Shown here piece by piece: positions 1 to 64,000 of a DNA stretch of 64,000 bases. Every line of letters begins with the position of its first letter. The first letter of the stretch is position 1. Both the position numbers and the translations under genes were made by a program. The notes beneath the pieces are model-generated. The model did no database searches. It saw nothing but the letters and a program-made list of their open reading frames with translations, and was not told the DNA's origin. The DNA is from an uncultured bacterium (GTDB taxonomy: Bacteria; Fidelibacterota; Marinisomatia; Marinisomatales; UBA1611), in contig CALSPG010000005.1 of assembly GCA_943788175.1 (NCBI GenBank), forward strand, positions 416,001 through 480,000. Direction: 5' to 3'.

Positions 1-1
1 A

Positions 2-238
2 CCTATCATAAATAGTGATCAAGAGCGAGAAGGCCTAGTCGATATGGAGGCGTATGAAATCTGTTCAGTATTAAGTGATTTTAACCATTTAAATAAAGTA
101 ACAATTATAAAAATAGTATCAGATTTTATGGACTTAGATGCGAAATATTTAAGTTCTAAAAAGATTCAAAAATTAATAGAAAAAAATTTGTTTGATATTG
201 ATCATTTTTTAAATGATAATAGTAAATTATATAAATAA
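2..238 (+). CDS. C-terminal part of nucleoside phosphorylase-like (PNP/UDP/MTAN fold) protein, truncated by window start
   Basis: Frame open from base 2: ...EGLVDMEAYEIC...IIKIVSDFMD; the VDME and KxVSD motifs are typical of this fold. Confidence 0.55.
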   Translation, partial: PIINSDQEREGLVDMEAYEICSVLSDFNHLNKVTIIKIVSDFMDLDAKYLSSKKIQKLIEKNLFDIDHFLNDNSKLYK

Positions 239-244
239 ATATTC

Positions 245-352
245 ATGAAAGTCTTTCTTTATATATTATTTTTAGTTTTTACACTTGGGTCTCTTATTTT
301 GGCAATTTTATACAGGACGTATAACCCTGAAGAGGAAGATAAGCTTAATTGA
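245..352 (+). CDS. small single-TM membrane protein (35 aa), not in ORF track
   Basis: ATG..TGA reads MKVFLYILFLVFTLGSLILAILYRTYNPEEEDKLN and fills the gap between co-oriented genes (6 bp after, 9 bp before). Confidence 0.5.
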   Translation: MKVFLYILFLVFTLGSLILAILYRTYNPEEEDKLN

Positions 353-361
353 GTTTCTGAA

Positions 362-1108
362 TTGCTCACGATCTTTAAAAACAAAAGTATCTTTTTTATT
401 TCAAATCTTTTACTTGGTGCTTTTAATCTAGTAATGGCAATTGAAATTTCTGAAATTTCATATTGTGGCATTCCTTTTGAAATAAAAGAAAATAGCTCGT
501 CTAGTACACATTATATTGTAATACATGGAGATGAGCAAACTGCTAAGATTCTTATCAATGAGCATATTAAAAAAAACAAAGGTAAGGCGTTTATAATCAA
601 GTCAAAAGATAGAGAAGTAACTTTAGGCCCTACAATTGTAGACCCTAACAGGCTTTTTTCAAATACTGGTGCTAGAAAAGCTCTTAAAAATTTTAAAGCT
701 GATTGGGTTAAGAGTGAATTAGATGAATTATTAACTGAACTGAAAATATCAAGAAAAAACTTTTTGGACAGTATTTTTCCAAGTGAGGGTGGTTTGCTAA
801 TAGCCTTACATAATAATTTTAGAGGGTATAATGTTAATAGCGAGCTAAAAAAAAGTCAGTTGTTCTCTATTAAAAAGAATGAAAACCCTCGAGATTTTAT
901 AATATGTACGAGTGATGTTGATTATGAAAAACTTAAAAATGGTCCTTATAATATTGTTTTACAGAATGTAATGAATAATAACAATGATGGTTCATTATCT
1001 TGGGCGGCTATCCAAAAAGGAGTTAGATATATAAATATTGAAACGAGATTAGGATGGCTATCTATGCAAAGAAAAATGCTTAATTTTGTTGAAGAAAAAT
1101 TGAATTAA
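362..1108 (+). CDS. secreted putative zinc hydrolase (M14/succinylglutamate desuccinylase-like fold)
   Basis: Signal-like N-terminus; HGDE, DPNR, LHNN and late NIE motifs. Confidence 0.5.
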   Translation: MLTIFKNKSIFFISNLLLGAFNLVMAIEISEISYCGIPFEIKENSSSSTHYIVIHGDEQTAKILINEHIKKNKGKAFIIKSKDREVTLGPTIVDPNRLFSNTGARKALKNFKADWVKSELDELLTELKISRKNFLDSIFPSEGGLLIALHNNFRGYNVNSELKKSQLFSIKKNENPRDFIICTSDVDYEKLKNGPYNIVLQNVMNNNNDGSLSWAAIQKGVRYINIETRLGWLSMQRKMLNFVEEKLN

Positions 1109-1114
1109 CATAAT

Positions 1115-1366
1115 ATGGGAATTATAATTCAAAAAATCATTAGAATTATGCCAGTAATTTTATTGCTACTGCTAATCTTTGTGGATCGGGAAAATAAATT
1201 TTATGTAATCGGCTTTCTTTCTCTTCTTTTTATTTATACAACTATATTAATAGTAAGAATCTTGTACGCAAAAAAAATATGGCATAAAGAATTTAATGAT
1301 GAAAATTATGCCAAGGATGCTAGCATACTTAAAATGAAAGATTTAATAGAAAAGTTTGATAAATAA
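1115..1366 (+). CDS. hypothetical membrane protein (2 TM)
   Basis: 83 aa ORF with two hydrophobic segments, tightly spaced in operon. Confidence 0.6.
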   Translation: MGIIIQKIIRIMPVILLLLLIFVDRENKFYVIGFLSLLFIYTTILIVRILYAKKIWHKEFNDENYAKDASILKMKDLIEKFDK

Positions 1367-1736
1367 AAATTCAAATACGAAAGGTAGTTCAAATATGGGT
1401 AATATAGACTTTAAAAGCACTTGCATAGGTTTTTTAGGAGCTGCATTAATCTTTACACTTATGGGAGCAAAGCAAAAGAAAAACCTTGGTGATATTGTTG
1501 TAAACTCAATAACTGTGTTGGATGATGGATATGGAGGTTTTATAACGGCCTATAATCAAGATCAAAAAAGAACTTTGTATCTAGGCACTGGTGAAGAAAA
1601 TAATGGATATATGCAGACATTTAATAAGTTCCAACAGCCTACAGCTTATGTCGGAACGAATAAAGATATGGACGGCATTCTAGTGCTCAATGATAGATAT
1701 GGAGAACTGGGATGGTCAAGATCTGCAAAACAATAA
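1356..1736 (+). CDS. hypothetical exported/membrane-anchored protein
   Basis: Hydrophobic segment IGFLGAALIFTLMG followed by a beta-rich region; true start may be the downstream ATG (MGNID). Confidence 0.6.
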   Translation: MINKNSNTKGSSNMGNIDFKSTCIGFLGAALIFTLMGAKQKKNLGDIVVNSITVLDDGYGGFITAYNQDQKRTLYLGTGEENNGYMQTFNKFQQPTAYVGTNKDMDGILVLNDRYGELGWSRSAKQ

Positions 1737-1757
1737 ATATAAATAAGGAATAATTTT

Positions 1758-2948
1758 ATGAAAATTGCTTTTTTAACAGCTGGCGGTATCGCGCCGTGTT
1801 TATCATCAAGTATTGGTGCCCTTATTGAGCAATATGCTAAGTCCAAGCCTGATGCTGAAATGATTGGCTATTTAAATGGGTACCGAGGGCTGTTGCTTGG
1901 ACAATCAATTGAGTTTCCAGCTTCAATTAAGGATAGTTTTGCTACTCTTTACGAATACGGAGGGAGTCCAATAGGAAACAGCAGAGTAAAACTAACAAAT
2001 ATCCAAGATTGTATTGATAGAGATTATATTAAAGAAGGTGAGGAACCATTACAGGTCGCTGCTGAACAATTAAAAAAAGATAAAGTAGATATTTTACATA
2101 CTATTGGCGGGGACGATACGAATACAGTGGCTGCTCAGCTATCTAGTTATTTAAAAAATAATGATTATAATTTAACAGTTGTGGGTCTACCAAAAACAGT
2201 GGACAATGATGTATATCCAATAGTTCAAACCCTAGGTGCTTGGACTGCTGCTGAACAAGGTGCAGTATTTTTTGAAAATATTATAAACGAAAATACGACA
2301 AGCACTCGTCAGCTTATTATTCATGAAGTAATGGGAAGAAACTGTGGCTGGCTAACAGCCGAAACGGCTTTAGAATACAGAAAAAGATTACACAAAAAAA
2401 CATTTTTACCTGAACTGTTAATTACCAAACAAAAATGGGATGTAGATGCAATTTACATACCTGAAATTGACTTTAATTTTCAATCTGAAGTAGATCGCTT
2501 AAAGGATGTTATGAATCAAAAAGATGGTGTAAATATTTTTTTAAGTGAGGGCGCTGGTTTAGATGCGATTACAAGGGAGATGGAAGGCAATGGTGAAACT
2601 ATACCTCGAGATGCGTTTGGTCATGTAAAACTTGATGAAATAAATCCTGGGCAATGGTTTGCTAAGAAATTCTCAGAGGCTTTGGGTGCTGAAAAAACAT
2701 TAGTTCAAAAGAGTGGCTATTTCGCAAGGTCTGCCAAATCAAATGATAGAGACTTAAAGCTTATTAAGGACTCAGCAAAGTTAGCTACTGTATCTGCTTT
2801 AAATCAAGACAGTGGAGTGGTTGGCAAAGATATGAATAAAGATAGTGAGCTTGTATTGATTGATTTTAAGAGGATAAAAGGGGGGAAACCTTTCGATTTT
2901 TCTGGAAAAAATTTCAATGATATGCTATTTGAAATTGGTCAGGTATAA
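1758..2948 (+). CDS. pfp: pyrophosphate--fructose-6-phosphate 1-phosphotransferase (PPi-PFK)
   Basis: TAGGIAPC, IGGDDT (Asp diagnostic of PPi use), PKTVDND, EVMGR; RBS AAGGA upstream. Confidence 0.9.
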   Translation: MKIAFLTAGGIAPCLSSSIGALIEQYAKSKPDAEMIGYLNGYRGLLLGQSIEFPASIKDSFATLYEYGGSPIGNSRVKLTNIQDCIDRDYIKEGEEPLQVAAEQLKKDKVDILHTIGGDDTNTVAAQLSSYLKNNDYNLTVVGLPKTVDNDVYPIVQTLGAWTAAEQGAVFFENIINENTTSTRQLIIHEVMGRNCGWLTAETALEYRKRLHKKTFLPELLITKQKWDVDAIYIPEIDFNFQSEVDRLKDVMNQKDGVNIFLSEGAGLDAITREMEGNGETIPRDAFGHVKLDEINPGQWFAKKFSEALGAEKTLVQKSGYFARSAKSNDRDLKLIKDSAKLATVSALNQDSGVVGKDMNKDSELVLIDFKRIKGGKPFDFSGKNFNDMLFEIGQV

Positions 2949-2953
2949 AAACG

Positions 2954-4345
2954 TTAAATTTCTTTTTTGAACGCAGTATTTATTTTTAGAAAACTAAAAA
3001 TTATAATTGAGGTGAACATTCCAGGATAGAACGGTTCAATGTCTGGATAAAACTCAAAATTTAGTTTTGACATAAATAAGGCAATACTTGATATTGCAAT
3101 CGGTATACATATCCATAATATTGCTTGTATTTTTGTAGTTCGGATGTTAAAATTTTTTAAAGCATTTATAAAAGGTAGTATTAAGCCTGGAATTATTATT
3201 GACCCAATTGTATAAATCATTTTGACAACGGATGGAATAGCTAATGATAACAATATTGATAATAAGCTCACTGCAAATAGACCTCTCCTGATAAGAAACA
3301 CTGGATTTTTATTTGAATCTTTTTTTCGTATTCGCCAGAAAATATCTCTTCCAATTGTAATTGCATTAACAAAGCTCATAGAATCAATTGTCGACATAAT
3401 AATTGCAAAAATAGAGATAAGGAAAAGTCCTAAGAAACCAGGTGGTAAAACTTCGAATCCTAATAACGGATATGTCATAACGGGGTTTTCAGGAATAATA
3501 AAAATATATGCATACAGCCCAGCAGTTAATGTCATTAAATCAAATAAGAACCAAAAACATACTGAAATCAATAACCCCTTTTTTGCGATCTCTGGATTTT
3601 TAACAGCTGCACATCTTTGAAAAAAATTGGGGTCTATGATTGTCCATACTGCAATAAAAAACCATACTAGAACATATTGTATCGAATTTCCGCCTAAGGG
3701 GCCAATGTGGCTATCTGGCAAAGATTTAAATAGCATAAAAGGTGAGACCGAATTGTACCAAGAAAAACCAATTAATGCAAAAAACCCTAAAAACATTAAT
3801 ATTAGTTGTAAATAATCAGTTTTGATTATTGAGCTTAAGCCACCCCTCCAAACATATATCGTACTAAAAATTGTAGCAATTAAAAGGCACCAAACTAATT
3901 TTATTTGAAATATAAAATTAATTAATACCCCAAGGCTCAATATGTAAGGAGCTGGGCTTGAAAGAACAAATATAAAAATAGCACTAATGATGCCAACTTC
4001 ATCGCCATAGCTTTTTCTGAAAATATCAGGAATAGATAATATATTTTTATTCCATATAACTTTTGTCAGCCATATTGCATAAGCTATTGCAAACACATAA
4101 TAAGGTAGCGCAAAAATAAACCAAGTCTGAATACCGTATAGGTAGGTATTCTCACCAACGCCTAAAATTGCTCCATACCAAGTACTTACTAAAGTCATTA
4201 CAAACCCTGGCAAGCTTAATTTTCTACCAGAAAGAATATAGTCAATCTGAGAAACTTGGTCTTCTTTTTTACGAAAAAAACCTATAAAAAAGAGGACGAT
4301 AAAATATCCAAAAACAATAATTAGATCGTATTTATTTATAGTCAT
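2954..4345 (-). CDS. sodium:solute symporter (SSS) family, probable thiamine/thiamine-precursor transporter
   Basis: ~13 TM; SSS-type motifs (GRKL, GGL..II.TD.LQ, QRC.A, MSTIDS); 4-bp overlap with thiamine diphosphokinase. Confidence 0.8.
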   Translation of the reverse strand: MTINKYDLIIVFGYFIVLFFIGFFRKKEDQVSQIDYILSGRKLSLPGFVMTLVSTWYGAILGVGENTYLYGIQTWFIFALPYYVFAIAYAIWLTKVIWNKNILSIPDIFRKSYGDEVGIISAIFIFVLSSPAPYILSLGVLINFIFQIKLVWCLLIATIFSTIYVWRGGLSSIIKTDYLQLILMFLGFFALIGFSWYNSVSPFMLFKSLPDSHIGPLGGNSIQYVLVWFFIAVWTIIDPNFFQRCAAVKNPEIAKKGLLISVCFWFLFDLMTLTAGLYAYIFIIPENPVMTYPLLGFEVLPPGFLGLFLISIFAIIMSTIDSMSFVNAITIGRDIFWRIRKKDSNKNPVFLIRRGLFAVSLLSILLSLAIPSVVKMIYTIGSIIIPGLILPFINALKNFNIRTTKIQAILWICIPIAISSIALFMSKLNFEFYPDIEPFYPGMFTSIIIFSFLKINTAFKKEI

Positions 4346-4974
4346 TCAATATCTATATGATTTAAGAATACAAAAACTTTCCCTGTCGATTCAATCTCAA
4401 ATTGACTACTTATAGCTTTATTTGAAATCGCAATTGAAGATGGAAATAGCTTTTTATTTATTAAACTATATTTTAAGCCAATTATTTTTATGTTATCGAC
4501 AACTTCAGAAGCGATGATAGATATGTTTTGACCTGGTTGTGCTTTAATAACTTTTGAGCCACTCACGCAAATTATTTTTGAATAGTTCGTGACAACCTCG
4601 ATGTTTAAATCATTATAAAATTTTGATACTAAAAATAGATTACCTAAAAGGTGATCTTCTCTTTGACCACCTGCTCCGAGTAAAACAATTTCTTTAATTT
4701 GATTCTTAACACACCACTCAAAAGTTTTCTCTAAATCTGTTTTATTTTGATTCGGTGTTTCAATCCATAAATTTGTTCGCTCAGTTTTTTGAATTTTCGT
4801 TGAATCAAAATCACCTATTACAATATCGGGCTCTTTGCCAAGAACTTTAAGTTTATCAGTAGCTCCATCAATACAAATAATTTTCCAGTTTTGTTTAAGA
4901 GGTGATAAAGCCGATTTATGATAAGGGAATTCACCATTTGCTATCACTAAAGCAGTATTTTTGAATCCATTCAT
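4342..4974 (-). CDS. thiN: thiamine diphosphokinase
   Basis: DGA, GDFDS, Q.KTDLEK, G.GG.REDH.L.N, ISN motifs. Confidence 0.9.
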   Translation of the reverse strand: MNGFKNTALVIANGEFPYHKSALSPLKQNWKIICIDGATDKLKVLGKEPDIVIGDFDSTKIQKTERTNLWIETPNQNKTDLEKTFEWCVKNQIKEIVLLGAGGQREDHLLGNLFLVSKFYNDLNIEVVTNYSKIICVSGSKVIKAQPGQNISIIASEVVDNIKIIGLKYSLINKKLFPSSIAISNKAISSQFEIESTGKVFVFLNHIDIE

Positions 4975-5060
4975 TTGAGATATTACTAATAAAAAAAATA
5001 GATATTCTAGTTCTTAACATCTTAAATAATACTCTGTAAATTTTAATTCATTAAAAGATT

Positions 5061-7355
5061 ATGAATTTAAAAAGTATTATAAAACGTATCTTCTTATTAG
5101 ACGCATATTATCCAAGAACGATAATTGCCTCTATCATTCTTTTAACAATCTTTTTCATGTGGAAAATTCCTGAATTAAAAATTGATCCAGGTCTTAGATC
5201 ATTGGTCCCACCAAATCATAAAATTGTTAAAAATATGGAATTAGCAGAAGATTTATTCAGTAGTAACGAAATTGTAATCATAGCTGTTGAATCTGAAGAT
5301 TTATTATCCAGGACTACCCTTATGAAGTTTTCCTCTATGCATGATTCTCTAGCAAGCATTCCCTCGGTAAGTCGCGTTGGGTCTATATATAATCAAAAAT
5401 ATATTGTCCCTGATGATGGTGGTTTTGAAATACAAAAAATTCTTCAAAAAATACCAGAAGATTCAATTGAAACCTCAAATTTTATTGAAACCATTCAGGC
5501 AAGCGAAATCATTGGGAGCTTAATTTCCTCAGATCTTAATATTATGTGTTTTGTGGCTCAAATTTCGGCTCCAACAGATTTCGATGAGATTGCTTTCAGA
5601 AAAAACTTATTTCGAATAGTTAATCGATTTGAAGACCCAGAAAATATTTACATTGCTAGTTCTATAATCTCAGCTGCTGAGTCCATTGATAGTGTGAAGA
5701 GAGATATGAGGACCTTTACACCTATTGCTCTCGGTTTAATGATAGTACTCTTAATCTTAAGTTTTAGAAGTTGGACTGGAACATTCTTACCTTTATTTGT
5801 TGTTGCGTTTTCAATACTATGGACATTTGGATTAATGGCTTGGCTAGGAATATCTGTACCGATTATTGGTGGCTTGATTCCAATAATGCTTATCGCGATT
5901 GCAAATAATTATGGTATCCATATTATATCTCATTATTATGAATTTACAAAATTAGATCAAAATCTTGATAGAGTTGAAATATTAAAGAGGACTATGAAAA
6001 GACTTGGGATGCCGATTTTCTTAGCCGGTTTTACAACAGTAATTAGTTTTTTAAGTTTATTAACTCACGAACTCACAAAAGTGCGAGAAATTGGAGCATT
6101 AGTTTCTTTTGGCATAGCAGTCTCTTTCTTTTTAAGTCTTCTATTCATACCTGCAATTTTAATTTTAGTGCCAAGACCAACCTATCTCGGTAAAGAAAAA
6201 AGTCTAGAAGCAGTAAATAATTTTCTTGTTAATTGGGGAAAATTTTTTGTAAAAAATAATTCGACTTTTTTAATATTATTATTTTCAGGGATGTTCTTAT
6301 TTTCATTTGGCATCAGAGATATTACCATAGATACAGTACCAGATAATTATTTTCCTAAAGATTCAAAAATAAGGAGAGCTAGTGCCGTCATAAATGAGGT
6401 TTTTGGAGGTTCAACTCAATTAAACATTCTTATAGAAGGGGATATTTATGATCCTAATTCTTTAAACCACATCGATAAACTTATGAACCACATAAAAGAA
6501 AAAAATGATGTAGTTAGTTCTACTTACTCTATAGCAGATGTGATAAAAAAAATGCATTTTTCTTTTAACAACGGCAACATTGATTCTTTGAAAATTCCAT
6601 TCAGTCGTGACCTTATAGAACAGTACATGTTTTTATACTCGATAGCAGGGGAAGACAATGACTTTGATTTAATATTAAACGATACAGATGACCCTAATTA
6701 TTCGCAAGGATTTGTAAGAATTAAAAAAGTTAGTACTGCAGATTTAATGGCTTTAGTGGATGACACCGAAGATTATATTCATTCGAATTACTATGATGGT
6801 AACCCAATTAATCCTATGTTGTCTGGGCCAGCAGCATTGTTAGGAGCAGTTAGTCATTCTGTTATTAGAGGCCAAATTATTAGTCTTGCAATGGCCTCAT
6901 TGATATTATTTATGATAATGGCAATCGTTTTCAGATCTTTTGTCGGCGGTGTTTTAGCTAGTCTACCTATGATGCTTGCAGTAATACTTATATTTAGTTT
7001 ATTAGGAAATTTTGGTATTCCTTTAAACATGACAACCTCCTTATTAACCTGTATTCTTGTTGGAGTTGGAATAGACTATTCCGTTCATTTTCTTTGGCAT
7101 CTAAGAGAATACCTTAGAGAAGGATATGATCTAGACTCAGCAATCTCTAACACGATGAAAGTTTCAGGTAAGGGTATTCTATTTAATGGCGTTTCTGTAA
7201 TCGTAGGTTTTTCTGTACTAATGTTTTCAGTATTTATGCCTTTAAAAGAATTTAGTATTTTAATTATGGCTTCAATTGGTTTTTGTTTAGTTGGTGGAAT
7301 GGCGATTTTACCAGCCATCGTAAGTCTTATAAAACCTAGTTTTTTATATAAATAA
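5061..7355 (+). CDS. MMPL/RND-family lipid transporter (copy 1)
   Basis: 764 aa, two repeats of 1 TM + periplasmic loop + 5 TM; GVGIDYSVH in second half. Confidence 0.85.
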   Translation: MNLKSIIKRIFLLDAYYPRTIIASIILLTIFFMWKIPELKIDPGLRSLVPPNHKIVKNMELAEDLFSSNEIVIIAVESEDLLSRTTLMKFSSMHDSLASIPSVSRVGSIYNQKYIVPDDGGFEIQKILQKIPEDSIETSNFIETIQASEIIGSLISSDLNIMCFVAQISAPTDFDEIAFRKNLFRIVNRFEDPENIYIASSIISAAESIDSVKRDMRTFTPIALGLMIVLLILSFRSWTGTFLPLFVVAFSILWTFGLMAWLGISVPIIGGLIPIMLIAIANNYGIHIISHYYEFTKLDQNLDRVEILKRTMKRLGMPIFLAGFTTVISFLSLLTHELTKVREIGALVSFGIAVSFFLSLLFIPAILILVPRPTYLGKEKSLEAVNNFLVNWGKFFVKNNSTFLILLFSGMFLFSFGIRDITIDTVPDNYFPKDSKIRRASAVINEVFGGSTQLNILIEGDIYDPNSLNHIDKLMNHIKEKNDVVSSTYSIADVIKKMHFSFNNGNIDSLKIPFSRDLIEQYMFLYSIAGEDNDFDLILNDTDDPNYSQGFVRIKKVSTADLMALVDDTEDYIHSNYYDGNPINPMLSGPAALLGAVSHSVIRGQIISLAMASLILFMIMAIVFRSFVGGVLASLPMMLAVILIFSLLGNFGIPLNMTTSLLTCILVGVGIDYSVHFLWHLREYLREGYDLDSAISNTMKVSGKGILFNGVSVIVGFSVLMFSVFMPLKEFSILIMASIGFCLVGGMAILPAIVSLIKPSFLYK

Positions 7356-7678
7356 TGAAGAAAAACCAAGATAAATCAATTAGCCTTATTATACTTTTTT
7401 TATCAGGGCTAGCTATAATCTGGTGGTTCTATAATTATTATTTAATTCCAGATAATCAAGGTGTAGTTGAAGTTTACAACCTTAAAACCATTGTGTCATG
7501 GGGTTCTAAAAATTCAGATCTACTATTAATTATCTATATATTTTTATGCTTACAACTAGCAGGATTATCAGAGTTTAAACAGCGGCAAGACTATCTTACC
7601 GTGGCTTTAATTAGTCTAGTTTTCACCCCAATTGGTCTACTCTTTATAAAAGATGAAAAAGAAAAACCGGATGAATAA
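7355..7678 (+). CDS. hypothetical membrane protein (3 TM)
   Basis: Translationally coupled to MMPL stop (TAATG); hydrophobic segments. Confidence 0.65.
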   Translation: MKKNQDKSISLIILFLSGLAIIWWFYNYYLIPDNQGVVEVYNLKTIVSWGSKNSDLLLIIYIFLCLQLAGLSEFKQRQDYLTVALISLVFTPIGLLFIKDEKEKPDE

Positions 7679-8445
7679 AATCTTGTCTTTTTTGTTTTTT
7701 ATTAATGTCGTTTTTGCTGGCGATAGCAACCCTGAGGCATTGGAAATTATGGAAAGAGTAATAGCTCACCCAAACCCAAAGACATCAATATCAGAGGTTC
7801 ATCTAGAAATAATTAGAAAAAAGGGAAGCAAAACAAAGCAAAAAAATAGAGCTTTTATCAGTTATGAAAAATTGTATGATGACGGTGATTACAAGAAAAA
7901 ATCATTAGTTAAATTTTTAGAGCCTAAATCCGTTGAGGGCACCGGCTTATTAAGTTGGACAAAATTTAATGGTTTATCAGAGCAATGGTTTTTTCTTCCA
8001 ATATTGAAAACAGCAAAAAAAATTAAATCTAAAGAAAAATCAAAATCTTTTATGTCTACAGATTTCATTTACGAAGATTTGGAAAGCAGAGAGATTTCTG
8101 ATGATAGTTTTAAGATTTATGGAAAAGAAATAATTAATAATAAAGATTGTATCATTATTGATTCTTCTCCAATAAAAGAGAGTTCATATTGGGGGAAAAA
8201 AATATATGTTGATACTCAAATATGGAAAATTAGAAAAGTAGAATATTTTTCAGCGCAATCAAAATTAGAGAAAACGTTGCATTTTAAGGAAATAGTCAAA
8301 ATGGGTAAGTATTGGTTCCCGAAAATATTAGAGATGCGCAAAGAAAATGGTAATTATCACTATCATGAAAGTGGCCGCTTTTAAGCCAGATACAGGGTTA
8401 GATGATCAAGTTTTTACAGAATCTTTTTTGATAGAAAAAAATTAA
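7671..8445 (+). CDS. LolA-like outer-membrane lipoprotein-sorting protein (copy 1), with apparent +1 frameshift near 8355
   Basis: Signal peptide MNKILSFLFFINVVFA; F.EP..V.GT.LL, QWFFLP, FMSTDF.YED motifs; +1 frame continues TIMKVAAFKPDTGLDDQVFTESFLIEKN* to 8445, matching the tail of paralog 21353-22117. Confidence 0.75.
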
Positions 8446-8520
8446 TTAAATAATCATTTTTAACCAATTAGTTGAAGCCGGGTCTAATTAATAAAGTATT
8501 TTACAAGGAGTAATTAAATA

Positions 8521-10170
8521 ATGAATAAAAAATTTAAAAAAGATGCTTCTAAATATAAATCTTGGGTGTTGCGAGACAGACAAATTTGCGATTTAGAAAT
8601 GATTTTAAACGGAGGTTTTTCTCCTTTAAATGGCTTTCTAAATAAAGAGAATTATGAAAATGTATTGATTGACATGAGACTTTCAGATGGTAGTGTATGG
8701 CCAATGCCTATCACCCTGGATGTTAACTCAAAATTTTCTAAATCAATATCAATCGGGGAAAATATAACCTTGAAGGACAAGGAAGGATTTTCAATTGCAG
8801 TTCTAGAGGTTGAAAATAAATGGGAGCCAGACTTATATAAAGAAGCAGAATTAATTTTTGGCACTAAAGACGTATCTCACCCCGGAGTTGATTATCTACT
8901 TAATTATAGTAACAATATTTATATAGGCGGTAAAGTAGAATTAATAGACTTACCTCACCATTATGATTATAAAGATTTGCGTCTTAGTCCAAAAAATCTG
9001 AAACAAAAGTTCAAAGATTTAGGATGGGATAATATAGTCGCTTTCCAAACACGTAATCCGCTACACAAAGCACATGTTGAAATGACATTAAAAGCACTAG
9101 AAGATTTAGACGCTAATCTATTAATTCATCCGGTAGTTGGTATGACTAAGGCTGGAGATGTCGATCATTATACTCGAGTGAGGTGTTATCAGCATGTACT
9201 AAATAAGTATCCAAAAAATAAAGCAATATTAAGTTTAATACCGTTAGCAATGAGAATGGGTGGGCCAAGAGAAGCACTCTGGCATGCTCTTATTAGAAAA
9301 AACTATGGTTGTACTCATTTAATCGTTGGTAGAGATCATGCTGGGCCAGGCCTAAATAAAGAAGGTAATCCATTTTATGGGCCTTACGATGCTCAAGAAA
9401 TGCTTCAAAAATTTGAAGAAGAAATTGGAATTAAAATGGTGCCTTTTAAGTTTTTGGTTTACCTTCCAGATGAAAATATTTACAAGCCAATTGATGAAAT
9501 TCCAAGTGATACTAATTATAAAACAGTCTCTGGGACTCAATTAAGAGATTACCTTGATAAAGGGAAAGATATTCCAGAATGGTTCACCTACAAAGAGGTG
9601 GCTAATGAGCTTCAAAAATCTCAACCACCTATTTCTAAAAGAGGTTTTACAGTCTTTTTTACAGGATTGTCGGGTTCGGGGAAATCTACTTTAGCAAATG
9701 GTCTATTAATAAAACTGTTAGAGAATGGAAATAAACCTGTGACACTCCTAGACGGAGATATTGTTAGAACTCATTTATCGAGTGAATTAGGTTTTTCAAA
9801 AGAGCATCGATCTTTAAACGTCAAGCGTATTGGGTATGTAGCAAGTGAAATAACAAAAAATGGTGGCATCGCTATTTGTGCTCCTATAGCACCCTATGAA
9901 AAAGATAGATCTTATAACAGAAATCTTATTTCAAAATTAGGCGGATACATTGAGATACATGTTTCGACTTCGTTAGAAAAGTGCGAGGAGAGAGATGTTA
10001 AAGGTCTTTATAAATTAGCAAGAAAAGGGGTAGTGAAAGAATTTACAGGCGTTTCTGACCCATATGAAGCTCCCCAAAATGCTGAGCTTGTAATCGATTC
10101 TAGTGATGTTGATCCTGAAAAACTTGTCGAACAGATTTATGATTTTATTAAAAGTTTATCTTTCATTTAA
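8521..10170 (+). CDS. sat/cysC: bifunctional sulfate adenylyltransferase / adenylylsulfate kinase (PAPS synthase)
   Basis: AFQTRNPLHKAH, GRDHAG (ATP sulfurylase); C-terminal FTGLSGSGKST, LDGD, RDVKGLY, FTGVSDPYEAP (APS kinase); RBS AAGGAG. Confidence 0.95.
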   Translation: MNKKFKKDASKYKSWVLRDRQICDLEMILNGGFSPLNGFLNKENYENVLIDMRLSDGSVWPMPITLDVNSKFSKSISIGENITLKDKEGFSIAVLEVENKWEPDLYKEAELIFGTKDVSHPGVDYLLNYSNNIYIGGKVELIDLPHHYDYKDLRLSPKNLKQKFKDLGWDNIVAFQTRNPLHKAHVEMTLKALEDLDANLLIHPVVGMTKAGDVDHYTRVRCYQHVLNKYPKNKAILSLIPLAMRMGGPREALWHALIRKNYGCTHLIVGRDHAGPGLNKEGNPFYGPYDAQEMLQKFEEEIGIKMVPFKFLVYLPDENIYKPIDEIPSDTNYKTVSGTQLRDYLDKGKDIPEWFTYKEVANELQKSQPPISKRGFTVFFTGLSGSGKSTLANGLLIKLLENGNKPVTLLDGDIVRTHLSSELGFSKEHRSLNVKRIGYVASEITKNGGIAICAPIAPYEKDRSYNRNLISKLGGYIEIHVSTSLEKCEERDVKGLYKLARKGVVKEFTGVSDPYEAPQNAELVIDSSDVDPEKLVEQIYDFIKSLSFI

Positions 10171-10182
10171 AAATATTATTTA

Positions 10183-12258
10183 ATGACCAAATATTATTTT
10201 TCAGCCATATTTTTAATATATTCAGGGTTTTTTCAAATCTTGAATGCTCAACTAGTTTTACCAACTAATGATAGTGTCCTAAACTATATACATGTTCTTT
10301 TTGAATGGAATCAATACCCTGAAGCAGATAGTTATAACCTTGAAATTTCTACTGATTCTCTTTTTGATAGCGTAATAAGGACAGCTAATGTCAGTTCATT
10401 AATTTTTATTGAAAAAGAAATTATTAATTGGGATTCAAAATATTATTGGCGAATAAGACCGATTTTTGAAAGTTCGCTAACAAGCGAGTGGTCTGAAACA
10501 TATCATTTTTTTACTGGGCAAAAGCGTTCGGAATCAACTGTCAATATTTATGATGAAAATAATGTTAGTCCTGGCCTTACAATATTTGGATCATTTTATA
10601 ATTATTTTAGCGCAATGATTGATATGAATGGGAAAGAGGTATGGAATACCGGTGATAAAAAAATTGTTTATTATAATTCTTCTCCTGCACTTGATTTACT
10701 AGGGTGCATTTCTGATAATTCATTAGAACATAATTTGCCTGGAATTGATTTTTCTATAGATAATGATTTTATTTGGGAAGAACCAAATGATCAGTTTTTG
10801 CACCATGACCTTGTTAAACTTCCAAATGGTAACTACATGGGTATTGTTGCCACTAGCCAGTTAGGGCCTATTCCAATTGGTCCTTGGACATCTGATTACC
10901 AAGGTTTTGGTTTTGCAGCAAATGGTTTATCAGTTGAATTCCCTTGGGTTGGTGACAAACTTGTTGAGTGGGATAAAGATACTAAAGAAGTTGTTTGGAG
11001 TTGGAATGTATTTGACTATTTTTCCATGGAAGATTTTGATGCTCTTGGAGGGACGTGGTTACCTAGTTCTACTGGTTATCAAGAGTATGATTGGACGCAC
11101 CTTAACGCAATGATATTTTCTGAACAGGAAAGCGCGATATATATTTCCATTCGACATTTATCAAGAATAACAAAGATCGCTTACCCAAGTGGTGAGGTTC
11201 TCTGGAATATGGGAAGAGATATGCCTTCAGGCGAAGTTACTTTAGGAAACGATTTTGGGTTTAGTTTTCAGCATGGTTTACAGAAACTTGAAAACGGGAA
11301 TATTGTCACATTTGACAATGGAAATCTGAGCCAATATTTTTTAAATACTGAGGTCCCCACTTCTAGAGCTTTAGAATTATCGATTTTAAATGACCAAGCA
11401 TCAATTATTTGGGAGCATTCTTTACCAGAAAATCTCTTTGGATTCGCATCTGGTAATGCTCAAAAACTTGACAATGGAAATTACCTTATCACAACTGTTG
11501 GTGGTAACGGCACTTCAATTGAAGTAAACAGTGATGGAGTACAAGTTTGGCAAGGAAATTATAACTTATGTGAACCAATCTGTGCTGTTTATCGAGCGAA
11601 TAGAGTTTCAAGCCTATATCCAATTGCTTTCAGTTTAATATCAAATGGTCTTTCGATTAATCAAGAACAGGGTAATGAATTTGGCGCGGGTATTCCACTG
11701 GCATTGGGCAGTGCTTCTGTATCATTCACATTGAAAAATGAAGGCTCTATTTCAGATGTTTTCAATTATGAGTTTGTTGAAGAATTAAATTGGTTTGATA
11801 ATTTTAGTGGATATGTGGAACTCTCGCCAGGAGAAGAGCAAATTATTACTTTTAATGGAGAAACGAGCAGTTCAGCAAATAGTAATTATTACCAGATGGT
11901 TGTAGCACCCTCCCAAAAACCTTCATTAGCTAAAACAGTTATTAACGAGCTCTATATAGATGAATTAAGTTTAAATACTGAATCTTTAATAGTTCCTAAG
12001 AGTGCTAATCTGAAAATGCCCTTTCCAAATCCATTTAATTCATTTGTTCATCTTAATGTAGAAAATATTTTAGAAAATGGACTCAGTATTGATATATATG
12101 ATATAAATGGTAAAACTGTTGCAAGTATACCAATAATATCAAATTCAAGTAACTTTCATACTGTGTGGAATGCTGAGAGTCATCCATCGGGGTTGTACTT
12201 TTTAAGTATTGACAACTCTATCAATACTCAATTCAAGAAAATTTTATACTTAAAGTAA
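10183..12258 (+). CDS. secreted aryl-sulfate sulfotransferase (ASST) with N-terminal Fn3/Ig-like domain and C-terminal Por/FlgD-like sorting tail
   Basis: Signal peptide; HHD, DWTHLNA, ISIRH, FQHG motifs; AQKLDNGN propeller repeats; tail FPNPFN..IYDING..WNA..SG.Y. Confidence 0.8.
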   Translation: MTKYYFSAIFLIYSGFFQILNAQLVLPTNDSVLNYIHVLFEWNQYPEADSYNLEISTDSLFDSVIRTANVSSLIFIEKEIINWDSKYYWRIRPIFESSLTSEWSETYHFFTGQKRSESTVNIYDENNVSPGLTIFGSFYNYFSAMIDMNGKEVWNTGDKKIVYYNSSPALDLLGCISDNSLEHNLPGIDFSIDNDFIWEEPNDQFLHHDLVKLPNGNYMGIVATSQLGPIPIGPWTSDYQGFGFAANGLSVEFPWVGDKLVEWDKDTKEVVWSWNVFDYFSMEDFDALGGTWLPSSTGYQEYDWTHLNAMIFSEQESAIYISIRHLSRITKIAYPSGEVLWNMGRDMPSGEVTLGNDFGFSFQHGLQKLENGNIVTFDNGNLSQYFLNTEVPTSRALELSILNDQASIIWEHSLPENLFGFASGNAQKLDNGNYLITTVGGNGTSIEVNSDGVQVWQGNYNLCEPICAVYRANRVSSLYPIAFSLISNGLSINQEQGNEFGAGIPLALGSASVSFTLKNEGSISDVFNYEFVEELNWFDNFSGYVELSPGEEQIITFNGETSSSANSNYYQMVVAPSQKPSLAKTVINELYIDELSLNTESLIVPKSANLKMPFPNPFNSFVHLNVENILENGLSIDIYDINGKTVASIPIISNSSNFHTVWNAESHPSGLYFLSIDNSINTQFKKILYLK

Positions 12259-13326
12259 TTGAAGCATTTTTACAAAAGTTTTTCAGTATTAGTATTAATG
12301 AATATGCATATAGTGTTTTCACAATGCGATAGCGCATATACATATATTGATTCATTACCGAGTAATGTAAATATCCTTTTTGGAGACAGTTGCTTTTATA
12401 ATGAAGATATAAGTGTATTAAATGATCTTATAAATGATAATAATCTAAATTATGAATCACCTCTTCATTTGGGAACCCAATCATGGTTCAGCGGTCGACT
12501 TAAAATATTAGTGGCAGGTAATTATGGTAATAGCTCAGGTGTGAATGATACAATTTTTATTTTGCCAGAATCTATTGGAAATTGGACCAAACTTAGTGGT
12601 TTATATTTAGAATGGAATAGAATATCATCACTACCTTTAAATTTTGAAAAATTAAAAGAACTCAGATCGTTATACATTTCAAATAATATTTTAGAAAGTG
12701 TTATTGAAAACTTAGATAGCTTATCCAGTCTCAAATATTTAGATCTTGGCTATAATAAAATTGATTCCTTACCATCTTCGTTATGTGGATTAAATGAACT
12801 AGAATACCTATGGTTATTTAATAACAAACTAGAATCACTCCCTGATTGTATCTGCAGTATGACCATTGATTGGAATAGTGATGACAGTGCTTGGTTTCCA
12901 TACTTTGCTATTGGCGGAAATAATCTTTGTGACAATATGCCGGAGTGCATAGAGAATAGTTCAAATTTTAACGTGAGTCTTGATCAGTTTTATTATTCTT
13001 TTCAAGTTGAATCATTGCAGGAATGTGATTATGCTGGGATTAATGAAGCTGAGGTTGTGCCTAATTATATCAGTATAGACAACCTTTACCCCAACCCCTT
13101 TAATCCCCATACAAATATAAAAATAGTCCTTTTAAAACGTGATTATGTGAATATTTCAATTTATGATATTAAAGGAAATTTAATTGACGTTTTGAACAAT
13201 AGAATACTTGAAGAGGGTAATTACAATTATAAGTGGAATGCAACCAATGTAAGTAGTGGTATGTATTTAATTAAAGTAAAAACACCTAACCAGACATTTA
13301 TTCGTAAAGGATTGTTAACAAAGTAA
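12259..13326 (+). CDS. secreted leucine-rich repeat protein with Por/FlgD-like C-terminal tail
   Basis: About 5 LRRs (LxxLxLxxNxIxxLP), Cys-rich caps, YPNPFNP..IYDIKG..WNA..SGMY. Confidence 0.8.
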   Translation: MKHFYKSFSVLVLMNMHIVFSQCDSAYTYIDSLPSNVNILFGDSCFYNEDISVLNDLINDNNLNYESPLHLGTQSWFSGRLKILVAGNYGNSSGVNDTIFILPESIGNWTKLSGLYLEWNRISSLPLNFEKLKELRSLYISNNILESVIENLDSLSSLKYLDLGYNKIDSLPSSLCGLNELEYLWLFNNKLESLPDCICSMTIDWNSDDSAWFPYFAIGGNNLCDNMPECIENSSNFNVSLDQFYYSFQVESLQECDYAGINEAEVVPNYISIDNLYPNPFNPHTNIKIVLLKRDYVNISIYDIKGNLIDVLNNRILEEGNYNYKWNATNVSSGMYLIKVKTPNQTFIRKGLLTK

Positions 13327-13328
13327 TG

Positions 13329-14291
13329 TCAATAGGTAATCAGTGCGCAAGCCATTGATAGACCTGCTCCAGTACCAATGAAGTATAATAGATCACCACG
13401 TTGAATTCTGCCATCTTCTATGGCTATAGCAAGTGCCATAGGAATTGATGCTGCTACACAGTTTCCAGTTTTAGATACAATGTTTATAATTTTATTTTTT
13501 TCAAATCTACCGTAATCATGATAAGCATTAATTGCTTTTAAGGAAGCTTGATGTGGAATTACCCATGATACATTGTCTTTTTTAAATCCTGAATTTTTAA
13601 AAGTTTCCAGGACCATTTTAAAGGCCTTTTTTCTCGCTGACTTATATATTGAAGGCCCATCCATTGTGAAAAAATTATCTTCTATCGAAGTCTCGGGATT
13701 TAAGGGGTGCTTGAATGTGCCGCCTCCTCTGACCTCTGTTAACTCAGCATTTTCTGACCAGGTGTTCATTTTCCAATAATGAAAATTCTTTGAATTAGTT
13801 TGTTCTTTTTCAATCAATATTGCGGCAGCACCATCTCCTAATAGTGCAGCACTTTCAGGTTCTTTTGGGTTCCTGCCAATTGAACCTCTATCTGAAGATA
13901 TAATTAGAATTTTTTTATATATATTTGAATTGATTAGAGCTCTGGCATTATTTAAAGCGATAAGAAACGATAGGCATGTCCCATGAATACTAAAGCAAGG
14001 GACATTTTTTATTTTGAGTTCTCTTTGAAAAAATACAGAAGTATCTGGAATAGTTTGTTTTGGGACTCCTGAAGCATTAATAATTAAATCTGGAATACCG
14101 TTACCTGCTAATGCTTTTCTAGCAGCAACTGCCCCCATTTCATCTACATCTATTTCAGATATTCTTCTTTCCTCAACCCCTGTCTTTGCAATTATCCATT
14201 CAGTACTTTCATTTATAAATTTAGCAGTTGTTTTTGATTTTTCAACTTTAGGAGGCAAATATATTCCTGACCCTGTTATTTTAATACTCAT
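13329..14291 (-). CDS. ketoacyl-ACP synthase III (FabH-like condensing enzyme)
   Basis: Cys-His-Asn triad: GTCLSF, PHQAS, GNCVAASIP; GDGAAA; G.GAGL. Confidence 0.9.
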   Translation of the reverse strand: MSIKITGSGIYLPPKVEKSKTTAKFINESTEWIIAKTGVEERRISEIDVDEMGAVAARKALAGNGIPDLIINASGVPKQTIPDTSVFFQRELKIKNVPCFSIHGTCLSFLIALNNARALINSNIYKKILIISSDRGSIGRNPKEPESAALLGDGAAAILIEKEQTNSKNFHYWKMNTWSENAELTEVRGGGTFKHPLNPETSIEDNFFTMDGPSIYKSARKKAFKMVLETFKNSGFKKDNVSWVIPHQASLKAINAYHDYGRFEKNKIINIVSKTGNCVAASIPMALAIAIEDGRIQRGDLLYFIGTGAGLSMACALITY

Positions 14292-14304
14292 CCTAGGGTC
14301 TCAA

Positions 14305-15744
14305 TTAAAAATTGAATTTCAAATTTGCGCGGACATGAGAAAAATCTTCCATTATATTAATTCTATAGTCTTCCCCTAATGGGTGTTTATTATTGCCTTT
14401 TATTTTTGTGTAACCTAAAACAAGGTGAAGATTCGTTTTTATAATATACGATGTTTCAAATGAAAATATGAGACCGGGGACTGAACCATTAAAATTGGTA
14501 TTATCAATATCTAAAAGTGAAGAGCCTGAAATAGTTAGTTGCTCATTTGCAAATGTTTTATTTAAAGATATAATAATAGCTCTTTTAGTGAGGACACCAA
14601 GAGATGATCCATATCCAGGTGTAAATATATTTTTTGGATCTAATTCATCTATACTAATCTCTAGGTTGGGTATTGATATATCATTATCAATAGGTAAGCT
14701 GTCAGCTTGATAATCAAGCGTGTCGTAAGTAAATAATTGTCCTATAAGTTTTATATCAAAAGGTAAATCAACTTCAAGTTGTAATGTTGCTTGAAAATAG
14801 TTGGCTTTTTCTTTTAGGGGATATGAGTAGTGCAAGGAATCATAAATTTGTGATTGATAAGAACTTGTCCTTAACAAAAAGTCATCAGCGCTATTTTTAT
14901 CTGAGGTATTAAAAAATGCGGCATCCCCTCTAATTGTTGTATTTCCTAAAAATAAAGTAGATCCAAAACCAAGCATTTTCGTTTTTCTATATCCATAAAT
15001 TATGTCAATAATCGAAAAACTTTTATCTGGACCAAATGCATAGACATTGACTCCTGATAAGTTGAATAATCGATCATATCCTTCAAAATAATTGATTGAA
15101 ATATCACCAACGCCAAATGTTCTTGCAGCATAAATCCCAAGCTCTAGGGGCATTCCTCTTATTTTCATAAACTCTTCACTAGAAGGATTCGAGGGAAGTT
15201 TAATCGGAAAATCATCACTTTCTTGAGGTGTCCTGTGCGTATTGTGCAAGGGAGATAAAGTGAAACCAAATTTGTAATTATTTAGGTATAAATCGATAGC
15301 TGAAGAAAACACACCAAGCTTTTTATCTGAACCACTTTCAAATGTATAGTAGTAATCATATGGACTGACAACATCAATCGGACTATTTTCATCAACATTA
15401 CCCCAACTATGAATCATTTTACCAATTTTGAACTCACCCCATGATGTAAACATTTGTAAATAAAACTCACGCATATCTACGCTAAAGTCAGTGGGCGATT
15501 GGTCTGATAAAAAGTGGGTAGATTCTCTTAACTTATGTTCAACATCTATGTTAGATCGAAATAAAATATCACTGCTTTCATGGTCCACATTAAAACGAAG
15601 CAACCTGTAAGGTAGGTTTATTAAAGAGCCATCTGATAATCTCGAAATATAATTAAAATCTACAAAGCCACTAATTGTGTTAGAGGATTGACTTATAGCG
15701 AAATTAAATAAGAAGATTATAAAAAGAATTTTATTTAAGCGCAT
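14305..15744 (-). CDS. outer-membrane beta-barrel protein (DUF1302-like)
   Basis: Signal peptide; REFYL..KIGKM..SWG..D...P.D motif; amphipathic strands; C-terminal RANLKFNF. Confidence 0.7.
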   Translation of the reverse strand: MRLNKILFIIFLFNFAISQSSNTISGFVDFNYISRLSDGSLINLPYRLLRFNVDHESSDILFRSNIDVEHKLRESTHFLSDQSPTDFSVDMREFYLQMFTSWGEFKIGKMIHSWGNVDENSPIDVVSPYDYYYTFESGSDKKLGVFSSAIDLYLNNYKFGFTLSPLHNTHRTPQESDDFPIKLPSNPSSEEFMKIRGMPLELGIYAARTFGVGDISINYFEGYDRLFNLSGVNVYAFGPDKSFSIIDIIYGYRKTKMLGFGSTLFLGNTTIRGDAAFFNTSDKNSADDFLLRTSSYQSQIYDSLHYSYPLKEKANYFQATLQLEVDLPFDIKLIGQLFTYDTLDYQADSLPIDNDISIPNLEISIDELDPKNIFTPGYGSSLGVLTKRAIIISLNKTFANEQLTISGSSLLDIDNTNFNGSVPGLIFSFETSYIIKTNLHLVLGYTKIKGNNKHPLGEDYRINIMEDFSHVRANLKFNF

Positions 15745-16339
15745 ATGTTATCCATTGTATGATTTCATTTCCTTGAGTTTTCCAAGCTCTTTGCAGAGCA
15801 AAATCAGGAAAATCACCTAAAAGTTCTCCATTCCAAGTATAACTAAGCAAGGTCTCATTTTGATTTTTAGGGGAAAGCTCCCATTTGCCTGCTGCATTTA
15901 TTAATCGTATATAGTTTTTATTTAATGGAGCATTTTTATGGTTTCCAGAAACGAAAGAAAACTCCCATTCAGAATCTTTTCTGCTTTTTTTATGCTTTAT
16001 AACATAATCTCTATCTGCAAGTAGAAAAGGCATGTCAAGCATTATATGAACTGTGTTTTCTCCTAAAATTTTAACTTCATGAATTCTTCTAAATACTTTT
16101 GGGTAGTGTTCTACATCTTCAATGATTTTAGCTATTGGTTCAATTGAATATGGTAATGAAGAACTCACTTTGCATATTGGAAATCCTTGATAATTTGTCC
16201 ATTTGATTTCAATATCACCTTCTTGAATGATATTCCACTCTATTGGACTCTTAAAATCTTTTAGATTTAACTCGCTATAATAGACCCCTAGGTTTAGAAA
16301 AAATAAAAGCGTAAATAAATTTGATTTTAAGTGTCTCAT
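15731..16339 (-). CDS. START-domain (lipid-binding) protein with signal-like N-terminus
   Basis: MPFLLADRDYV (P....RD.V START motif), G.W.L.P, ..G.FP. Confidence 0.75.
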   Translation of the reverse strand: MRHLKSNLFTLLFFLNLGVYYSELNLKDFKSPIEWNIIQEGDIEIKWTNYQGFPICKVSSSLPYSIEPIAKIIEDVEHYPKVFRRIHEVKILGENTVHIMLDMPFLLADRDYVIKHKKSRKDSEWEFSFVSGNHKNAPLNKNYIRLINAAGKWELSPKNQNETLLSYTWNGELLGDFPDFALQRAWKTQGNEIIQWITYALK

Positions 16340-17421
16340 TTATTCAAAAATGTCTCATATATTGATGAACAATCTTTTTTTATTCTCTCTTCAGATAGTC
16401 CAAACTTTTTTAAATCATACTTGTGCTTACTTTTATAATTTTTCTGTTTTTCAGCGGTATTTTTAATTTCATTTCTAAGTTCTTCTGAAGGTTTATGGTT
16501 TGTAAAAATAAAAATATCGTCCATAAGTTTTTCAAAATTTTCCATCATTTGATCATATCGAACTATCATTACCCTTGATTTGTCAATTTTATTATTTTCC
16601 CAATCATTATTAAATCGTATTAACAGGGTAATGAGTGCATTATAAAGTCTTTCGATATATTTTTCTCTAATATTTGTGTCCAAACTCCAAAATCCAAACC
16701 TTTTATCAAGGACACCCGTTACTAAACTTAAACCTGATGGGATTACACTTAATGGATCTCTTATCATATATAAGATTCTAGAATCAGGAAATCTTTTTTG
16801 AAAAGAGGGAAGATTTGTGCTTAGAGAAAATAGTTTTCCTATGTAAGGTAAATCTTTTTTATATGTTTTCCTTGCCCAAACATTTTCATACCAATCAAAA
16901 TCCCTTTTACTAGTATCTCTGTGTTCTGGATCAAAATATTTAAAAAAATCTTCATCTGCAAATGAGAACAAAAACCCATAGAGGAAGAAGCCATCAAAAT
17001 ATCTAAAAAATAGACCAACGTCATCTGTTTCGATAGATGTTAAACTTGTTTTATGTGCTTCTGTTGAATGGTGACGGGCTGGGCTTAATTTTTCTAAGAC
17101 TGGTAAAAATGGTTTTATTACTTTTTGAAGAATTATCGAAGGATAAATTAATTGCCAAAGTTGAGACCCTTTACCGAGGCCACTATTAATCAAATATCTT
17201 TGTAAAAAAGTAGTGCCAGATCTAGGATTTCCAACAATTACAATTGGTTTATGCAGGCTAGGTTTTCGAGCTATTTTATAAAAGATTTTATCAATAAATA
17301 AGAAAATTGAAACAATCAATCGCATCATACTTAGAAAAAACCCTGTAATAATTGGGCTGAACCATGCCCCAAATGTGTTTCCAACAATCTTATAGGCTTC
17401 TAATTTTCTGTTTATATTCAT
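16336..17421 (-). CDS. PAPS-dependent sulfotransferase (Sulfotransfer_3 / Stf3-like)
   Basis: 5'-PSB loop IVGNPRSGTTFL; 3'-PB motif IRDP.SVIPS; hydrophobic N-terminus; C-terminal H.Y.L..FGL. Confidence 0.9.
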   Translation of the reverse strand: MNINRKLEAYKIVGNTFGAWFSPIITGFFLSMMRLIVSIFLFIDKIFYKIARKPSLHKPIVIVGNPRSGTTFLQRYLINSGLGKGSQLWQLIYPSIILQKVIKPFLPVLEKLSPARHHSTEAHKTSLTSIETDDVGLFFRYFDGFFLYGFLFSFADEDFFKYFDPEHRDTSKRDFDWYENVWARKTYKKDLPYIGKLFSLSTNLPSFQKRFPDSRILYMIRDPLSVIPSGLSLVTGVLDKRFGFWSLDTNIREKYIERLYNALITLLIRFNNDWENNKIDKSRVMIVRYDQMMENFEKLMDDIFIFTNHKPSEELRNEIKNTAEKQKNYKSKHKYDLKKFGLSEERIKKDCSSIYETFLNK

Positions 17422-17491
17422 AGCTTGTTATGTATTTAGAATTTAATTGTATAAAAATTGTTATAATTTTTGAAAGAATTTATTTAACTAT

Positions 17492-17549
17492 TTGACGCAT
17501 TAAGAGTCTAATAGTTAAAATTTTATTAATCAAATAATTGAGCGGTCAA
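17492..17549. promoter_or_regulatory. putative bidirectional sigma70-type promoter pair with overlapping -10 elements
   Basis: +: TTGACG(17492-97)-18 bp-TAAAAT(17516-21); -: TTGACC(17549-44)-18 bp-TAAAAT(17525-20). Confidence 0.45.
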
Positions 17550-17574
17550 AATTTTATTTAATTGGAAAATAACT

Positions 17575-19059
17575 ATGAATTATAAAATTAATATTTTGTT
17601 ATTACTGACATTAGTATTTAAAGCAGATTTAAATGCAGAAGTGTTTGATGGCTACACTCTTTTTTCGCCTACTGGAGGTGGGCCTAGCGGCGCTACAGGG
17701 GGTACTAGTTATCTTTATGATAATGATTATAATATTATTCATACATGGGTTCATTCTAGAGGTGCTGCAAGCATGCCATATCTACTGCCTGACAGTTCAA
17801 TCATATATCCTTTTAGAGTAGAAAGTCCCACTATGAGTGCCGGAGGCGTAGGTGGCGGAGTCGCTCACATTGCTTGGGATGGGACTATATTATGGGAATA
17901 CATTATTTCAAATCAAACCTATCAACATCATCATGATGTTCAGCCTCTTCCAAATGGGAATATATTGGTTATCGCATGGGAGAAAAAAACAGCAACTGAA
18001 GCATACGCTATGGGTAGAGTGTCTCTTGATAACCCATTAAATGAGATGTGGTCAACTGCAATCTTAGAGCTTGAAATGACGCCGCCAAATGGTGCAAATA
18101 TTGTTTGGGAGTGGCACTTATGGGATCATTTAGTTCAAGATTCAGATCAAAGTTTACCAGGTTATGGAACAGTGTCTGCTCATCCACAATTAATGGATAT
18201 TAACTATGGTGAAGTCGGTGGTGGAGGAGGGCCAGGCGGTAGCAATGCTGACTGGATGCATATTAATGCGATAGATTACAATCCTTTTCTAGACCAGATT
18301 GTAATTAGTTCTAGACATCAAAATGAAATATACATAATTGATCATAGTACAACTACCGCTGAAGCGGCAGGACATACTGGCGGAAACTCTGGCAAAGGAG
18401 GCGATTTCTTATATCGCTGGGGTAATCCCTCAGCATATGATCGAGGCTCGAATTCGTCTCAAAGATTAGATAGTCAGCATGGAGTAAACTGGATCAAAGA
18501 AGGGTATCCTGGGCAAGGAAATTTAATTTTATTCAATAATAATTATGGAAATTTAACCTCTGCTGTTTTTGAAATTTCGCCACCTTTGAACTCAGACAGT
18601 ACTAATTATATTATCAACGAAACAGAGCCTTTTGGCCCAAATGAATTAGAGTGGATGCATACAGGTGATTTTCATTCAAATGTTCAAAGTGGAGCATTTA
18701 GATTATCAAATGGTAATACTCTTGTTTCAGTTGCTGATGATGCTACAATCTTTGAAGTCGATTCGTTAGGTAATACGGTTTGGAATTATGAGTACCCAGG
18801 GGCAAACATAATGATAGCTAGATCACAGAAATATTCAATTGATTTTTTTGGAGGAAGTGACTCAACAGGTTTCCCCGATTACATTATTGGCGATGTAAAC
18901 TTTGACTCTTCCAATGATGTCTTCGACTTGATATACGTTGTCGATATGCATTACGGTTTTTATCCAAAAACTCCACCTGCAGATATCAATGAAGATTCAG
19001 AAGTAAACTTTCAAGATGTAATGGCTCTAATTTATCAAGTAATGAACTATCTTCGTTGA
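17575..19059 (+). CDS. secreted aryl-sulfate sulfotransferase (ASST) with C-terminal dockerin-like domain
   Basis: Signal peptide; GYTLFSP; HHD, DWMHINA, ISSRH, SQHG; tail GDVNFDSSNDVFD...ADINEDSEVNFQD (duplicated Ca-binding loops). Confidence 0.82.
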   Translation: MNYKINILLLLTLVFKADLNAEVFDGYTLFSPTGGGPSGATGGTSYLYDNDYNIIHTWVHSRGAASMPYLLPDSSIIYPFRVESPTMSAGGVGGGVAHIAWDGTILWEYIISNQTYQHHHDVQPLPNGNILVIAWEKKTATEAYAMGRVSLDNPLNEMWSTAILELEMTPPNGANIVWEWHLWDHLVQDSDQSLPGYGTVSAHPQLMDINYGEVGGGGGPGGSNADWMHINAIDYNPFLDQIVISSRHQNEIYIIDHSTTTAEAAGHTGGNSGKGGDFLYRWGNPSAYDRGSNSSQRLDSQHGVNWIKEGYPGQGNLILFNNNYGNLTSAVFEISPPLNSDSTNYIINETEPFGPNELEWMHTGDFHSNVQSGAFRLSNGNTLVSVADDATIFEVDSLGNTVWNYEYPGANIMIARSQKYSIDFFGGSDSTGFPDYIIGDVNFDSSNDVFDLIYVVDMHYGFYPKTPPADINEDSEVNFQDVMALIYQVMNYLR

Positions 19060-21356
19060 AATCGAAAAATAAAGAATTCTCTATCAAATTTTGGATTACC
19101 AGGAAGGTAATTGAAAACCCCTTAAAGTCTATTTTATTCCCCCTTGCCTTTACCTCAATTTTTGGATTGGGCATGACATTTATTGTTGTTGATGATGATA
19201 TGCTCGCAATGCTTCCAAATAATATGAGCTCAAAGCTTTCCTGGGATGCGGTGCAGGATGAATTTGGAAGCACAGAATCTATTTTTATCGCATTTGGTTA
19301 TAAAGATAAAACGATCTTTAATAAAAGCTCTTTTTCTGATCTTTGGAAATTAACAAATGAATTAGAATCTCGACCTGAGATAAAAAAAATTACAAGCCTT
19401 TCAAATTTGCCAAAAATTGAAAATGTTGATGGTTTTTTAGAGGTCCACTCATTGCAACCAAGCGAAGAACTAGACGACATTCAAATAAATGGAATAAAAA
19501 AATATGTATATAATAATCAGTCTATTAGAGCGAGGTCAATAAGCAAAGATGGCAATTATTTCAATATAATGGTACAGCCAAATGACAGTATTGCTCATAA
19601 TGTTGTTAGAGATATAGTCGTGGAGATAGGCGATAGCTTATTATCTAAAAATTATGAAATACATTATGGTGGGACTGCATACATTACTGGGTCTGTCCCT
19701 GGTATGATAAAAAATGATATATCAAAACTACTTGGGGTTGGTCTTGTTTTGATGAGTCTGATTTTATTGGTTAACATTCGGGATTTATTTGCGGTAGGGA
19801 TGATATTCTCTGTCATTATCCAATCTCTAATTGTTATGGCTGGATTGATGGGGTGGGTAGTTTATTTGACAGGATCAGAAAATTTTTATTTCACCATTAT
19901 AAATTCATCGATGCCAATAATTTTACTTACGATTGCAAATTCTGATGGAGTTCATGTTGTTACAAAATTTTTTAAAGAGATGAGGCATAATGGCAATATA
20001 AAAAAATCAATAGCCAAATCGATAGACACTCTATTCGTGCCGATATTTTTAACTAGTGTTACCACAATTGCTGCGTTTCTTACTCTTTATTTTGCGCCAA
20101 TAAATCAACTAATGGGTTATGGGATATGCCTAAGTGCTGGGATATTATATGCTTTTATTTTAAGTCTTACTTTTTTACCAGCAGCAATGTCGTTAAAGAG
20201 ATGGGATTTAAATTCGAAAGCAATATCGCAAAATGGGTATTTAGAAAATATAATTTCTAAATTTGGCAAATTAGTAATTTCAAAACCAAAATCAATTTTA
20301 GTAGTTGGAATGATAATTATGTTTATTGGAACTGCGGGATTATCATTGCTAAAAGTGGATGTTAATATTGCTAATTTTTTTAAAGAAGATACTGATTTTA
20401 GGAAAAGTATTGATTTTATAGATCAAGAGATGACGGGTACAATGGATGTACGTATTAGAGTAGAAGCGCCTATCAAGGATCCTAATACATTGAATGAAAT
20501 GCAGGACATGCAAACATTATTGAACAGCAACCCAAAGGTAACAACTAGCTATTCCATAGTGGATGTTGTTAAACAAATGCATCGCATACTTATAGATGAT
20601 AATCCTGAATTTGAAATTGTTCCTAAAGATGAAAAAAAAGTAAGCAATCTTTTAATGATGTATTCAATATCCGGAGATCAAGATGACTTAAATACAATAG
20701 TTGATTATAATTATAAAGTGGGTCTAATAACTGCTTTAAGTCGCGTTATGAGTACAGAAGAAATTATTCAGTTCGTAAAAAAAATTGAAGATCAGGTATA
20801 TGACTTTAAGCATATTAGTAATGCGTCAATAACCGGAATGGCTATTGTGATTAGAGATTTAATTTATTTGGTTATTGAATCTTCAGTAATAAGTATTTTT
20901 TCATCAGTTATACTTATTTGTCTAATTACATCAATATTTTTTAAGAACTTTTCATGGGGCTTCCTTTCAATAGTTCCACTTGTCACGGCAGTCTTAATTA
21001 ATTTTGGCTTTATGGGTATTGCAGGTATTCATTTGAGTCATGTAACAGCACTTTTGTCATCAGTTATTATTGGTGTTGGTGTCGATTTTTCTATTCATTA
21101 CATTTACCAATACAGAAGATTAATCAAGGATAAAGTTCGTAATGGGATATCAAATAAAGTTATAAATGAGGTTGGTTATCCAATCGTATTAGATGCAGCA
21201 TCGAATATGTCTTTTGGAGCTTTATTATTTTCTACTTTCATTCCTGTCCAATACGTTGGGGGTTTAATGGTGTTTGCTATGTTTTCTACAGCTTTCGGCA
21301 CATTAACATTGCTTGCAGCTTCAGTTGAATTATTAAAGACTAGTTATTCAAAATGA
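19056..21356 (+). CDS. MMPL/RND-family lipid transporter (copy 2)
   Basis: 766 aa, 12-TM duplicated architecture; GVGVDFSIH; 4-bp overlap with upstream gene. Confidence 0.85.
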   Translation: MKSKNKEFSIKFWITRKVIENPLKSILFPLAFTSIFGLGMTFIVVDDDMLAMLPNNMSSKLSWDAVQDEFGSTESIFIAFGYKDKTIFNKSSFSDLWKLTNELESRPEIKKITSLSNLPKIENVDGFLEVHSLQPSEELDDIQINGIKKYVYNNQSIRARSISKDGNYFNIMVQPNDSIAHNVVRDIVVEIGDSLLSKNYEIHYGGTAYITGSVPGMIKNDISKLLGVGLVLMSLILLVNIRDLFAVGMIFSVIIQSLIVMAGLMGWVVYLTGSENFYFTIINSSMPIILLTIANSDGVHVVTKFFKEMRHNGNIKKSIAKSIDTLFVPIFLTSVTTIAAFLTLYFAPINQLMGYGICLSAGILYAFILSLTFLPAAMSLKRWDLNSKAISQNGYLENIISKFGKLVISKPKSILVVGMIIMFIGTAGLSLLKVDVNIANFFKEDTDFRKSIDFIDQEMTGTMDVRIRVEAPIKDPNTLNEMQDMQTLLNSNPKVTTSYSIVDVVKQMHRILIDDNPEFEIVPKDEKKVSNLLMMYSISGDQDDLNTIVDYNYKVGLITALSRVMSTEEIIQFVKKIEDQVYDFKHISNASITGMAIVIRDLIYLVIESSVISIFSSVILICLITSIFFKNFSWGFLSIVPLVTAVLINFGFMGIAGIHLSHVTALLSSVIIGVGVDFSIHYIYQYRRLIKDKVRNGISNKVINEVGYPIVLDAASNMSFGALLFSTFIPVQYVGGLMVFAMFSTAFGTLTLLAASVELLKTSYSK

Positions 21357-22117
21357 TTAAACTATTTATTATCTGCTCGATTCAATTTTTTCTTTTAATA
21401 AATAATTTATCAGCACAAACTGGTTACGAATTAGCTAAGAAGCTTGATAATAAAGATAAGCCTCAAAATATGACTAGCCGAATTTCGATGACATTGACTA
21501 ATGCTAAAAATAAATCTCGTAAAAATGTAATGATATCAAAAACAGCAAGCCAGAGCCAAAAACAGATGATTTGGGTTTTAGAGCCTAAGTCTGATAGAGG
21601 TATGTCATTTTTGAAAATCGAGCGTGAAGACAGGAAGACTGAAATGCGTATATGGTTGCCTGCCTTTAACAAAATTCGAAGAATTAATGCAAACAGAAGA
21701 AGTAATTCTTTTATGGGTTCAGATCTTAGTTATGAAGATATGATGAGTCGGTCACTTGATGATAATACATATTTAAGACTTGAAGATGATCAGATTGGGG
21801 GAGAAGAATGTTATGTTTTGGAAGTTATACCAAAAAAAAGCATTAATACATCGTACTCAAAACATATAACATGGGTTTCAAAAGAAAACTTTCAAATTGT
21901 ACAGGAAGCTTCCTATGATAAAAAAAGTAAGCTAAAAAAAATTAAAAACTTCCATTATGTCTTTGTAAATAATTATGAGATAATATCAAAAATTCATGTT
22001 AAAGACTTGCAGAAAAAGCACAAAACTGATATTTATTTTGACCAGGTTAAAGTAGATGCAAAAATGGATGAAAAAATATTTCAAGAAAAAAGTTTAAAAC
22101 GGTTACCGCTTCATTAA
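21353..22117 (+). CDS. LolA-like outer-membrane lipoprotein-sorting protein (copy 2)
   Basis: Signal peptide; EP..DRG..FL, IWLPA..KIRRI, FMGSDLSYED. Confidence 0.85.
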   Translation: MIKLFIICSIQFFLLINNLSAQTGYELAKKLDNKDKPQNMTSRISMTLTNAKNKSRKNVMISKTASQSQKQMIWVLEPKSDRGMSFLKIEREDRKTEMRIWLPAFNKIRRINANRRSNSFMGSDLSYEDMMSRSLDDNTYLRLEDDQIGGEECYVLEVIPKKSINTSYSKHITWVSKENFQIVQEASYDKKSKLKKIKNFHYVFVNNYEIISKIHVKDLQKKHKTDIYFDQVKVDAKMDEKIFQEKSLKRLPLH

Positions 22118-22123
22118 ATAATA

Positions 22124-23389
22124 TCAATAAAAAACAGGCCCTTTTTCATTTTTAATTTTTTTGATCCATTCCGGTATATTTTTTTTATCTGCTTTCATTC
22201 TTTCTGTTGATGAAGAAAAACCAATCATATCCCATATCTCAAATGGACCAAAGCGCCATCCAAAACCCCACTTCATAGCATTATCTATATCCTTATAAGA
22301 ATCTGATATTTCATATACTCGATTTGCACAATAAAGAAGCATTTCAGATAGAATCTCCCAGAAAAATTTTCCATATTTTGAGTTCAGGTTTATTAAGGTA
22401 TTTATTTGTAGAGAAACATTGCTTCCTTGAACAATCTCCTCTTTCAATCCTAAATCTACTTTTTTCATGGTTCTGTACTTTTTATTATTGAGATCAAAAA
22501 CTAGAATATTCCCATTAGTATCTTTTTTATAAAAACCGCCTTTTGCTTTTTGACCAAGGTTTCCATTAGCAATGAGAATTTCCATAACTTCGGGTATTTT
22601 AAACATTTCTATAGATTCATCATGAGTAGACTTTTTATAAGTGGTCATTGCTACACTTTTTAAGACATCGAGGCCAATTATATCTGCTGTCCTAAATGTT
22701 GCGCTTTTAGGTCTTCCGCAAATAGATCCTGTTAGTGCATCGACTATTTCGATATCAATTTCCATTTTTAAGGCAATATTTATTGTAGACATTAGACCAA
22801 AAATGCCAACGCGATTTCCAATGAAATTTGGGCAATCTTTTGCGGGAACAATTCCTTTATCTAATATATTTTTTCCAAAATTGGATATTGTATTATAGGT
22901 TTCTAAGGAAGTCTCTTCACCCCTAATTAATTCCAATAAATGCATGTACCTAGGGGGGTTAAAAAAATGAGAGACCATAAATTTATTTTTTAGTTCTGGA
23001 GAAAACGTTTGTGAAAGTTCTTTAAGAGTTATTCCTGACGTATTTGTTGTTAAAATAGCAGATTTTTTGAGAAGAGGTAATATCGTATCATAGACTTTAA
23101 GTTTTATATCAAGGTTCTCAGCAACGGCTTCTAATACCCAGTCTACTTGCGTAATTTTTTCAAGATCTGATTTATAACTACAAGGAACTATTAAATTAAT
23201 CTTTTCAGGACTTTCTAATGGAGCAGGTTTTAAAGTTTTTAAACGGTCCTTACCATTTGTTGCTAATTTATTAGAAATATCAAATAAATATGTTTTTATC
23301 CCTTTATTAGCAAAAACAGCGGCTAGTTGTGCCCCCATTATTCCAGCACCTAAGACAGCAATACTTTTAAATGGATTATTTGGAGGCAA
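22124..23389 (-). CDS. 3-hydroxyacyl-CoA dehydrogenase (FadN-type N-terminal part, no hydratase domain)
   Basis: GAGIMG Rossmann motif; EAV.E, TNTSG, HFFNPPRYM, KD.PNFIGNR, DNAMKWGFGW..GPFE. Confidence 0.88.
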   Translation of the reverse strand: MPPNNPFKSIAVLGAGIMGAQLAAVFANKGIKTYLFDISNKLATNGKDRLKTLKPAPLESPEKINLIVPCSYKSDLEKITQVDWVLEAVAENLDIKLKVYDTILPLLKKSAILTTNTSGITLKELSQTFSPELKNKFMVSHFFNPPRYMHLLELIRGEETSLETYNTISNFGKNILDKGIVPAKDCPNFIGNRVGIFGLMSTINIALKMEIDIEIVDALTGSICGRPKSATFRTADIIGLDVLKSVAMTTYKKSTHDESIEMFKIPEVMEILIANGNLGQKAKGGFYKKDTNGNILVFDLNNKKYRTMKKVDLGLKEEIVQGSNVSLQINTLINLNSKYGKFFWEILSEMLLYCANRVYEISDSYKDIDNAMKWGFGWRFGPFEIWDMIGFSSSTERMKADKKNIPEWIKKIKNEKGPVFY

Positions 23390-23412
23390 GTGGATTTAGG
23401 TCGTTATTTTGA

Positions 23413-24744
23413 TTACTGATTAATTTGGCCAAGTCTTCGGTATTTTTCTTGATATTTTTTATATAACATTTTTTGATGATTATTCAGGTCGACTTCTCTA
23501 CCTTGAATGAAGGCCATTAAAATTTTGGGATTCATTTCCATGGGTGGTATATCAGAGATAAAGAAAGTAGCATCTTTGCCAATATCAAGGGAACCAACCA
23601 TATCATCAATATCAAGAATTTCTGCGGCACTTAACGTTATGGATCTAAGGGCTTCGCTTTTTTCTAAGCCATATGCAGCAGCTCGCATAGCTTCGTTTGG
23701 AAGGTTTCGGATATTTCCATCATGGGGGTATCCTATTCTAGTACTCAAACAAAATTGCACACCGCCTTTCTGAAGTAGATAGGGTATTTTGTATGGCAAG
23801 TGTATAGGCTCAAATCTCCTTGCTGGAATTTTTTCAACTTTATCTAAAATAACAGGAATATTATTTTTTACAAGAAAGTCGGTTAGTCGCCAGCTGTCTG
23901 CGCCACCAACAATGATAATTTTCAAGTCGTTTTCTTTTGCCCAATCTACGGCAGATATAATTTGTCTAGCTTCAGCAGCATGTATGTAAATCCCCTTCTT
24001 TTCAACAATGAAAGGAATCATTGATTCAAGTCTTAGATCAACTTTCTGCCTATCTTTGGATAATCGATCTCTTTGTTTTATTATTTGGAAGTATGCTCTT
24101 ACATCTCGAACCATATCATCAAGTTCTCTGATTGATTTTTGTATCTCTTCACGCTGTTTTTTTTCAGATTTTTTTATATTCTTACCATACTTGATGCTCA
24201 TAGCTGGCCAATTTATGTGTAGGCCTGATGGATGCTTTAAAGTTGCATGCTCCCAAGTCCAACCATCAAGCATCATGACTGAAGATTGACCTGAAACTCG
24301 CCCACCAGCTGGAACGGAATTGGCAATAAGGACGCCATTTGACCTAGTGATAGGTATAAGTTCAGAATCTGGATTATAACTAACATTTGCTTTCACATTT
24401 GGGTTGATTGAGCCACTTTCAGCAAAATCATGTGTTTGACGAACTAAACCAATCTCCACTAATCCAATTCTAGTTAAAGGCGCGATGTAACTAGGAACTA
24501 TGTGTTTACCAAAAACATCGTAAACATCTGTTTCTGGCGATGCCATAATATTTTTTTCAATTCTAACTATTTTACCTTTTGAAAATAATATGTCATAGCC
24601 TTCGAGAACTTCAGTAGAAACAGTATGGAGGATACCACCTTTTAAGAGTATAGGTCTTTTTTGCTCTTTTCCAGGAATCTGATCATTCGATAACAAAATA
24701 GAAAAAGTAAAAATTAATAGTATGCTTTTATTCATTGTAGACAC
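23413..24744 (-). CDS. amidohydrolase-family protein (secreted; degenerate metal motif)
   Basis: HutI-like beta-sandwich ends, GSL..GKDA; IAPLTRIG replaces the usual D.H.H. Confidence 0.8.
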   Translation of the reverse strand: MSTMNKSILLIFTFSILLSNDQIPGKEQKRPILLKGGILHTVSTEVLEGYDILFSKGKIVRIEKNIMASPETDVYDVFGKHIVPSYIAPLTRIGLVEIGLVRQTHDFAESGSINPNVKANVSYNPDSELIPITRSNGVLIANSVPAGGRVSGQSSVMMLDGWTWEHATLKHPSGLHINWPAMSIKYGKNIKKSEKKQREEIQKSIRELDDMVRDVRAYFQIIKQRDRLSKDRQKVDLRLESMIPFIVEKKGIYIHAAEARQIISAVDWAKENDLKIIIVGGADSWRLTDFLVKNNIPVILDKVEKIPARRFEPIHLPYKIPYLLQKGGVQFCLSTRIGYPHDGNIRNLPNEAMRAAAYGLEKSEALRSITLSAAEILDIDDMVGSLDIGKDATFFISDIPPMEMNPKILMAFIQGREVDLNNHQKMLYKKYQEKYRRLGQINQ

Positions 24745-27700
24745 CTGTATTGTCTAAAATATCACAATTGTGACCCTGGTGATACATTTTTGAATTTATA
24801 CTTTTACTGGTATTGGTACCAGTACCGCCTTTAATCGATAATACTTTTTGGATGATATCTTTTCTTAATTGTTCGTCTCTATCTTCAAGTATTTTATTTT
24901 CAGTTTTAGAATAGTACCTAATTCCATCAATCCAAGTTTCTTCAACTTTACTATAAACTGATAAAGGTTCACCATCCCATATTACAAAATCAGCATCTTT
25001 TTTTGGCTCTAAAGACCCAACAAATTTATCTATTTTTAATTGTTTTGCAGGATTAATAGTTACCAGTTTTAGCGCCTCATTTGGATCAAGATTCCCATAT
25101 TGAATCGCTTTTGCTGCTTCGGTATTTAATCGCCTTGCAAGCTCACTATCATCTGAATTAAAAGATACTATAACATTGCTTTTTGCCATCATACTTCCAT
25201 TGTAAGGAATTGCGTCAATAACTTCATATTTATATTGCCACCAATCTGAAAAAGTAGATGCTCCTGCTCCATGCTCTGCAATTCTATCTGCAACTTTATA
25301 GCCTTCAAGAACATGTTGAAACGTCGCAATTTTAAATCCAAAATCTTCTGCAACTCTAGTTAGCATTAATATCTCATCTTGCCTGTATGAGTGACAATGG
25401 ACCAATCTTTTTCCTTCAAGGATTTCTAAGAGCGCATCAAGTTCAAGGTCTTTTCTAGGCGGAACTTTTGTCCGTTGATATTTTGAATTTCGATAATAGT
25501 TGTCGTTCTCGTGCTTGTAATCAAGAGCGGCTCTAAAAGCATCTCGAATAACTTGCTCAACGCCCATTCTAGTTTGTGGATATCTATTTGTGCCACTCCA
25601 ATTAGATTGTTTTACGTTTTCACCTAACGCAAACTTTATTCCCTCTGGTGCACCTTTGAATAATAAACTGTTAGCATCAGCTCCCCACCGCAGTTTAATT
25701 ACAGCATTTTGCCCACCAATAGGGTTTGCCGATCCATGCAATACATTAGCTGTGGTTAGTCCACCACCAAGTTGTCTATAAATATTTATGTCTGTTGGGT
25801 CTAGCACATCTTTCATTCTAACCTCAGAGGTTATATACTGAGTACCTTCATTAATACTACTAGCTGCCGAATGACTATGACAATCAATAAGTCCTGGGGT
25901 TACATGTTTACCTGCTCCTTCGATAACAATGGCACTACCCTGGGGGACTGTAATATCTGGTGCAACTTGCTCTATTTTTCCGCCAACAAACAATATATCC
26001 CATTCAGCTAGAGTCCCTTTTGGTCCACATGTCCATAATGTTGCATCATTAATTAATATGGCATTCGGTTGAGGATAATCCTTAAATAGACCATATGCCC
26101 CATCAGGCGAGAAGACGGATAATGAACTAGGCGACTCGGGCTCAAGCTCTTTACCAACAGTACTAATTTTAATATCTGCCTGGAAAGGTAGAGACTCATT
26201 ACCCAGGTTTTTTGTTGTTCCAATTATTTGAGATTTTGTTAATTCGCCGTTGAATGTTATTGAACCCTTTTGTCCGATATTTTGGCCATCGATTGTAAAT
26301 GAAATAGATGATTCGAAAATATCGATATTGTATAATTCAACTGTTTTTCCTTGAAATAATATTGATCCTTTATAAACGATATTTCGAGGGTCATTTGTTC
26401 TGTTTTTTAGAATGTCTTCAATTTTTAATTCATAGGCGGAACCATTATACTTTAAAGACCAATTACCTAAAAACGAAGGTGTTTTTTTTGAGGCGATATA
26501 TATTTCTTCTCCTTCAATCCACAGGCTGACAACTTTTGAAGTTGGCTTAAAGTAGTCACCGTCAACAATCACAAGATTTGCATCATATCCTTTGGCAACT
26601 CTACCCATAGATTTTTCCAATCCTAAGGCTTCAGCTGGTTGCGTTGTTAGTGCTGCAAGTACAATATCTTTGCTAAGGCCTCGAGCAATAATTTTTTCGA
26701 GGTTTTTACGGAATTCAGATTTTTTTGATAAACGATGACTTGTAATGGAAAAATCATGGCCAGCCCTATTAAGATAAGATAGATTGTCCGGAGCCACATC
26801 CCAATGTTTGAGTTCTGCAGTTGAATATTGAAGGTCGCTCATATATTTGGTTACACTGGGCTTTGAAGGGAAATCAATAGGCATAATGAAAAAAGGTTTA
26901 AGTTGATTAAACTGGTTCAGTTCTCTATACTCATAACCACTACCAAGAATCCAAGGATTAAGTTTAAACTCTTTTGATATGTTCATTAATCTTGAAGCGG
27001 AATTATCATCTGACGATATAAATGCAAATGGTTTTTCAAGAGCTCTAGTAAGGCCTAAACTTTCTAGAGAAAAATTTGAAGCTAAGGGTCTATTTTCTGC
27101 GGGGTATGACTGAACAATTTCTTGCGATTTTAAATACCACTCTGAATCATAAAAAGTCTGTCTTATGTGAGCAATCACCCCGAGAAGAGACCTGGGGTAA
27201 GTTCTTTTGCCCTTAGGCTGATACTTAAAATCAATAACTTGAGCAACTGAAGAGTTTATCGTTTTAGGGCTTTTAGATAAGTTCACAATACCTGTTTGCC
27301 CTCTAAATATTCCTTGTTTTGGTGCTAAGTGAGCTGTCGTAAAGCCCAAGGATCTTAATTCTTTAATATGTTTCTCTTTAATATCAAAATTATCAACAGA
27401 TCTGTATTCAGGCCTAACTTTAGAATCCCAATGCCTTCTTTCATTTTTTGATTTTGAATTGTAGGATTCAGTTTCGAGCCATGTTTCAATAAAACCAGCA
27501 TAAACATGCGCGCCTTGGAGATTGATTTCATAAGCATCTTTAGGCGATTTAATGTATCTACCAACAGCTTCAATCTTGCCATTTCGTATTACAATAGAGC
27601 CATCTTTAATGAAATCACCAGGCGACGTATGAATCATTGCATTTGTTAGTGTCCATACCTTAGGCCTGTTTTTATGTAAATCTTTGGTTGGCTCTGTTTG

Positions 27701-27748
27701 CGCAAAGAGGAATAGCGGTAAAAGTATTATGACTGTATTTCTCAACAT
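24728..27748 (-). CDS. two-domain amidohydrolase-family protein (secreted)
   Basis: Two amidohydrolase units; C-terminal unit has PGLIDCHSH, LHGSANPIGG, KFALGEN, HCHSY, QHVLE, NSDD. Confidence 0.85.
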   Translation of the reverse strand: MLRNTVIILLPLFLFAQTEPTKDLHKNRPKVWTLTNAMIHTSPGDFIKDGSIVIRNGKIEAVGRYIKSPKDAYEINLQGAHVYAGFIETWLETESYNSKSKNERRHWDSKVRPEYRSVDNFDIKEKHIKELRSLGFTTAHLAPKQGIFRGQTGIVNLSKSPKTINSSVAQVIDFKYQPKGKRTYPRSLLGVIAHIRQTFYDSEWYLKSQEIVQSYPAENRPLASNFSLESLGLTRALEKPFAFISSDDNSASRLMNISKEFKLNPWILGSGYEYRELNQFNQLKPFFIMPIDFPSKPSVTKYMSDLQYSTAELKHWDVAPDNLSYLNRAGHDFSITSHRLSKKSEFRKNLEKIIARGLSKDIVLAALTTQPAEALGLEKSMGRVAKGYDANLVIVDGDYFKPTSKVVSLWIEGEEIYIASKKTPSFLGNWSLKYNGSAYELKIEDILKNRTNDPRNIVYKGSILFQGKTVELYNIDIFESSISFTIDGQNIGQKGSITFNGELTKSQIIGTTKNLGNESLPFQADIKISTVGKELEPESPSSLSVFSPDGAYGLFKDYPQPNAILINDATLWTCGPKGTLAEWDILFVGGKIEQVAPDITVPQGSAIVIEGAGKHVTPGLIDCHSHSAASSINEGTQYITSEVRMKDVLDPTDINIYRQLGGGLTTANVLHGSANPIGGQNAVIKLRWGADANSLLFKGAPEGIKFALGENVKQSNWSGTNRYPQTRMGVEQVIRDAFRAALDYKHENDNYYRNSKYQRTKVPPRKDLELDALLEILEGKRLVHCHSYRQDEILMLTRVAEDFGFKIATFQHVLEGYKVADRIAEHGAGASTFSDWWQYKYEVIDAIPYNGSMMAKSNVIVSFNSDDSELARRLNTEAAKAIQYGNLDPNEALKLVTINPAKQLKIDKFVGSLEPKKDADFVIWDGEPLSVYSKVEETWIDGIRYYSKTENKILEDRDEQLRKDIIQKVLSIKGGTGTNTSKSINSKMYHQGHNCDILDNTGVYNE

Positions 27749-27749
27749 A

Positions 27750-28562
27750 TTAAAAGTTTGGTCCTGTTAATTTATAGGCTTCAATATATTTGGTGATGTA
27801 ATCGTATGAATCATCAATATCATCTGATATGTGAAACAAATCTAAATCAGATTCTGAAATAGTTCCGCAATCAACAAGATAATCCCAGTTTACTACATTA
27901 TTCCAAAAATCTGAGCCGTAAAGGACTATTGGTAGCTTCTTTTTGATCTTTTCTGTTTGAATTAATGTTAGGAGCTCCATCACTTCATCCAAAGTCCCAA
28001 ACCCGCCTGGCCAGACAACAAGTGCCTTTGCTAAATAAATAAACCAAAACTTTCTCATAAAAAAGTAATGAAATTTTAAATCTAGACCATTTGAAATATA
28101 TTGGTTACTTGTAGCTTCAAAAGGTAGTGAAATTGTCAAACCTACAGAAATACCGTTTGCTTCTTTAGCGCCTTTATTGGCTGCTTCCATAATCCCACCT
28201 CCACCACCAGAGGTGATAATATATCTAGATTTTTTGTTATCAAGGTTTTTGCTCCAAAGAGTGAGTTTTTTTGACAACTGTCGAGCTTCTTCATAAAACC
28301 TGCTCATTTCAACATCTTTTTGTGCTCTTTTCTTTTCTTGATCAGATGCAGAACCACTTAATTTTGACAAAATTTTGGTTGATTCAGACTCTGATTTAAT
28401 TCTTGCTGACCCAAAAAATACGATAGTATCGTGAATTTTATTTTCGGTGATTTTCTTTAATGGCCCATAATATTCTGAAAGTATCCTCATTGAACGTCCT
28501 TGTGGGCTTCCAAGGAAATCGTCATTATAATAAAATCTGTTTTTTCTTTTGTCTTTTGACAT
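27750..28562 (-). CDS. LOG family (TIGR00730-like) nucleotide monophosphate phosphoribohydrolase
   Basis: FFGSAR, GGG.GIMEAAN.GA, HYFFMRK, PGGFGTLDE. Confidence 0.9.
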   Translation of the reverse strand: MSKDKRKNRFYYNDDFLGSPQGRSMRILSEYYGPLKKITENKIHDTIVFFGSARIKSESESTKILSKLSGSASDQEKKRAQKDVEMSRFYEEARQLSKKLTLWSKNLDNKKSRYIITSGGGGGIMEAANKGAKEANGISVGLTISLPFEATSNQYISNGLDLKFHYFFMRKFWFIYLAKALVVWPGGFGTLDEVMELLTLIQTEKIKKKLPIVLYGSDFWNNVVNWDYLVDCGTISESDLDLFHISDDIDDSYDYITKYIEAYKLTGPNF

Positions 28563-28650
28563 TCTTATAACCTTTTATGAAATTGACTTGAATTTAAAAC
28601 AAAATTTTAAAATTAGTTCACTTGTATGATGGAATTCAGGCATCTTATTT

Positions 28651-29004
28651 TTGGAGGTGTTATATAAACTCTTAGCTATCATATTTATTTTTCTTTCGTG
28701 TGCTTCAGAAATTGTGGTCCCCAAAATATTATCCCTTCCTCCTACCAAAAAAAGCAGTCCTGATTTAGTAGAAAAAACAATATTTAGCATGGGTTTGATG
28801 ACAGAATATGAAATTTGGGAGTTTTTAAGAGGGAGCCCAAATGAGACATTAGTTTTGGATAATATTGGGTTGCCAGACTCTGTTTGGCGCAGTGAGAATG
28901 ATTCTACCAAATTCTTATATTATTTTGTTGATAAAATTCAAGATTATAACATTATTGAAATTAATTCTTTTAGTAATAAAGTTACCGGCTTTGAATGGGA
29001 TTAA
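28651..29004 (+). CDS. hypothetical lipoprotein (SmpA/OmlA-like fold possible)
   Basis: Lipobox FLSC; GL.T..E, ...IG.PD motif. Confidence 0.6.
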   Translation: MEVLYKLLAIIFIFLSCASEIVVPKILSLPPTKKSSPDLVEKTIFSMGLMTEYEIWEFLRGSPNETLVLDNIGLPDSVWRSENDSTKFLYYFVDKIQDYNIIEINSFSNKVTGFEWD

Positions 29005-30187
29005 AGTAAAACTCTTTTTAAGTTTAGCTCTAAGCTTATTTTTCACCGTCACCAGTTGTGAACGATCTATTCATGATATCCATATGGAGTCATTCGTTGC
29101 CGATACGCATAATGATATTATTCTTAGAGCGATGGAAGGAGAAGATATCTTGTCTTTTCATCAAGAAACGCAATCTGACTTAGAAAAGTTCAAACTAGGT
29201 GGTGTAGATCTACAAGTCTTCTCAATATGGGTTAGTCCAAGCAACGTAAACAATGATGAAGAGTATTTTCAAAAAGCAAATAGTATGATCAGTAAGCTTA
29301 ATTTTTTGATTTCTAGAGTTCCTGACGATTGGGGCCTTGTAAAATCTTTTCAAGATATTTCATATAACAATAGAAAAAATAAAATGTCTTGTGTTATTGG
29401 TGTTGAGGGGGGTCACATAATTGGTAATAAAATTGAACGTATTGATCAGCTTCATAATCGAGGAATGAAGTATTTAGGACTTACTTGGAATAACTCTAAC
29501 AATATTGCTAGTTCCGCAAAAGATGAAGTATTAAATATAAATTCATTATCTGTAATTGGACTTTCTAATTTTGGGAAAAAAGTAGTTCGAAGGTGTAATG
29601 ATCTTGGAGTAATCATAGATGTCTCCCATTTAGGAGAGCAAGCCTTTTGGGATGTTATCGAACAATCGAAATCGCCGATAATAGCATCACACTCTTCGGT
29701 TTTTTCTTTATGCCCACATTATAGAAATTTAAAAGACGACCAAATCAAAGCAATCGCAAAAAAGGGAGGCGCTGTTTTTATTAATTTTTACCCTGGATAT
29801 ATTGATAGTACTTTTTCTAAAAAAGCTGATCTCGTTGATAGTAAATATGATATAGAATTAGAAATACTAGCTGAAAAGTATGACACATTATCAAATCAAT
29901 ATTGGTTTGAGAAGATGAAACTGCTGAAGCATGAGAAAGCTAAATTTGCGCCAAATATAAATGATGTAATTAAACATATATCATACGTCGTAGATTTAGT
30001 TGGCGTTGATTTTGTTGGAATTGGTTCTGATTATGACGGAGTCGAAATAATGCCTACAGGATTAGAAAACGTAGCAAAGTTACCTTTTTTGACAAAAAAG
30101 CTTATCGAAAATGGATATACAATAAGAGATGTTAGAAAAATTTTAGGTGGTAACTTTAAGCGAATTTTTAAGGAGGTTTGCAAATAA
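28991..30187 (+). CDS. membrane dipeptidase (peptidase M19) lipoprotein
   Basis: DTHND, GVEGGH, LTWN, DVSH, ASHS, RN..D, GSDYDG; likely TTG start at 28991 gives lipoprotein signal ...VTSC. Confidence 0.88.
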   Translation: MNGIKVKLFLSLALSLFFTVTSCERSIHDIHMESFVADTHNDIILRAMEGEDILSFHQETQSDLEKFKLGGVDLQVFSIWVSPSNVNNDEEYFQKANSMISKLNFLISRVPDDWGLVKSFQDISYNNRKNKMSCVIGVEGGHIIGNKIERIDQLHNRGMKYLGLTWNNSNNIASSAKDEVLNINSLSVIGLSNFGKKVVRRCNDLGVIIDVSHLGEQAFWDVIEQSKSPIIASHSSVFSLCPHYRNLKDDQIKAIAKKGGAVFINFYPGYIDSTFSKKADLVDSKYDIELEILAEKYDTLSNQYWFEKMKLLKHEKAKFAPNINDVIKHISYVVDLVGVDFVGIGSDYDGVEIMPTGLENVAKLPFLTKKLIENGYTIRDVRKILGGNFKRIFKEVCK

Positions 30188-30191
30188 AATC

Positions 30192-30596
30192 ATGAGTACA
30201 TCAAAAATAGTTTACAGAAACAATTTAAGAACTGAGTCAGAGCACATTGCTTCAGGCGAAAAAATTATAACGGATGCGCCGGTTGACAATAACGGAAAAG
30301 GGGAAGCCTTCTCACCAACTGATTTGGTAGCAACAGCACTTGGCTCCTGCATGATCACTATTATAGCAATTGCAGCCGAAAAGAATGGGTTAGATATATC
30401 TGGGACTAGTGCTTCAGTTAAAAAAGTTATGAGCGCCAACCCCAGGATGATTAGCGATGTCATTATTGAAATTAAAATGAATAAACGTATTAGTGAAAAA
30501 GATCGGAAGCGACTAGAAAAAGCCGCGTTAGCATGTCCTGTCCATAAAAGTTTACATCCCGATATGAACAAAGAAATAAAATTTATTTATTTTTAG
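30192..30596 (+). CDS. OsmC/YhfA family protein
   Basis: TDAPVDNNGKG..FSPTDL...LGSC; CPVH.SL; ATG start at 30192. Confidence 0.88.
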   Translation: MSTSKIVYRNNLRTESEHIASGEKIITDAPVDNNGKGEAFSPTDLVATALGSCMITIIAIAAEKNGLDISGTSASVKKVMSANPRMISDVIIEIKMNKRISEKDRKRLEKAALACPVHKSLHPDMNKEIKFIYF

Positions 30597-30650
30597 GTAT
30601 CTAGTTTTATATGATTTTTCAATGATTTTATTTAGATTATATTTCTAAAT

Positions 30651-31331
30651 ATGTATTCAGAATTCAAGCTTGCACCATCAATCTTATCTGCAGATTTTTC
30701 AAACTTGCAGGGAGCTTTACAAATTTGTGACGAAGGAGGGGCTGATTGGATTCATGTTGATGTAATGGATAATCAATTTGTTCCTAATCTAACTATTGGT
30801 CCTCCTGTAGTTAAGTCATTGCGAAAAAGTACTAAAAAATTTATTGATGTTCATATGATGGTCATCAACCCTGAAAATTTAGTAGAGCCATTCGCCAGAG
30901 CGGGTGCAGACAACATAACTTTTCACATCGAGGCATCCGATAATCCTGAAGAAGTTATTGATTTGATTCGTTCAACTGGGAAGATGGTTGGAATTTCGCT
31001 GAAACCATCAACGCCATTTATTGAAATTATGCCATATTTAGATAAAATTGATTTAGTCCTTGTCATGAGCGTTGAACCGGGATTTGGTGGCCAAGGTTAT
31101 ATTAAAGATTCAACAAAGCGAATTGCTGAAATAAAAAAATATCTAAAAGATAATTGTTTAGAAAGAGTCCAAATCCAAGTTGATGGCGGAATCAAACTCC
31201 ACAATGCTAAGGAGGTCATTTTGGCCGGCGGAGATATTTTAGTAGCCGGTTCTGAAGTCTTTGGCTCAAAAAACCCACAGAAAGTCATTAAAGATTTTTA
31301 TGCAAATGCTAAATCAATCAAGTTCTCTTAA
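30651..31331 (+). CDS. rpe: ribulose-phosphate 3-epimerase
   Basis: APSILSADF, HVDVMD..FVPN, DVH.M, MSV.PGFGGQ, VDGG. Confidence 0.95.
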   Translation: MYSEFKLAPSILSADFSNLQGALQICDEGGADWIHVDVMDNQFVPNLTIGPPVVKSLRKSTKKFIDVHMMVINPENLVEPFARAGADNITFHIEASDNPEEVIDLIRSTGKMVGISLKPSTPFIEIMPYLDKIDLVLVMSVEPGFGGQGYIKDSTKRIAEIKKYLKDNCLERVQIQVDGGIKLHNAKEVILAGGDILVAGSEVFGSKNPQKVIKDFYANAKSIKFS

Positions 31332-31350
31332 AAAATATTAAAAACAAGAT

Positions 31351-31922
31351 ATGAACACTGTAATAATGTTTATAGTTGTTTTGATTGTCATAGGGCTTAT
31401 TTCTTGGCTATTTACTGTATATAATGGTTTAGTTCAGGTTAAAGAAAATATAAAAAAATCATGGGCTAATATTGATGTGCTTTTGATGCAGCGCTCTGAT
31501 GAAATTCCCTAAACTGGTCAAGGTTTTAAAATCTTTCGTAAAGCATGAAAAGGACTATGTTGGATAATATTTTGGAATCAAGGAATCATCTTTTTTAGGC
31601 GCGAGCAGTATCGACGAAAAAGCTGATGCAGACAATCAAATATCAGAGGCTTTAAAATCTGTTTTTGCTCTTATCTGAAGCTTATCCTGAACTTAGCTTT
31701 AATGAAAATTTTCTTAAGCTTCAAGGAAGAATAAGTGGCTTAGAAAATCAAATTTCAGATAGACGGGAATTGTACAATGACAGTGTTAATAATTATAACA
31801 TCCGTATTCAGTCTATTCCAGATACTTTTGTAGCAAAAGCATTGAATCTAGCACAAGAAGAAATGTTCGAAGTAGATAAAAGTAAGATAAAAGATCACGG
31901 TGTAAATCTAGACAATATTTAA
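31351..31922 (+). pseudogene. lemA: LemA family protein interrupted by four frameshifts (pseudogene or sequence error)
   Basis: N-terminal TM + YNGLV..WANIDV.L.QR.D.IP; C-terminal EAYPEL..NENFL.LQ..I..LEN.I..RR..YND.V..YN; frame changes near 31508, 31553, 31585, 31670. Confidence 0.8.
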
Positions 31923-31972
31923 TAATAATAGTTTAATCAAATAAATTTTAAAAAAATTATAGGTAAAAATTC

Positions 31973-34000
31973 ATGCATACTTACAAAAACTTAGATTCTT
32001 TTGAATACTGGTCAATAACTGATAAAGATCAGTTTAGTATAGCTGTTCTTAAAGGTCTAATTATGGATGGTGTAAGAAAAGCTAATAGTGGTCACCCTGG
32101 GGGGGCTATGAGCTCGGCTGATTTTATTTATTTACTATTTAAAGATTATCTGAAATATAGCCCTCAAAACTCTGAATGGTTTGACAGAGATAGGTTCGTT
32201 TTATCAGGCGGACATATGTCGATGTTACAATACGGTATTTTGCATATGGTAGGTTGGATGAAATTATCTGAATTGAAAAAATTTAGACAGCTAGGAAGTC
32301 AAACGCCTGGTCATCCAGAAGTAGATATCAAAGGAGTGGAGTGTACCACAGGTCCATTGGGACAAGGTTTTGCAATGGGTGTCGGTATGGCGTTTGCTGA
32401 GGCGTATCTAAATGATGTGACGAGTGAGAAGGAAAGCGATCAAAAATTAGTTGACCACTTCACCTATGTTTTAGCTACTGATGGAGATTTGCAAGAGCCT
32501 GTTTCATTAGGTGCAGCTGCAATAGCAGGGCACCTAGGGCTTAAAAAACTTGTGGTTTATTATGATGCGAATGATGCTCAAATTTCCGGAAAAGTGTCTA
32601 GATCTGATTCTGTTGATTATGCTACTGTATTTGATGGATTAGGTTGGAATGTGCAAACGATCGACGGGCATGATCATAGTGCTATGCACTTTGCTATTGA
32701 GACGGCAAAAGTAATGAATAAACCAAGTATCATTATTGGTAATACTGTAATGGCAAAGGGTAGTGCAAATATGGAGCAAGACCACAACACTCATGGGGCG
32801 CCATTATCTCAAGATGAAATTGATCTCACAAAAAAGAAGCTTGGATTACCAGATAAAAAGTTTTTTGTCCCTGAGCAGGTGGTTGAGCATTTTCGCACGC
32901 GATTTAATGATTTGATTGCCTTAGAAAATGAATGGTCAGATGCCTACAAAAAATTCAGTAAAAATTCTGAACTAAAAAATATTATTGCTAGTACGATATC
33001 TGAGAAAATTATTTCAGAGTTCGATACTCCAGATTTCAGTGCTGGGGAAGTGCTTGCAACGAGAAAAGCTTTTGGAGCAGTATTAGATTCTATTGCTGAT
33101 GATTTCCCTCAACTTGTGGGAGGGTCTGCTGATTTAGAGCCTTCTAATTATACAGGCAATTTTGCTGAAAAATTCGGTGATTTTACTAAGTTAAATCAAT
33201 CTGGAAGGAACATTCCGTTTGGAGTAAGAGAGTTTCCTATGGCAGCTATGATGAATGGCATGGCTCTGCATGGCGGGTTGATACCATTTGGGGGCACATT
33301 TTTGGTATTTGCTGATTACGAGCGTCCGGCACTTAGATTAGCTGCGATCCAAAAAATAAGAGTGATTCATGAATTCACTCACGACTCATTTTATGTTGGA
33401 GAGGACGGGCCAACGCATCAACCAGTTGAGCAGATTATGAGTCTCAGAGCTATCCCAGATTTTTGTGTATATAGACCGGCAGATGCAAAAGAAACTGCAT
33501 CTTGTATGAAACTAGCATTGAAGAATGACTCGATGCCTTCTGCACTGATATTAACCAGACAAGGCGTTCCTATTATTGAGGGGAGTCAAAATCAAGTCGA
33601 TGACAATGTGACCAAGGGCGCTTATACTTTACTTGATTGTTCAGGTAGTCCTGAAATAGTTATCCTTGCTTCTGGTTCAGAAGTAAGCCTAGCTATAGAA
33701 GTTGCAAATAAATTGAATGATAAAAAAATACGAGTAGTAAGTATGCCTTGTTGGGAATTATTTGATATGCAACCTAACGAGTATAAGGAAAAATTGATTC
33801 CCAAAAGAGGAAGTTTGAAAGTCTCAATTGAAGCAGGTGTCACACAGGGTTGGGAAAAATATATTGGTAGGTATGGACTTTCAATAGGGATCAATCAATT
33901 TGGAAGTTCTGCTCCTGCGGCGGATCTAGCGGAAAAATTTGGTTTTACTTGTGATAAAGTAATTGAAAAAATTAATAAATCCTTAGGTAGTTTATTATGA
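31973..34000 (+). CDS. tkt: transketolase
   Basis: SGHPGG, RDRFVLS.GH, TTGPLGQG, DGDLQE, GVREF, THDS..VGEDGPTHQP. Confidence 0.96.
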   Translation: MHTYKNLDSFEYWSITDKDQFSIAVLKGLIMDGVRKANSGHPGGAMSSADFIYLLFKDYLKYSPQNSEWFDRDRFVLSGGHMSMLQYGILHMVGWMKLSELKKFRQLGSQTPGHPEVDIKGVECTTGPLGQGFAMGVGMAFAEAYLNDVTSEKESDQKLVDHFTYVLATDGDLQEPVSLGAAAIAGHLGLKKLVVYYDANDAQISGKVSRSDSVDYATVFDGLGWNVQTIDGHDHSAMHFAIETAKVMNKPSIIIGNTVMAKGSANMEQDHNTHGAPLSQDEIDLTKKKLGLPDKKFFVPEQVVEHFRTRFNDLIALENEWSDAYKKFSKNSELKNIIASTISEKIISEFDTPDFSAGEVLATRKAFGAVLDSIADDFPQLVGGSADLEPSNYTGNFAEKFGDFTKLNQSGRNIPFGVREFPMAAMMNGMALHGGLIPFGGTFLVFADYERPALRLAAIQKIRVIHEFTHDSFYVGEDGPTHQPVEQIMSLRAIPDFCVYRPADAKETASCMKLALKNDSMPSALILTRQGVPIIEGSQNQVDDNVTKGAYTLLDCSGSPEIVILASGSEVSLAIEVANKLNDKKIRVVSMPCWELFDMQPNEYKEKLIPKRGSLKVSIEAGVTQGWEKYIGRYGLSIGINQFGSSAPAADLAEKFGFTCDKVIEKINKSLGSLL

Positions 34001-34437
34001 TTATTCATCTGGCGACTGATCATGCTGGATTAGATCTAAAAGATAAAATCAAAATATATCTTTCTAAAATGAATCACAAAGTAATTGATCATGGTGCTTA
34101 TGAGTATGATGCGCTCGATGATTATCCTGATTTTATTTTTCCATGTGCTTTGGCAGTCTCGAAAGATAAGAATAGTAAAGGAATCATTCTAGGTGGTTCA
34201 GGGCAAGGTGAGGCAATGGCTGCAAACAGGGTAAAAGGCGTAAGGGCTGCAGTTTTTTATAATGGTCCAGATGATATAATTAAACTTTCCCGGCAACATA
34301 ATGATGCAAATATATTATCATTGGGCGCAAGATTTATGACGGAGAAAGAAATGTATAAGATAATAAAAGTTTGGTTGTCTATAGATTTTGAAGGTGGAAG
34401 ACACCAAAGAAGAATAGAAAAATTAGATGAGCGCTAA
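33997..34437 (+). CDS. rpiB: ribose-5-phosphate isomerase B
   Basis: DHAG, DDYPD, GGSGQGE..AAN (Glu-type as in actinobacterial RpiB), R.HN.AN, GGRH.RR. Confidence 0.92.
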   Translation: MIIHLATDHAGLDLKDKIKIYLSKMNHKVIDHGAYEYDALDDYPDFIFPCALAVSKDKNSKGIILGGSGQGEAMAANRVKGVRAAVFYNGPDDIIKLSRQHNDANILSLGARFMTEKEMYKIIKVWLSIDFEGGRHQRRIEKLDER

Positions 34438-35022
34438 TTAAGCTTCAGGCAGATTATTTTCACTGTTTTGGATGTCTTGGGACAGTACTTTATCAAACAA
34501 ATCGTGTACATAAAATAAACGTTTCATTTCGTTTTCTAATAGAAGAATATTTCTTTTTATATCAATCGGAAGGGATATCCCTGCTAAAAATTGAAAAGAA
34601 ATTTCTTTATCCATATTAAGCTCAAAGTCTTTTTCTTTGCCAATCTTTATAAGCAACTCAAGATATTTGTTTTGAACGGACTTTAATAAACTCCCCTGTT
34701 CAGTCACAGGGTTTTGCAGATATTCAATATTACCAATCCAAAGATTATCTTTTTTTATTTTATCTAGTATTTGAAAACATTTTTTTCCAGTGGCTATTAA
34801 ATCATATTCACCAGTTTCATAATGTTTAATTACTTTGGTTACGTTTAAAGTACAGCCTATGGTATCAACAGATCCTTTATTGTTTGAGACAATTCCAAAA
34901 GGACTGTTGTTCGCAATCGAATTAGAAATCATTTTTTTATATCTGTCTTCAAAAATATGAAGTGGCACTTTCTCAAACGGTAAAACGATCATATTTAAAG
35001 GGAATAGCGGGATTTTTGTCAT
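34438..35022 (-). CDS. LON peptidase substrate-binding (N-terminal) domain protein
   Basis: IPLFPL..VLP....PLHIFE.RY..M. Confidence 0.85.
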   Translation of the reverse strand: MTKIPLFPLNMIVLPFEKVPLHIFEDRYKKMISNSIANNSPFGIVSNNKGSVDTIGCTLNVTKVIKHYETGEYDLIATGKKCFQILDKIKKDNLWIGNIEYLQNPVTEQGSLLKSVQNKYLELLIKIGKEKDFELNMDKEISFQFLAGISLPIDIKRNILLLENEMKRLFYVHDLFDKVLSQDIQNSENNLPEA

Positions 35023-35167
35023 ATTATTATTTATTGTTAAGTATTTAACAGTTCGAATATATTTGTTATCCGTAATAAGCGTAAAATATTTTTTTAGAAA
35101 ATATTAATACTAAAATTGAAAATTAATCATTATTTAAAAACATTTAAAAAAACTTCAAAGAACTAGT

Positions 35168-36580
35168 TTGTTAGGGTTTTCCAATATATCCTTAAGCAAT
35201 TTTCTATTTTGGGCTACCCAAAAAAAGTGGTTCCTTTATGCATTAGGTTTGGGGGTATTATTATTATCTCTTCCAACGCCCCACGATCTTCAGATTAAAG
35301 CTAAGATTTCAATAATAATATTAATTGTATCTTTGATATTGATAATTAAAGAGCCAATACCATTACCAGCTGTGGCAATTTTTATACTCATTGCGCAAAT
35401 TTATGGAGGAGTTGATACGGTTGATGGTATATCAAAGTCATTTATGAGCGATGCTGTCTTTTTTATAATGGGCTCACTTATGCTTGCAGTTGTAATAATT
35501 AAACAAGGTTGGGATTCACGCATAGCTTTGGGTATTCTTAAATTTACTGGAAATAAAACTGCTGGCATTGCTTTAGGGTTTTTATCTATTTCTGCAGTGC
35601 TATCTTCTTTTATTGGCGAGCATACGGTAGCAGCAATTATGTTACCAATCGGAATGACACTTATTCGATTTACTTCAGCTAATCCCTCTAAAGTAAAAAA
35701 TTTATCGGCCGTCATTCTTTTTTCTATTGCTTATGGATGCTTAATTGGTTCCGTTGGAACTCCTTCTGGAGGTGGAAGAAATGTGATTATGATTAATTAC
35801 TTAAATCAAGCAGGTATCTCTATTTCGTATTTTGAATGGATGTTGAGAGTATACCCCTTTATTTTTATACAAATCCCAATAGTTAGTTGGATCATTATGA
35901 AAACATTTAAACCCGAGCATAGAATTCTTGATAGTAGCGTAAGAAAATTAGTAATAAAAGTTGCCAGATCTAGAGCTATTACCGGACGTAATACATTAAC
36001 CGTATTGATTTTTATTCTTATATTATCAGGTTGGGTGTTTTTTAGTGAAAAATTTGGGCTTGGAACCATAGCTCTCACGGGTGTTTTCCTCTATTTGTTA
36101 GGCGGATTTGTAAAGTGGAGCGATTTAAATAAACATACACATTGGGGCGTAATCATTCTTTTTGGCGCAACGATCTCGCTTGGTACGAGTATCAGCAAAA
36201 CAGGTGGAGCAATGTGGCTTGCCGATCAGTTAGTTTATTTTTTGGGAACTTTTATGGAAACAATCCCATTTTTTAGGGAGTTTGTTATTATAGTAGTTAC
36301 TACAGGTATGTCAAATGTTCTATCAAGCTCTGCAACCGTAGCAGTTCTTGGACCCATAAATTTGAATTTGGTTCCTGAAATATTAAATATAGGATTATTG
36401 ACAGCAATGTCGTCTGCTTTTAGTTATTTCACTGCGGTTGCCGCACCTGCTTGTACGATTGTTTATTCAAGTGGTATGATTAGAGCAAAAGATTTTATAA
36501 AAATTGGTTTTAGGGTTGGGGTGGTATCAATATTGCTATTAATAGCTTATGTAAATATCTACTGGCCACTGTTTACTTAG
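35168..36580 (+). CDS. DASS/SLC13 family sodium-coupled anion (dicarboxylate/sulfate) symporter
   Basis: Highly hydrophobic; GTPSGG.RN motif; WGVI.LFG..ISLG. Confidence 0.85.
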   Translation: MLGFSNISLSNFLFWATQKKWFLYALGLGVLLLSLPTPHDLQIKAKISIIILIVSLILIIKEPIPLPAVAIFILIAQIYGGVDTVDGISKSFMSDAVFFIMGSLMLAVVIIKQGWDSRIALGILKFTGNKTAGIALGFLSISAVLSSFIGEHTVAAIMLPIGMTLIRFTSANPSKVKNLSAVILFSIAYGCLIGSVGTPSGGGRNVIMINYLNQAGISISYFEWMLRVYPFIFIQIPIVSWIIMKTFKPEHRILDSSVRKLVIKVARSRAITGRNTLTVLIFILILSGWVFFSEKFGLGTIALTGVFLYLLGGFVKWSDLNKHTHWGVIILFGATISLGTSISKTGGAMWLADQLVYFLGTFMETIPFFREFVIIVVTTGMSNVLSSSATVAVLGPINLNLVPEILNIGLLTAMSSAFSYFTAVAAPACTIVYSSGMIRAKDFIKIGFRVGVVSILLLIAYVNIYWPLFT

Positions 36581-36600
36581 TAGAATAATAAGGTGGATAT

Positions 36601-37485
36601 ATGAAAATATTAATTGCCATTGGAAGTAAAGATTTTTCAACGCCAACTCTTCGGCTGGGCATGAAAGTTGCCCAGGCTTTTCATGCTAAGACTACAATTA
36701 TTGATGTCGGCGAAAAAATTAGTGAATTTAGTTCTCATCTTGTTGAGCTTGCACATGACCAAATGGAATCTTGGGATTTTGACCCACCTGGTGTGGACGT
36801 ACTTGAGTGGGCGTTTAATTATCTTTCTGATAATAAATTGATTGATGCTAAACAAATAGAGATAGGCTTCCCTAGAAGTAGGTTAATTGATGATGGAGAA
36901 GATAGAAAACTTGTATACTTGCCAGGTACAGTTTGTGAAAATGTGAATCTAATCTTGAGGAACGGTGATATCGTTGCTGAACTTAGAGATGAGGTTCAGG
37001 TTGGTAAGTATGATGTTACTATTCTAGGGAAAAGTAGAAAAAGAAATATGTCTCACGATTTATTACAATACATAAATAGCTCTATTTTTGTTGTAAATAA
37101 TTATGATGATCAAAAATTTGATAAAATTTTGTTGCCCTTAAATGAAGCAAGTGGGATGATGAAAGTAGCAAAATATGCAATTCGAGTCGCTCTAGCGCTC
37201 AAAATTGAAATTGAAATTTTAACAGTATTGGAGAATAAAAGTTCAAATCAAATAAAATCATACAATTATAATAAAGTTGTCAAATTAATAAGAAGGTCTG
37301 GTGTTCAATACGCGATTGAAGAAAAAGAAGGAGTCGTCGCAGAGCAAATTATTAAAAAAGCTGATAAAAATAAAATAATTGTAATGAAAGCATCAAGCAT
37401 GAGTCCGATAAAAAGGTATTTCAAAGGTAGCATTCCTTTATCAGTAATGAACGCGTGTGATGTGCCTATTTTAATTGTTAAATAA
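36601..37485 (+). CDS. tandem universal stress protein (USP) domain protein
   Basis: MKILIA..S..; LR.G...E; second unit KILLPL...; GS....VM.....PILIVK. Confidence 0.75.
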   Translation: MKILIAIGSKDFSTPTLRLGMKVAQAFHAKTTIIDVGEKISEFSSHLVELAHDQMESWDFDPPGVDVLEWAFNYLSDNKLIDAKQIEIGFPRSRLIDDGEDRKLVYLPGTVCENVNLILRNGDIVAELRDEVQVGKYDVTILGKSRKRNMSHDLLQYINSSIFVVNNYDDQKFDKILLPLNEASGMMKVAKYAIRVALALKIEIEILTVLENKSSNQIKSYNYNKVVKLIRRSGVQYAIEEKEGVVAEQIIKKADKNKIIVMKASSMSPIKRYFKGSIPLSVMNACDVPILIVK

Positions 37486-37550
37486 TTACCAAAGTATGAG
37501 TTTAATAGTATTTATATAATTAAGTTTAAAAATAGATAAGGAATCATATT

Positions 37551-38783
37551 ATGTCATCAAGTACAAACCCAACTGATGCAGCTTATAAGAGCGCAGTAGA
37601 GAAATTAGGTCTTAAGTCAAATATCGCTAGAGCACTGGAAATCCCAGATAGAGAGTTAAAAGTTGAGATACCCTTCAGAAAAGACAATGGTGAGATTGAT
37701 AGTGTTGTAGGCTACAGGGTTCAACATAATAATACTAGAGGTCCATTTAAAGGCGGAATAAGGTATCACCAGCATGTAGATATTGAAGAAGTTAGATCGT
37801 TGGCAACATTAATGACTTGGAAAACCTCTCTGGTCGATATTCCTTATGGTGGTGGAAAAGGGGGGATTGAGATAGACCCAAGTCGCTACAGCAAAACAGA
37901 GCTTGAAAGAATTTCAAGAAAATTTTTCCGTGCAATAGATCCTATTATTGGTGTGAATATTGATATTCCTGCTCCTGATGTCAATACTAATGCACAAGTA
38001 ATGAGTTGGTTCATGGATGAGTATAGTCAAACTCATGGTTATACGCCTGGAATTGTCACTGGCAAACCATTAGAACTTGGTGGTTCAGAGGGGCGAGAGG
38101 CTGCAACTGGCAGAGGTACTGCAATCATTACTCGCGAAGCAGCTGAAAAATGGAATATAAATTTAAAAGGAGCTAAAGTAGTTATTCAAGGTTTCGGTAA
38201 TGTTGGTTCTTACGCTGCAAAATTTTTACATGAATACGGTTGCAAGATTATAGGCGTTAGTGATATCAGCGGTGGACTATATGATCCTGAAGGATTTGAT
38301 TTAGATGCTTTATTTGATTACAACTATAAGAACAGAACAATCGATGGATACCAACAAGGGAAAAAGATTACAAATGAACAATTGTTAGCATTAGAATGTG
38401 ATTTTTTAATTCCAGCCGCTCTGGGTAGTGCAATCACTGATAAAAATGTAGATTCATTGAACTGTAAAATTATAATTGAAGCAGCTAATGGACCAGTAAC
38501 TGGAGAAGCTGCTGATAAATTATGGGAAAAGAAAATTGCAATTATTCCAGATATTTTAACAAATGCTGGTGGTGTTACTGTATCTTATTTTGAATGGGTA
38601 CAAAACTTGCAACAGTTTAAATGGCCAGAAAAAGAAATCAATGAAAAGCTTGAACAAAAAATGGTAAGTGCATTTAATGAAGTTTATTCAATAAGAGAAA
38701 GCAAAAAGGTTCCGATGCGTATTGCTTCATTTATGGTCGCGATAGATCGTGTTAGTACGGCTTATAATTTGCGAGAAGGATAG
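37551..38783 (+). CDS. gdhA: glutamate dehydrogenase (Glu/Leu/Phe/Val dehydrogenase)
   Basis: RGPFKGGIRYH, GGGKGG, DIPAPD, TGKP, QGFGNVG, EAANGP, NAGGVTVSYFEW. Confidence 0.93.
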   Translation: MSSSTNPTDAAYKSAVEKLGLKSNIARALEIPDRELKVEIPFRKDNGEIDSVVGYRVQHNNTRGPFKGGIRYHQHVDIEEVRSLATLMTWKTSLVDIPYGGGKGGIEIDPSRYSKTELERISRKFFRAIDPIIGVNIDIPAPDVNTNAQVMSWFMDEYSQTHGYTPGIVTGKPLELGGSEGREAATGRGTAIITREAAEKWNINLKGAKVVIQGFGNVGSYAAKFLHEYGCKIIGVSDISGGLYDPEGFDLDALFDYNYKNRTIDGYQQGKKITNEQLLALECDFLIPAALGSAITDKNVDSLNCKIIIEAANGPVTGEAADKLWEKKIAIIPDILTNAGGVTVSYFEWVQNLQQFKWPEKEINEKLEQKMVSAFNEVYSIRESKKVPMRIASFMVAIDRVSTAYNLREG

Positions 38784-38845
38784 TTTTGTAAAGATTGAAT
38801 ATAAATTTTAAATTAATTTTTTAGATAAACAGAAAGAGGAAAAAA

Positions 38846-39643
38846 ATGGAATTAATTCATCCTATTTTTAAATGGTTACATGTAGTCGCAGGTATAATGT
38901 GGATTGGGCTGCTGTATTTTTTTAATTTTGTCAACACAGCTTTTGCCCCAACGATGGACGCGGATACAAAAAAGAAGGTTGTTCCTGAATTAATGCCGAG
39001 GACTCTGTATTGGTTTCGAATGGGTGCGGCTTGGACATGGGGTACGGGAATAGTATTGCTCTACGTAATCTATTGGGCTGGAGGTATGATGCCAACGGAT
39101 TTTACTTCAAATGATGTAACTGGTGAATCAGCAAATATGGCCATCCATTTTCTTTTATTATTTACCTTTGCAGCTGTTTTCCTATACGATGCTCTTTACA
39201 AAAGTCCTCTAGCATCAAATGTAAGAGGAGTTACAGTTGTGAGTTTTATTCTTATTACTGCTTATGTTTATGCAATGCAAACATTGGGTGGTTTTGAATA
39301 TAGAGCAGTTAACATTCATCTAGGTGCTATGTTTGGAACGATTATGGCGTTTAATGTTTGGTTCAGAATTTGGCCTGCTCAGCAAAAAATTATAACTGCA
39401 ATAAAAAACGGTGATGCGCCTGATGCTAGCCTGCTAGCTTTAGCTGGGTTAAGGTCTAAGCATAATACGTATATGTCAGTACCTCTTGTTTGGACTATGC
39501 ATAATCAGCATCATGTTACTGCACCTACTGCTCTAGGTATACCTGCAGAGTTTTCATGGGTATTACCAATGGTGATGGTCATCGTTGGCTGGCATCTTGT
39601 TTTTCAACTTTATAAAAAATCAGGTACTATTAAGGGCTTTTAG
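38846..39643 (+). CDS. PuuD-like (Urate_ox_N) integral membrane protein without cytochrome c domain
   Basis: WLHV.AGI.WIGLLYFFN, WFR..A..TW.TG, GTIM.FNVW..IWP.Q, RS.HNTY; no CxxCH. Confidence 0.8.
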   Translation: MELIHPIFKWLHVVAGIMWIGLLYFFNFVNTAFAPTMDADTKKKVVPELMPRTLYWFRMGAAWTWGTGIVLLYVIYWAGGMMPTDFTSNDVTGESANMAIHFLLLFTFAAVFLYDALYKSPLASNVRGVTVVSFILITAYVYAMQTLGGFEYRAVNIHLGAMFGTIMAFNVWFRIWPAQQKIITAIKNGDAPDASLLALAGLRSKHNTYMSVPLVWTMHNQHHVTAPTALGIPAEFSWVLPMVMVIVGWHLVFQLYKKSGTIKGF

Positions 39644-39668
39644 CGTTTAGTAGATATTTAATATTATT

Positions 39669-39702
39669 AATAAAAAGCCCCATAAATTTGGGGTTTTTTA
39701 TT
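39669..39702. terminator. intrinsic terminator-like hairpin
   Basis: AATAAAAAGCCCCA-TAAATT-TGGGGTTTTTTATT. Confidence 0.7.
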
Positions 39703-40540
39703 GCTCTTAATTGATTCCAAATTGAAAAGACAAAAAGCTATAGCGCTCTTATTACTTGCAGGTGCTTTGTGGTCGCTTGGAGGTCTACTTATTAAAAGTA
39801 TACCCTGGCATCCCCTTGCCATATCCGGGATGAGAGGTGGGATTGCTGCTCTAGTTATATTTACATATTCAAGGAAAAGTATATTAATTATCACTAAGGA
39901 TAAAATTGTAGCTGCTTGCTTTTATACTTTAGTTGTGACTTTTTTCGTTATGGCAAATAAACTTACGACAGCTGGAAATGCAATATTATTACAATATACA
40001 GCTCCAGTTTATGTTGCTCTTTTTGGATATATGGTGTTAGGTGAAAAATCAAAATTCATAGACTGGGCAACCATTGCTATAATGCTTTCTGGCTTGGCAC
40101 TCTTTTTTTTTGATGAGCTTTCATCCGAAGGATTCTTGGGAAATATTTTGGCTATTTTGTCGGGGATGTGTTTTGCGGGTTTAACGCTATTACTAAGAAA
40201 ACAAAAAAACGACTCTCCTTCAGACTCTATTTTATTGGGCAATATTTTTACTTTCCTTATTGGGTTACCGATTATAATTACAGATACTAAATTTGATTTT
40301 GAGCCTCTTCTGCTCATACTTATTCTTGGCATTTTTCAATTAGGGATACCTTACATTTTTTACACGACAGCGATTAAGCATGTTACTGCCTTGGATGCAA
40401 TTATTTTCCCTGTTATAGAACCGATATTAAATCCAATATTAGTTTTTCTAATTTTAGGCGAGACATTGGGTCCTTGGTCTTTTTTTGGTGGAACACTTGT
40501 ACTTGGCAGTGTAGTTTTGAGGGCGATACTGAAAAAATAA
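39701..40540 (+). CDS. DMT/EamA family transporter
   Basis: 10 TM; AILLQYTAP, G.FQLG.PY, IEPILNP motifs. Confidence 0.88.
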   Translation: MLLIDSKLKRQKAIALLLLAGALWSLGGLLIKSIPWHPLAISGMRGGIAALVIFTYSRKSILIITKDKIVAACFYTLVVTFFVMANKLTTAGNAILLQYTAPVYVALFGYMVLGEKSKFIDWATIAIMLSGLALFFFDELSSEGFLGNILAILSGMCFAGLTLLLRKQKNDSPSDSILLGNIFTFLIGLPIIITDTKFDFEPLLLILILGIFQLGIPYIFYTTAIKHVTALDAIIFPVIEPILNPILVFLILGETLGPWSFFGGTLVLGSVVLRAILKK

Positions 40541-40565
40541 AAAAGGCTCCAGTTGGAGCCTTTTT
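40540..40565. terminator. bidirectional intrinsic terminator
   Basis: AAAAAGGCTCC-AGTT-GGAGCCTTTTT between convergent genes. Confidence 0.85.
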
Positions 40566-40614
40566 AGATAAGTAAGTGTGTAAAAATTCATTACACTAAC
40601 AAATTAAAAAAATA

Positions 40615-41076
40615 TTAAAGTTCTTTTAACTTACTTTTTACTTCTTCGTAGTTTGGTTCTTCTCCTGGGCTAGGTGCAATCCATTTATACATTATTGTTC
40701 CATTCTTAATAATGAAGACTGCTCTATTAGCACAAGTATAGCCTTCGATACCGCCAAGGCCTTCAAAAACCACGTCATAAGACTTAATAACAGATCTATC
40801 AAAGTCTGATAACAAATCAAATTCAAGGTTGTACTTGCTTGCAAAGCTACCATTTGCCCATGGTGAATCAACACTAATACCTAGGACGGTTGCATCTAGG
40901 TCATTAAAAGACTTTAGGTCCTCCTGAAATGTACACATCTCAGTATCACATACTCCTGTAAAAGCTCCAGGATAAAATGCTAAAACCACAGCACCATTAT
41001 AGTCAGCTAAAGATACATCTTCTTTACTTGTATTCTTAAGTGTGAAATCAGGTGCTTTTTCATTTACTTCAATCAT
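40615..41076 (-). CDS. peroxiredoxin (AhpE/BCP-like)
   Basis: APDFTL, FYPGAFTGVCDTEMC (PxxxTxxC), GISVD, RAVFII. Confidence 0.9.
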   Translation of the reverse strand: MIEVNEKAPDFTLKNTSKEDVSLADYNGAVVLAFYPGAFTGVCDTEMCTFQEDLKSFNDLDATVLGISVDSPWANGSFASKYNLEFDLLSDFDRSVIKSYDVVFEGLGGIEGYTCANRAVFIIKNGTIMYKWIAPSPGEEPNYEEVKSKLKEL

Positions 41077-41163
41077 TTTTTTTCCCTTTTTGTATTAAAA
41101 TTATTATTTCAATTTACCCACATTAGATTAAAAATCATTTATAAAAAAATGAAATAAGTTTTG

Positions 41164-41186
41164 TAAATAGTAATCATTCCTATTTA
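41164..41186. promoter_or_regulatory. candidate PerR/Fur-family operator
   Basis: TAAATAGTAAT-C-ATTCCTATTTA, an 11-1-11 palindrome with one mismatched pair, 10 bp upstream of the Fur-family gene. Confidence 0.65.
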
Positions 41187-41195
41187 ATTTTATAT

Positions 41196-41564
41196 ATGAG
41201 ATATAGCTACCAAAGAGAACTTATTAAAGATATTGTTCGCTCATCTAAAACGCATCCAAATGCTGAATGGGTATTTTGTGAAGCAAAAAAGAAAGTAGAA
41301 AATATAAGTTTAGGAACAGTATACAGAAATCTCAAGATTTTAGAAAATACGGGTAAAATCAAATCAATTCATGATGATAATCAAGTTAGATATGATGGAA
41401 ATATTGAAGACCATCATCATTTAAAATGTGTTGAATGCGGTGCCTTAATTGATACGGATATACAATCGAATTTTGACAGGAAAAAAATAATGGATGATTA
41501 TGATTTTGAACCTAACGAAGTAAAATTTTTCATACTTGGAAAATGTAAAAAACACACTAAATAA
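41196..41564 (+). CDS. perR: Fur-family transcriptional regulator, probable PerR
   Basis: HP.A, ISLGTVYRNL, RYD, HHH..C..CG, G.C; adjacent to rubrerythrin and peroxiredoxin. Confidence 0.82.
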   Translation: MRYSYQRELIKDIVRSSKTHPNAEWVFCEAKKKVENISLGTVYRNLKILENTGKIKSIHDDNQVRYDGNIEDHHHLKCVECGALIDTDIQSNFDRKKIMDDYDFEPNEVKFFILGKCKKHTK

Positions 41565-41576
41565 AAGGAGTTACGA

Positions 41577-41996
41577 ATGAGCTTAGACGGAACTAAAACA
41601 CATGAGAATCTAAAATCTGCGTTTGCTGGAGAATCGCAAGCGAATAGAAGATATCTATATTTTGCTAGAGCGGCTGATATTGAAGGTCTTCCAGAAGCTG
41701 CAGGGGTATTTAAAAATACTGCAGATGGTGAAACAGGACATGCTTTTGGTCATCTTGAATTTTTAGAAAAAGGCGGTGCTGGTGATCCAGCTACTGGCTT
41801 GAGCATCGGGGAGACTGAGGACAACCTTAAAGCTGCAGTCGCAGGAGAAACATATGAGTATACAGAAATGTATCCTGGTTTTGCTGCTACAGCTAGGGAA
41901 GAAGGTTTTGACGATATTGCTGAATGGTTTGAAACTTTAGCTCGTGCTGAAAAATCGCATGCAGGTAAATTTCAAGAAACCTTAGACTCACTGTAA
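41577..41996 (+). CDS. rbr: rubrerythrin (short, no rubredoxin domain)
   Basis: [31 protein letters not shown] diiron motifs; RBS AAGGAG. Confidence 0.93.
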
Positions 41997-42003
41997 AAAA
42001 ATA

Positions 42004-42046
42004 TGCATCAATGGGTTGTAAAATTCTCATTGATGCAATTTTTCTT
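42004..42046 (+). terminator. intra-operon hairpin/terminator after rubrerythrin
   Basis: TGCATCAATG(42004-13)...CATTGATGCA(42028-37) followed by ATTTTTCTTT. Confidence 0.6.
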
Positions 42047-42064
42047 TAAAAAGATACAAATATT

Positions 42065-43498
42065 ATGCTAAACCACTCTGATACGAAAAATGCGGTATAT
42101 GACATTAATGATCCGACTTACTGGGATAAATCTTCCTTAGATAGCGAGCTTAATAGAGTTTATGATGTCTGTATAGGTTGTAGGCTATGCTTTAATCTCT
42201 GTCCATCTTTTCCTTCCCTTTTTAATTCTGTTGATGGAATAGGCGATGAAAAACGAGAGATTGCAGAATCAAAAGGGAGAGTAGAAAAAGAAATTTTAGA
42301 TCGTGAATTTCTAGATTTGCCTGAAGGTGAGCATGCTAGTGAGGCAAGTATAGAAGTGGAGTTCAGAGGAGAAGTCACGGACTTAAGTCAGGATCAAAAA
42401 TGGGAAGTCGTTGATCTATGTTACCAATGTAAGTTGTGCGACCCTATTTGTCCTTATACTCCAGGTAAAGAGCATGAATTTGAACTTGATTTTCCGAAGC
42501 TCATGACGAGAGCTCAGGCAATAAGAACAAAAGACAGAGGTCTGAAATTGAATGATATTTTCCTCTCAAAAACTGATCTATTAGGGAAAATGGGTTCTTA
42601 TTTTGGGCCAATTATTAATTTTACAAATGATATAAAAATTTTTCGCTGGGTATTAGACAAAATTATTGGTATTCACAGAGATAGAAAACTACCAAAACTC
42701 TCAACATTGACATTTGAAAAATGGTTTAGAAGTCATAAATCAAATATTAATAGTCCTGTAGATAAAGTAGTTATCTTTGGTACTTGCTACACAAATTCAA
42801 ATGATGTTGATTTAGGTATAAGTGCTGTTGAAATTTTAGAGCACAATAATGTTGAATGCGTTTACCCGAAGCAGCAATGTTGTGGAGCGCCTCACCTTAG
42901 CCCAGGAGATTTTGATAGTTTCAAATCCCAAGCAAATCCAAATGTAGAAGAACTATATAAATGGGTATCAAAAGGATATAAAATTGTTGTAACAGGTCCC
43001 CCTACATGTAGTCTTACTTTAAAGAGCGAGTATCCTGATTACCTTGATTATAATAATAAGGTAAAAGAAATATCTGAGAATACTTATGATATATCTGAAT
43101 ACCTTGTAATGTTGAAGAAAAAAGATAAAATCAAAACGGATTTTAAAAATAGCATTGGAACAGTTAATTATCATGTCAGTTGTCATCTGAAGGCACAAAA
43201 AATTGGATACAAAAGCAGAGATCTTTTGCGTATTGTTCCAGATACAAAGGTTAATCTCATTAATCAGTGTAGCGGTATGGATGGCGGCTGGGGAATGAAA
43301 TCAGAGTTTTTTGAAGAGTCTATGAAAGTTGCTGACAGGTGTGTTAATGATTTGAGTATAAAAGATAGTGATGTCGCGTGCTCTGATTGTTCGCTTGCAA
43401 GCCATCAGATAAAACAGGCGAGTGATAAAAAAATTAAACCAAGTCATCCAATTATGGAGCTTCATAAAGCATATGGCTTTGAAAAAAATAAAGGATAA
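42065..43498 (+). CDS. rubrerythrin-associated Fe-S oxidoreductase (GlpC/HdrD-like)
   Basis: CIGCRLCFNLCP, CYQCKLCDPICP, CCG domains (QQCCGAP, CSGMDG.WG). Confidence 0.85.
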   Translation: MLNHSDTKNAVYDINDPTYWDKSSLDSELNRVYDVCIGCRLCFNLCPSFPSLFNSVDGIGDEKREIAESKGRVEKEILDREFLDLPEGEHASEASIEVEFRGEVTDLSQDQKWEVVDLCYQCKLCDPICPYTPGKEHEFELDFPKLMTRAQAIRTKDRGLKLNDIFLSKTDLLGKMGSYFGPIINFTNDIKIFRWVLDKIIGIHRDRKLPKLSTLTFEKWFRSHKSNINSPVDKVVIFGTCYTNSNDVDLGISAVEILEHNNVECVYPKQQCCGAPHLSPGDFDSFKSQANPNVEELYKWVSKGYKIVVTGPPTCSLTLKSEYPDYLDYNNKVKEISENTYDISEYLVMLKKKDKIKTDFKNSIGTVNYHVSCHLKAQKIGYKSRDLLRIVPDTKVNLINQCSGMDGGWGMKSEFFEESMKVADRCVNDLSIKDSDVACSDCSLASHQIKQASDKKIKPSHPIMELHKAYGFEKNKG

Positions 43499-43504
43499 AT
43501 AAGT

Positions 43505-44092
43505 ATGAACACTATGATTGATAAATCTGATTTATTAAATATTATTGATTATGAAAAACAAAGAGATAATTATAGACAAGAATTAATTAGCTATAAAAAG
43601 AATAGAAGATTTAAGCTTGGTCCAAATATTCTCATGACTTTTGAGAATATGAAGACAATGAAATTTCAAATTCAAGAAATGATGAGAGCTGAGAGGATGG
43701 TACATGACAGTCAAATTGAAGAAGAGATTGATGTTTATAATCCATTAATTCCAAAAGGGAATGAACTGAGTGCTACTCTCTTCATAGAAATAACCGATCC
43801 TGAGAAAATAAGACCAGTTCTAGATAGCTTTATAGGGCTGACAGAGGGCGTAAATGTTTATTTTGAGTTTAATGGTGAAAAAGTTGCTGCTGTATTCGAG
43901 GAAGGAAGAGAAAAAGAGGATAATATAAGTTCTGTGCACTATATTAGGTTTCCTTTTACGTCTGCACAGAAAAATAAATTTGCAAGTGATTCTAATGCGA
44001 TATCAATTAATATTGATTATAATAGCTATACTCACTCAGTCGAGCTAAGCCAGGAAATGATAGAATCTCTTTCAAATGACTTTTCTAATTAA
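43505..44092 (+). CDS. DUF3501 family protein
   Basis: RR..LG......FEN..T...QIQEM.RAE, YN.LIP....LSAT..IE, SSVHY.RF; conserved context with rbr. Confidence 0.85.
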   Translation: MNTMIDKSDLLNIIDYEKQRDNYRQELISYKKNRRFKLGPNILMTFENMKTMKFQIQEMMRAERMVHDSQIEEEIDVYNPLIPKGNELSATLFIEITDPEKIRPVLDSFIGLTEGVNVYFEFNGEKVAAVFEEGREKEDNISSVHYIRFPFTSAQKNKFASDSNAISINIDYNSYTHSVELSQEMIESLSNDFSN

Positions 44093-44201
44093 ATAGGTTT
44101 TGAATTAATATATTTTTGTTTCATTTGATTTTGAGCTTTTAGTCTCTTTTACCTTTTTTCTATAAAGGTTATCTTTAAGTGCTTAAACTAATAGGTATTT
44201 A

Positions 44202-45002
44202 ATGAAAGTATATATCAGTGCGGACATGGAAGGTGTTACTGGTGTTTCTCATTGGGATGAAGTTGACCACAATAAACCTCAATACGCCTATTTTCAAGAG
44301 CAGATGTCAAAAGAAGTTGCCGCAGCTTGTGAAGGTGCTACTTTATCTGGTGCAAAAGAAATCTATGTAAAAGATGCCCACTATTCGGCTAGGAATATTA
44401 TACCCTCTTACTTGCCAGAAAATGTAAAAATAATTAGAGGTTGGAGTGGTCATCCCTATTCAATGGTTCAAGGGCTTAATAATAAATTTGATGCCTTAAT
44501 GATGGTTGGTTATCATTCTAGAGCTGGTAGTTCGAGCAATCCATTAGCTCATACTATGTCAAGTGCTAAGATTGATGAAATAATACTTAATGAAAAGCCT
44601 GCATCAGAATTATTATTGCATGGCACCGTCGCCTCGAAATATCATGTGCCCTTAGTATTCGTTTCTGGAGACTTTGGTATTTGTAAAGAGGTTAAAGAAA
44701 TTAGTCCTTTAACAATGACACATAGTGCAATGCAAGGTATTGGAAATTCTACAATAAGTATTCAGCCAGAGCTTTCAAGATTAAAGATAAAAAAGAAAGC
44801 AGAAAAAGCATTAAGTCTTGATTTAAAATCATGTATCTGGGCCCACCCTAAGAAATTTAAATTAGAATTAAAATATATGAAACATGTAGATGCTTATAAA
44901 GCTGCCCAATACCCCGGAGCAATGATGCTAAGTCCAAAGCGCATAGTTTTTGAGAATCAAGACTATGATAATATTATGCGATTTGTTTTGTTTTGTGTTT
45001 AA
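44202..45002 (+). CDS. dppA: D-aminopeptidase, peptidase M55 (DppA-like)
   Basis: ISADMEG.TG, DAH, GYH, LAHT, SGD. Confidence 0.9.
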   Translation: MKVYISADMEGVTGVSHWDEVDHNKPQYAYFQEQMSKEVAAACEGATLSGAKEIYVKDAHYSARNIIPSYLPENVKIIRGWSGHPYSMVQGLNNKFDALMMVGYHSRAGSSSNPLAHTMSSAKIDEIILNEKPASELLLHGTVASKYHVPLVFVSGDFGICKEVKEISPLTMTHSAMQGIGNSTISIQPELSRLKIKKKAEKALSLDLKSCIWAHPKKFKLELKYMKHVDAYKAAQYPGAMMLSPKRIVFENQDYDNIMRFVLFCV

Positions 45003-45698
45003 ATGAGTAAGTGGATTATAGAAAAATCTCCAGTGATGGAGTGTCCTGTTTTTGAGGAGGATTTAAACTTTCCTTTGAGGAATGTTTATTGTGTGGGAAG
45101 AAATTATCGAGATCATGCTATTGAAATGGGAAGTAATCCTGATAGAGATCCTCCATTTTTCTTTCAAAAAACTTCCGATATAATTTTAAAAGATGGAGAA
45201 ACATTAAAATATCCTATTGATACTCTTAGCCTTCATTATGAAGTTGAATTAGTAGTATTTATTTCAAAAAATGCTTTTCAAATAAAAGCTTCGGAGGCAA
45301 AAAATATAATTTTTGGTTATGGTGTGGGAGTTGATATTACAAAAAGAGATATACAAAAAGTTGCTAAGGATTCTGGTAAACCTTGGTTTTCAGGAAAAGT
45401 TTTTAATGGTTCGGCCGTTCTTTCTAATATAATTCCAATTTCTAAATCCTTAGATCCTGATAAAATTAGAATTAGTCTAAGTGTGAATGGAGAAAAGAAG
45501 CAAGAATCTGGTTGTAATAAAATGATTTGGAATATTTATGAATTAATATCTATCCTTTCAGAATCTATTCCTCTTAAAGCTGGAGATGTAATATTTTCAG
45601 GTACTCCTGCTGGCGTGGGTAAATTAAAAAAAGATGACTCGGTTTTAGCTAAACTACATCAACCGAACGCTTCATCTTTAAACTTTAAAATTGGTTAG
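45003..45698 (+). CDS. fumarylacetoacetate hydrolase family protein
   Basis: YCVGRNY..HA.EMG, PFFFQK, HYEVEL, RD.Q, GTPAGVG. Confidence 0.9.
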   Translation: MSKWIIEKSPVMECPVFEEDLNFPLRNVYCVGRNYRDHAIEMGSNPDRDPPFFFQKTSDIILKDGETLKYPIDTLSLHYEVELVVFISKNAFQIKASEAKNIIFGYGVGVDITKRDIQKVAKDSGKPWFSGKVFNGSAVLSNIIPISKSLDPDKIRISLSVNGEKKQESGCNKMIWNIYELISILSESIPLKAGDVIFSGTPAGVGKLKKDDSVLAKLHQPNASSLNFKIG

Positions 45699-45701
45699 TC
45701 T

Positions 45702-46523
45702 TTGCGATTTATTATCTTTTTTTTAATTTTATTCTCATGTAGATCTGGTAATCAATATCAATGGATAGCTACATTGGCGAAACCGTGGCAGATAAATCAA
45801 AAACAATATGACCAAATTCTACCGAAATTTTTTGACAAGTTTCCAGATTTTGATGAGCGTTTAAAAGCAATAAATTTTTGGAGGTTGGGTACGCCTTATG
45901 GTATCTTTAAATCAGGTGAAGAAAAGGAACCGGATATAGACCCCATATTAAGAATTGACACTACTGATTGCACAATACACGTGCTTACTTCGATAGCAAT
46001 GAGTACAAGCAAAACATGGGTAGGGACAAAGAAAAAGATGGTCGACATTCATTATAAAATAAATGCAAATGGTATTAAATCACCTGATTATTCCATGCGT
46101 TGGCACTACACCTCTGATCGGATTACAAATAATCCTTATACGGTAAATATCACCAAAAATATAATCCCTTTAAAAGATCTTCAAGAGGTAGAGTTGACAT
46201 TAAATAAAAAAAATAATGGGTCCGAATTTTTGGATTTAAATTGGACTTCAAAAAACAAATTTTCCTTTATCCCAACGGCACTTATTAACCAAGCCGTAAT
46301 ATCAAAATTACCAGATGTTTGCGGTGTCGCATTTATAAAAAAATCTTATATGAAAAATGGAATACTAATTGCACATGAAGGGTTTGTCATTAATAATGAA
46401 TATTTAATTCATGCTTCTTCAAATCAGAAAAAGACAGTAAAAGAAAACCTGATTGAATACTTAAACCCTAAAGAAGGGTCTAAGTTTGATGGTGTAATGT
46501 TTTATAAAATTACTTCTGGCTAA
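45702..46523 (+). CDS. DUF1460 / AmiA-like N-acetylmuramoyl-L-alanine amidase lipoprotein
   Basis: Lipobox LFSC; LGTPY, DCT..V, R.HY.SD, HEG, IHASS (NlpC/P60-like Cys-His). Confidence 0.75.
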   Translation: MRFIIFFLILFSCRSGNQYQWIATLAKPWQINQKQYDQILPKFFDKFPDFDERLKAINFWRLGTPYGIFKSGEEKEPDIDPILRIDTTDCTIHVLTSIAMSTSKTWVGTKKKMVDIHYKINANGIKSPDYSMRWHYTSDRITNNPYTVNITKNIIPLKDLQEVELTLNKKNNGSEFLDLNWTSKNKFSFIPTALINQAVISKLPDVCGVAFIKKSYMKNGILIAHEGFVINNEYLIHASSNQKKTVKENLIEYLNPKEGSKFDGVMFYKITSG

Positions 46524-46528
46524 AAACA

Positions 46529-47581
46529 GTGTTTTTAATAGCCAAGTTTAAAATTGCAATTTTATTGGGTTTTTTTATAGTCATAACTATTTTTTCTTGC
46601 GGTTTTGAACCAGCCTCCACAAAAATAAAACCGAAATTTTTAGAAATTGGAGATACAATCGCATTTTGTGCACCATCAGGATTTTTAGACTCTGCTAGAA
46701 TGTCATTAGCAAAAAAAAGATTAGAAGAAAGAGGATTTCACACAGTCCAATCTGATTCTCTTTTCCGAAATTGGGGTTACCTTGCCGGAAAAGATGAAGC
46801 AAGAGCTAACGAATTGATGCATTATTTTCAAGAAAAAAGTGTGAAAGCAATATTTCCTGGAACTGGAGGATATGGAGCTACACGAATTTTACCACTGCTT
46901 GATTTCGAAATTATAAGTGATAATCCAAAAATATTTATTGGTTTCAGTGATATAACGGCACTTCATATTGCATTAAATAATTTGTCAAATTTGATTACAT
47001 TTCACACGCCAAATCCAATGTATGGCTTAGGTAGTAAAAATGGCCTTGAGCCAATTTCTGAATTTTATTTTTGGTCTCTTTTGATGGGGCAAAGTAATGC
47101 ATATGAAATACCCTTTAATATATATGGAGACTCTTTAAGTGTTAAGGTTCTAGTACCGGGCGTGGCATCTGGGGTTTTAGTTGGGGGCAACTTATCGTTG
47201 ATTTGTTCGGTCATGGGTTCAAAGTATGAAGTCAGAACCGCTAACTCGATTCTATTTATTGAAGACGTAGGAGAGTCTCCTTATAGAGTTGATAGATATC
47301 TTCAAGAGCTAAAACTAGCTGGCAAGTTTGACCAGATTAATGGACTAATAATTGGCAGGTTCTCCCGTAGAAAAACCGAAGAGCCAGACAAACCAACAGA
47401 TTTTAATATGGAAGAAGTTTTTAGACAGTATTTCTCAGAATTAAAAGTTCCTGTAATATATGATTTCCCATCAGGTCATGGATCAAAAAATATATCTATT
47501 CCTTTTGGGGCTAAAGTGGATATAAATACCGATAATCAGTTATTCAAATTATTAGAACTGCCTGTTTCAATTGACAATTAA
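46529..47581 (+). CDS. LD-carboxypeptidase (S66), lipoprotein
   Basis: GGYG, GFSDIT, GGNL, EDVGE, SGH triad; N-terminal lipobox IFSC. Confidence 0.9.
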   Translation: MFLIAKFKIAILLGFFIVITIFSCGFEPASTKIKPKFLEIGDTIAFCAPSGFLDSARMSLAKKRLEERGFHTVQSDSLFRNWGYLAGKDEARANELMHYFQEKSVKAIFPGTGGYGATRILPLLDFEIISDNPKIFIGFSDITALHIALNNLSNLITFHTPNPMYGLGSKNGLEPISEFYFWSLLMGQSNAYEIPFNIYGDSLSVKVLVPGVASGVLVGGNLSLICSVMGSKYEVRTANSILFIEDVGESPYRVDRYLQELKLAGKFDQINGLIIGRFSRRKTEEPDKPTDFNMEEVFRQYFSELKVPVIYDFPSGHGSKNISIPFGAKVDINTDNQLFKLLELPVSIDN

Positions 47582-48013
47582 GCTTTTTACTCCTTCCTAT
47601 AAAAACATTCTAGTTACTGATTTCTTCATGATGACTAATCATAAATCAGGTATTACATACATCTCTTCAGAGGATATGATCACTCTATAACTGAATTAAC
47701 AATTTAATCGAGTGTTTTTGCAAAAGTTATTAACTCATGTTAAGAAATAATTTAATTAATGAGTATAGTTTTGACTAATAGCGTTCTGTCCTTGTAATAC
47801 TCAGAAATTGAATAAAACAGGAATTAAACCAAATGGCAAAATTGATAAAAATTTATGCTATGATTACCGAATATGTATTCTTTGAAATAAAGTAAGCTTT
47901 TAAAAAGGTCTTATCTTAAGTAAAGAAATATAAAAAGATTTGGGTTGGAAGGTTTTCTTGATTTAAATTTGAGCGTTATGAACGTTTAATATAGAACAAA
48001 AAAGAAAAAACTA

Positions 48014-49426
48014 ATGAAAAATACGTTATTATACATTTTAATTTTTATTTCATATGCACTTTCAAGTAGTGTAGATGTAAGAATTATAAATACAATTCAA
48101 GAATCTGGATACAATGTTTTGATAGATGGCGAGTTAGTACTAGAAGAACTCAAATCATCTGAATCAAAACCAAAACCAATTTCTGTCCGAAATGAATCAA
48201 TTATATCGATACTCAACAATACTGAGCTGGTGTATGAAGGTAAATTGTCATTTAAAAGTAAAGCGGTTTACGATATATATATTAGTAAGTCAGTTGATGT
48301 CGATCATGGTTATGAAATTTCATTATCATCCGTAGCTTTATTGCCAAATGTTAATTTAGCAGCTAATAAGCCTAAATCAGTTTCTTCTGAATTAGATTTC
48401 AATGTAATTGAAACTTCTCCAGTTACTTCAAGATCAGGAAAGTATGTGCCCAACGATGAGACGAGAGGTATACTTGAGGTAAATCAAGTAGCAAATGTAC
48501 AGATTATACATAATTCACCTTATCCCGTGGTTGACATCTACGTTGATGAAAGCGAAGCACTTGGTGATATTCCTTACAGAGCTACTACTGCACTAATTGA
48601 ACTCCCAACAACCACAGTTGTTGGTATTGCTCCAGCAAATGATACAGTAATCGCAAGATTTCCATTCACACTAGAAACAGATGCTAATTATGTGGTGACC
48701 GCATCAGGAATTATCGGTAATTCTCAGACTCCTTTTAATTTATTTGCATCATCCCTAGAAGTCGTTGCTGTTGATTCTAATCATTTTGCTCTAAAGGTCT
48801 TTCACGGTGCTACTGATGCCCCAGCTGTAGATATATATGCTAATGGTAATATGTTAGTAGAAAACCTTGGTTACAGTGAATATGCTGGATATGTTCAGGT
48901 CCCAGTGGGTGATTACACAATTGATGTAACAGCTAGTGGCTCTAATGTTTCAGTTGCCTCATTTGCGGCTCCATTAACTAATCTCGGCGGTGGAACAGGT
49001 ATTGTTTTTGCATCAGGCTTTTTATCCCCATCTGCAAATGATTCTACGTTTTCACTTATTTTGACCACGCCAAGTGGTTACTCCGTAGAATTACCAAGTA
49101 CTCCAACAGCTTTATTAACGGTTGCAGAGAATAGTAGAATTCAGCCGAAGGTATTTGCGCTCAATCAAAATTATCCGAATCCATTTAACCCCACCACATC
49201 AATATCATTTGATGTATTTGAGCTATCAAATATTTCATTAAATATTTATGATTTGAATGGTCGATTAATAAAAAACCTAATGTCTGGTAATCTAAGCCAA
49301 GGAACATACAGTATTGACTGGAATGGTAAAAATGCAAACGGAGCTTCTGTTGCTGGTGGAGTTTATTTGTATTCAATTACTTCAAATAATAGTACAGTAG
49401 TTAAAAAAATGTCATTAATTAAGTAA
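48014..49426 (+). CDS. secreted DUF4397-domain protein with Por/FlgD-like C-terminal tail
   Basis: Repeated IIHNSP..VDIY / VFHGATDAPAVDIY units; QNYPNPFNPTT..IYDLNG..WNG..GVY. Confidence 0.8.
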   Translation: MKNTLLYILIFISYALSSSVDVRIINTIQESGYNVLIDGELVLEELKSSESKPKPISVRNESIISILNNTELVYEGKLSFKSKAVYDIYISKSVDVDHGYEISLSSVALLPNVNLAANKPKSVSSELDFNVIETSPVTSRSGKYVPNDETRGILEVNQVANVQIIHNSPYPVVDIYVDESEALGDIPYRATTALIELPTTTVVGIAPANDTVIARFPFTLETDANYVVTASGIIGNSQTPFNLFASSLEVVAVDSNHFALKVFHGATDAPAVDIYANGNMLVENLGYSEYAGYVQVPVGDYTIDVTASGSNVSVASFAAPLTNLGGGTGIVFASGFLSPSANDSTFSLILTTPSGYSVELPSTPTALLTVAENSRIQPKVFALNQNYPNPFNPTTSISFDVFELSNISLNIYDLNGRLIKNLMSGNLSQGTYSIDWNGKNANGASVAGGVYLYSITSNNSTVVKKMSLIK

Positions 49427-49443
49427 ATTTTTAACATCTTTCA

Positions 49444-49481
49444 AGTAGTGCTGAGTGAATCGAAATTTGTTCAGCACTACT
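49444..49481 (+). terminator. long stem-loop downstream of the DUF4397 gene (no U-tract)
   Basis: AGTAGTGCTGA/TCAGCACTACT perfect 11 bp plus 6 bp inner stem with G-U pairs, loop CGAA. Confidence 0.6.
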
Positions 49482-49523
49482 CCCCATAATCGCCAACAAT
49501 TTTTTTAATAATATATAAATATC

Positions 49524-49889
49524 ATGATTGGTTTGAGGTCTTTTTATAATACTTTCAGTAGCGGAAATAATACTATTTATGAGCAAAGATCGCCAATGAC
49601 ATATTTTTTACTTGGAGTACTATCTCCAATCATTCTTAACCTTATTCATCTTCTGTTTGGAATTTATATAACTAAATCTAGAGGAAATATGTATGGTGTC
49701 GGGTTCTCGGCTATTGGTTTCGTTTCAAAAACATTAGGCATGGTTTTTCTAACATGGTTTGGTGTCTCTTTTGTTAAATTAGATTTTAGAATCTTTGTTC
49801 CCTTGTTAGCTTTTTTTTGGTTCATAACCCACATTCTTGAAGCTTTTATCATAAATGATTATATGAATAAGAACATTAACAAAAAGTAG
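49524..49889 (+). CDS. hypothetical membrane protein (3 TM); true start possibly 49596
   Basis: Hydrophobic helices from MTYFLLG onward. Confidence 0.6.
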   Translation: MIGLRSFYNTFSSGNNTIYEQRSPMTYFLLGVLSPIILNLIHLLFGIYITKSRGNMYGVGFSAIGFVSKTLGMVFLTWFGVSFVKLDFRIFVPLLAFFWFITHILEAFIINDYMNKNINKK

Positions 49890-49936
49890 GCCAACAGTTA
49901 TTATTTACTACAAAAAAGTACCACTCAGAGTAGATT

Positions 49937-51151
49937 ATGAATCTTAATGAAAAATATTATGAAAGTATAATTGACCATCATGGATCTAAACTTTTACTAG
50001 AAAATTTTGTCAACGAAAAGCTTCCTAATTACAAGAGCAAAAGAAACTTTGACTTTGGAACCTACGAAGAAAATTGTGTTAGCGGTCTTTCTCCTGCGAT
50101 AGGTAGAAGAATATTGAATGAAAAAGATATCGTTAAGAGAGTTTCGAATCAGTTTTCTTATGGACAAGTTGAAAAATTCATTGATGAAATATGCTGGCGT
50201 ACTTATTGGAAAGGTTGGCTAGAACATAGGCCGCAAGTATGGTATGATTATTTAGATGATTTAAAACAACTATATCCATTTAAATCGGATAATGTAGATT
50301 ACAAAAATGCCATTTCTGGAAATACTGGACTTGAATGTTTTGATACATGGGTAAACCAATTATTAAAATTTGGATATTTGCATAATCATACAAGGATGTG
50401 GTTTGCAAGTTTATGGATTTTTCATTTGAAACTTCCATGGCAACTTGGAGCAGAGTTCTTTTATCAAAATTTAATAGATGCAGATTCTGCTTCGAACACG
50501 CTTTCCTGGAGATGGGTGGCAGGCTTGCAGACAAAGGGCAAAAAATATATAGCCACCATGGATAATATAAATCGTTTTACAAATAACCGCTTTTCATTTC
50601 CTAATAAACTAATGTTGTCCAACGACGATGTCGCTGGCTATAAATATTATGAACCCACATACGTTGTGACAAAAAGCAATCCAAGTAAATCGAAAAATAA
50701 GGGGTATTTGATTATTGAGGAGGATCTTTCACTCGTGAATGTAGACAAAAATTGTCCTATTATTATTCAGTCTCAGTCGTACAATAAATTTGGACAGAGC
50801 GAACAAGTGGAGTCTTTTTCTAATAAAACTCTTAAAAATGCTATAGAATATTGTAAAAATGAGATTAGTCATAATGTGTCTACCTTTACATGGGAAAATG
50901 CGGAATTAATAGAAAAATGGGTAAAAACATACAGCCTTGATGAGATCGAAATCATCGCTCCTACAGTTGGCAAATATGAAAAAATTATTCCAAAATTATC
51001 AGATCGGTTCAATTTGAACATATCTTATTATTATCATGATTGGGATACTTCTTTTTGGAAATATTCCGATAAAGGTTTTTTTAAAATGAAAAAACAAATA
51101 AAAAAAATAATTTCACAGTTTTGGGAAACGCCCCTTTTTAAAAACTTTTAA
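49937..51151 (+). CDS. DNA photolyase/cryptochrome family protein with N-terminal FAD-binding domain (inverted-topology, NewPHL-like)
   Basis: Y...RN.D, SGLSP, KF..E..WR.YW, TG..CFD.W, GYLHNH.RMWFAS, L.D.D.ASN..SWRW.AG all lie in the N-terminal half; only 404 aa. Confidence 0.85.
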   Translation: MNLNEKYYESIIDHHGSKLLLENFVNEKLPNYKSKRNFDFGTYEENCVSGLSPAIGRRILNEKDIVKRVSNQFSYGQVEKFIDEICWRTYWKGWLEHRPQVWYDYLDDLKQLYPFKSDNVDYKNAISGNTGLECFDTWVNQLLKFGYLHNHTRMWFASLWIFHLKLPWQLGAEFFYQNLIDADSASNTLSWRWVAGLQTKGKKYIATMDNINRFTNNRFSFPNKLMLSNDDVAGYKYYEPTYVVTKSNPSKSKNKGYLIIEEDLSLVNVDKNCPIIIQSQSYNKFGQSEQVESFSNKTLKNAIEYCKNEISHNVSTFTWENAELIEKWVKTYSLDEIEIIAPTVGKYEKIIPKLSDRFNLNISYYYHDWDTSFWKYSDKGFFKMKKQIKKIISQFWETPLFKNF

Positions 51152-51152
51152 T

Positions 51153-51575
51153 ATGAAATTTCTCTTTGTTCCCGTTGCTTCTGGCGTAATTGTAAAAAAT
51201 AATAAAATACTTATTGGTTTAAGGGCAGAAGGTGATACTGGAGCAGGTATGTGGGAATTCCCAGGAGGGAAAATAGAATTAAATGAATCGAGCGTGAGTG
51301 CTGTAAAAAGAGAACTGAGCGAAGAACTTAATATTGAGGCAATTGTTAATCAAAAAATAATGAAATACTTGCACAAATTTAAGAACACATGCTACGAAAT
51401 TTCATTTTTTGAAATAAATAAATTTTCTGGTTCAATAAAAAATAATGTTCATGATGATCTTCAATGGGTAGAACTAGCATCATTGAAAAAATATCGATTT
51501 ATATCAGGGGACTTATTATTTATTGATAGAATATTAGAAAATCCAACGTTACTAAATGGTTTAACAATTAATTAG
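51153..51575 (+). CDS. NUDIX hydrolase (MutT/NudG-like)
   Basis: WEFPGGKIE..E....AVKREL.EEL Nudix box. Confidence 0.9.
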   Translation: MKFLFVPVASGVIVKNNKILIGLRAEGDTGAGMWEFPGGKIELNESSVSAVKRELSEELNIEAIVNQKIMKYLHKFKNTCYEISFFEINKFSGSIKNNVHDDLQWVELASLKKYRFISGDLLFIDRILENPTLLNGLTIN

Positions 51576-51584
51576 GGACTCAGA

Positions 51585-52022
51585 ATGAGGTATAGACAAG
51601 AAGTATTTATAAGAGATGTATCATTAAAAAAAGCAAATGAAACATTTAAAGATATCAAATTTCTAAAATATCTTATCGCTTTACAACCTGTAAAAGTAAT
51701 AAGGTGGGATGGTACCTATGATGGTGCTGTTGCTCATATGAAATTTTGGTTTTTTGGATGGAAAGATTTCATAGTATCTCATGGAAATAACAAGCATGAT
51801 AAGACTTCATTTTCCTTTAAAGATATTGGTACCAGTCTGCCATTTGGCCTCACACTTTGGGAGCATGTTCACAAAGTTGTAGAAATTGGCGATGACATAA
51901 AAATAATAGATGAAATATACTTTCTCGGGAAAAACAGGATCGTAATGTTTTTTGTTACTCCAATATTAATTTTGCCTATTTTTCTTCGTAAAGTTTTGTA
52001 CAAAACGTACAGCTGGAACTAA
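51585..52022 (+). CDS. SRPBCC-like hypothetical protein
   Basis: F.D.G..LPFGL..W.H.H......IIDEI pattern. Confidence 0.55.
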
Positions 52023-52051
52023 ATCTGAACGTTTTTATTTCAAAAGTATTT

Positions 52052-52204
52052 ATGAAAAAGCTATCGAAAGTTTGTAAAGTTTGTAAAAGGCCGTTCAATT
52101 GGAGAAAAAAATGGAAATTGAATTGGGAAGATGTAAAGTATTGTTCAAAAAGGTGTTATGGCTCAAGAAATAAAACAAGCGTTTTAGGCGATTTCCAGTT
52201 ATAG
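52052..52204 (+). CDS. DUF2256 family small zinc-finger-like protein (50 aa), not in ORF track
   Basis: [35 protein letters not shown] matches the CxxCxRPFxWRKKW..W..VKYCSxRC signature. Confidence 0.88.
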
Positions 52205-52242
52205 TATTTGATATCTTGTACTATTTAAAATTATATTAAAAC

Positions 52243-52707
52243 ATGAATCGAAGAAACTTTATCAAAAAATCTAGTTTTGCAGCATGTGCCTGTGTTAGCG
52301 TTTCAGCACTAAGCTTTCTGCAAAGTTGTGAAGATAATACAGCTTATGATCAAAATACTGACAATGATGGTGATAATGATATTCAATTATCAGTGGATAT
52401 CTCACAAGACCCACATCGAAACCTAGAAGTCATTGGTGGAACATCTATCTTAGGTCCTAATGAAATTGACTCTAGAGGTCTGTTATTGGTTCGGATATCA
52501 GAAAATAATTTTAGAGTGTTGTCAAGAAGGTGTACCCACTCCTCCTATTCTGTTAATGACTTTAACAGTCAAGGCTTAGCGATGTGTAGTTCTGGACACG
52601 GAGGTGGTTTTAATGCGAATGGGAATGTGGTTTCTGGGCCACCATCAGCATCACTTTTATCTTACAGCTCATCATTCTCAAATAATATTCTCGTAATTTC
52701 AAAATAG
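52243..52707 (+). CDS. Tat-exported Rieske [2Fe-2S] lipoprotein
   Basis: RRNFIK twin-arginine motif, lipobox LQSC, CTH and CSSGH boxes, F...G.V..GP. Confidence 0.78.
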   Translation: MNRRNFIKKSSFAACACVSVSALSFLQSCEDNTAYDQNTDNDGDNDIQLSVDISQDPHRNLEVIGGTSILGPNEIDSRGLLLVRISENNFRVLSRRCTHSSYSVNDFNSQGLAMCSSGHGGGFNANGNVVSGPPSASLLSYSSSFSNNILVISK

Positions 52708-52719
52708 AGGAGTTTTATC

Positions 52720-52920
52720 ATGCTTAACCATATCAATTATTTTATTCTTTCAGTTATTCTTTTCGAACTGGTCTCATTATCTGCAGGTTTTGGCACTCAT
52801 TTCGAACATTACAAATATGCTGTCATGTTAAGTATCGTAGTTCTAAACTGTATAGTATCTAGTAGAAGCAGAAATTTAGAGATGGTTAAACAATTTCTAA
52901 ATTCAAATAAAAGGAGTTAA
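52720..52920 (+). CDS. small hypothetical membrane protein
   Basis: RBS GAGGAG; two hydrophobic segments. Confidence 0.55.
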   Translation: MLNHINYFILSVILFELVSLSAGFGTHFEHYKYAVMLSIVVLNCIVSSRSRNLEMVKQFLNSNKRS

Positions 52921-52923
52921 CAA

Positions 52924-53298
52924 ATGAAAACTAAACTTATCTTTTCAATCGCGTTATTTAGTATCTTTGTATTCAATCAACTAAGTGCTGGTTGTGGTTC
53001 CTGTGCCGCTGATAAAAGGAAGACATCCAAAGCATTTATAGAGATGATTCCATCAAGTGGTAAAATTAATGGTAAAGCATTTGCTTCATGTGGTATGTGC
53101 AATTTTGAATCAGGAGACAGATCCTGTGGCGTATCACTTAAAATAGGTAAAGATGTTGTTAAAGTAGTAAATGTTGATATTGATGCCCAAATTGATTCAC
53201 ATGCTAAGGATGGTTTTTGTAACGTTGTTAGAATTGTAAACGTTGAAGGTAAAGTTAAAAACAATAAATTTTACGCAGACTCTTTTTTAATTCAATAA
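52924..53298 (+). CDS. exported Cys-rich protein (DUF6370-like)
   Basis: RBS AAGGAG; signal peptide; ASCGMC, SC, DSHAKDGFC..R...V.G. Confidence 0.65.
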   Translation: MKTKLIFSIALFSIFVFNQLSAGCGSCAADKRKTSKAFIEMIPSSGKINGKAFASCGMCNFESGDRSCGVSLKIGKDVVKVVNVDIDAQIDSHAKDGFCNVVRIVNVEGKVKNNKFYADSFLIQ

Positions 53299-53307
53299 AA
53301 TTAAAAA

Positions 53308-54678
53308 TTACTTTTTTATTTTCTTAACATAGTACACCGTCCCAGTTGCGGTCAAACTAATGCCTAGTAAAGAGGGTATTGGTGCGGTAATTAAAGTTAG
53401 TATTAAAAAAGAGCTATAAAGCACTAATACTATAATCATGCTTGCTGGATAAAGGAATGCTTTATAGGGTCTAGCTCTATCTGGAAACTTTTTTCTCAAA
53501 ACATATATAGATCCAAATGTAAGAATATTAAAGATTGTGCTTGTAGCGGAGAAAAAATCTATAACCGTCTCATACATATTATTTCCAGTACTTCCAGATT
53601 GAAAATAATTTGATAATATTGCACCTGTAAGTAAAACGGTTGCCCATATTCCTTGGCCAATTAAAGCGTTATTTGGTGTAGCATAGACGGGGTGAAGTTT
53701 TTTAAAGCTATCAAAAAAGAGGCCATCCCTAGCCATGGCGTGCCATGATCTACCTTTGCATAAAATTTGAGTACTAATGTTACCGAAGGCGTTAATTGCA
53801 ACTGCTATAGAAATAAGTATTCCACCAGTAGCGCCCAAGACAACCTCGACTGCTTTTGTTGCAACCCATTTATTCTGTTTTATTGTTTCGACATCTAATT
53901 GATATAGATATCCAACATTCGCTCCTATGTATAGAACCATAATTCCACTAATACCAAGGAACAGTGAAAGGGGAAGCGTCTTTCCGGGGTTTTTTACCTC
54001 TTCTGCCATGTAGGTTGCTCCCTCCCAGCCACTAAAAGCAAAAAAAGAATATCGAAGCGCTGCACCAATGGCTAATATTGTCGACCAGCCAAAATCTTCT
54101 GGCCAAAATGAATCTGTAAAGTGAGCAACATTTCCAGTACTAAATCCAGTTAATGTGATTCCAATTATTGCACCAACTGCAGCAACCTTAGTTACGCCAA
54201 AGACTATTTGAAATTTGCCACTTAATTTTACACCAAATAGATTGATTGTGGTTAATAACCATATTGTAAAAAGGGATAATAAAAACGTCGGAAATATCCC
54301 AAAAGGGGTACCTGTTAGAATTTGATAAATTGCATTAATAAATTCTGTAAAAACAAGAGCGACAGCAACAATGGAAGCGGTCTCTGAAACAAAAAACATT
54401 GCCCACCCTCGTAAGAATGCTAGATAGGGTCCATAAGCTTCCTTCAAAAAAACGTAGGGCCCTCCGGATTTTGGAATCATTGCCGTTAGTTCTGCATAAA
54501 CCACGGCACCAAAAATAGTAATTACGCCACCGAGAACCCATACGAGTCCAAACAAAGAAGTACAACCGACGAGAGCCATGATAGGGGCCGGCGTTCTAAA
54601 AATACCTGAACCAATAATTCGACTGATAACAATCGAAGTAGACTCTTTAATTCCTAGGTTTTTTTTATATTCAGTCAA
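53308..54678 (-). CDS. APC-superfamily amino acid permease (SteT/LAT-like)
   Basis: IIGSGIF.TP, YAEL..MIP.SGG.Y.FL, FAFSGWE....AEEVKNP, MARDG. Confidence 0.9.
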   Translation of the reverse strand: MTEYKKNLGIKESTSIVISRIIGSGIFRTPAPIMALVGCTSLFGLVWVLGGVITIFGAVVYAELTAMIPKSGGPYVFLKEAYGPYLAFLRGWAMFFVSETASIVAVALVFTEFINAIYQILTGTPFGIFPTFLLSLFTIWLLTTINLFGVKLSGKFQIVFGVTKVAAVGAIIGITLTGFSTGNVAHFTDSFWPEDFGWSTILAIGAALRYSFFAFSGWEGATYMAEEVKNPGKTLPLSLFLGISGIMVLYIGANVGYLYQLDVETIKQNKWVATKAVEVVLGATGGILISIAVAINAFGNISTQILCKGRSWHAMARDGLFFDSFKKLHPVYATPNNALIGQGIWATVLLTGAILSNYFQSGSTGNNMYETVIDFFSATSTIFNILTFGSIYVLRKKFPDRARPYKAFLYPASMIIVLVLYSSFLILTLITAPIPSLLGISLTATGTVYYVKKIKK

Positions 54679-55226
54679 GCGATAAAGATAAGTTTACAAA
54701 TATAAACTGCGGCAATTACTCCTACCGTATCTGCAATTAATCCGGCAATCAAAGCATGCCTTGATTTTCTAATTCCTACGGATCCAAAATAGACAGCTAA
54801 CACATAGAATGTTGTTTCAGTAGACCCAAACATTGTCGCACCAATCTTTGTATAGATTGAGTCTGTTCCATATTCATTTACTAAATCTGTAAAGAGTCCT
54901 AACGACCCGCTTCCAGAAAGTGGTCTCATCATTGCTAGTGGGACATTTTCCGCTGGGAAGCCTATAACATTTAAAATTGGTGAAATAAGGGATATAAATA
55001 ATTCCATTGCTCCTGAAGCTCTAAACATTCCAACCGCAACAAGAATCGCGACGAGATAGGGAATAATTCTAAGGGCAATATCGAAACCATCTTTTGCTCC
55101 TTCAACGAACGATTCATAAACCTTTACTTTTTTGACTATTAATCCGTAGAAAGGAATGCCAACAAGCAAAAAAGGTATGATATACTTAGACATTTGATTT
55201 GTAATAAAGATAAGGCTTTCGGTCAT
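54675..55226 (-). CDS. spmB: spore maturation protein B (SpmB) homolog, gate-domain membrane protein
   Basis: YE.FV.GAK.GF, MRPLSGSGS, GSTETTFYVLAVYFG. Confidence 0.9.
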   Translation of the reverse strand: MTESLIFITNQMSKYIIPFLLVGIPFYGLIVKKVKVYESFVEGAKDGFDIALRIIPYLVAILVAVGMFRASGAMELFISLISPILNVIGFPAENVPLAMMRPLSGSGSLGLFTDLVNEYGTDSIYTKIGATMFGSTETTFYVLAVYFGSVGIRKSRHALIAGLIADTVGVIAAVYICKLIFIA

Positions 55227-55819
55227 TATTTAGTTTCCTGTCTTATCTTAAATCTGTCCATCTTGGATAAAAACTTTACAGAAAAAATAGCAGCAATCGT
55301 TGACATGCTTGTTGCAAAAATAGTTGTAATAAAAATTTCACTTGAAGACGCGCCCATCAGGCCAACTACCGTTGCCGGTAATATTATTTGAACACTTGAA
55401 GTATTAATGGCTAAAAATGTGCACATAGCATCAGTTGCAGTATCTTTTTGTTCGTTCAGCTCTTGGAGCTCTTTCATCGCTTTTAAGCCAAGCGGCGTGG
55501 CAGCGTTGCCCAGTCCTAGCATATTAGCTGCCATATTTAAAACGATTGATCCCATTGCTGGGTGATTGACAGGAACATCTGGAAATAGTCTGATCGTTAT
55601 TGGTTTAATAATTTTCGCAATGATTTTTATAAGTCCAGACTCTTCAGCTATTTTCATTATGCCCAACCATAGAGCCATGATCCCGATTAATCCGATAGCA
55701 ATTTCTACTGCGGTTTTTGACATTGAAATAGCAGCCTCTGTTACTAAATCTATTCTACCAGTTATTGTACCCACGACAACAGAAATAAAAATAAGACCGA
55801 ACCAAATGTAATTAAGCAT
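55226..55819 (-). CDS. spmA: spore maturation protein A (SpmA) homolog, gate-domain membrane protein
   Basis: MLNYIW, LWLG.MKIAE.SGL, ANMLGLGNAATPLGLKAM.ELQ, INTSS. Confidence 0.92.
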   Translation of the reverse strand: MLNYIWFGLIFISVVVGTITGRIDLVTEAAISMSKTAVEIAIGLIGIMALWLGIMKIAEESGLIKIIAKIIKPITIRLFPDVPVNHPAMGSIVLNMAANMLGLGNAATPLGLKAMKELQELNEQKDTATDAMCTFLAINTSSVQIILPATVVGLMGASSSEIFITTIFATSMSTIAAIFSVKFLSKMDRFKIRQETK

Positions 55820-55824
55820 AAAAA

Positions 55825-56757
55825 CTATATCTCAACTGCGTTATCAATTATAGTAACCATTGCTTCTTTGTTTGCAGTATCTATTTCAGTAGTCACTGAT
55901 ATAGGAAGCGTCGATTGAAATTTACCATGGCCACAAGGGAAGTTAGATATAATTGGAATATTTAAATCGCCACAAATATCTAAAATAATTTGGTCTGTAT
56001 TTCTCCCAAATTTTATTTCTTGATCTTTCATATCTTTTAGTTCGCCAAAAATTAAGCCTTTAATATTGTCAAACATTCTGGCATTACGCATTTGTACCAG
56101 CATTCTTTCAAAAGAATATAAATACTCATCAATATCCTCAAGAAATAATATAGATCCATTTGTATTTAATTCTTCAACTGAACCTAATCTATTCGTTAGT
56201 AGGCACATATTTCCGCCCCATAAAGGTCCTATTGCTTTTCCTTCTTTTAATATCCTTGGCTCAAGATCATTTGGGCTAAATAGTTTAATAAATTTTTCAC
56301 CAAATAATACCCGCTGCATCAAACCATAATTATACTCAATCCATGACTCTTTATAGGTTGTTAACATTGGGCCGTGAAATGTTACTAAATTAGTTTTTTG
56401 AGTTATGGAGGTTAAAAATGCCGTTATATCGCTATATCCAATGAAAATTTTAGGATTCTCGGCTATGATTTTATAATCGAGAAGAGGGAGAACTCTATTT
56501 GCACCATATCCACCTCTAGCACACATGATAGCATCTATTTTAGAATCTTCAAACATAGTATGAATGTCATCGGCTCTTTCTTGCGGTGTACCTGCAAAAG
56601 GTCCCCATTTTAACTTATTACTTTTTCCAAATACGATTTTATAGCCAAGCTCTGAAAAATATTTTGATGTTGAAAGTAAAGTTTCTTCATCAAGCCAAAA
56701 GGAAGGACTAATAATTCCTATCGTTGAATTTTTATGTAGAGCTTTAGGCTTAATCAT
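55825..56757 (-). CDS. LD-carboxypeptidase (S66), cytoplasmic
   Basis: RGGYG, GYSDIT, HGPM, GGN, EDIDE, CGH; no signal peptide. Confidence 0.9.
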   Translation of the reverse strand: MIKPKALHKNSTIGIISPSFWLDEETLLSTSKYFSELGYKIVFGKSNKLKWGPFAGTPQERADDIHTMFEDSKIDAIMCARGGYGANRVLPLLDYKIIAENPKIFIGYSDITAFLTSITQKTNLVTFHGPMLTTYKESWIEYNYGLMQRVLFGEKFIKLFSPNDLEPRILKEGKAIGPLWGGNMCLLTNRLGSVEELNTNGSILFLEDIDEYLYSFERMLVQMRNARMFDNIKGLIFGELKDMKDQEIKFGRNTDQIILDICGDLNIPIISNFPCGHGKFQSTLPISVTTEIDTANKEAMVTIIDNAVEI

Positions 56758-58162
56758 ATATAACTGCCTTTACGATTTGGTTTTGCAGTCGGGTGTATTT
56801 TGAGGATGAACCTATATAGCCATTCATTAAAATAGAAAACGCTACATCTCCATATTTTTGAGAGGTGATATATCCAGCTAGGTTTCGAGCGCCAGAAAGT
56901 CCTCCCGTTTTCGCTCGAACTAACCCGGCTTCAGATGTTAGCCTTTTTTCTAAAGTACTTTTTGGCCAGCCTCCTCCAGGTAAGGTATAAATGAAATCAT
57001 CTTTATAGTCACTTTTATACATCCATTTTAGCAACTCTATTAATTGAGCTGAACTAGTTAGGTTATAGCGAGAGACTCCTGAACCATCCGCTAATCTAAT
57101 ATTAGAGGTATCTATTAACACTTCTCTTGCTAAAAAAGATTTAACACTGTCTAAGCCTGTTTTCCATGTACCTGGTAATGTATCTAAAGCGCCTATTGAT
57201 TTAATAAAAAGTTCTGCTGTTAAATTATCGCTCTCGTTCATTAGATTTTTTGCTGATACAAGTAATGAATCTGAATGATGTTCAATTAAATCAAAATAGC
57301 CATCAGAATTTTTAGAAATTACTGATAGATGCTTTACCGTAGACCCGTTCTTTTTTAGAAGCTCTTTGAAAATTGTCCCAACAAAAATACTTGGGTTATT
57401 AATATTTCTATAGAATGTATCAATTCTAGCCGTATCCATGATTTCACCATATATATTAAAATCATTTTTTGAATTCACCCAATTTCGATCAATTCTGATT
57501 TTTTTAAAATCGAGAGTGTCGTTAACGGTCAAAGATTCATTTAAAACATTTATATAAGATGTTTTAGGAAAATAATTTACTACTGCATTTTGGCCTAATG
57601 GTCCAGGTTCTATATAAAAATTAACGCAGTTGTCATTTATGGATAATGCGCTAATCGGAGCTGCGTACCACCATGGACCTTCATCCCACATCCAACCTTC
57701 CCCATAGTTTAAGCTATCTAAAAAAGAATCATCAACGAAAAGGGTGTCGATGTTTTTATATTTTTTTGAGACTTCAATAGAAAGCGAATCTAGTTGCTCT
57801 ATTTTTAAATCTGGATCAGCGCCACCTCTCAAAATAAGATTATTTTTTCTTGCCAAAACTTGTGTTGTGAAACGGTAGTCCTTACCTAAATAATACAATG
57901 ACGCTGCACAGGTGTACAATTTATTCGTACTAGCAGGCATCAAAAGTTTTTGACTATTATAATTATAGAGCGTTTTATCATCGCTAAGCGAAACGACTTG
58001 GATACTCATATTTAGATCAACTCCTGAGTCCACAATTAGTTTATTTATTTTTTTTATCAATGCAGTAGATCCCTCCATTCTATATAGTGAGCTCGGAGGG
58101 GTGCAAGAAATGTAGATATTCAATAAAAGAATTAAACTTAAAGTATGAATTGATTTAATCAT
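56750..58162 (-). CDS. dacB: D-alanyl-D-alanine carboxypeptidase/endopeptidase (S13, PBP4-like), lipoprotein
   Basis: PASTNK (SxxK), SDN (SxN), DGSG.SR.N, AKTG; lipobox ISC. Confidence 0.92.
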   Translation of the reverse strand: MIKSIHTLSLILLLNIYISCTPPSSLYRMEGSTALIKKINKLIVDSGVDLNMSIQVVSLSDDKTLYNYNSQKLLMPASTNKLYTCAASLYYLGKDYRFTTQVLARKNNLILRGGADPDLKIEQLDSLSIEVSKKYKNIDTLFVDDSFLDSLNYGEGWMWDEGPWWYAAPISALSINDNCVNFYIEPGPLGQNAVVNYFPKTSYINVLNESLTVNDTLDFKKIRIDRNWVNSKNDFNIYGEIMDTARIDTFYRNINNPSIFVGTIFKELLKKNGSTVKHLSVISKNSDGYFDLIEHHSDSLLVSAKNLMNESDNLTAELFIKSIGALDTLPGTWKTGLDSVKSFLAREVLIDTSNIRLADGSGVSRYNLTSSAQLIELLKWMYKSDYKDDFIYTLPGGGWPKSTLEKRLTSEAGLVRAKTGGLSGARNLAGYITSQKYGDVAFSILMNGYIGSSSKYTRLQNQIVKAVIYD

Positions 58163-58818
58163 TTTAATGAAAATAGGAAGCTATCTAAAAGCATATGGCC
58201 AAAATCAAAGGACTCTTGGATACCTTTTGGCCCCATTTTATGCTCTTTTACAAATGAATTAGTGGCTTCTAAGTGGGCCTGAAACCCCCATATAGGTTTG
58301 TTATTACTAGCAATTGCTTCAATGGAGACCATATCGCTAGATGCTAGAATTGAAAAGTCAGGTGGTATATTTGTGACACCATCTTGATGAGAATAAAGTA
58401 GGTGACCAGATTTTGGTTTGCCCCATATCAGACTTTCTTTTAATTCGACAACTCTATTGCCCTGTTTTATTTCTCCATTCCACAAAGGTCCAACTTTTCC
58501 TCCAAAAACTTTACCTATTAATTGATGTCCGTAGCACAGTCCTAGAATAGGAATATCATTTTTGGATGCATCTAAAAGAATTTCAACAATTTTGTCCTGC
58601 CATGTATTTTCATCATTTACTGATGTTGCGCTACCAAGAATAATAATACCATTTGTTGAGCTAGTATCATATTCTTTAAATAAACTATCAGTATTGTAGA
58701 GTGCAGGTAAATGGTATGTGACAGGCGAGAGTGCTACTTTAGATATACGATTAAAGGATTCAATACAAGGAGTGATAGCCGCGGGGTCGATCACCATAAG
58801 ACTTCGATTATTTTTCAT
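58159..58818 (-). CDS. type 1 glutamine amidotransferase-like protein
   Basis: LGLCYGHQ nucleophile elbow, HQD, FQAHLE (Cys-His-Glu). Confidence 0.85.
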   Translation of the reverse strand: MKNNRSLMVIDPAAITPCIESFNRISKVALSPVTYHLPALYNTDSLFKEYDTSSTNGIIILGSATSVNDENTWQDKIVEILLDASKNDIPILGLCYGHQLIGKVFGGKVGPLWNGEIKQGNRVVELKESLIWGKPKSGHLLYSHQDGVTNIPPDFSILASSDMVSIEAIASNNKPIWGFQAHLEATNSFVKEHKMGPKGIQESFDFGHMLLDSFLFSLK

Positions 58819-59009
58819 GATAGTTAATTAATTGTAATCCCTAAGAGTTCAAAAGTAGTGTATTTTTAATATTTGTATGAACTTTTATTTATTTTAAAAA
58901 TTATCTTATTTAAGATAGAAGGTGCTATTTAGAAGTATTAATAAATTTATTATGATTCTCTTTTCAAGACAAATTTCAAAATTAAATTTTTTATTTAAGG
59001 GGGTTTATA

Positions 59010-62000
59010 TTGTTTAAAAGGGGTCTGTTTATATCATTAATGATAATCATTTTTTTAGTAGGCTGTGATTCCTTTCGAAATAAGACTGATATAAAAATAT
59101 CTGTTTCATTGAAGGATAAATCTAGAATCAATTCCCTTATTTCAGAGCAACAAATTTTATCTGCTGAGCCATTTAATCGGAAGTCAAAAAAGAAAAGTAA
59201 ATCAAATATCTATTTACATATTGATTCCAATAGAACAGGTATTAATTTTATAAATAAATGGAGTCCGGGTCCCCAATATGAAAATCAACTTGAGAATTCT
59301 TTTATATCTGCTGGTGTAGCAATAGGCGATTATAACAATGATGGCCTGCAAGACGTTTTTCTATCTAGGCAGCAAGATGGAGGAAGGTTATATAAAAATT
59401 TAGGTGGAATGCAATTCGAGGATGTCACAGAAATTACAGGCATTTTAGACAATGAAATGTGGAGTACAGGCGTTTCTTTTATTGATATCAATAATGATGG
59501 TTGGTTAGACATATATGTTTGTGGTTTTGATAGTCACAATAAATTATATATTAATACAAAAGGAAAATTTGAAGAGAAAGCGAAGGCTTATGGTCTTGAC
59601 TACAAGGGTGCAAGTGTTATGATGGCCTTTGCAGATTATGATAATGACGGAGATCTTGATGCATACCTACTTACAAATAGATTAACTATGAGTAATGACT
59701 CTGTTATTACAAAAATAACAGGAAGTAAAAATGGAAAACTTCAAGTAGAGGAAGAATATAAAGAGCTTGGATATTTTTTAGAGAGACCGGGCACCTATCC
59801 AGCTTTAATTAATGCTGGTCAGTATGATTATCTTTATAAAAACGAAAATGGATATTTTAAAGATATAACAGCGGAGTCTGGAATAGGAAAAAATCCGTAC
59901 TATGGTTTATCAGCAACATGGTGGGATTATAATAATGATGGTAGACCAGATCTATATGTAGCAAATGATTTTATGGGGCCGGATCATCTGTTTAAAAATA
60001 TGGGACTAAATGAAAATGGCATTGTACAGTTTCTAGATGTAACAGATGAGGCTGTTCCTTACACGCCTTGGTTTTCAATGGGATCTGATTACAGTGATAT
60101 TAATAATGATGGTAAAATAGATTTCATGGCATCGGATATGGCGGGTAGTAATCATTACAGGGATAAAGTTTCTATGGGGGCAATGACGGGGCCTAACAGC
60201 GAAGCTTGGTTTCTTAATTTCCCTAATCCTCCACAATATATGCGGAATATGGTTTATCTAAATACGGGTACGAATAGATTTATGGAAGTGGGATATCTTT
60301 CTGGCTTATCCGCAACGGATTGGACTTGGACAGTGAAATTTGGTGACCTGGATAATGATGGTTATGAGGATGTTTATTTTACTAATGGCATGTCACGTGA
60401 TTTTGGGAATGGGGATGCAAAAGATCGATTTCGAAGTCAAAAAAGTAAATCAGCGAATAATTTTGATTTTTGGAATGACCAAGAACCATACAAGCTTAAA
60501 AATATGGTTTTCAAAAATTTAGGAGATTTAAAATTTGATGATGTCAGTTCAAACTGGGGTCTAGATTATCTTGGTGTAAGTACTGGCTCTGCTCTTGGAG
60601 ACCTTGATGGCGATGGAGATTTAGATATAATAATGAATGGTTTCGATGAAGCAGTTCGTTTGTATGATAATAATCTAAATGACAAAAACTCTATACGTCT
60701 AGAGTTAATAGGAAAAGAAACAAATAGTCGAGGTCTAGGAGCTAGAGTTGAAATGCATTATAACGAAAGTTCAAAGACGATGACTAGATATGTCTCGAGC
60801 TCAAGAGGTTTTATGTCATCGAGTGAATCTATAATTCATTTTGGTCTTGGAGTTTATGAAAAAGCGGACAAAATCACGATATCCTGGCCTTCTGGAATAG
60901 TTCAAATTCTTGAGGACATACCAGTGGGACACCTTTATACAGTAGCAGAAAAAAGTAATTCAAAAAACTTACAGTCAAAACATCAAACTATGTTTAAGAG
61001 AAGCAATGGATCGCTATCTAAGGTTAAGCATCGTGAAAAGATTTTTAATGATTTCAAAAGAGAAAAACTATTGCCAAATAAGTTATCACAACTTGGCTCT
61101 GGCGTTTCGTGGGGGGATGTTGATGGTGATGGTGATGACGATGCCTACCTTGGAGGCGCGTCTGGTTATAGCGGTAAAATTTATATTAATAATGGTTCAG
61201 GTGCTTTTGATTACCTACCCCAAAAAACGTTCATGAAAGATGCTCGGTATGAAGATATGGGCTCTATTTTTATTGACCCTGATAATGATGGTGATCTTGA
61301 TTTGTATGTAGTAAGTGGGGGGGTTGAGTGTGAGCAAAGAGATAAAATTTTACAAGATCGAATATATTTAAATGATGGGAGTGGTAATTATTCGCGTGGA
61401 TTTTCTGGTTTGTTGCCAAAAATGTATGATAGTGGTGGAATTGTTTCGGCTGCTGACATTGATAAAGATGGCAGACTTGAGCTATTCATTGGTGGAAGGG
61501 TCGTTCCAGGTAGCTATCCCCAAAGTCCTAGATCTTATATGTTAAAAAACATAGGGCCTAAGTATGTAGATGTCACAGATGGTATTGCACCAGGTTTAAA
61601 GCAAAAAGGCATGGTGACAAGTGCTATCTTTTCTGATGTGGATGGTGATAATTGGACCGATTTACTTATCTCATATGAATGGGGACCGATACGATTTTTT
61701 CGTAACAACTCAGGCAAGCTTGTAGAAGAAACAGAAAAAGTTGGACTTGGACAAAAACTTGGTTGGTTTAATAGTATCAGTGGAGGGGATATCGATAATG
61801 ACGGCGATACAGACTTCATCGTTGGGAACACTGGGTTTAATTCAAAATATAAAGCAACGAACGAAAATCCTGAATTATTATTTTATGGAGATTTTTATAG
61901 CAGTGGACAAAAAAATATAATTGAGGCAAAGTTTGAACAAAACGTTTGTTTGCCTCGAAGAGGGCTTAGTTGCTCAAGTAATGCAATGCCAATGATTAAA

Positions 62001-62747
62001 GAACAATTTTCTACGTATCATGACTTCGCAATTTCATCTGTTGAAGATATTTATTCAGAGGCGCTATTAAGATCTGCTGAGAAATTCGTTGCGAATGAGT
62101 TGGCTTCAGGTGTTTTGATAAATTCAAAAGATTCAAATGGTGATATTGTTTTTGAATTTCGTCCACTACCAAGAGTCGTCCAAGCAAGTCCAGTATTTGG
62201 CTCTAGTCTATGCGACGTAAACGGCGATGGCTATTTAGATTTATATGTCGTACAAAATTTTTCAGGTCCACAAAGAGAAACTGGCTACATGAAAGGAGGT
62301 GTAAGTCAGTTACTGTTAGGAGATGGAACAGGGGCGTTTAAACTTGTATCTCCAGACGAAAGCGGGTTAGTCGTTGCTGGGGACGCAACGACTCTCACTA
62401 CACATGATTTTAATCGCGATGGGAGTGTCGACTTTTTTGTTGGCGTAAACAATAGCAACTATGAGTTATTTATGAATCAAAAAAAGTCAGATTCTTATGC
62501 TCTAAGGTTACCTGATTTCCCAAAGGGACGTAAATATGCTGGTTCAAAAATCTGGGTCTATTATAAAAATAATTCTGTTCAGCTTCATGAGCTAAATATC
62601 GGGTCTGGTTATCTTTCGCAATCAGCTCCCATAGTGTTCTTAGGAAATAAAAAAAATATAGAAAAAGTTGTAGTACAGTGGGCAGATGGCACTATAAATA
62701 ATATTGATATAAATAAAAATATAAATAATGTTAATTCTATTAACTAA
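59010..62747 (+). CDS. FG-GAP/VCBS-repeat, ASPIC/UnbV-domain (CRTAC1-like) lipoprotein
   Basis: Lipobox LVGC; many D.N.DG..D Ca-binding repeats; GF.SS.....HFGLG and GYLSQS ASPIC-like motifs. Confidence 0.88.
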   Translation: MFKRGLFISLMIIIFLVGCDSFRNKTDIKISVSLKDKSRINSLISEQQILSAEPFNRKSKKKSKSNIYLHIDSNRTGINFINKWSPGPQYENQLENSFISAGVAIGDYNNDGLQDVFLSRQQDGGRLYKNLGGMQFEDVTEITGILDNEMWSTGVSFIDINNDGWLDIYVCGFDSHNKLYINTKGKFEEKAKAYGLDYKGASVMMAFADYDNDGDLDAYLLTNRLTMSNDSVITKITGSKNGKLQVEEEYKELGYFLERPGTYPALINAGQYDYLYKNENGYFKDITAESGIGKNPYYGLSATWWDYNNDGRPDLYVANDFMGPDHLFKNMGLNENGIVQFLDVTDEAVPYTPWFSMGSDYSDINNDGKIDFMASDMAGSNHYRDKVSMGAMTGPNSEAWFLNFPNPPQYMRNMVYLNTGTNRFMEVGYLSGLSATDWTWTVKFGDLDNDGYEDVYFTNGMSRDFGNGDAKDRFRSQKSKSANNFDFWNDQEPYKLKNMVFKNLGDLKFDDVSSNWGLDYLGVSTGSALGDLDGDGDLDIIMNGFDEAVRLYDNNLNDKNSIRLELIGKETNSRGLGARVEMHYNESSKTMTRYVSSSRGFMSSSESIIHFGLGVYEKADKITISWPSGIVQILEDIPVGHLYTVAEKSNSKNLQSKHQTMFKRSNGSLSKVKHREKIFNDFKREKLLPNKLSQLGSGVSWGDVDGDGDDDAYLGGASGYSGKIYINNGSGAFDYLPQKTFMKDARYEDMGSIFIDPDNDGDLDLYVVSGGVECEQRDKILQDRIYLNDGSGNYSRGFSGLLPKMYDSGGIVSAADIDKDGRLELFIGGRVVPGSYPQSPRSYMLKNIGPKYVDVTDGIAPGLKQKGMVTSAIFSDVDGDNWTDLLISYEWGPIRFFRNNSGKLVEETEKVGLGQKLGWFNSISGGDIDNDGDTDFIVGNTGFNSKYKATNENPELLFYGDFYSSGQKNIIEAKFEQNVCLPRRGLSCSSNAMPMIKEQFSTYHDFAISSVEDIYSEALLRSAEKFVANELASGVLINSKDSNGDIVFEFRPLPRVVQASPVFGSSLCDVNGDGYLDLYVVQNFSGPQRETGYMKGGVSQLLLGDGTGAFKLVSPDESGLVVAGDATTLTTHDFNRDGSVDFFVGVNNSNYELFMNQKKSDSYALRLPDFPKGRKYAGSKIWVYYKNNSVQLHELNIGSGYLSQSAPIVFLGNKKNIEKVVVQWADGTINNIDINKNINNVNSIN

Positions 62748-62800
62748 TATTATAATATTGAAAAATTTATAAACTTTAACATTCAGAAAAGTTGAAATAT

Positions 62801-64000
62801 ATGATAACCCAGCTTCTAACTATTTTATTTTTAGTTTTAATCTCCGCCTGTTCAGGCTTAAAAGATTCGCATATTATTTTTTCTGGGAAAATAAAAAACT
62901 CCGTTGATGAAGTTATTACTGTCTCAAATTATAATAGCACAATGAGGGAAGATTTTCCGATTGATTCAGCAGGGAATTTTAAAGCGAATGTCAAAGTTAA
63001 TAAAGGTGGTTACTATTTTTTTAAAATAGGAAGGCCGTATTCGACTGTTAGGTTTAAAAAAGGCAAAAATGTCCATATTGATATAGATGCAGATAATTTT
63101 TTTAAAAGTCGTCGTTATTCTGGTGAATTAAGTTCTGAAAATAATTTTAATGTTGAAAAATCTGCACTTAGATCTGAATTCGTTGGTGATCCAAAAGATT
63201 ATTTTGTCGTTCCATTGCCAGAGTTCTTATCAAAAATAAAAGTTACAAGGGATGCTGTCTTTGAACTAATTGATAAGTCGTCTTTGAGTCAGGAGGATAA
63301 GTTGTTAGAGAAAAGAATTGCTGAATACGATTATTTACAAACCTACAACAATTATCAAAAGTTTTACAGTTATCATAAAAAAACAAACGCTGAGCTGCCT
63401 GATGACTATTACCAGCCAATCATTGATATTAATATTGATGATGATGAGATGTTTAGGCATAGTGGAGCTTATCGAAATTTGATTGTTGCAAATTATAGAC
63501 ATGCCTCTAAAAAAGCTATATCTGAAGACTCTTCATTAACCATCATTGAATTTGTAAGAAATAGGATTTCTAATGTAGAAAGTATAGATACTAGAGATCA
63601 ATTTGCTAGTATGTTAATGCGAAAAATGAAGCAAGGGAATGACAATATTGATGATGATTATCGTCAAATAATGCCACTATTTACTTCTGATAGGATGAAA
63701 CGTAAACTAGAGGCAAAATACAAATCAGCTCTTGAAACTGTCTCTGGAAAAGAGTCTGTAGATTTTAATTATGAAAACTTTTCAGGTGGTGAAACATCTT
63801 TACAAGATTTGTCGGGGAAATTAATCTATATTGACGTTTGGGCTACATGGTGTGGGCCTTGTCTAAAAGAAATGCCTTCTTTGAAAAAACTAGTTAATGA
63901 GTATAAAGGTAAAAATATTGAATTTGTGAGCATATCAATTGATCATAAAAAGGATTATGAAAAGTGGAGAAAAATGGTGCCTGAAAAAAATGTTGGAGGA
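62801..64000 (+). CDS. TlpA/ResA-like thioredoxin-domain lipoprotein, truncated by window end
   Basis: MITQLLTILFLVLISAC lipobox; same frame carries IDVWATWCGPC..E.P near 63840. Confidence 0.85.
   Translation, partial: MITQLLTILFLVLISACSGLKDSHIIFSGKIKNSVDEVITVSNYNSTMREDFPIDSAGNFKANVKVNKGGYYFFKIGRPYSTVRFKKGKNVHIDIDADNFFKSRRYSGELSSENNFNVEKSALRSEFVGDPKDYFVVPLPEFLSKIKVTRDAVFELIDKSSLSQEDKLLEKRIAEYDYLQTYNNYQKFYSYHKKTNAELPDDYYQPIIDINIDDDEMFRHSGAYRNLIVANYRHASKKAISEDSSLTIIEFVRNRISNVESIDTRDQFASMLMRKMKQGNDNIDDDYRQIMPLFTSDRMKRKLEAKYKSALETVSGKESVDFNYENFSGGETSLQDLSGKLIYIDVWATWCGPCLKEMPSLKKLVNEYKGKNIEFVSISIDHKKDYEKWRKMVPEKNVGG

Follow-up and report, generated by a model that had tools for sequence, protein, structure and literature searches.

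The window, a 64,000-nucleotide stretch of DNA, holds 13 open reading frames of interest, all found where a first-pass annotation had placed them. Their grouping into three operons is real, since the genes within each unit overlap or are 0-13 nt apart, with the sole exception of a 136-nt gap before Sat/CysC. Start and stop codons overlap inside the operons. Profile searches with Pfam and NCBIfam models upheld 11 of the earlier family calls; those of a START protein and an outer-membrane barrel stand by fold alone, and those of DUF1302 and dockerin were not upheld. The genes are as follows.

5061-7355, + strand: MMPL1, HAE3/MMPL-type RND inner-membrane transporter (Pfam MMPL, 3.8e-45)
7355-7678, + strand: small membrane protein of 107 aa with hydrophobic segments, family-less
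7653-8384, + strand: LolA1, periplasmic LolA-like lipid carrier (Pfam LolA_like, 2.3e-38)
8521-10170, + strand: Sat/CysC, PAPS-making fusion of ATP sulfurylase and APS kinase (PUA_2, 1.4e-44; ATP-sulfurylase, 6e-84; APS_kinase, 6.9e-57)
10183-12258, + strand: ASST1, T9SS-exported beta-propeller of the arylsulfate sulfotransferase type (Arylsulfotrans, 5.7e-21; Por_Secre_tail, 1.3e-10)
12259-13326, + strand: T9SS-exported LRR protein (LRR_14, LRR_4 and LRR_8; Por_Secre_tail, 4.2e-12)
13329-14291, - strand: KAS III, accessory condensing enzyme, probably CorB/MxnB-like (ACP_syn_III, ACP_syn_III_C)
14305-15744, - strand: outer-membrane beta-barrel of 479 aa with a signal peptide (AF2 fold and Foldseek)
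15731-16339, - strand: periplasmic START-fold lipid-binding protein of 202 aa with a signal peptide (AF2 fold and Foldseek)
16336-17421, - strand: ST, membrane-anchored Sulfotransfer_3 sulfotransferase (Sulfotransfer_3, 9e-16; Sulfotransfer_1, 1.1e-08)
17575-19059, + strand: ASST2, periplasmic propeller of the arylsulfate sulfotransferase type with a dockerin-like tail (Arylsulfotrans, 1.2e-21)
19056-21356, + strand: MMPL2, HAE3/MMPL transporter of an older transporter locus (MMPL, 1.6e-27)
21353-22117, + strand: LolA2, periplasmic LolA-like carrier (LolA_like, 4.8e-48; DUF1329, 8.4e-06)

The RNA evidence consists of contigs only and may include carried-over DNA, since one contig spans the promoter region between the divergent ST and ASST2.

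ST has an N-terminal hydrophobic segment at residues about 17-43. Its GNPRSGTTF and RDP...PSG motifs are invariant in 16 of 16 orthologues, with a mean column identity of 74%, and with these motifs kept the enzyme looks active. One orthologue, 62% identical, carries the label Candidatus Marinimicrobia, and a 63%-identical homologue is automatically named omega-hydroxy-beta-dihydromenaquinone-9 sulfotransferase (Stf3-like) in one source. The top PDB sequence matches are both mycobacterial and very weak, namely 2z6v (E 0.0047) and 2zq5 (E 0.08). The title of 2z6v reads only 'putative uncharacterized protein', and we take it to be M. avium STF9.

ST, START and the barrel are the most tightly coupled part of the cluster. 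START gave zero matches in the Pfam search, and its call is at the level of fold: the AF2 model (pLDDT 86, pTM 0.80) has a START fold, for which Foldseek finds StarD4, StAR, CERT, PCTP and BmCBP at a probability of 1.00, with a TM of about 0.7 for StarD4, StAR, PCTP and BmCBP. These top structural matches bind sterols, carotenoids and phospholipids. Foldseek likens the barrel, also called by fold (AF2 pLDDT 77), to porins, AlgE and Occ channels, with matches at E about 1e-10. The Pfam search gave it no family at all, and its former assignment to DUF1302 is unsupported, with no match at E<=1 in 19 of 19 orthologues. Signal peptides were found on START, the barrel, ASST2 and both LolA-like proteins, the one on LolA1 being a signal-like N-terminal segment.

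Both ASSTs are extracytoplasmic as proposed earlier, ASST1 by its T9SS tail and ASST2 by a signal peptide with no T9SS tail. H207/H208, H306-x-N308, R324 and Q363-H364 of ASST1 are invariant in 12 orthologues, and so are H119/H120, H229-x-N231, R247 and Q301-H302 of ASST2 among its orthologues. Thus, the His/His-x-Asn/Arg/Gln-His set is preserved in both groups with a spacing like that in E. coli, the residue roles being taken from PMC13426309. Both share their catalytic residues with E. coli ASST (PDB 3ELQ) and look active. The cluster H-x-N and R align to its His356/Asn358/Arg374, and the invariant Gln-His falls at most one residue off Gln435-His436 in the HMMER alignment.

Like the cluster enzymes, which match Pfam Arylsulfotrans above its cut-off, the E. 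coli enzyme is extracytoplasmic, but the profile similarity is only E 6e-07 over residues 350-526. Moreover, no DsbL/DsbI neighbour is present here; of the two copies, one ends in a T9SS tail and is always accompanied by the LRR protein, and the other ends in a dockerin-like tail. Among solved structures, 9kf6, a 472-aa 'Sulfotransferase' of the Arylsulfotran_2 kind, matches these ASSTs best (1.3e-11), ahead of E. coli ASST. As to the dockerin domain once assigned to ASST2, Dockerin_1 reaches 15.9 bits (E=0.015), where its cut-off is 22.9; two D-x-N-x-D-type loops are visible in the tail. A third ASST of the genome sits after a TonB-dependent receptor.

The housekeeping FabH is a gene other than the cluster KAS III: it lies elsewhere in the genome and, with 392 bits, exceeds the cut-off of 292. 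The cluster copy, 28% identical to it, scores 210 bits and stays below all FabH model cut-offs. Against the PDB, the cluster copy ranks MxnB (4v2p, 174.4 bits) and CorB (4yuc, 173.3 bits) above any FabH (at most 154.6 bits), whereas the housekeeping FabH ranks them oppositely (FabH up to 303, MxnB 141 and CorB 120 bits). By these similarities the cluster enzyme, an accessory paralogue of FabH, comes nearest to CorB and MxnB, head-to-head ketosynthases that form pyrones. The Cys-His-Asn triad aligns with theirs, and the CLSF and GNC motifs are common to MxnB and the cluster enzyme. However, FabH trails them by a modest 20 bits or so, and no carrier-protein or PKS partners are encoded here. The CorB paper ties Pro266, in helix alpha5, to the non-decarboxylative chemistry; the cluster enzyme has Ala at this position, as FabH does, so a pyrone product is unsupported by that marker.

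MMPL1 has a sterol-sensing domain (Pfam, 8.8e-09), scores 258.6 bits against TIGR00921 HAE3, under the cut-off of 351.9, and is 25.6% identical to MMPL2. The small membrane protein, for which the family searches gave nothing above cut-off, always lies between MMPL1 and LolA1 and is conserved with both in 12 loci. As only 12 of the 25 mapped loci have this trio, it is no constant part of the system. LolA2 is paired with MMPL2 in every locus that has it, and MMPL2 orthologues occur in TetR-MMPL-LolA-barrel loci of genomes without ST and ASST. MMPL2-LolA2 is thus an older transporter locus of this kind, beside which the sulfation module was inserted. In relatives, the older locus adjoins FadB-like, thiolase and acyl-CoA dehydrogenase genes.

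MMPL pumps and LolA-like proteins, with or without an outer-membrane protein, form the lipid export sets of aryl-polyene/flexirubin clusters, and DUF1302, DUF1329 and RND proteins form sets in Proteobacteria. The cluster has the same combination of an MMPL/HAE3 pump, a LolA_like protein and an outer-membrane barrel, and the weak DUF1329 match of LolA2 recalls the latter sets, but the barrel is not DUF1302 by HMM. Polyene and resorcinol genes are absent from the cluster, in which DarB models reach 24 bits against a cut-off of 550.

The genes are co-localised in related genomes, as seen in 25 mapped loci of one bacterial class, 19 from one mapping and six from another; four of them belong to other orders. 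ST and START are adjacent in all 25, START always directly downstream. The ASST1-LRR block shifts its position, yet the barrel, ASST1-LRR and ASST2 are still kept in the locus. Hence, ST-START-barrel, ASST1-LRR and ASST2 form a core that the loci share despite rearrangements, and the four loci of other orders retain it with different flanks and no MMPL nearby. The MMPL and LolA genes are outside this conserved core, and the three operons do not make one invariant system, MMPL2-LolA2 occurring also in genomes without sulfation genes.

Strong ST orthologues were found in 33 of 60 relatives. All 33 have an ASST2-like gene, and among the 27 others one (G045) has a partial ASST match. The barrel orthologue tier (E<=1e-127) covers 31 of the 33, with a contig-end fragment in a further genome (G059). 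Part of the synteny is inherited position, because the locus always adjoins TPK and SSF in the window's order. By synteny and phyletic profiles together, the gene association far exceeds chance. The cluster is a vertically conserved trait across the whole class rather than a strain-level BGC.

The Sat/CysC fusion has the PAPS synthesis domains ascribed to it, but its place in the system is limited, for outside the window's genus the cluster does not include it. It is the sole APS kinase of the window's genome, which is 92% complete and in which no PAPS_reduct-family gene was found. These two facts support the view that PAPS from the cluster serves no assimilatory purpose. Four of the 14 ST-bearing relatives at least 90% complete lack a Sat/CysC match. 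Pfam APS_kinase has no real match in five genomes that carry a highly conserved ST (G011, 96% complete; G019, 93%; G020, 95%; G051, 92%; G021, 86%), which together give only two 22-bit P-loop matches and of which one has PAPS_reduct. APS kinase is missing also in two of five ST-bearers of other orders, including the 100% complete G077; ST is about 60% identical with intact motifs despite this lack in some other-order genomes. The PAPS supply is not general among ST-bearing relatives.

We tentatively read the cluster as a lineage-specific module for envelope sulfation and sulfuryl transfer in an uncultured marine FCB bacterium, probably of Marinimicrobia. The analysis shows which genes are present and how they fold, their catalytic residues and localisation signals, the conserved linkage, the KAS III paralogy and PAPS without assimilatory use; all substrates and products and the transport direction, including the sulfated lipid and the sulfate shuttle first suggested for the locus, are inferred. 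Our literature search found no publication describing such a module. Its invariant core is threefold. The first part is a membrane-anchored PAPS-type ST, whose gene is translationally coupled to those of the secreted START-fold lipid carrier and the barrel; the second is the periplasmic ASST2, and the third is ASST1, displayed through T9SS and paired with the LRR protein.

At the inner membrane, ST would sulfate a hydrophobic hydroxyl or enol acceptor, which the accessory CorB/MxnB-like KAS III may make or prime in most lineages. An alkyl-pyrone or a beta-keto-derived enol is plausible as its product and would become an aryl-sulfate-like ester once sulfated. KAS III cannot be the universal acceptor builder, since its orthologue is present in 20 of the 25 mapped loci and absent from the other five and from those five genomes altogether, where the best match is 30% identical. 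START, joined in the window's order by the MMPL and LolA-like pairs, would carry the product through the periplasm to the barrel. The PAPS-independent ASSTs would then pass its sulfuryl group to acceptors in the periplasm or at the surface, or else load it from external aryl sulfates. With Sat/CysC captured by the module in the window's genus, PAPS would be made on site and only for sulfation.

The precedent is the caprazamycin relay of Streptomyces, where, according to PMC4257720, the triketide pyrone of a condensing enzyme is PAPS-sulfated and then serves as the ASST donor. The cluster resembles this relay, with its Cpz6 (type III PKS), Cpz8 (PAPS sulfotransferase) and Cpz4 (ASST), in combining genes for a thiolase-fold condensing enzyme, a PAPS-type sulfotransferase and an ASST-family enzyme. 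The condensing enzyme of the cluster is, however, of the KAS III type (FabH/CorB-like) and dispensable. Other differences are the diderm host, the periplasmic and T9SS-displayed ASSTs, the linked START, barrel, MMPL and LolA-like carriers, the absence of an antibiotic scaffold gene and the class-wide vertical conservation.

The pathway may instead end with a sulfated lipid that has a structural or protective role in the outer membrane, like mycobacterial sulfolipids or sulfomenaquinone, and no outward shuttle would exist; we consider this possible but rather unlikely. The ASSTs would then only offer a second, PAPS-independent route for sulfating the same lipid, from environmental aryl sulfates. 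The tight ST-START-barrel coupling, the Stf3-like name and the lipid ligands of the START matches suit this reading, as do the PAPS-less lineages, where the ASST route would suffice. It leaves unexplained the strong constraint on ST in PAPS-less genomes and the upkeep of two to four ASST copies in different compartments. The mycobacterial systems (Stf0/Stf3, MmpL8-type) share with the cluster a PAPS-type sulfotransferase, MMPL-family transporters and an envelope destination, besides the Stf3-type label and the mycobacterial PDB matches of ST. Yet these matches are very weak, PKS, Pap and Chp genes are absent here and the MMPLs are outside the core. Mycobacterial sulfolipid systems have no known counterpart of the ASSTs, START, barrel or T9SS cargo.

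Unlikely, too, is an outside-in handling of exogenous sulfated or phenolic compounds. Here the surface and periplasmic ASSTs would remove or swap the sulfate of aryl sulfates from algae or of sulfated lipids, and the barrel, START and LolA-like proteins would import the hydrophobic part, for example towards beta-oxidation, whose genes adjoin the older transporter locus in relatives. To our knowledge, however, all characterised MMPL/HAE-type RND pumps export and none imports. ST would use bound PAP as a cofactor with aryl-sulfate donors and no net PAPS, which fits the many ST-bearing genomes without PAPS synthesis and the presumed STF9 identity of 2z6v. Some PAPS-type enzymes do have PAP resulfated from an external aryl-sulfate donor, as the review PMC13426309 has it for rat AST-IV, Haliangium HocST and M. 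avium STF9. The third ASST behind a TonB-dependent receptor also agrees with uptake. Against it, the genus-specific capture of Sat/CysC argues for PAPS as the donor there, most loci have a biosynthetic condensing enzyme, and the core includes no sulfatase or catabolic enzyme.

It is very improbable that the locus is no single system but an old lipid-efflux locus with independent ASSTs, ST and KAS III gathered at a permissive site between TPK and beta-oxidation genes. The constant TPK and SSF neighbours, the greater age of MMPL2-LolA2 and the dispensability of KAS III, MMPL1 and Sat/CysC would allow it. But the core stays intact after internal rearrangements and, in other orders, amid different flanks with no MMPL near, the presence and absence of ST and ASST match almost perfectly over 60 relatives, and start and stop codons overlap inside the operons. 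In CurM/olefin synthase chemistry a beta-hydroxyl is sulfated and eliminated to a terminal alkene. The cluster does combine a condensing enzyme and a PAPS-type ST with lipid carriers, but a hydrocarbon pathway in which KAS III extends an acyl chain for such conversion and export is scarcely credible, with no thioesterase, ketoreductase or ACP in the cluster, no role for two or three conserved ASSTs or the LRR protein, and KAS III missing from a fifth of the loci.

At the surface end of the favoured sulfuryl-transfer module, ASST1 always adjoins the LRR protein. Their complex prediction scored 0.36, and the best control 0.00. Among 80 solved complexes the mark was reached by 58, of which just 7 scored 0.60 or lower; 2 of 110 mismatched pairs reached it as well, both at 0.60 or lower. 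At least 65% of contacts agree between runs, and the partner pLDDT is at least 85. The prediction gives weak support to complex formation by the two proteins. Six Cys of the LRR protein are invariant in 17 orthologues.

The 13 ORFs of the cluster lie exactly where the first-pass annotation had placed them and are packed in three units.

5061-13326, plus strand: unit 1, with MMPL1 (an RND transporter), a small TM protein (smTM), LolA1 (a LolA-like carrier), Sat/CysC (an ATP sulfurylase and APS kinase fusion), ASST1 (an arylsulfate sulfotransferase-type propeller) and its neighbour LRR
17421-13329, minus strand: unit 2, with ST (a Sulfotransfer_3 sulfotransferase), START (a START-fold protein), the barrel (an outer-membrane barrel) and KAS III (an accessory condensing enzyme)
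17575-22117, plus strand: unit 3, with ASST2, MMPL2 and LolA2

Neighbouring genes of a unit overlap at their start and stop codons or are separated by 0-13 nt, except for a 136-nt gap before Sat/CysC. Profile HMMs bear out the MMPL and LolA_like families (two members each), the PUA_2/ATP-sulfurylase/APS-kinase fusion, Arylsulfotrans (two members), LRR, ACP_syn_III and Sulfotransfer_3.

The gene grouping is real. Strong ST orthologues occur in 33 of 60 related genomes, and all 33 carry an ASST2-like gene; among the 27 genomes without ST, a partial ASST match was found in one only. The barrel orthologue tier covers 31 of the 33, plus one fragment at a contig end. We mapped 25 loci: 19 belong to the window's order, and of the remaining six, four represent different orders of its class. 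ST and START are adjacent in every one, and the locus also holds the barrel, ASST1-LRR and ASST2, the last in one to three copies. The co-localization claimed at first is thus upheld, as the core is kept in the 25 loci despite rearrangement: the position of the ASST1-LRR block varies by genus, either past KAS III or interposed between START and the barrel.

Across 300 more genomes sampled from the phylum, ST orthologues are confined to this class, with none in the other classes. By group, they are present in f1 (20/24), f16 (5/5), f9 (9/42), f6 (1/1) and f10 (1/2) of the window's order and in f17 (13/15), f18 (2/2) and f20 (3/3) of other orders. About 1,970 ST homologues at E<=1e-5 are mainly of marine metagenome origin, and an orthologue at 62% identity carries the label Candidatus Marinimicrobia. 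The lineage name relies on this single labelled homologue, in view of which a Bacteroidota (flavobacterial) affiliation, suggested by the T9SS tails, was set aside.

The other parts vary. The KAS III orthologue is found at 20 of the 25 loci; where it is missing, in five genomes, none lies elsewhere either, the best match being 30% identical. MMPL1-smTM-LolA1 is present at 12 of the 25, no MMPL or LolA is near the core at the four loci from other orders, and Sat/CysC lies within the cluster in the window's genus only. In same-order genomes without ST and ASST, TetR-MMPL2-(ABC-2)-LolA2-barrel2 stands at the same place, flanked by TPK/SSF on one side and a FadB-like/thiolase/acyl-CoA-dehydrogenase set on the other. 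Therefore, unit 3 is an older transporter locus alongside which the sulfation genes were inserted, and TetR and barrel2 have since been lost from the window's genome. Of the three coupled operons proposed, the tight packing stands here, but MMPL2-LolA2 of unit 3 belongs to this older locus.

ST scores 59.2 bits with Sulfotransfer_3 (PF13469; cut-off 27) and has a hydrophobic segment at its N-terminus. Its GNPRSGTTF and RDP...PSG motifs, which we take to be the 5'-phosphosulfate loop and the 3'-phosphate motif, respectively, do not vary among the 16 orthologues aligned, and the mean column identity of ST is 74%. A PDB sequence search with ST gave marginal matches only, and a protein atlas search merely generic 'sulfotransferase' clusters.

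The cluster's Sat/CysC is the sole APS kinase of the window's genome, and no PAPS_reduct-family gene (CysH/CysD) was found in this 92% complete genome, so its PAPS serves sulfation. Among the 14 ST-bearing relatives at least 90% complete, however, four have no Sat/CysC match. Pfam APS_kinase found nothing real in the five ST-bearing genomes searched, and an APS kinase is lacking in two of five ST bearers of other orders, one of them rated 100% complete. These PAPS-less ST bearers count against a simple PAPS model.

A 2026 review (PMC13426309) describes some PAPS-type enzymes, including M. avium STF9 and HocST, in which PAP is resulfated from aryl-sulfate donors. PAP cycling is a possible way out for the PAPS-less bearers. 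Strong ST conservation without detectable PAPS synthesis points to PAP-cycling sulfotransfer in vivo or to another source of activated sulfate. In several relatives, a second ATP-sulfurylase-like domain (30-37% identical) lies within ORFs of ~725-750 aa whose partner domain has no assignment (G033:C24:95230, G017:C159:1408, G030:C74:8636, G007:C1:41204 and G014:C104:2893).

Both propellers exceed the Arylsulfotrans cut-off (PF05935, 24.2 bits), ASST1 with 75.4 and ASST2 with 77.6 bits. The E. coli ASST active site comprises His252, His356, Asn358, Arg374 and the sulfo-histidine His436, as given in the same review (PMC13426309). In 23 sequences of both ASST groups, H119/H120, H229-x-N231, R247 and Q301-H302 are invariant, and the His/His, His-x-Asn, Arg and Gln-His elements are spaced as in E. 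coli. The H-x-N and R are matched to His356, Asn358 and Arg374 of 3elq; the Gln-His is one residue off Gln435-His436 of 3elq in the HMMER alignment and falls exactly on the QH of 9kf6. A putative His252 equivalent is assigned from spacing alone.

ASST1 and LRR both terminate in a T9SS Por_Secre_tail (41.9 and 46.6 bits, cut-off 27), which was absent from the first-pass annotation; the TIGR04183 tail model gives 37.9 bits against its cut-off of 23. Because of these tails, ASST1 and LRR are predicted to be on or outside the cell surface. Their predicted complex scores 0.36 against 0.00 for the best control, and passing scores at or below 0.60 were given by 7 of 80 solved complexes and by both mismatched pairs that passed, so the prediction lends weak support to an ASST1-LRR complex. 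The dockerin ascribed to ASST2 falls below the Dockerin_1 cut-off (15.9 against 22.9 bits, E 0.015), although two Ca-loop-like segments are visible, resembling D-x-N-x-D, in its final 70 residues.

A tblastn search with the ASST1 and LRR C-terminal tails gave more than 70 matches on nine contigs of the window's genome, so its T9SS cargo set is very large for 2.27 Mb. ASST2 occurs in tandem triplicate in two distant genomes (L029 349-5344 in G041 and L067 1079-5340 in G066), the copies being 53-61% identical to the window's ASST2, which suggests dosage or substrate diversification. A third ASST of the window's genome lies outside the window (C5:44841-46286; locus L059 7836-9302), 40% identical to ASST2 and matching Arylsulfotrans at 5e-16. 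It closes a plus-strand run of a TonB-dependent receptor (896 aa) and proteins of 1303 and 342 aa, the latter two without a Pfam family. This run looks like an uptake locus.

Pfam and NCBIfam have no family for START, the barrel or the small TM protein. The START call is thus sustained by fold and not by sequence family. The 202-aa protein is modelled with an AF2 pLDDT of 86, and Foldseek matches it at probability 1.00 to StarD4, StAR, PCTP and BmCBP and at TM 0.70-0.74 to StarD4, StAR, StarD5 and BmCBP. The model has the START helix-grip fold, which would enclose a lipid cavity. The 479-aa barrel (pLDDT 77) likewise has a porin/AlgE-like fold of 16-18 strands, but its DUF1302 assignment fails by HMM, with none of 19 orthologues matching at E<=1. 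MMPL1 and MMPL2 score 154.7 and 96.8 bits with Pfam MMPL (cut-off 20.5), and both are below the cut-off of the HAE3 subfamily model TIGR00921. The window's genome has a third MMPL gene at C5:253832-255610.

The cluster KAS III could have been the sole housekeeping FabH, and it is not. It is below the FabH cut-offs (TIGR00747, 210.5 against 292.1 bits; NF006829, 221.7 against 249), and a separate FabH of 392 bits, 28% identical to it, lies on another contig. The cluster enzyme is a paralogue. Against solved structures it scores 174.4 bits with MxnB, 173.3 with CorB and 154.6 with the best FabH, while the housekeeping FabH reverses the ranking with MxnB and CorB last. By these scores it is closest to the pyrone-forming MxnB and CorB rather than to FabH.

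The Cys-His-Asn triad is visible in the alignment. In CorB, the proline following the catalytic His, P266, widens the triad, according to PMC5506619. The cluster KAS III has PHQAS against PHQPS of MxnB, so this CorB marker is missing. A DarB/dialkylresorcinol identity is ruled out (24 bits, cut-off 550). A second KAS III-family gene lies between MMPL2 and LolA2 in four genera (L061 2733-3743, L062 9731-10729 and L064 11758-12744, with remnants in L030/L063). This gene matches ACP_syn_III_C at 3.6e-35, shares ~28% identity with the cluster KAS III and precedes a paralogous barrel (~29% identical); the window's genome has neither.

We favour, with somewhat less than even confidence, a module for envelope sulfation and sulfuryl transfer, in which ST, at the inner membrane, would sulfate a hydrophobic molecule. 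START, here with the MMPL and LolA-like proteins, would transport the sulfated molecule to the barrel, and periplasmic ASST2 and surface ASST1-LRR would carry out PAPS-free sulfuryl transfer. The proposed scheme mirrors the Cpz8-to-Cpz4 relay of caprazamycin (PMC4257720), and ST and ASST are always together here among the 60 relatives. Unlike in caprazamycin, the candidate carrier-maker is KAS III and not a type III PKS, and it is absent from 5 of the 25 loci. That the end product is instead a structural sulfolipid is a weaker candidate, at perhaps one chance in a few.

A true trans-envelope sulfuryl relay is doubtful. In it, the carrier made at the inner membrane by KAS III and ST would be an enol or aryl sulfate, small and amphiphilic, with the sulfate from PAPS or PAP cycling. 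START, the LolA-like proteins, MMPL and the barrel would be the outward ferry, and ASST2 and the T9SS-displayed ASST1-LRR complex would spend the carrier on envelope or extracellular targets. 

Inbound handling of exogenous aryl sulfates is also unlikely. An accidental gene neighbourhood is highly improbable, and a CurM-like alkene route can practically be dismissed.

We found no publication on this cluster in our literature searches. What bacterial ASSTs act on in nature, and what they do there, is still poorly understood according to the 2026 review (PMC13426309). Here, two ASST types are tied, class-wide in an abundant uncultured marine lineage, to a PAPS-type sulfotransferase, two-membrane lipid carriers and T9SS display, a concrete physiological setting of a defined 6-13 genes. 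A relay, if true, would give a diderm bacterium activated sulfate in its extracytoplasmic space and be the first physiological donor-carrier system for bacterial ASSTs beyond antibiotic biosynthesis. It would also be an unnoticed organosulfate-forming route in an abundant deep-ocean lineage, by which cells make or remodel surface organosulfates. Those would matter for the cycling of marine sulfur and dissolved organic matter and for the envelope biology of organisms not yet grown.

Metatranscriptome contigs from four libraries of three studies cover the cluster, in 30/30 bins for X3, 30/30 for X16, 21/30 for X17 and 25/30 for X18. This coverage is no proof of transcription, because it consists of contigs, one study may be where the window's DNA itself comes from and one contig crosses the divergent ST/ASST2 intergenic region.

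G002:C25, of the window's genus, has one in-frame TAA each in ST and the barrel, and Sat/CysC of G010 also has one; these could be module decay or assembly error. Window 22124-23389 (minus strand) encodes a 421-aa 3-hydroxyacyl-CoA dehydrogenase without the enoyl-CoA hydratase domain, and relatives have at this position a 785-845-aa FadB-like fusion, then thiolase and acyl-CoA dehydrogenase. At 23413-27748 (minus strand) are two neighbouring amidohydrolase-family genes of 443 and 1006 aa, the shorter starting with a signal-like segment, and nearby are a SLOG/lysine-decarboxylase-like gene and an M19 dipeptidase.
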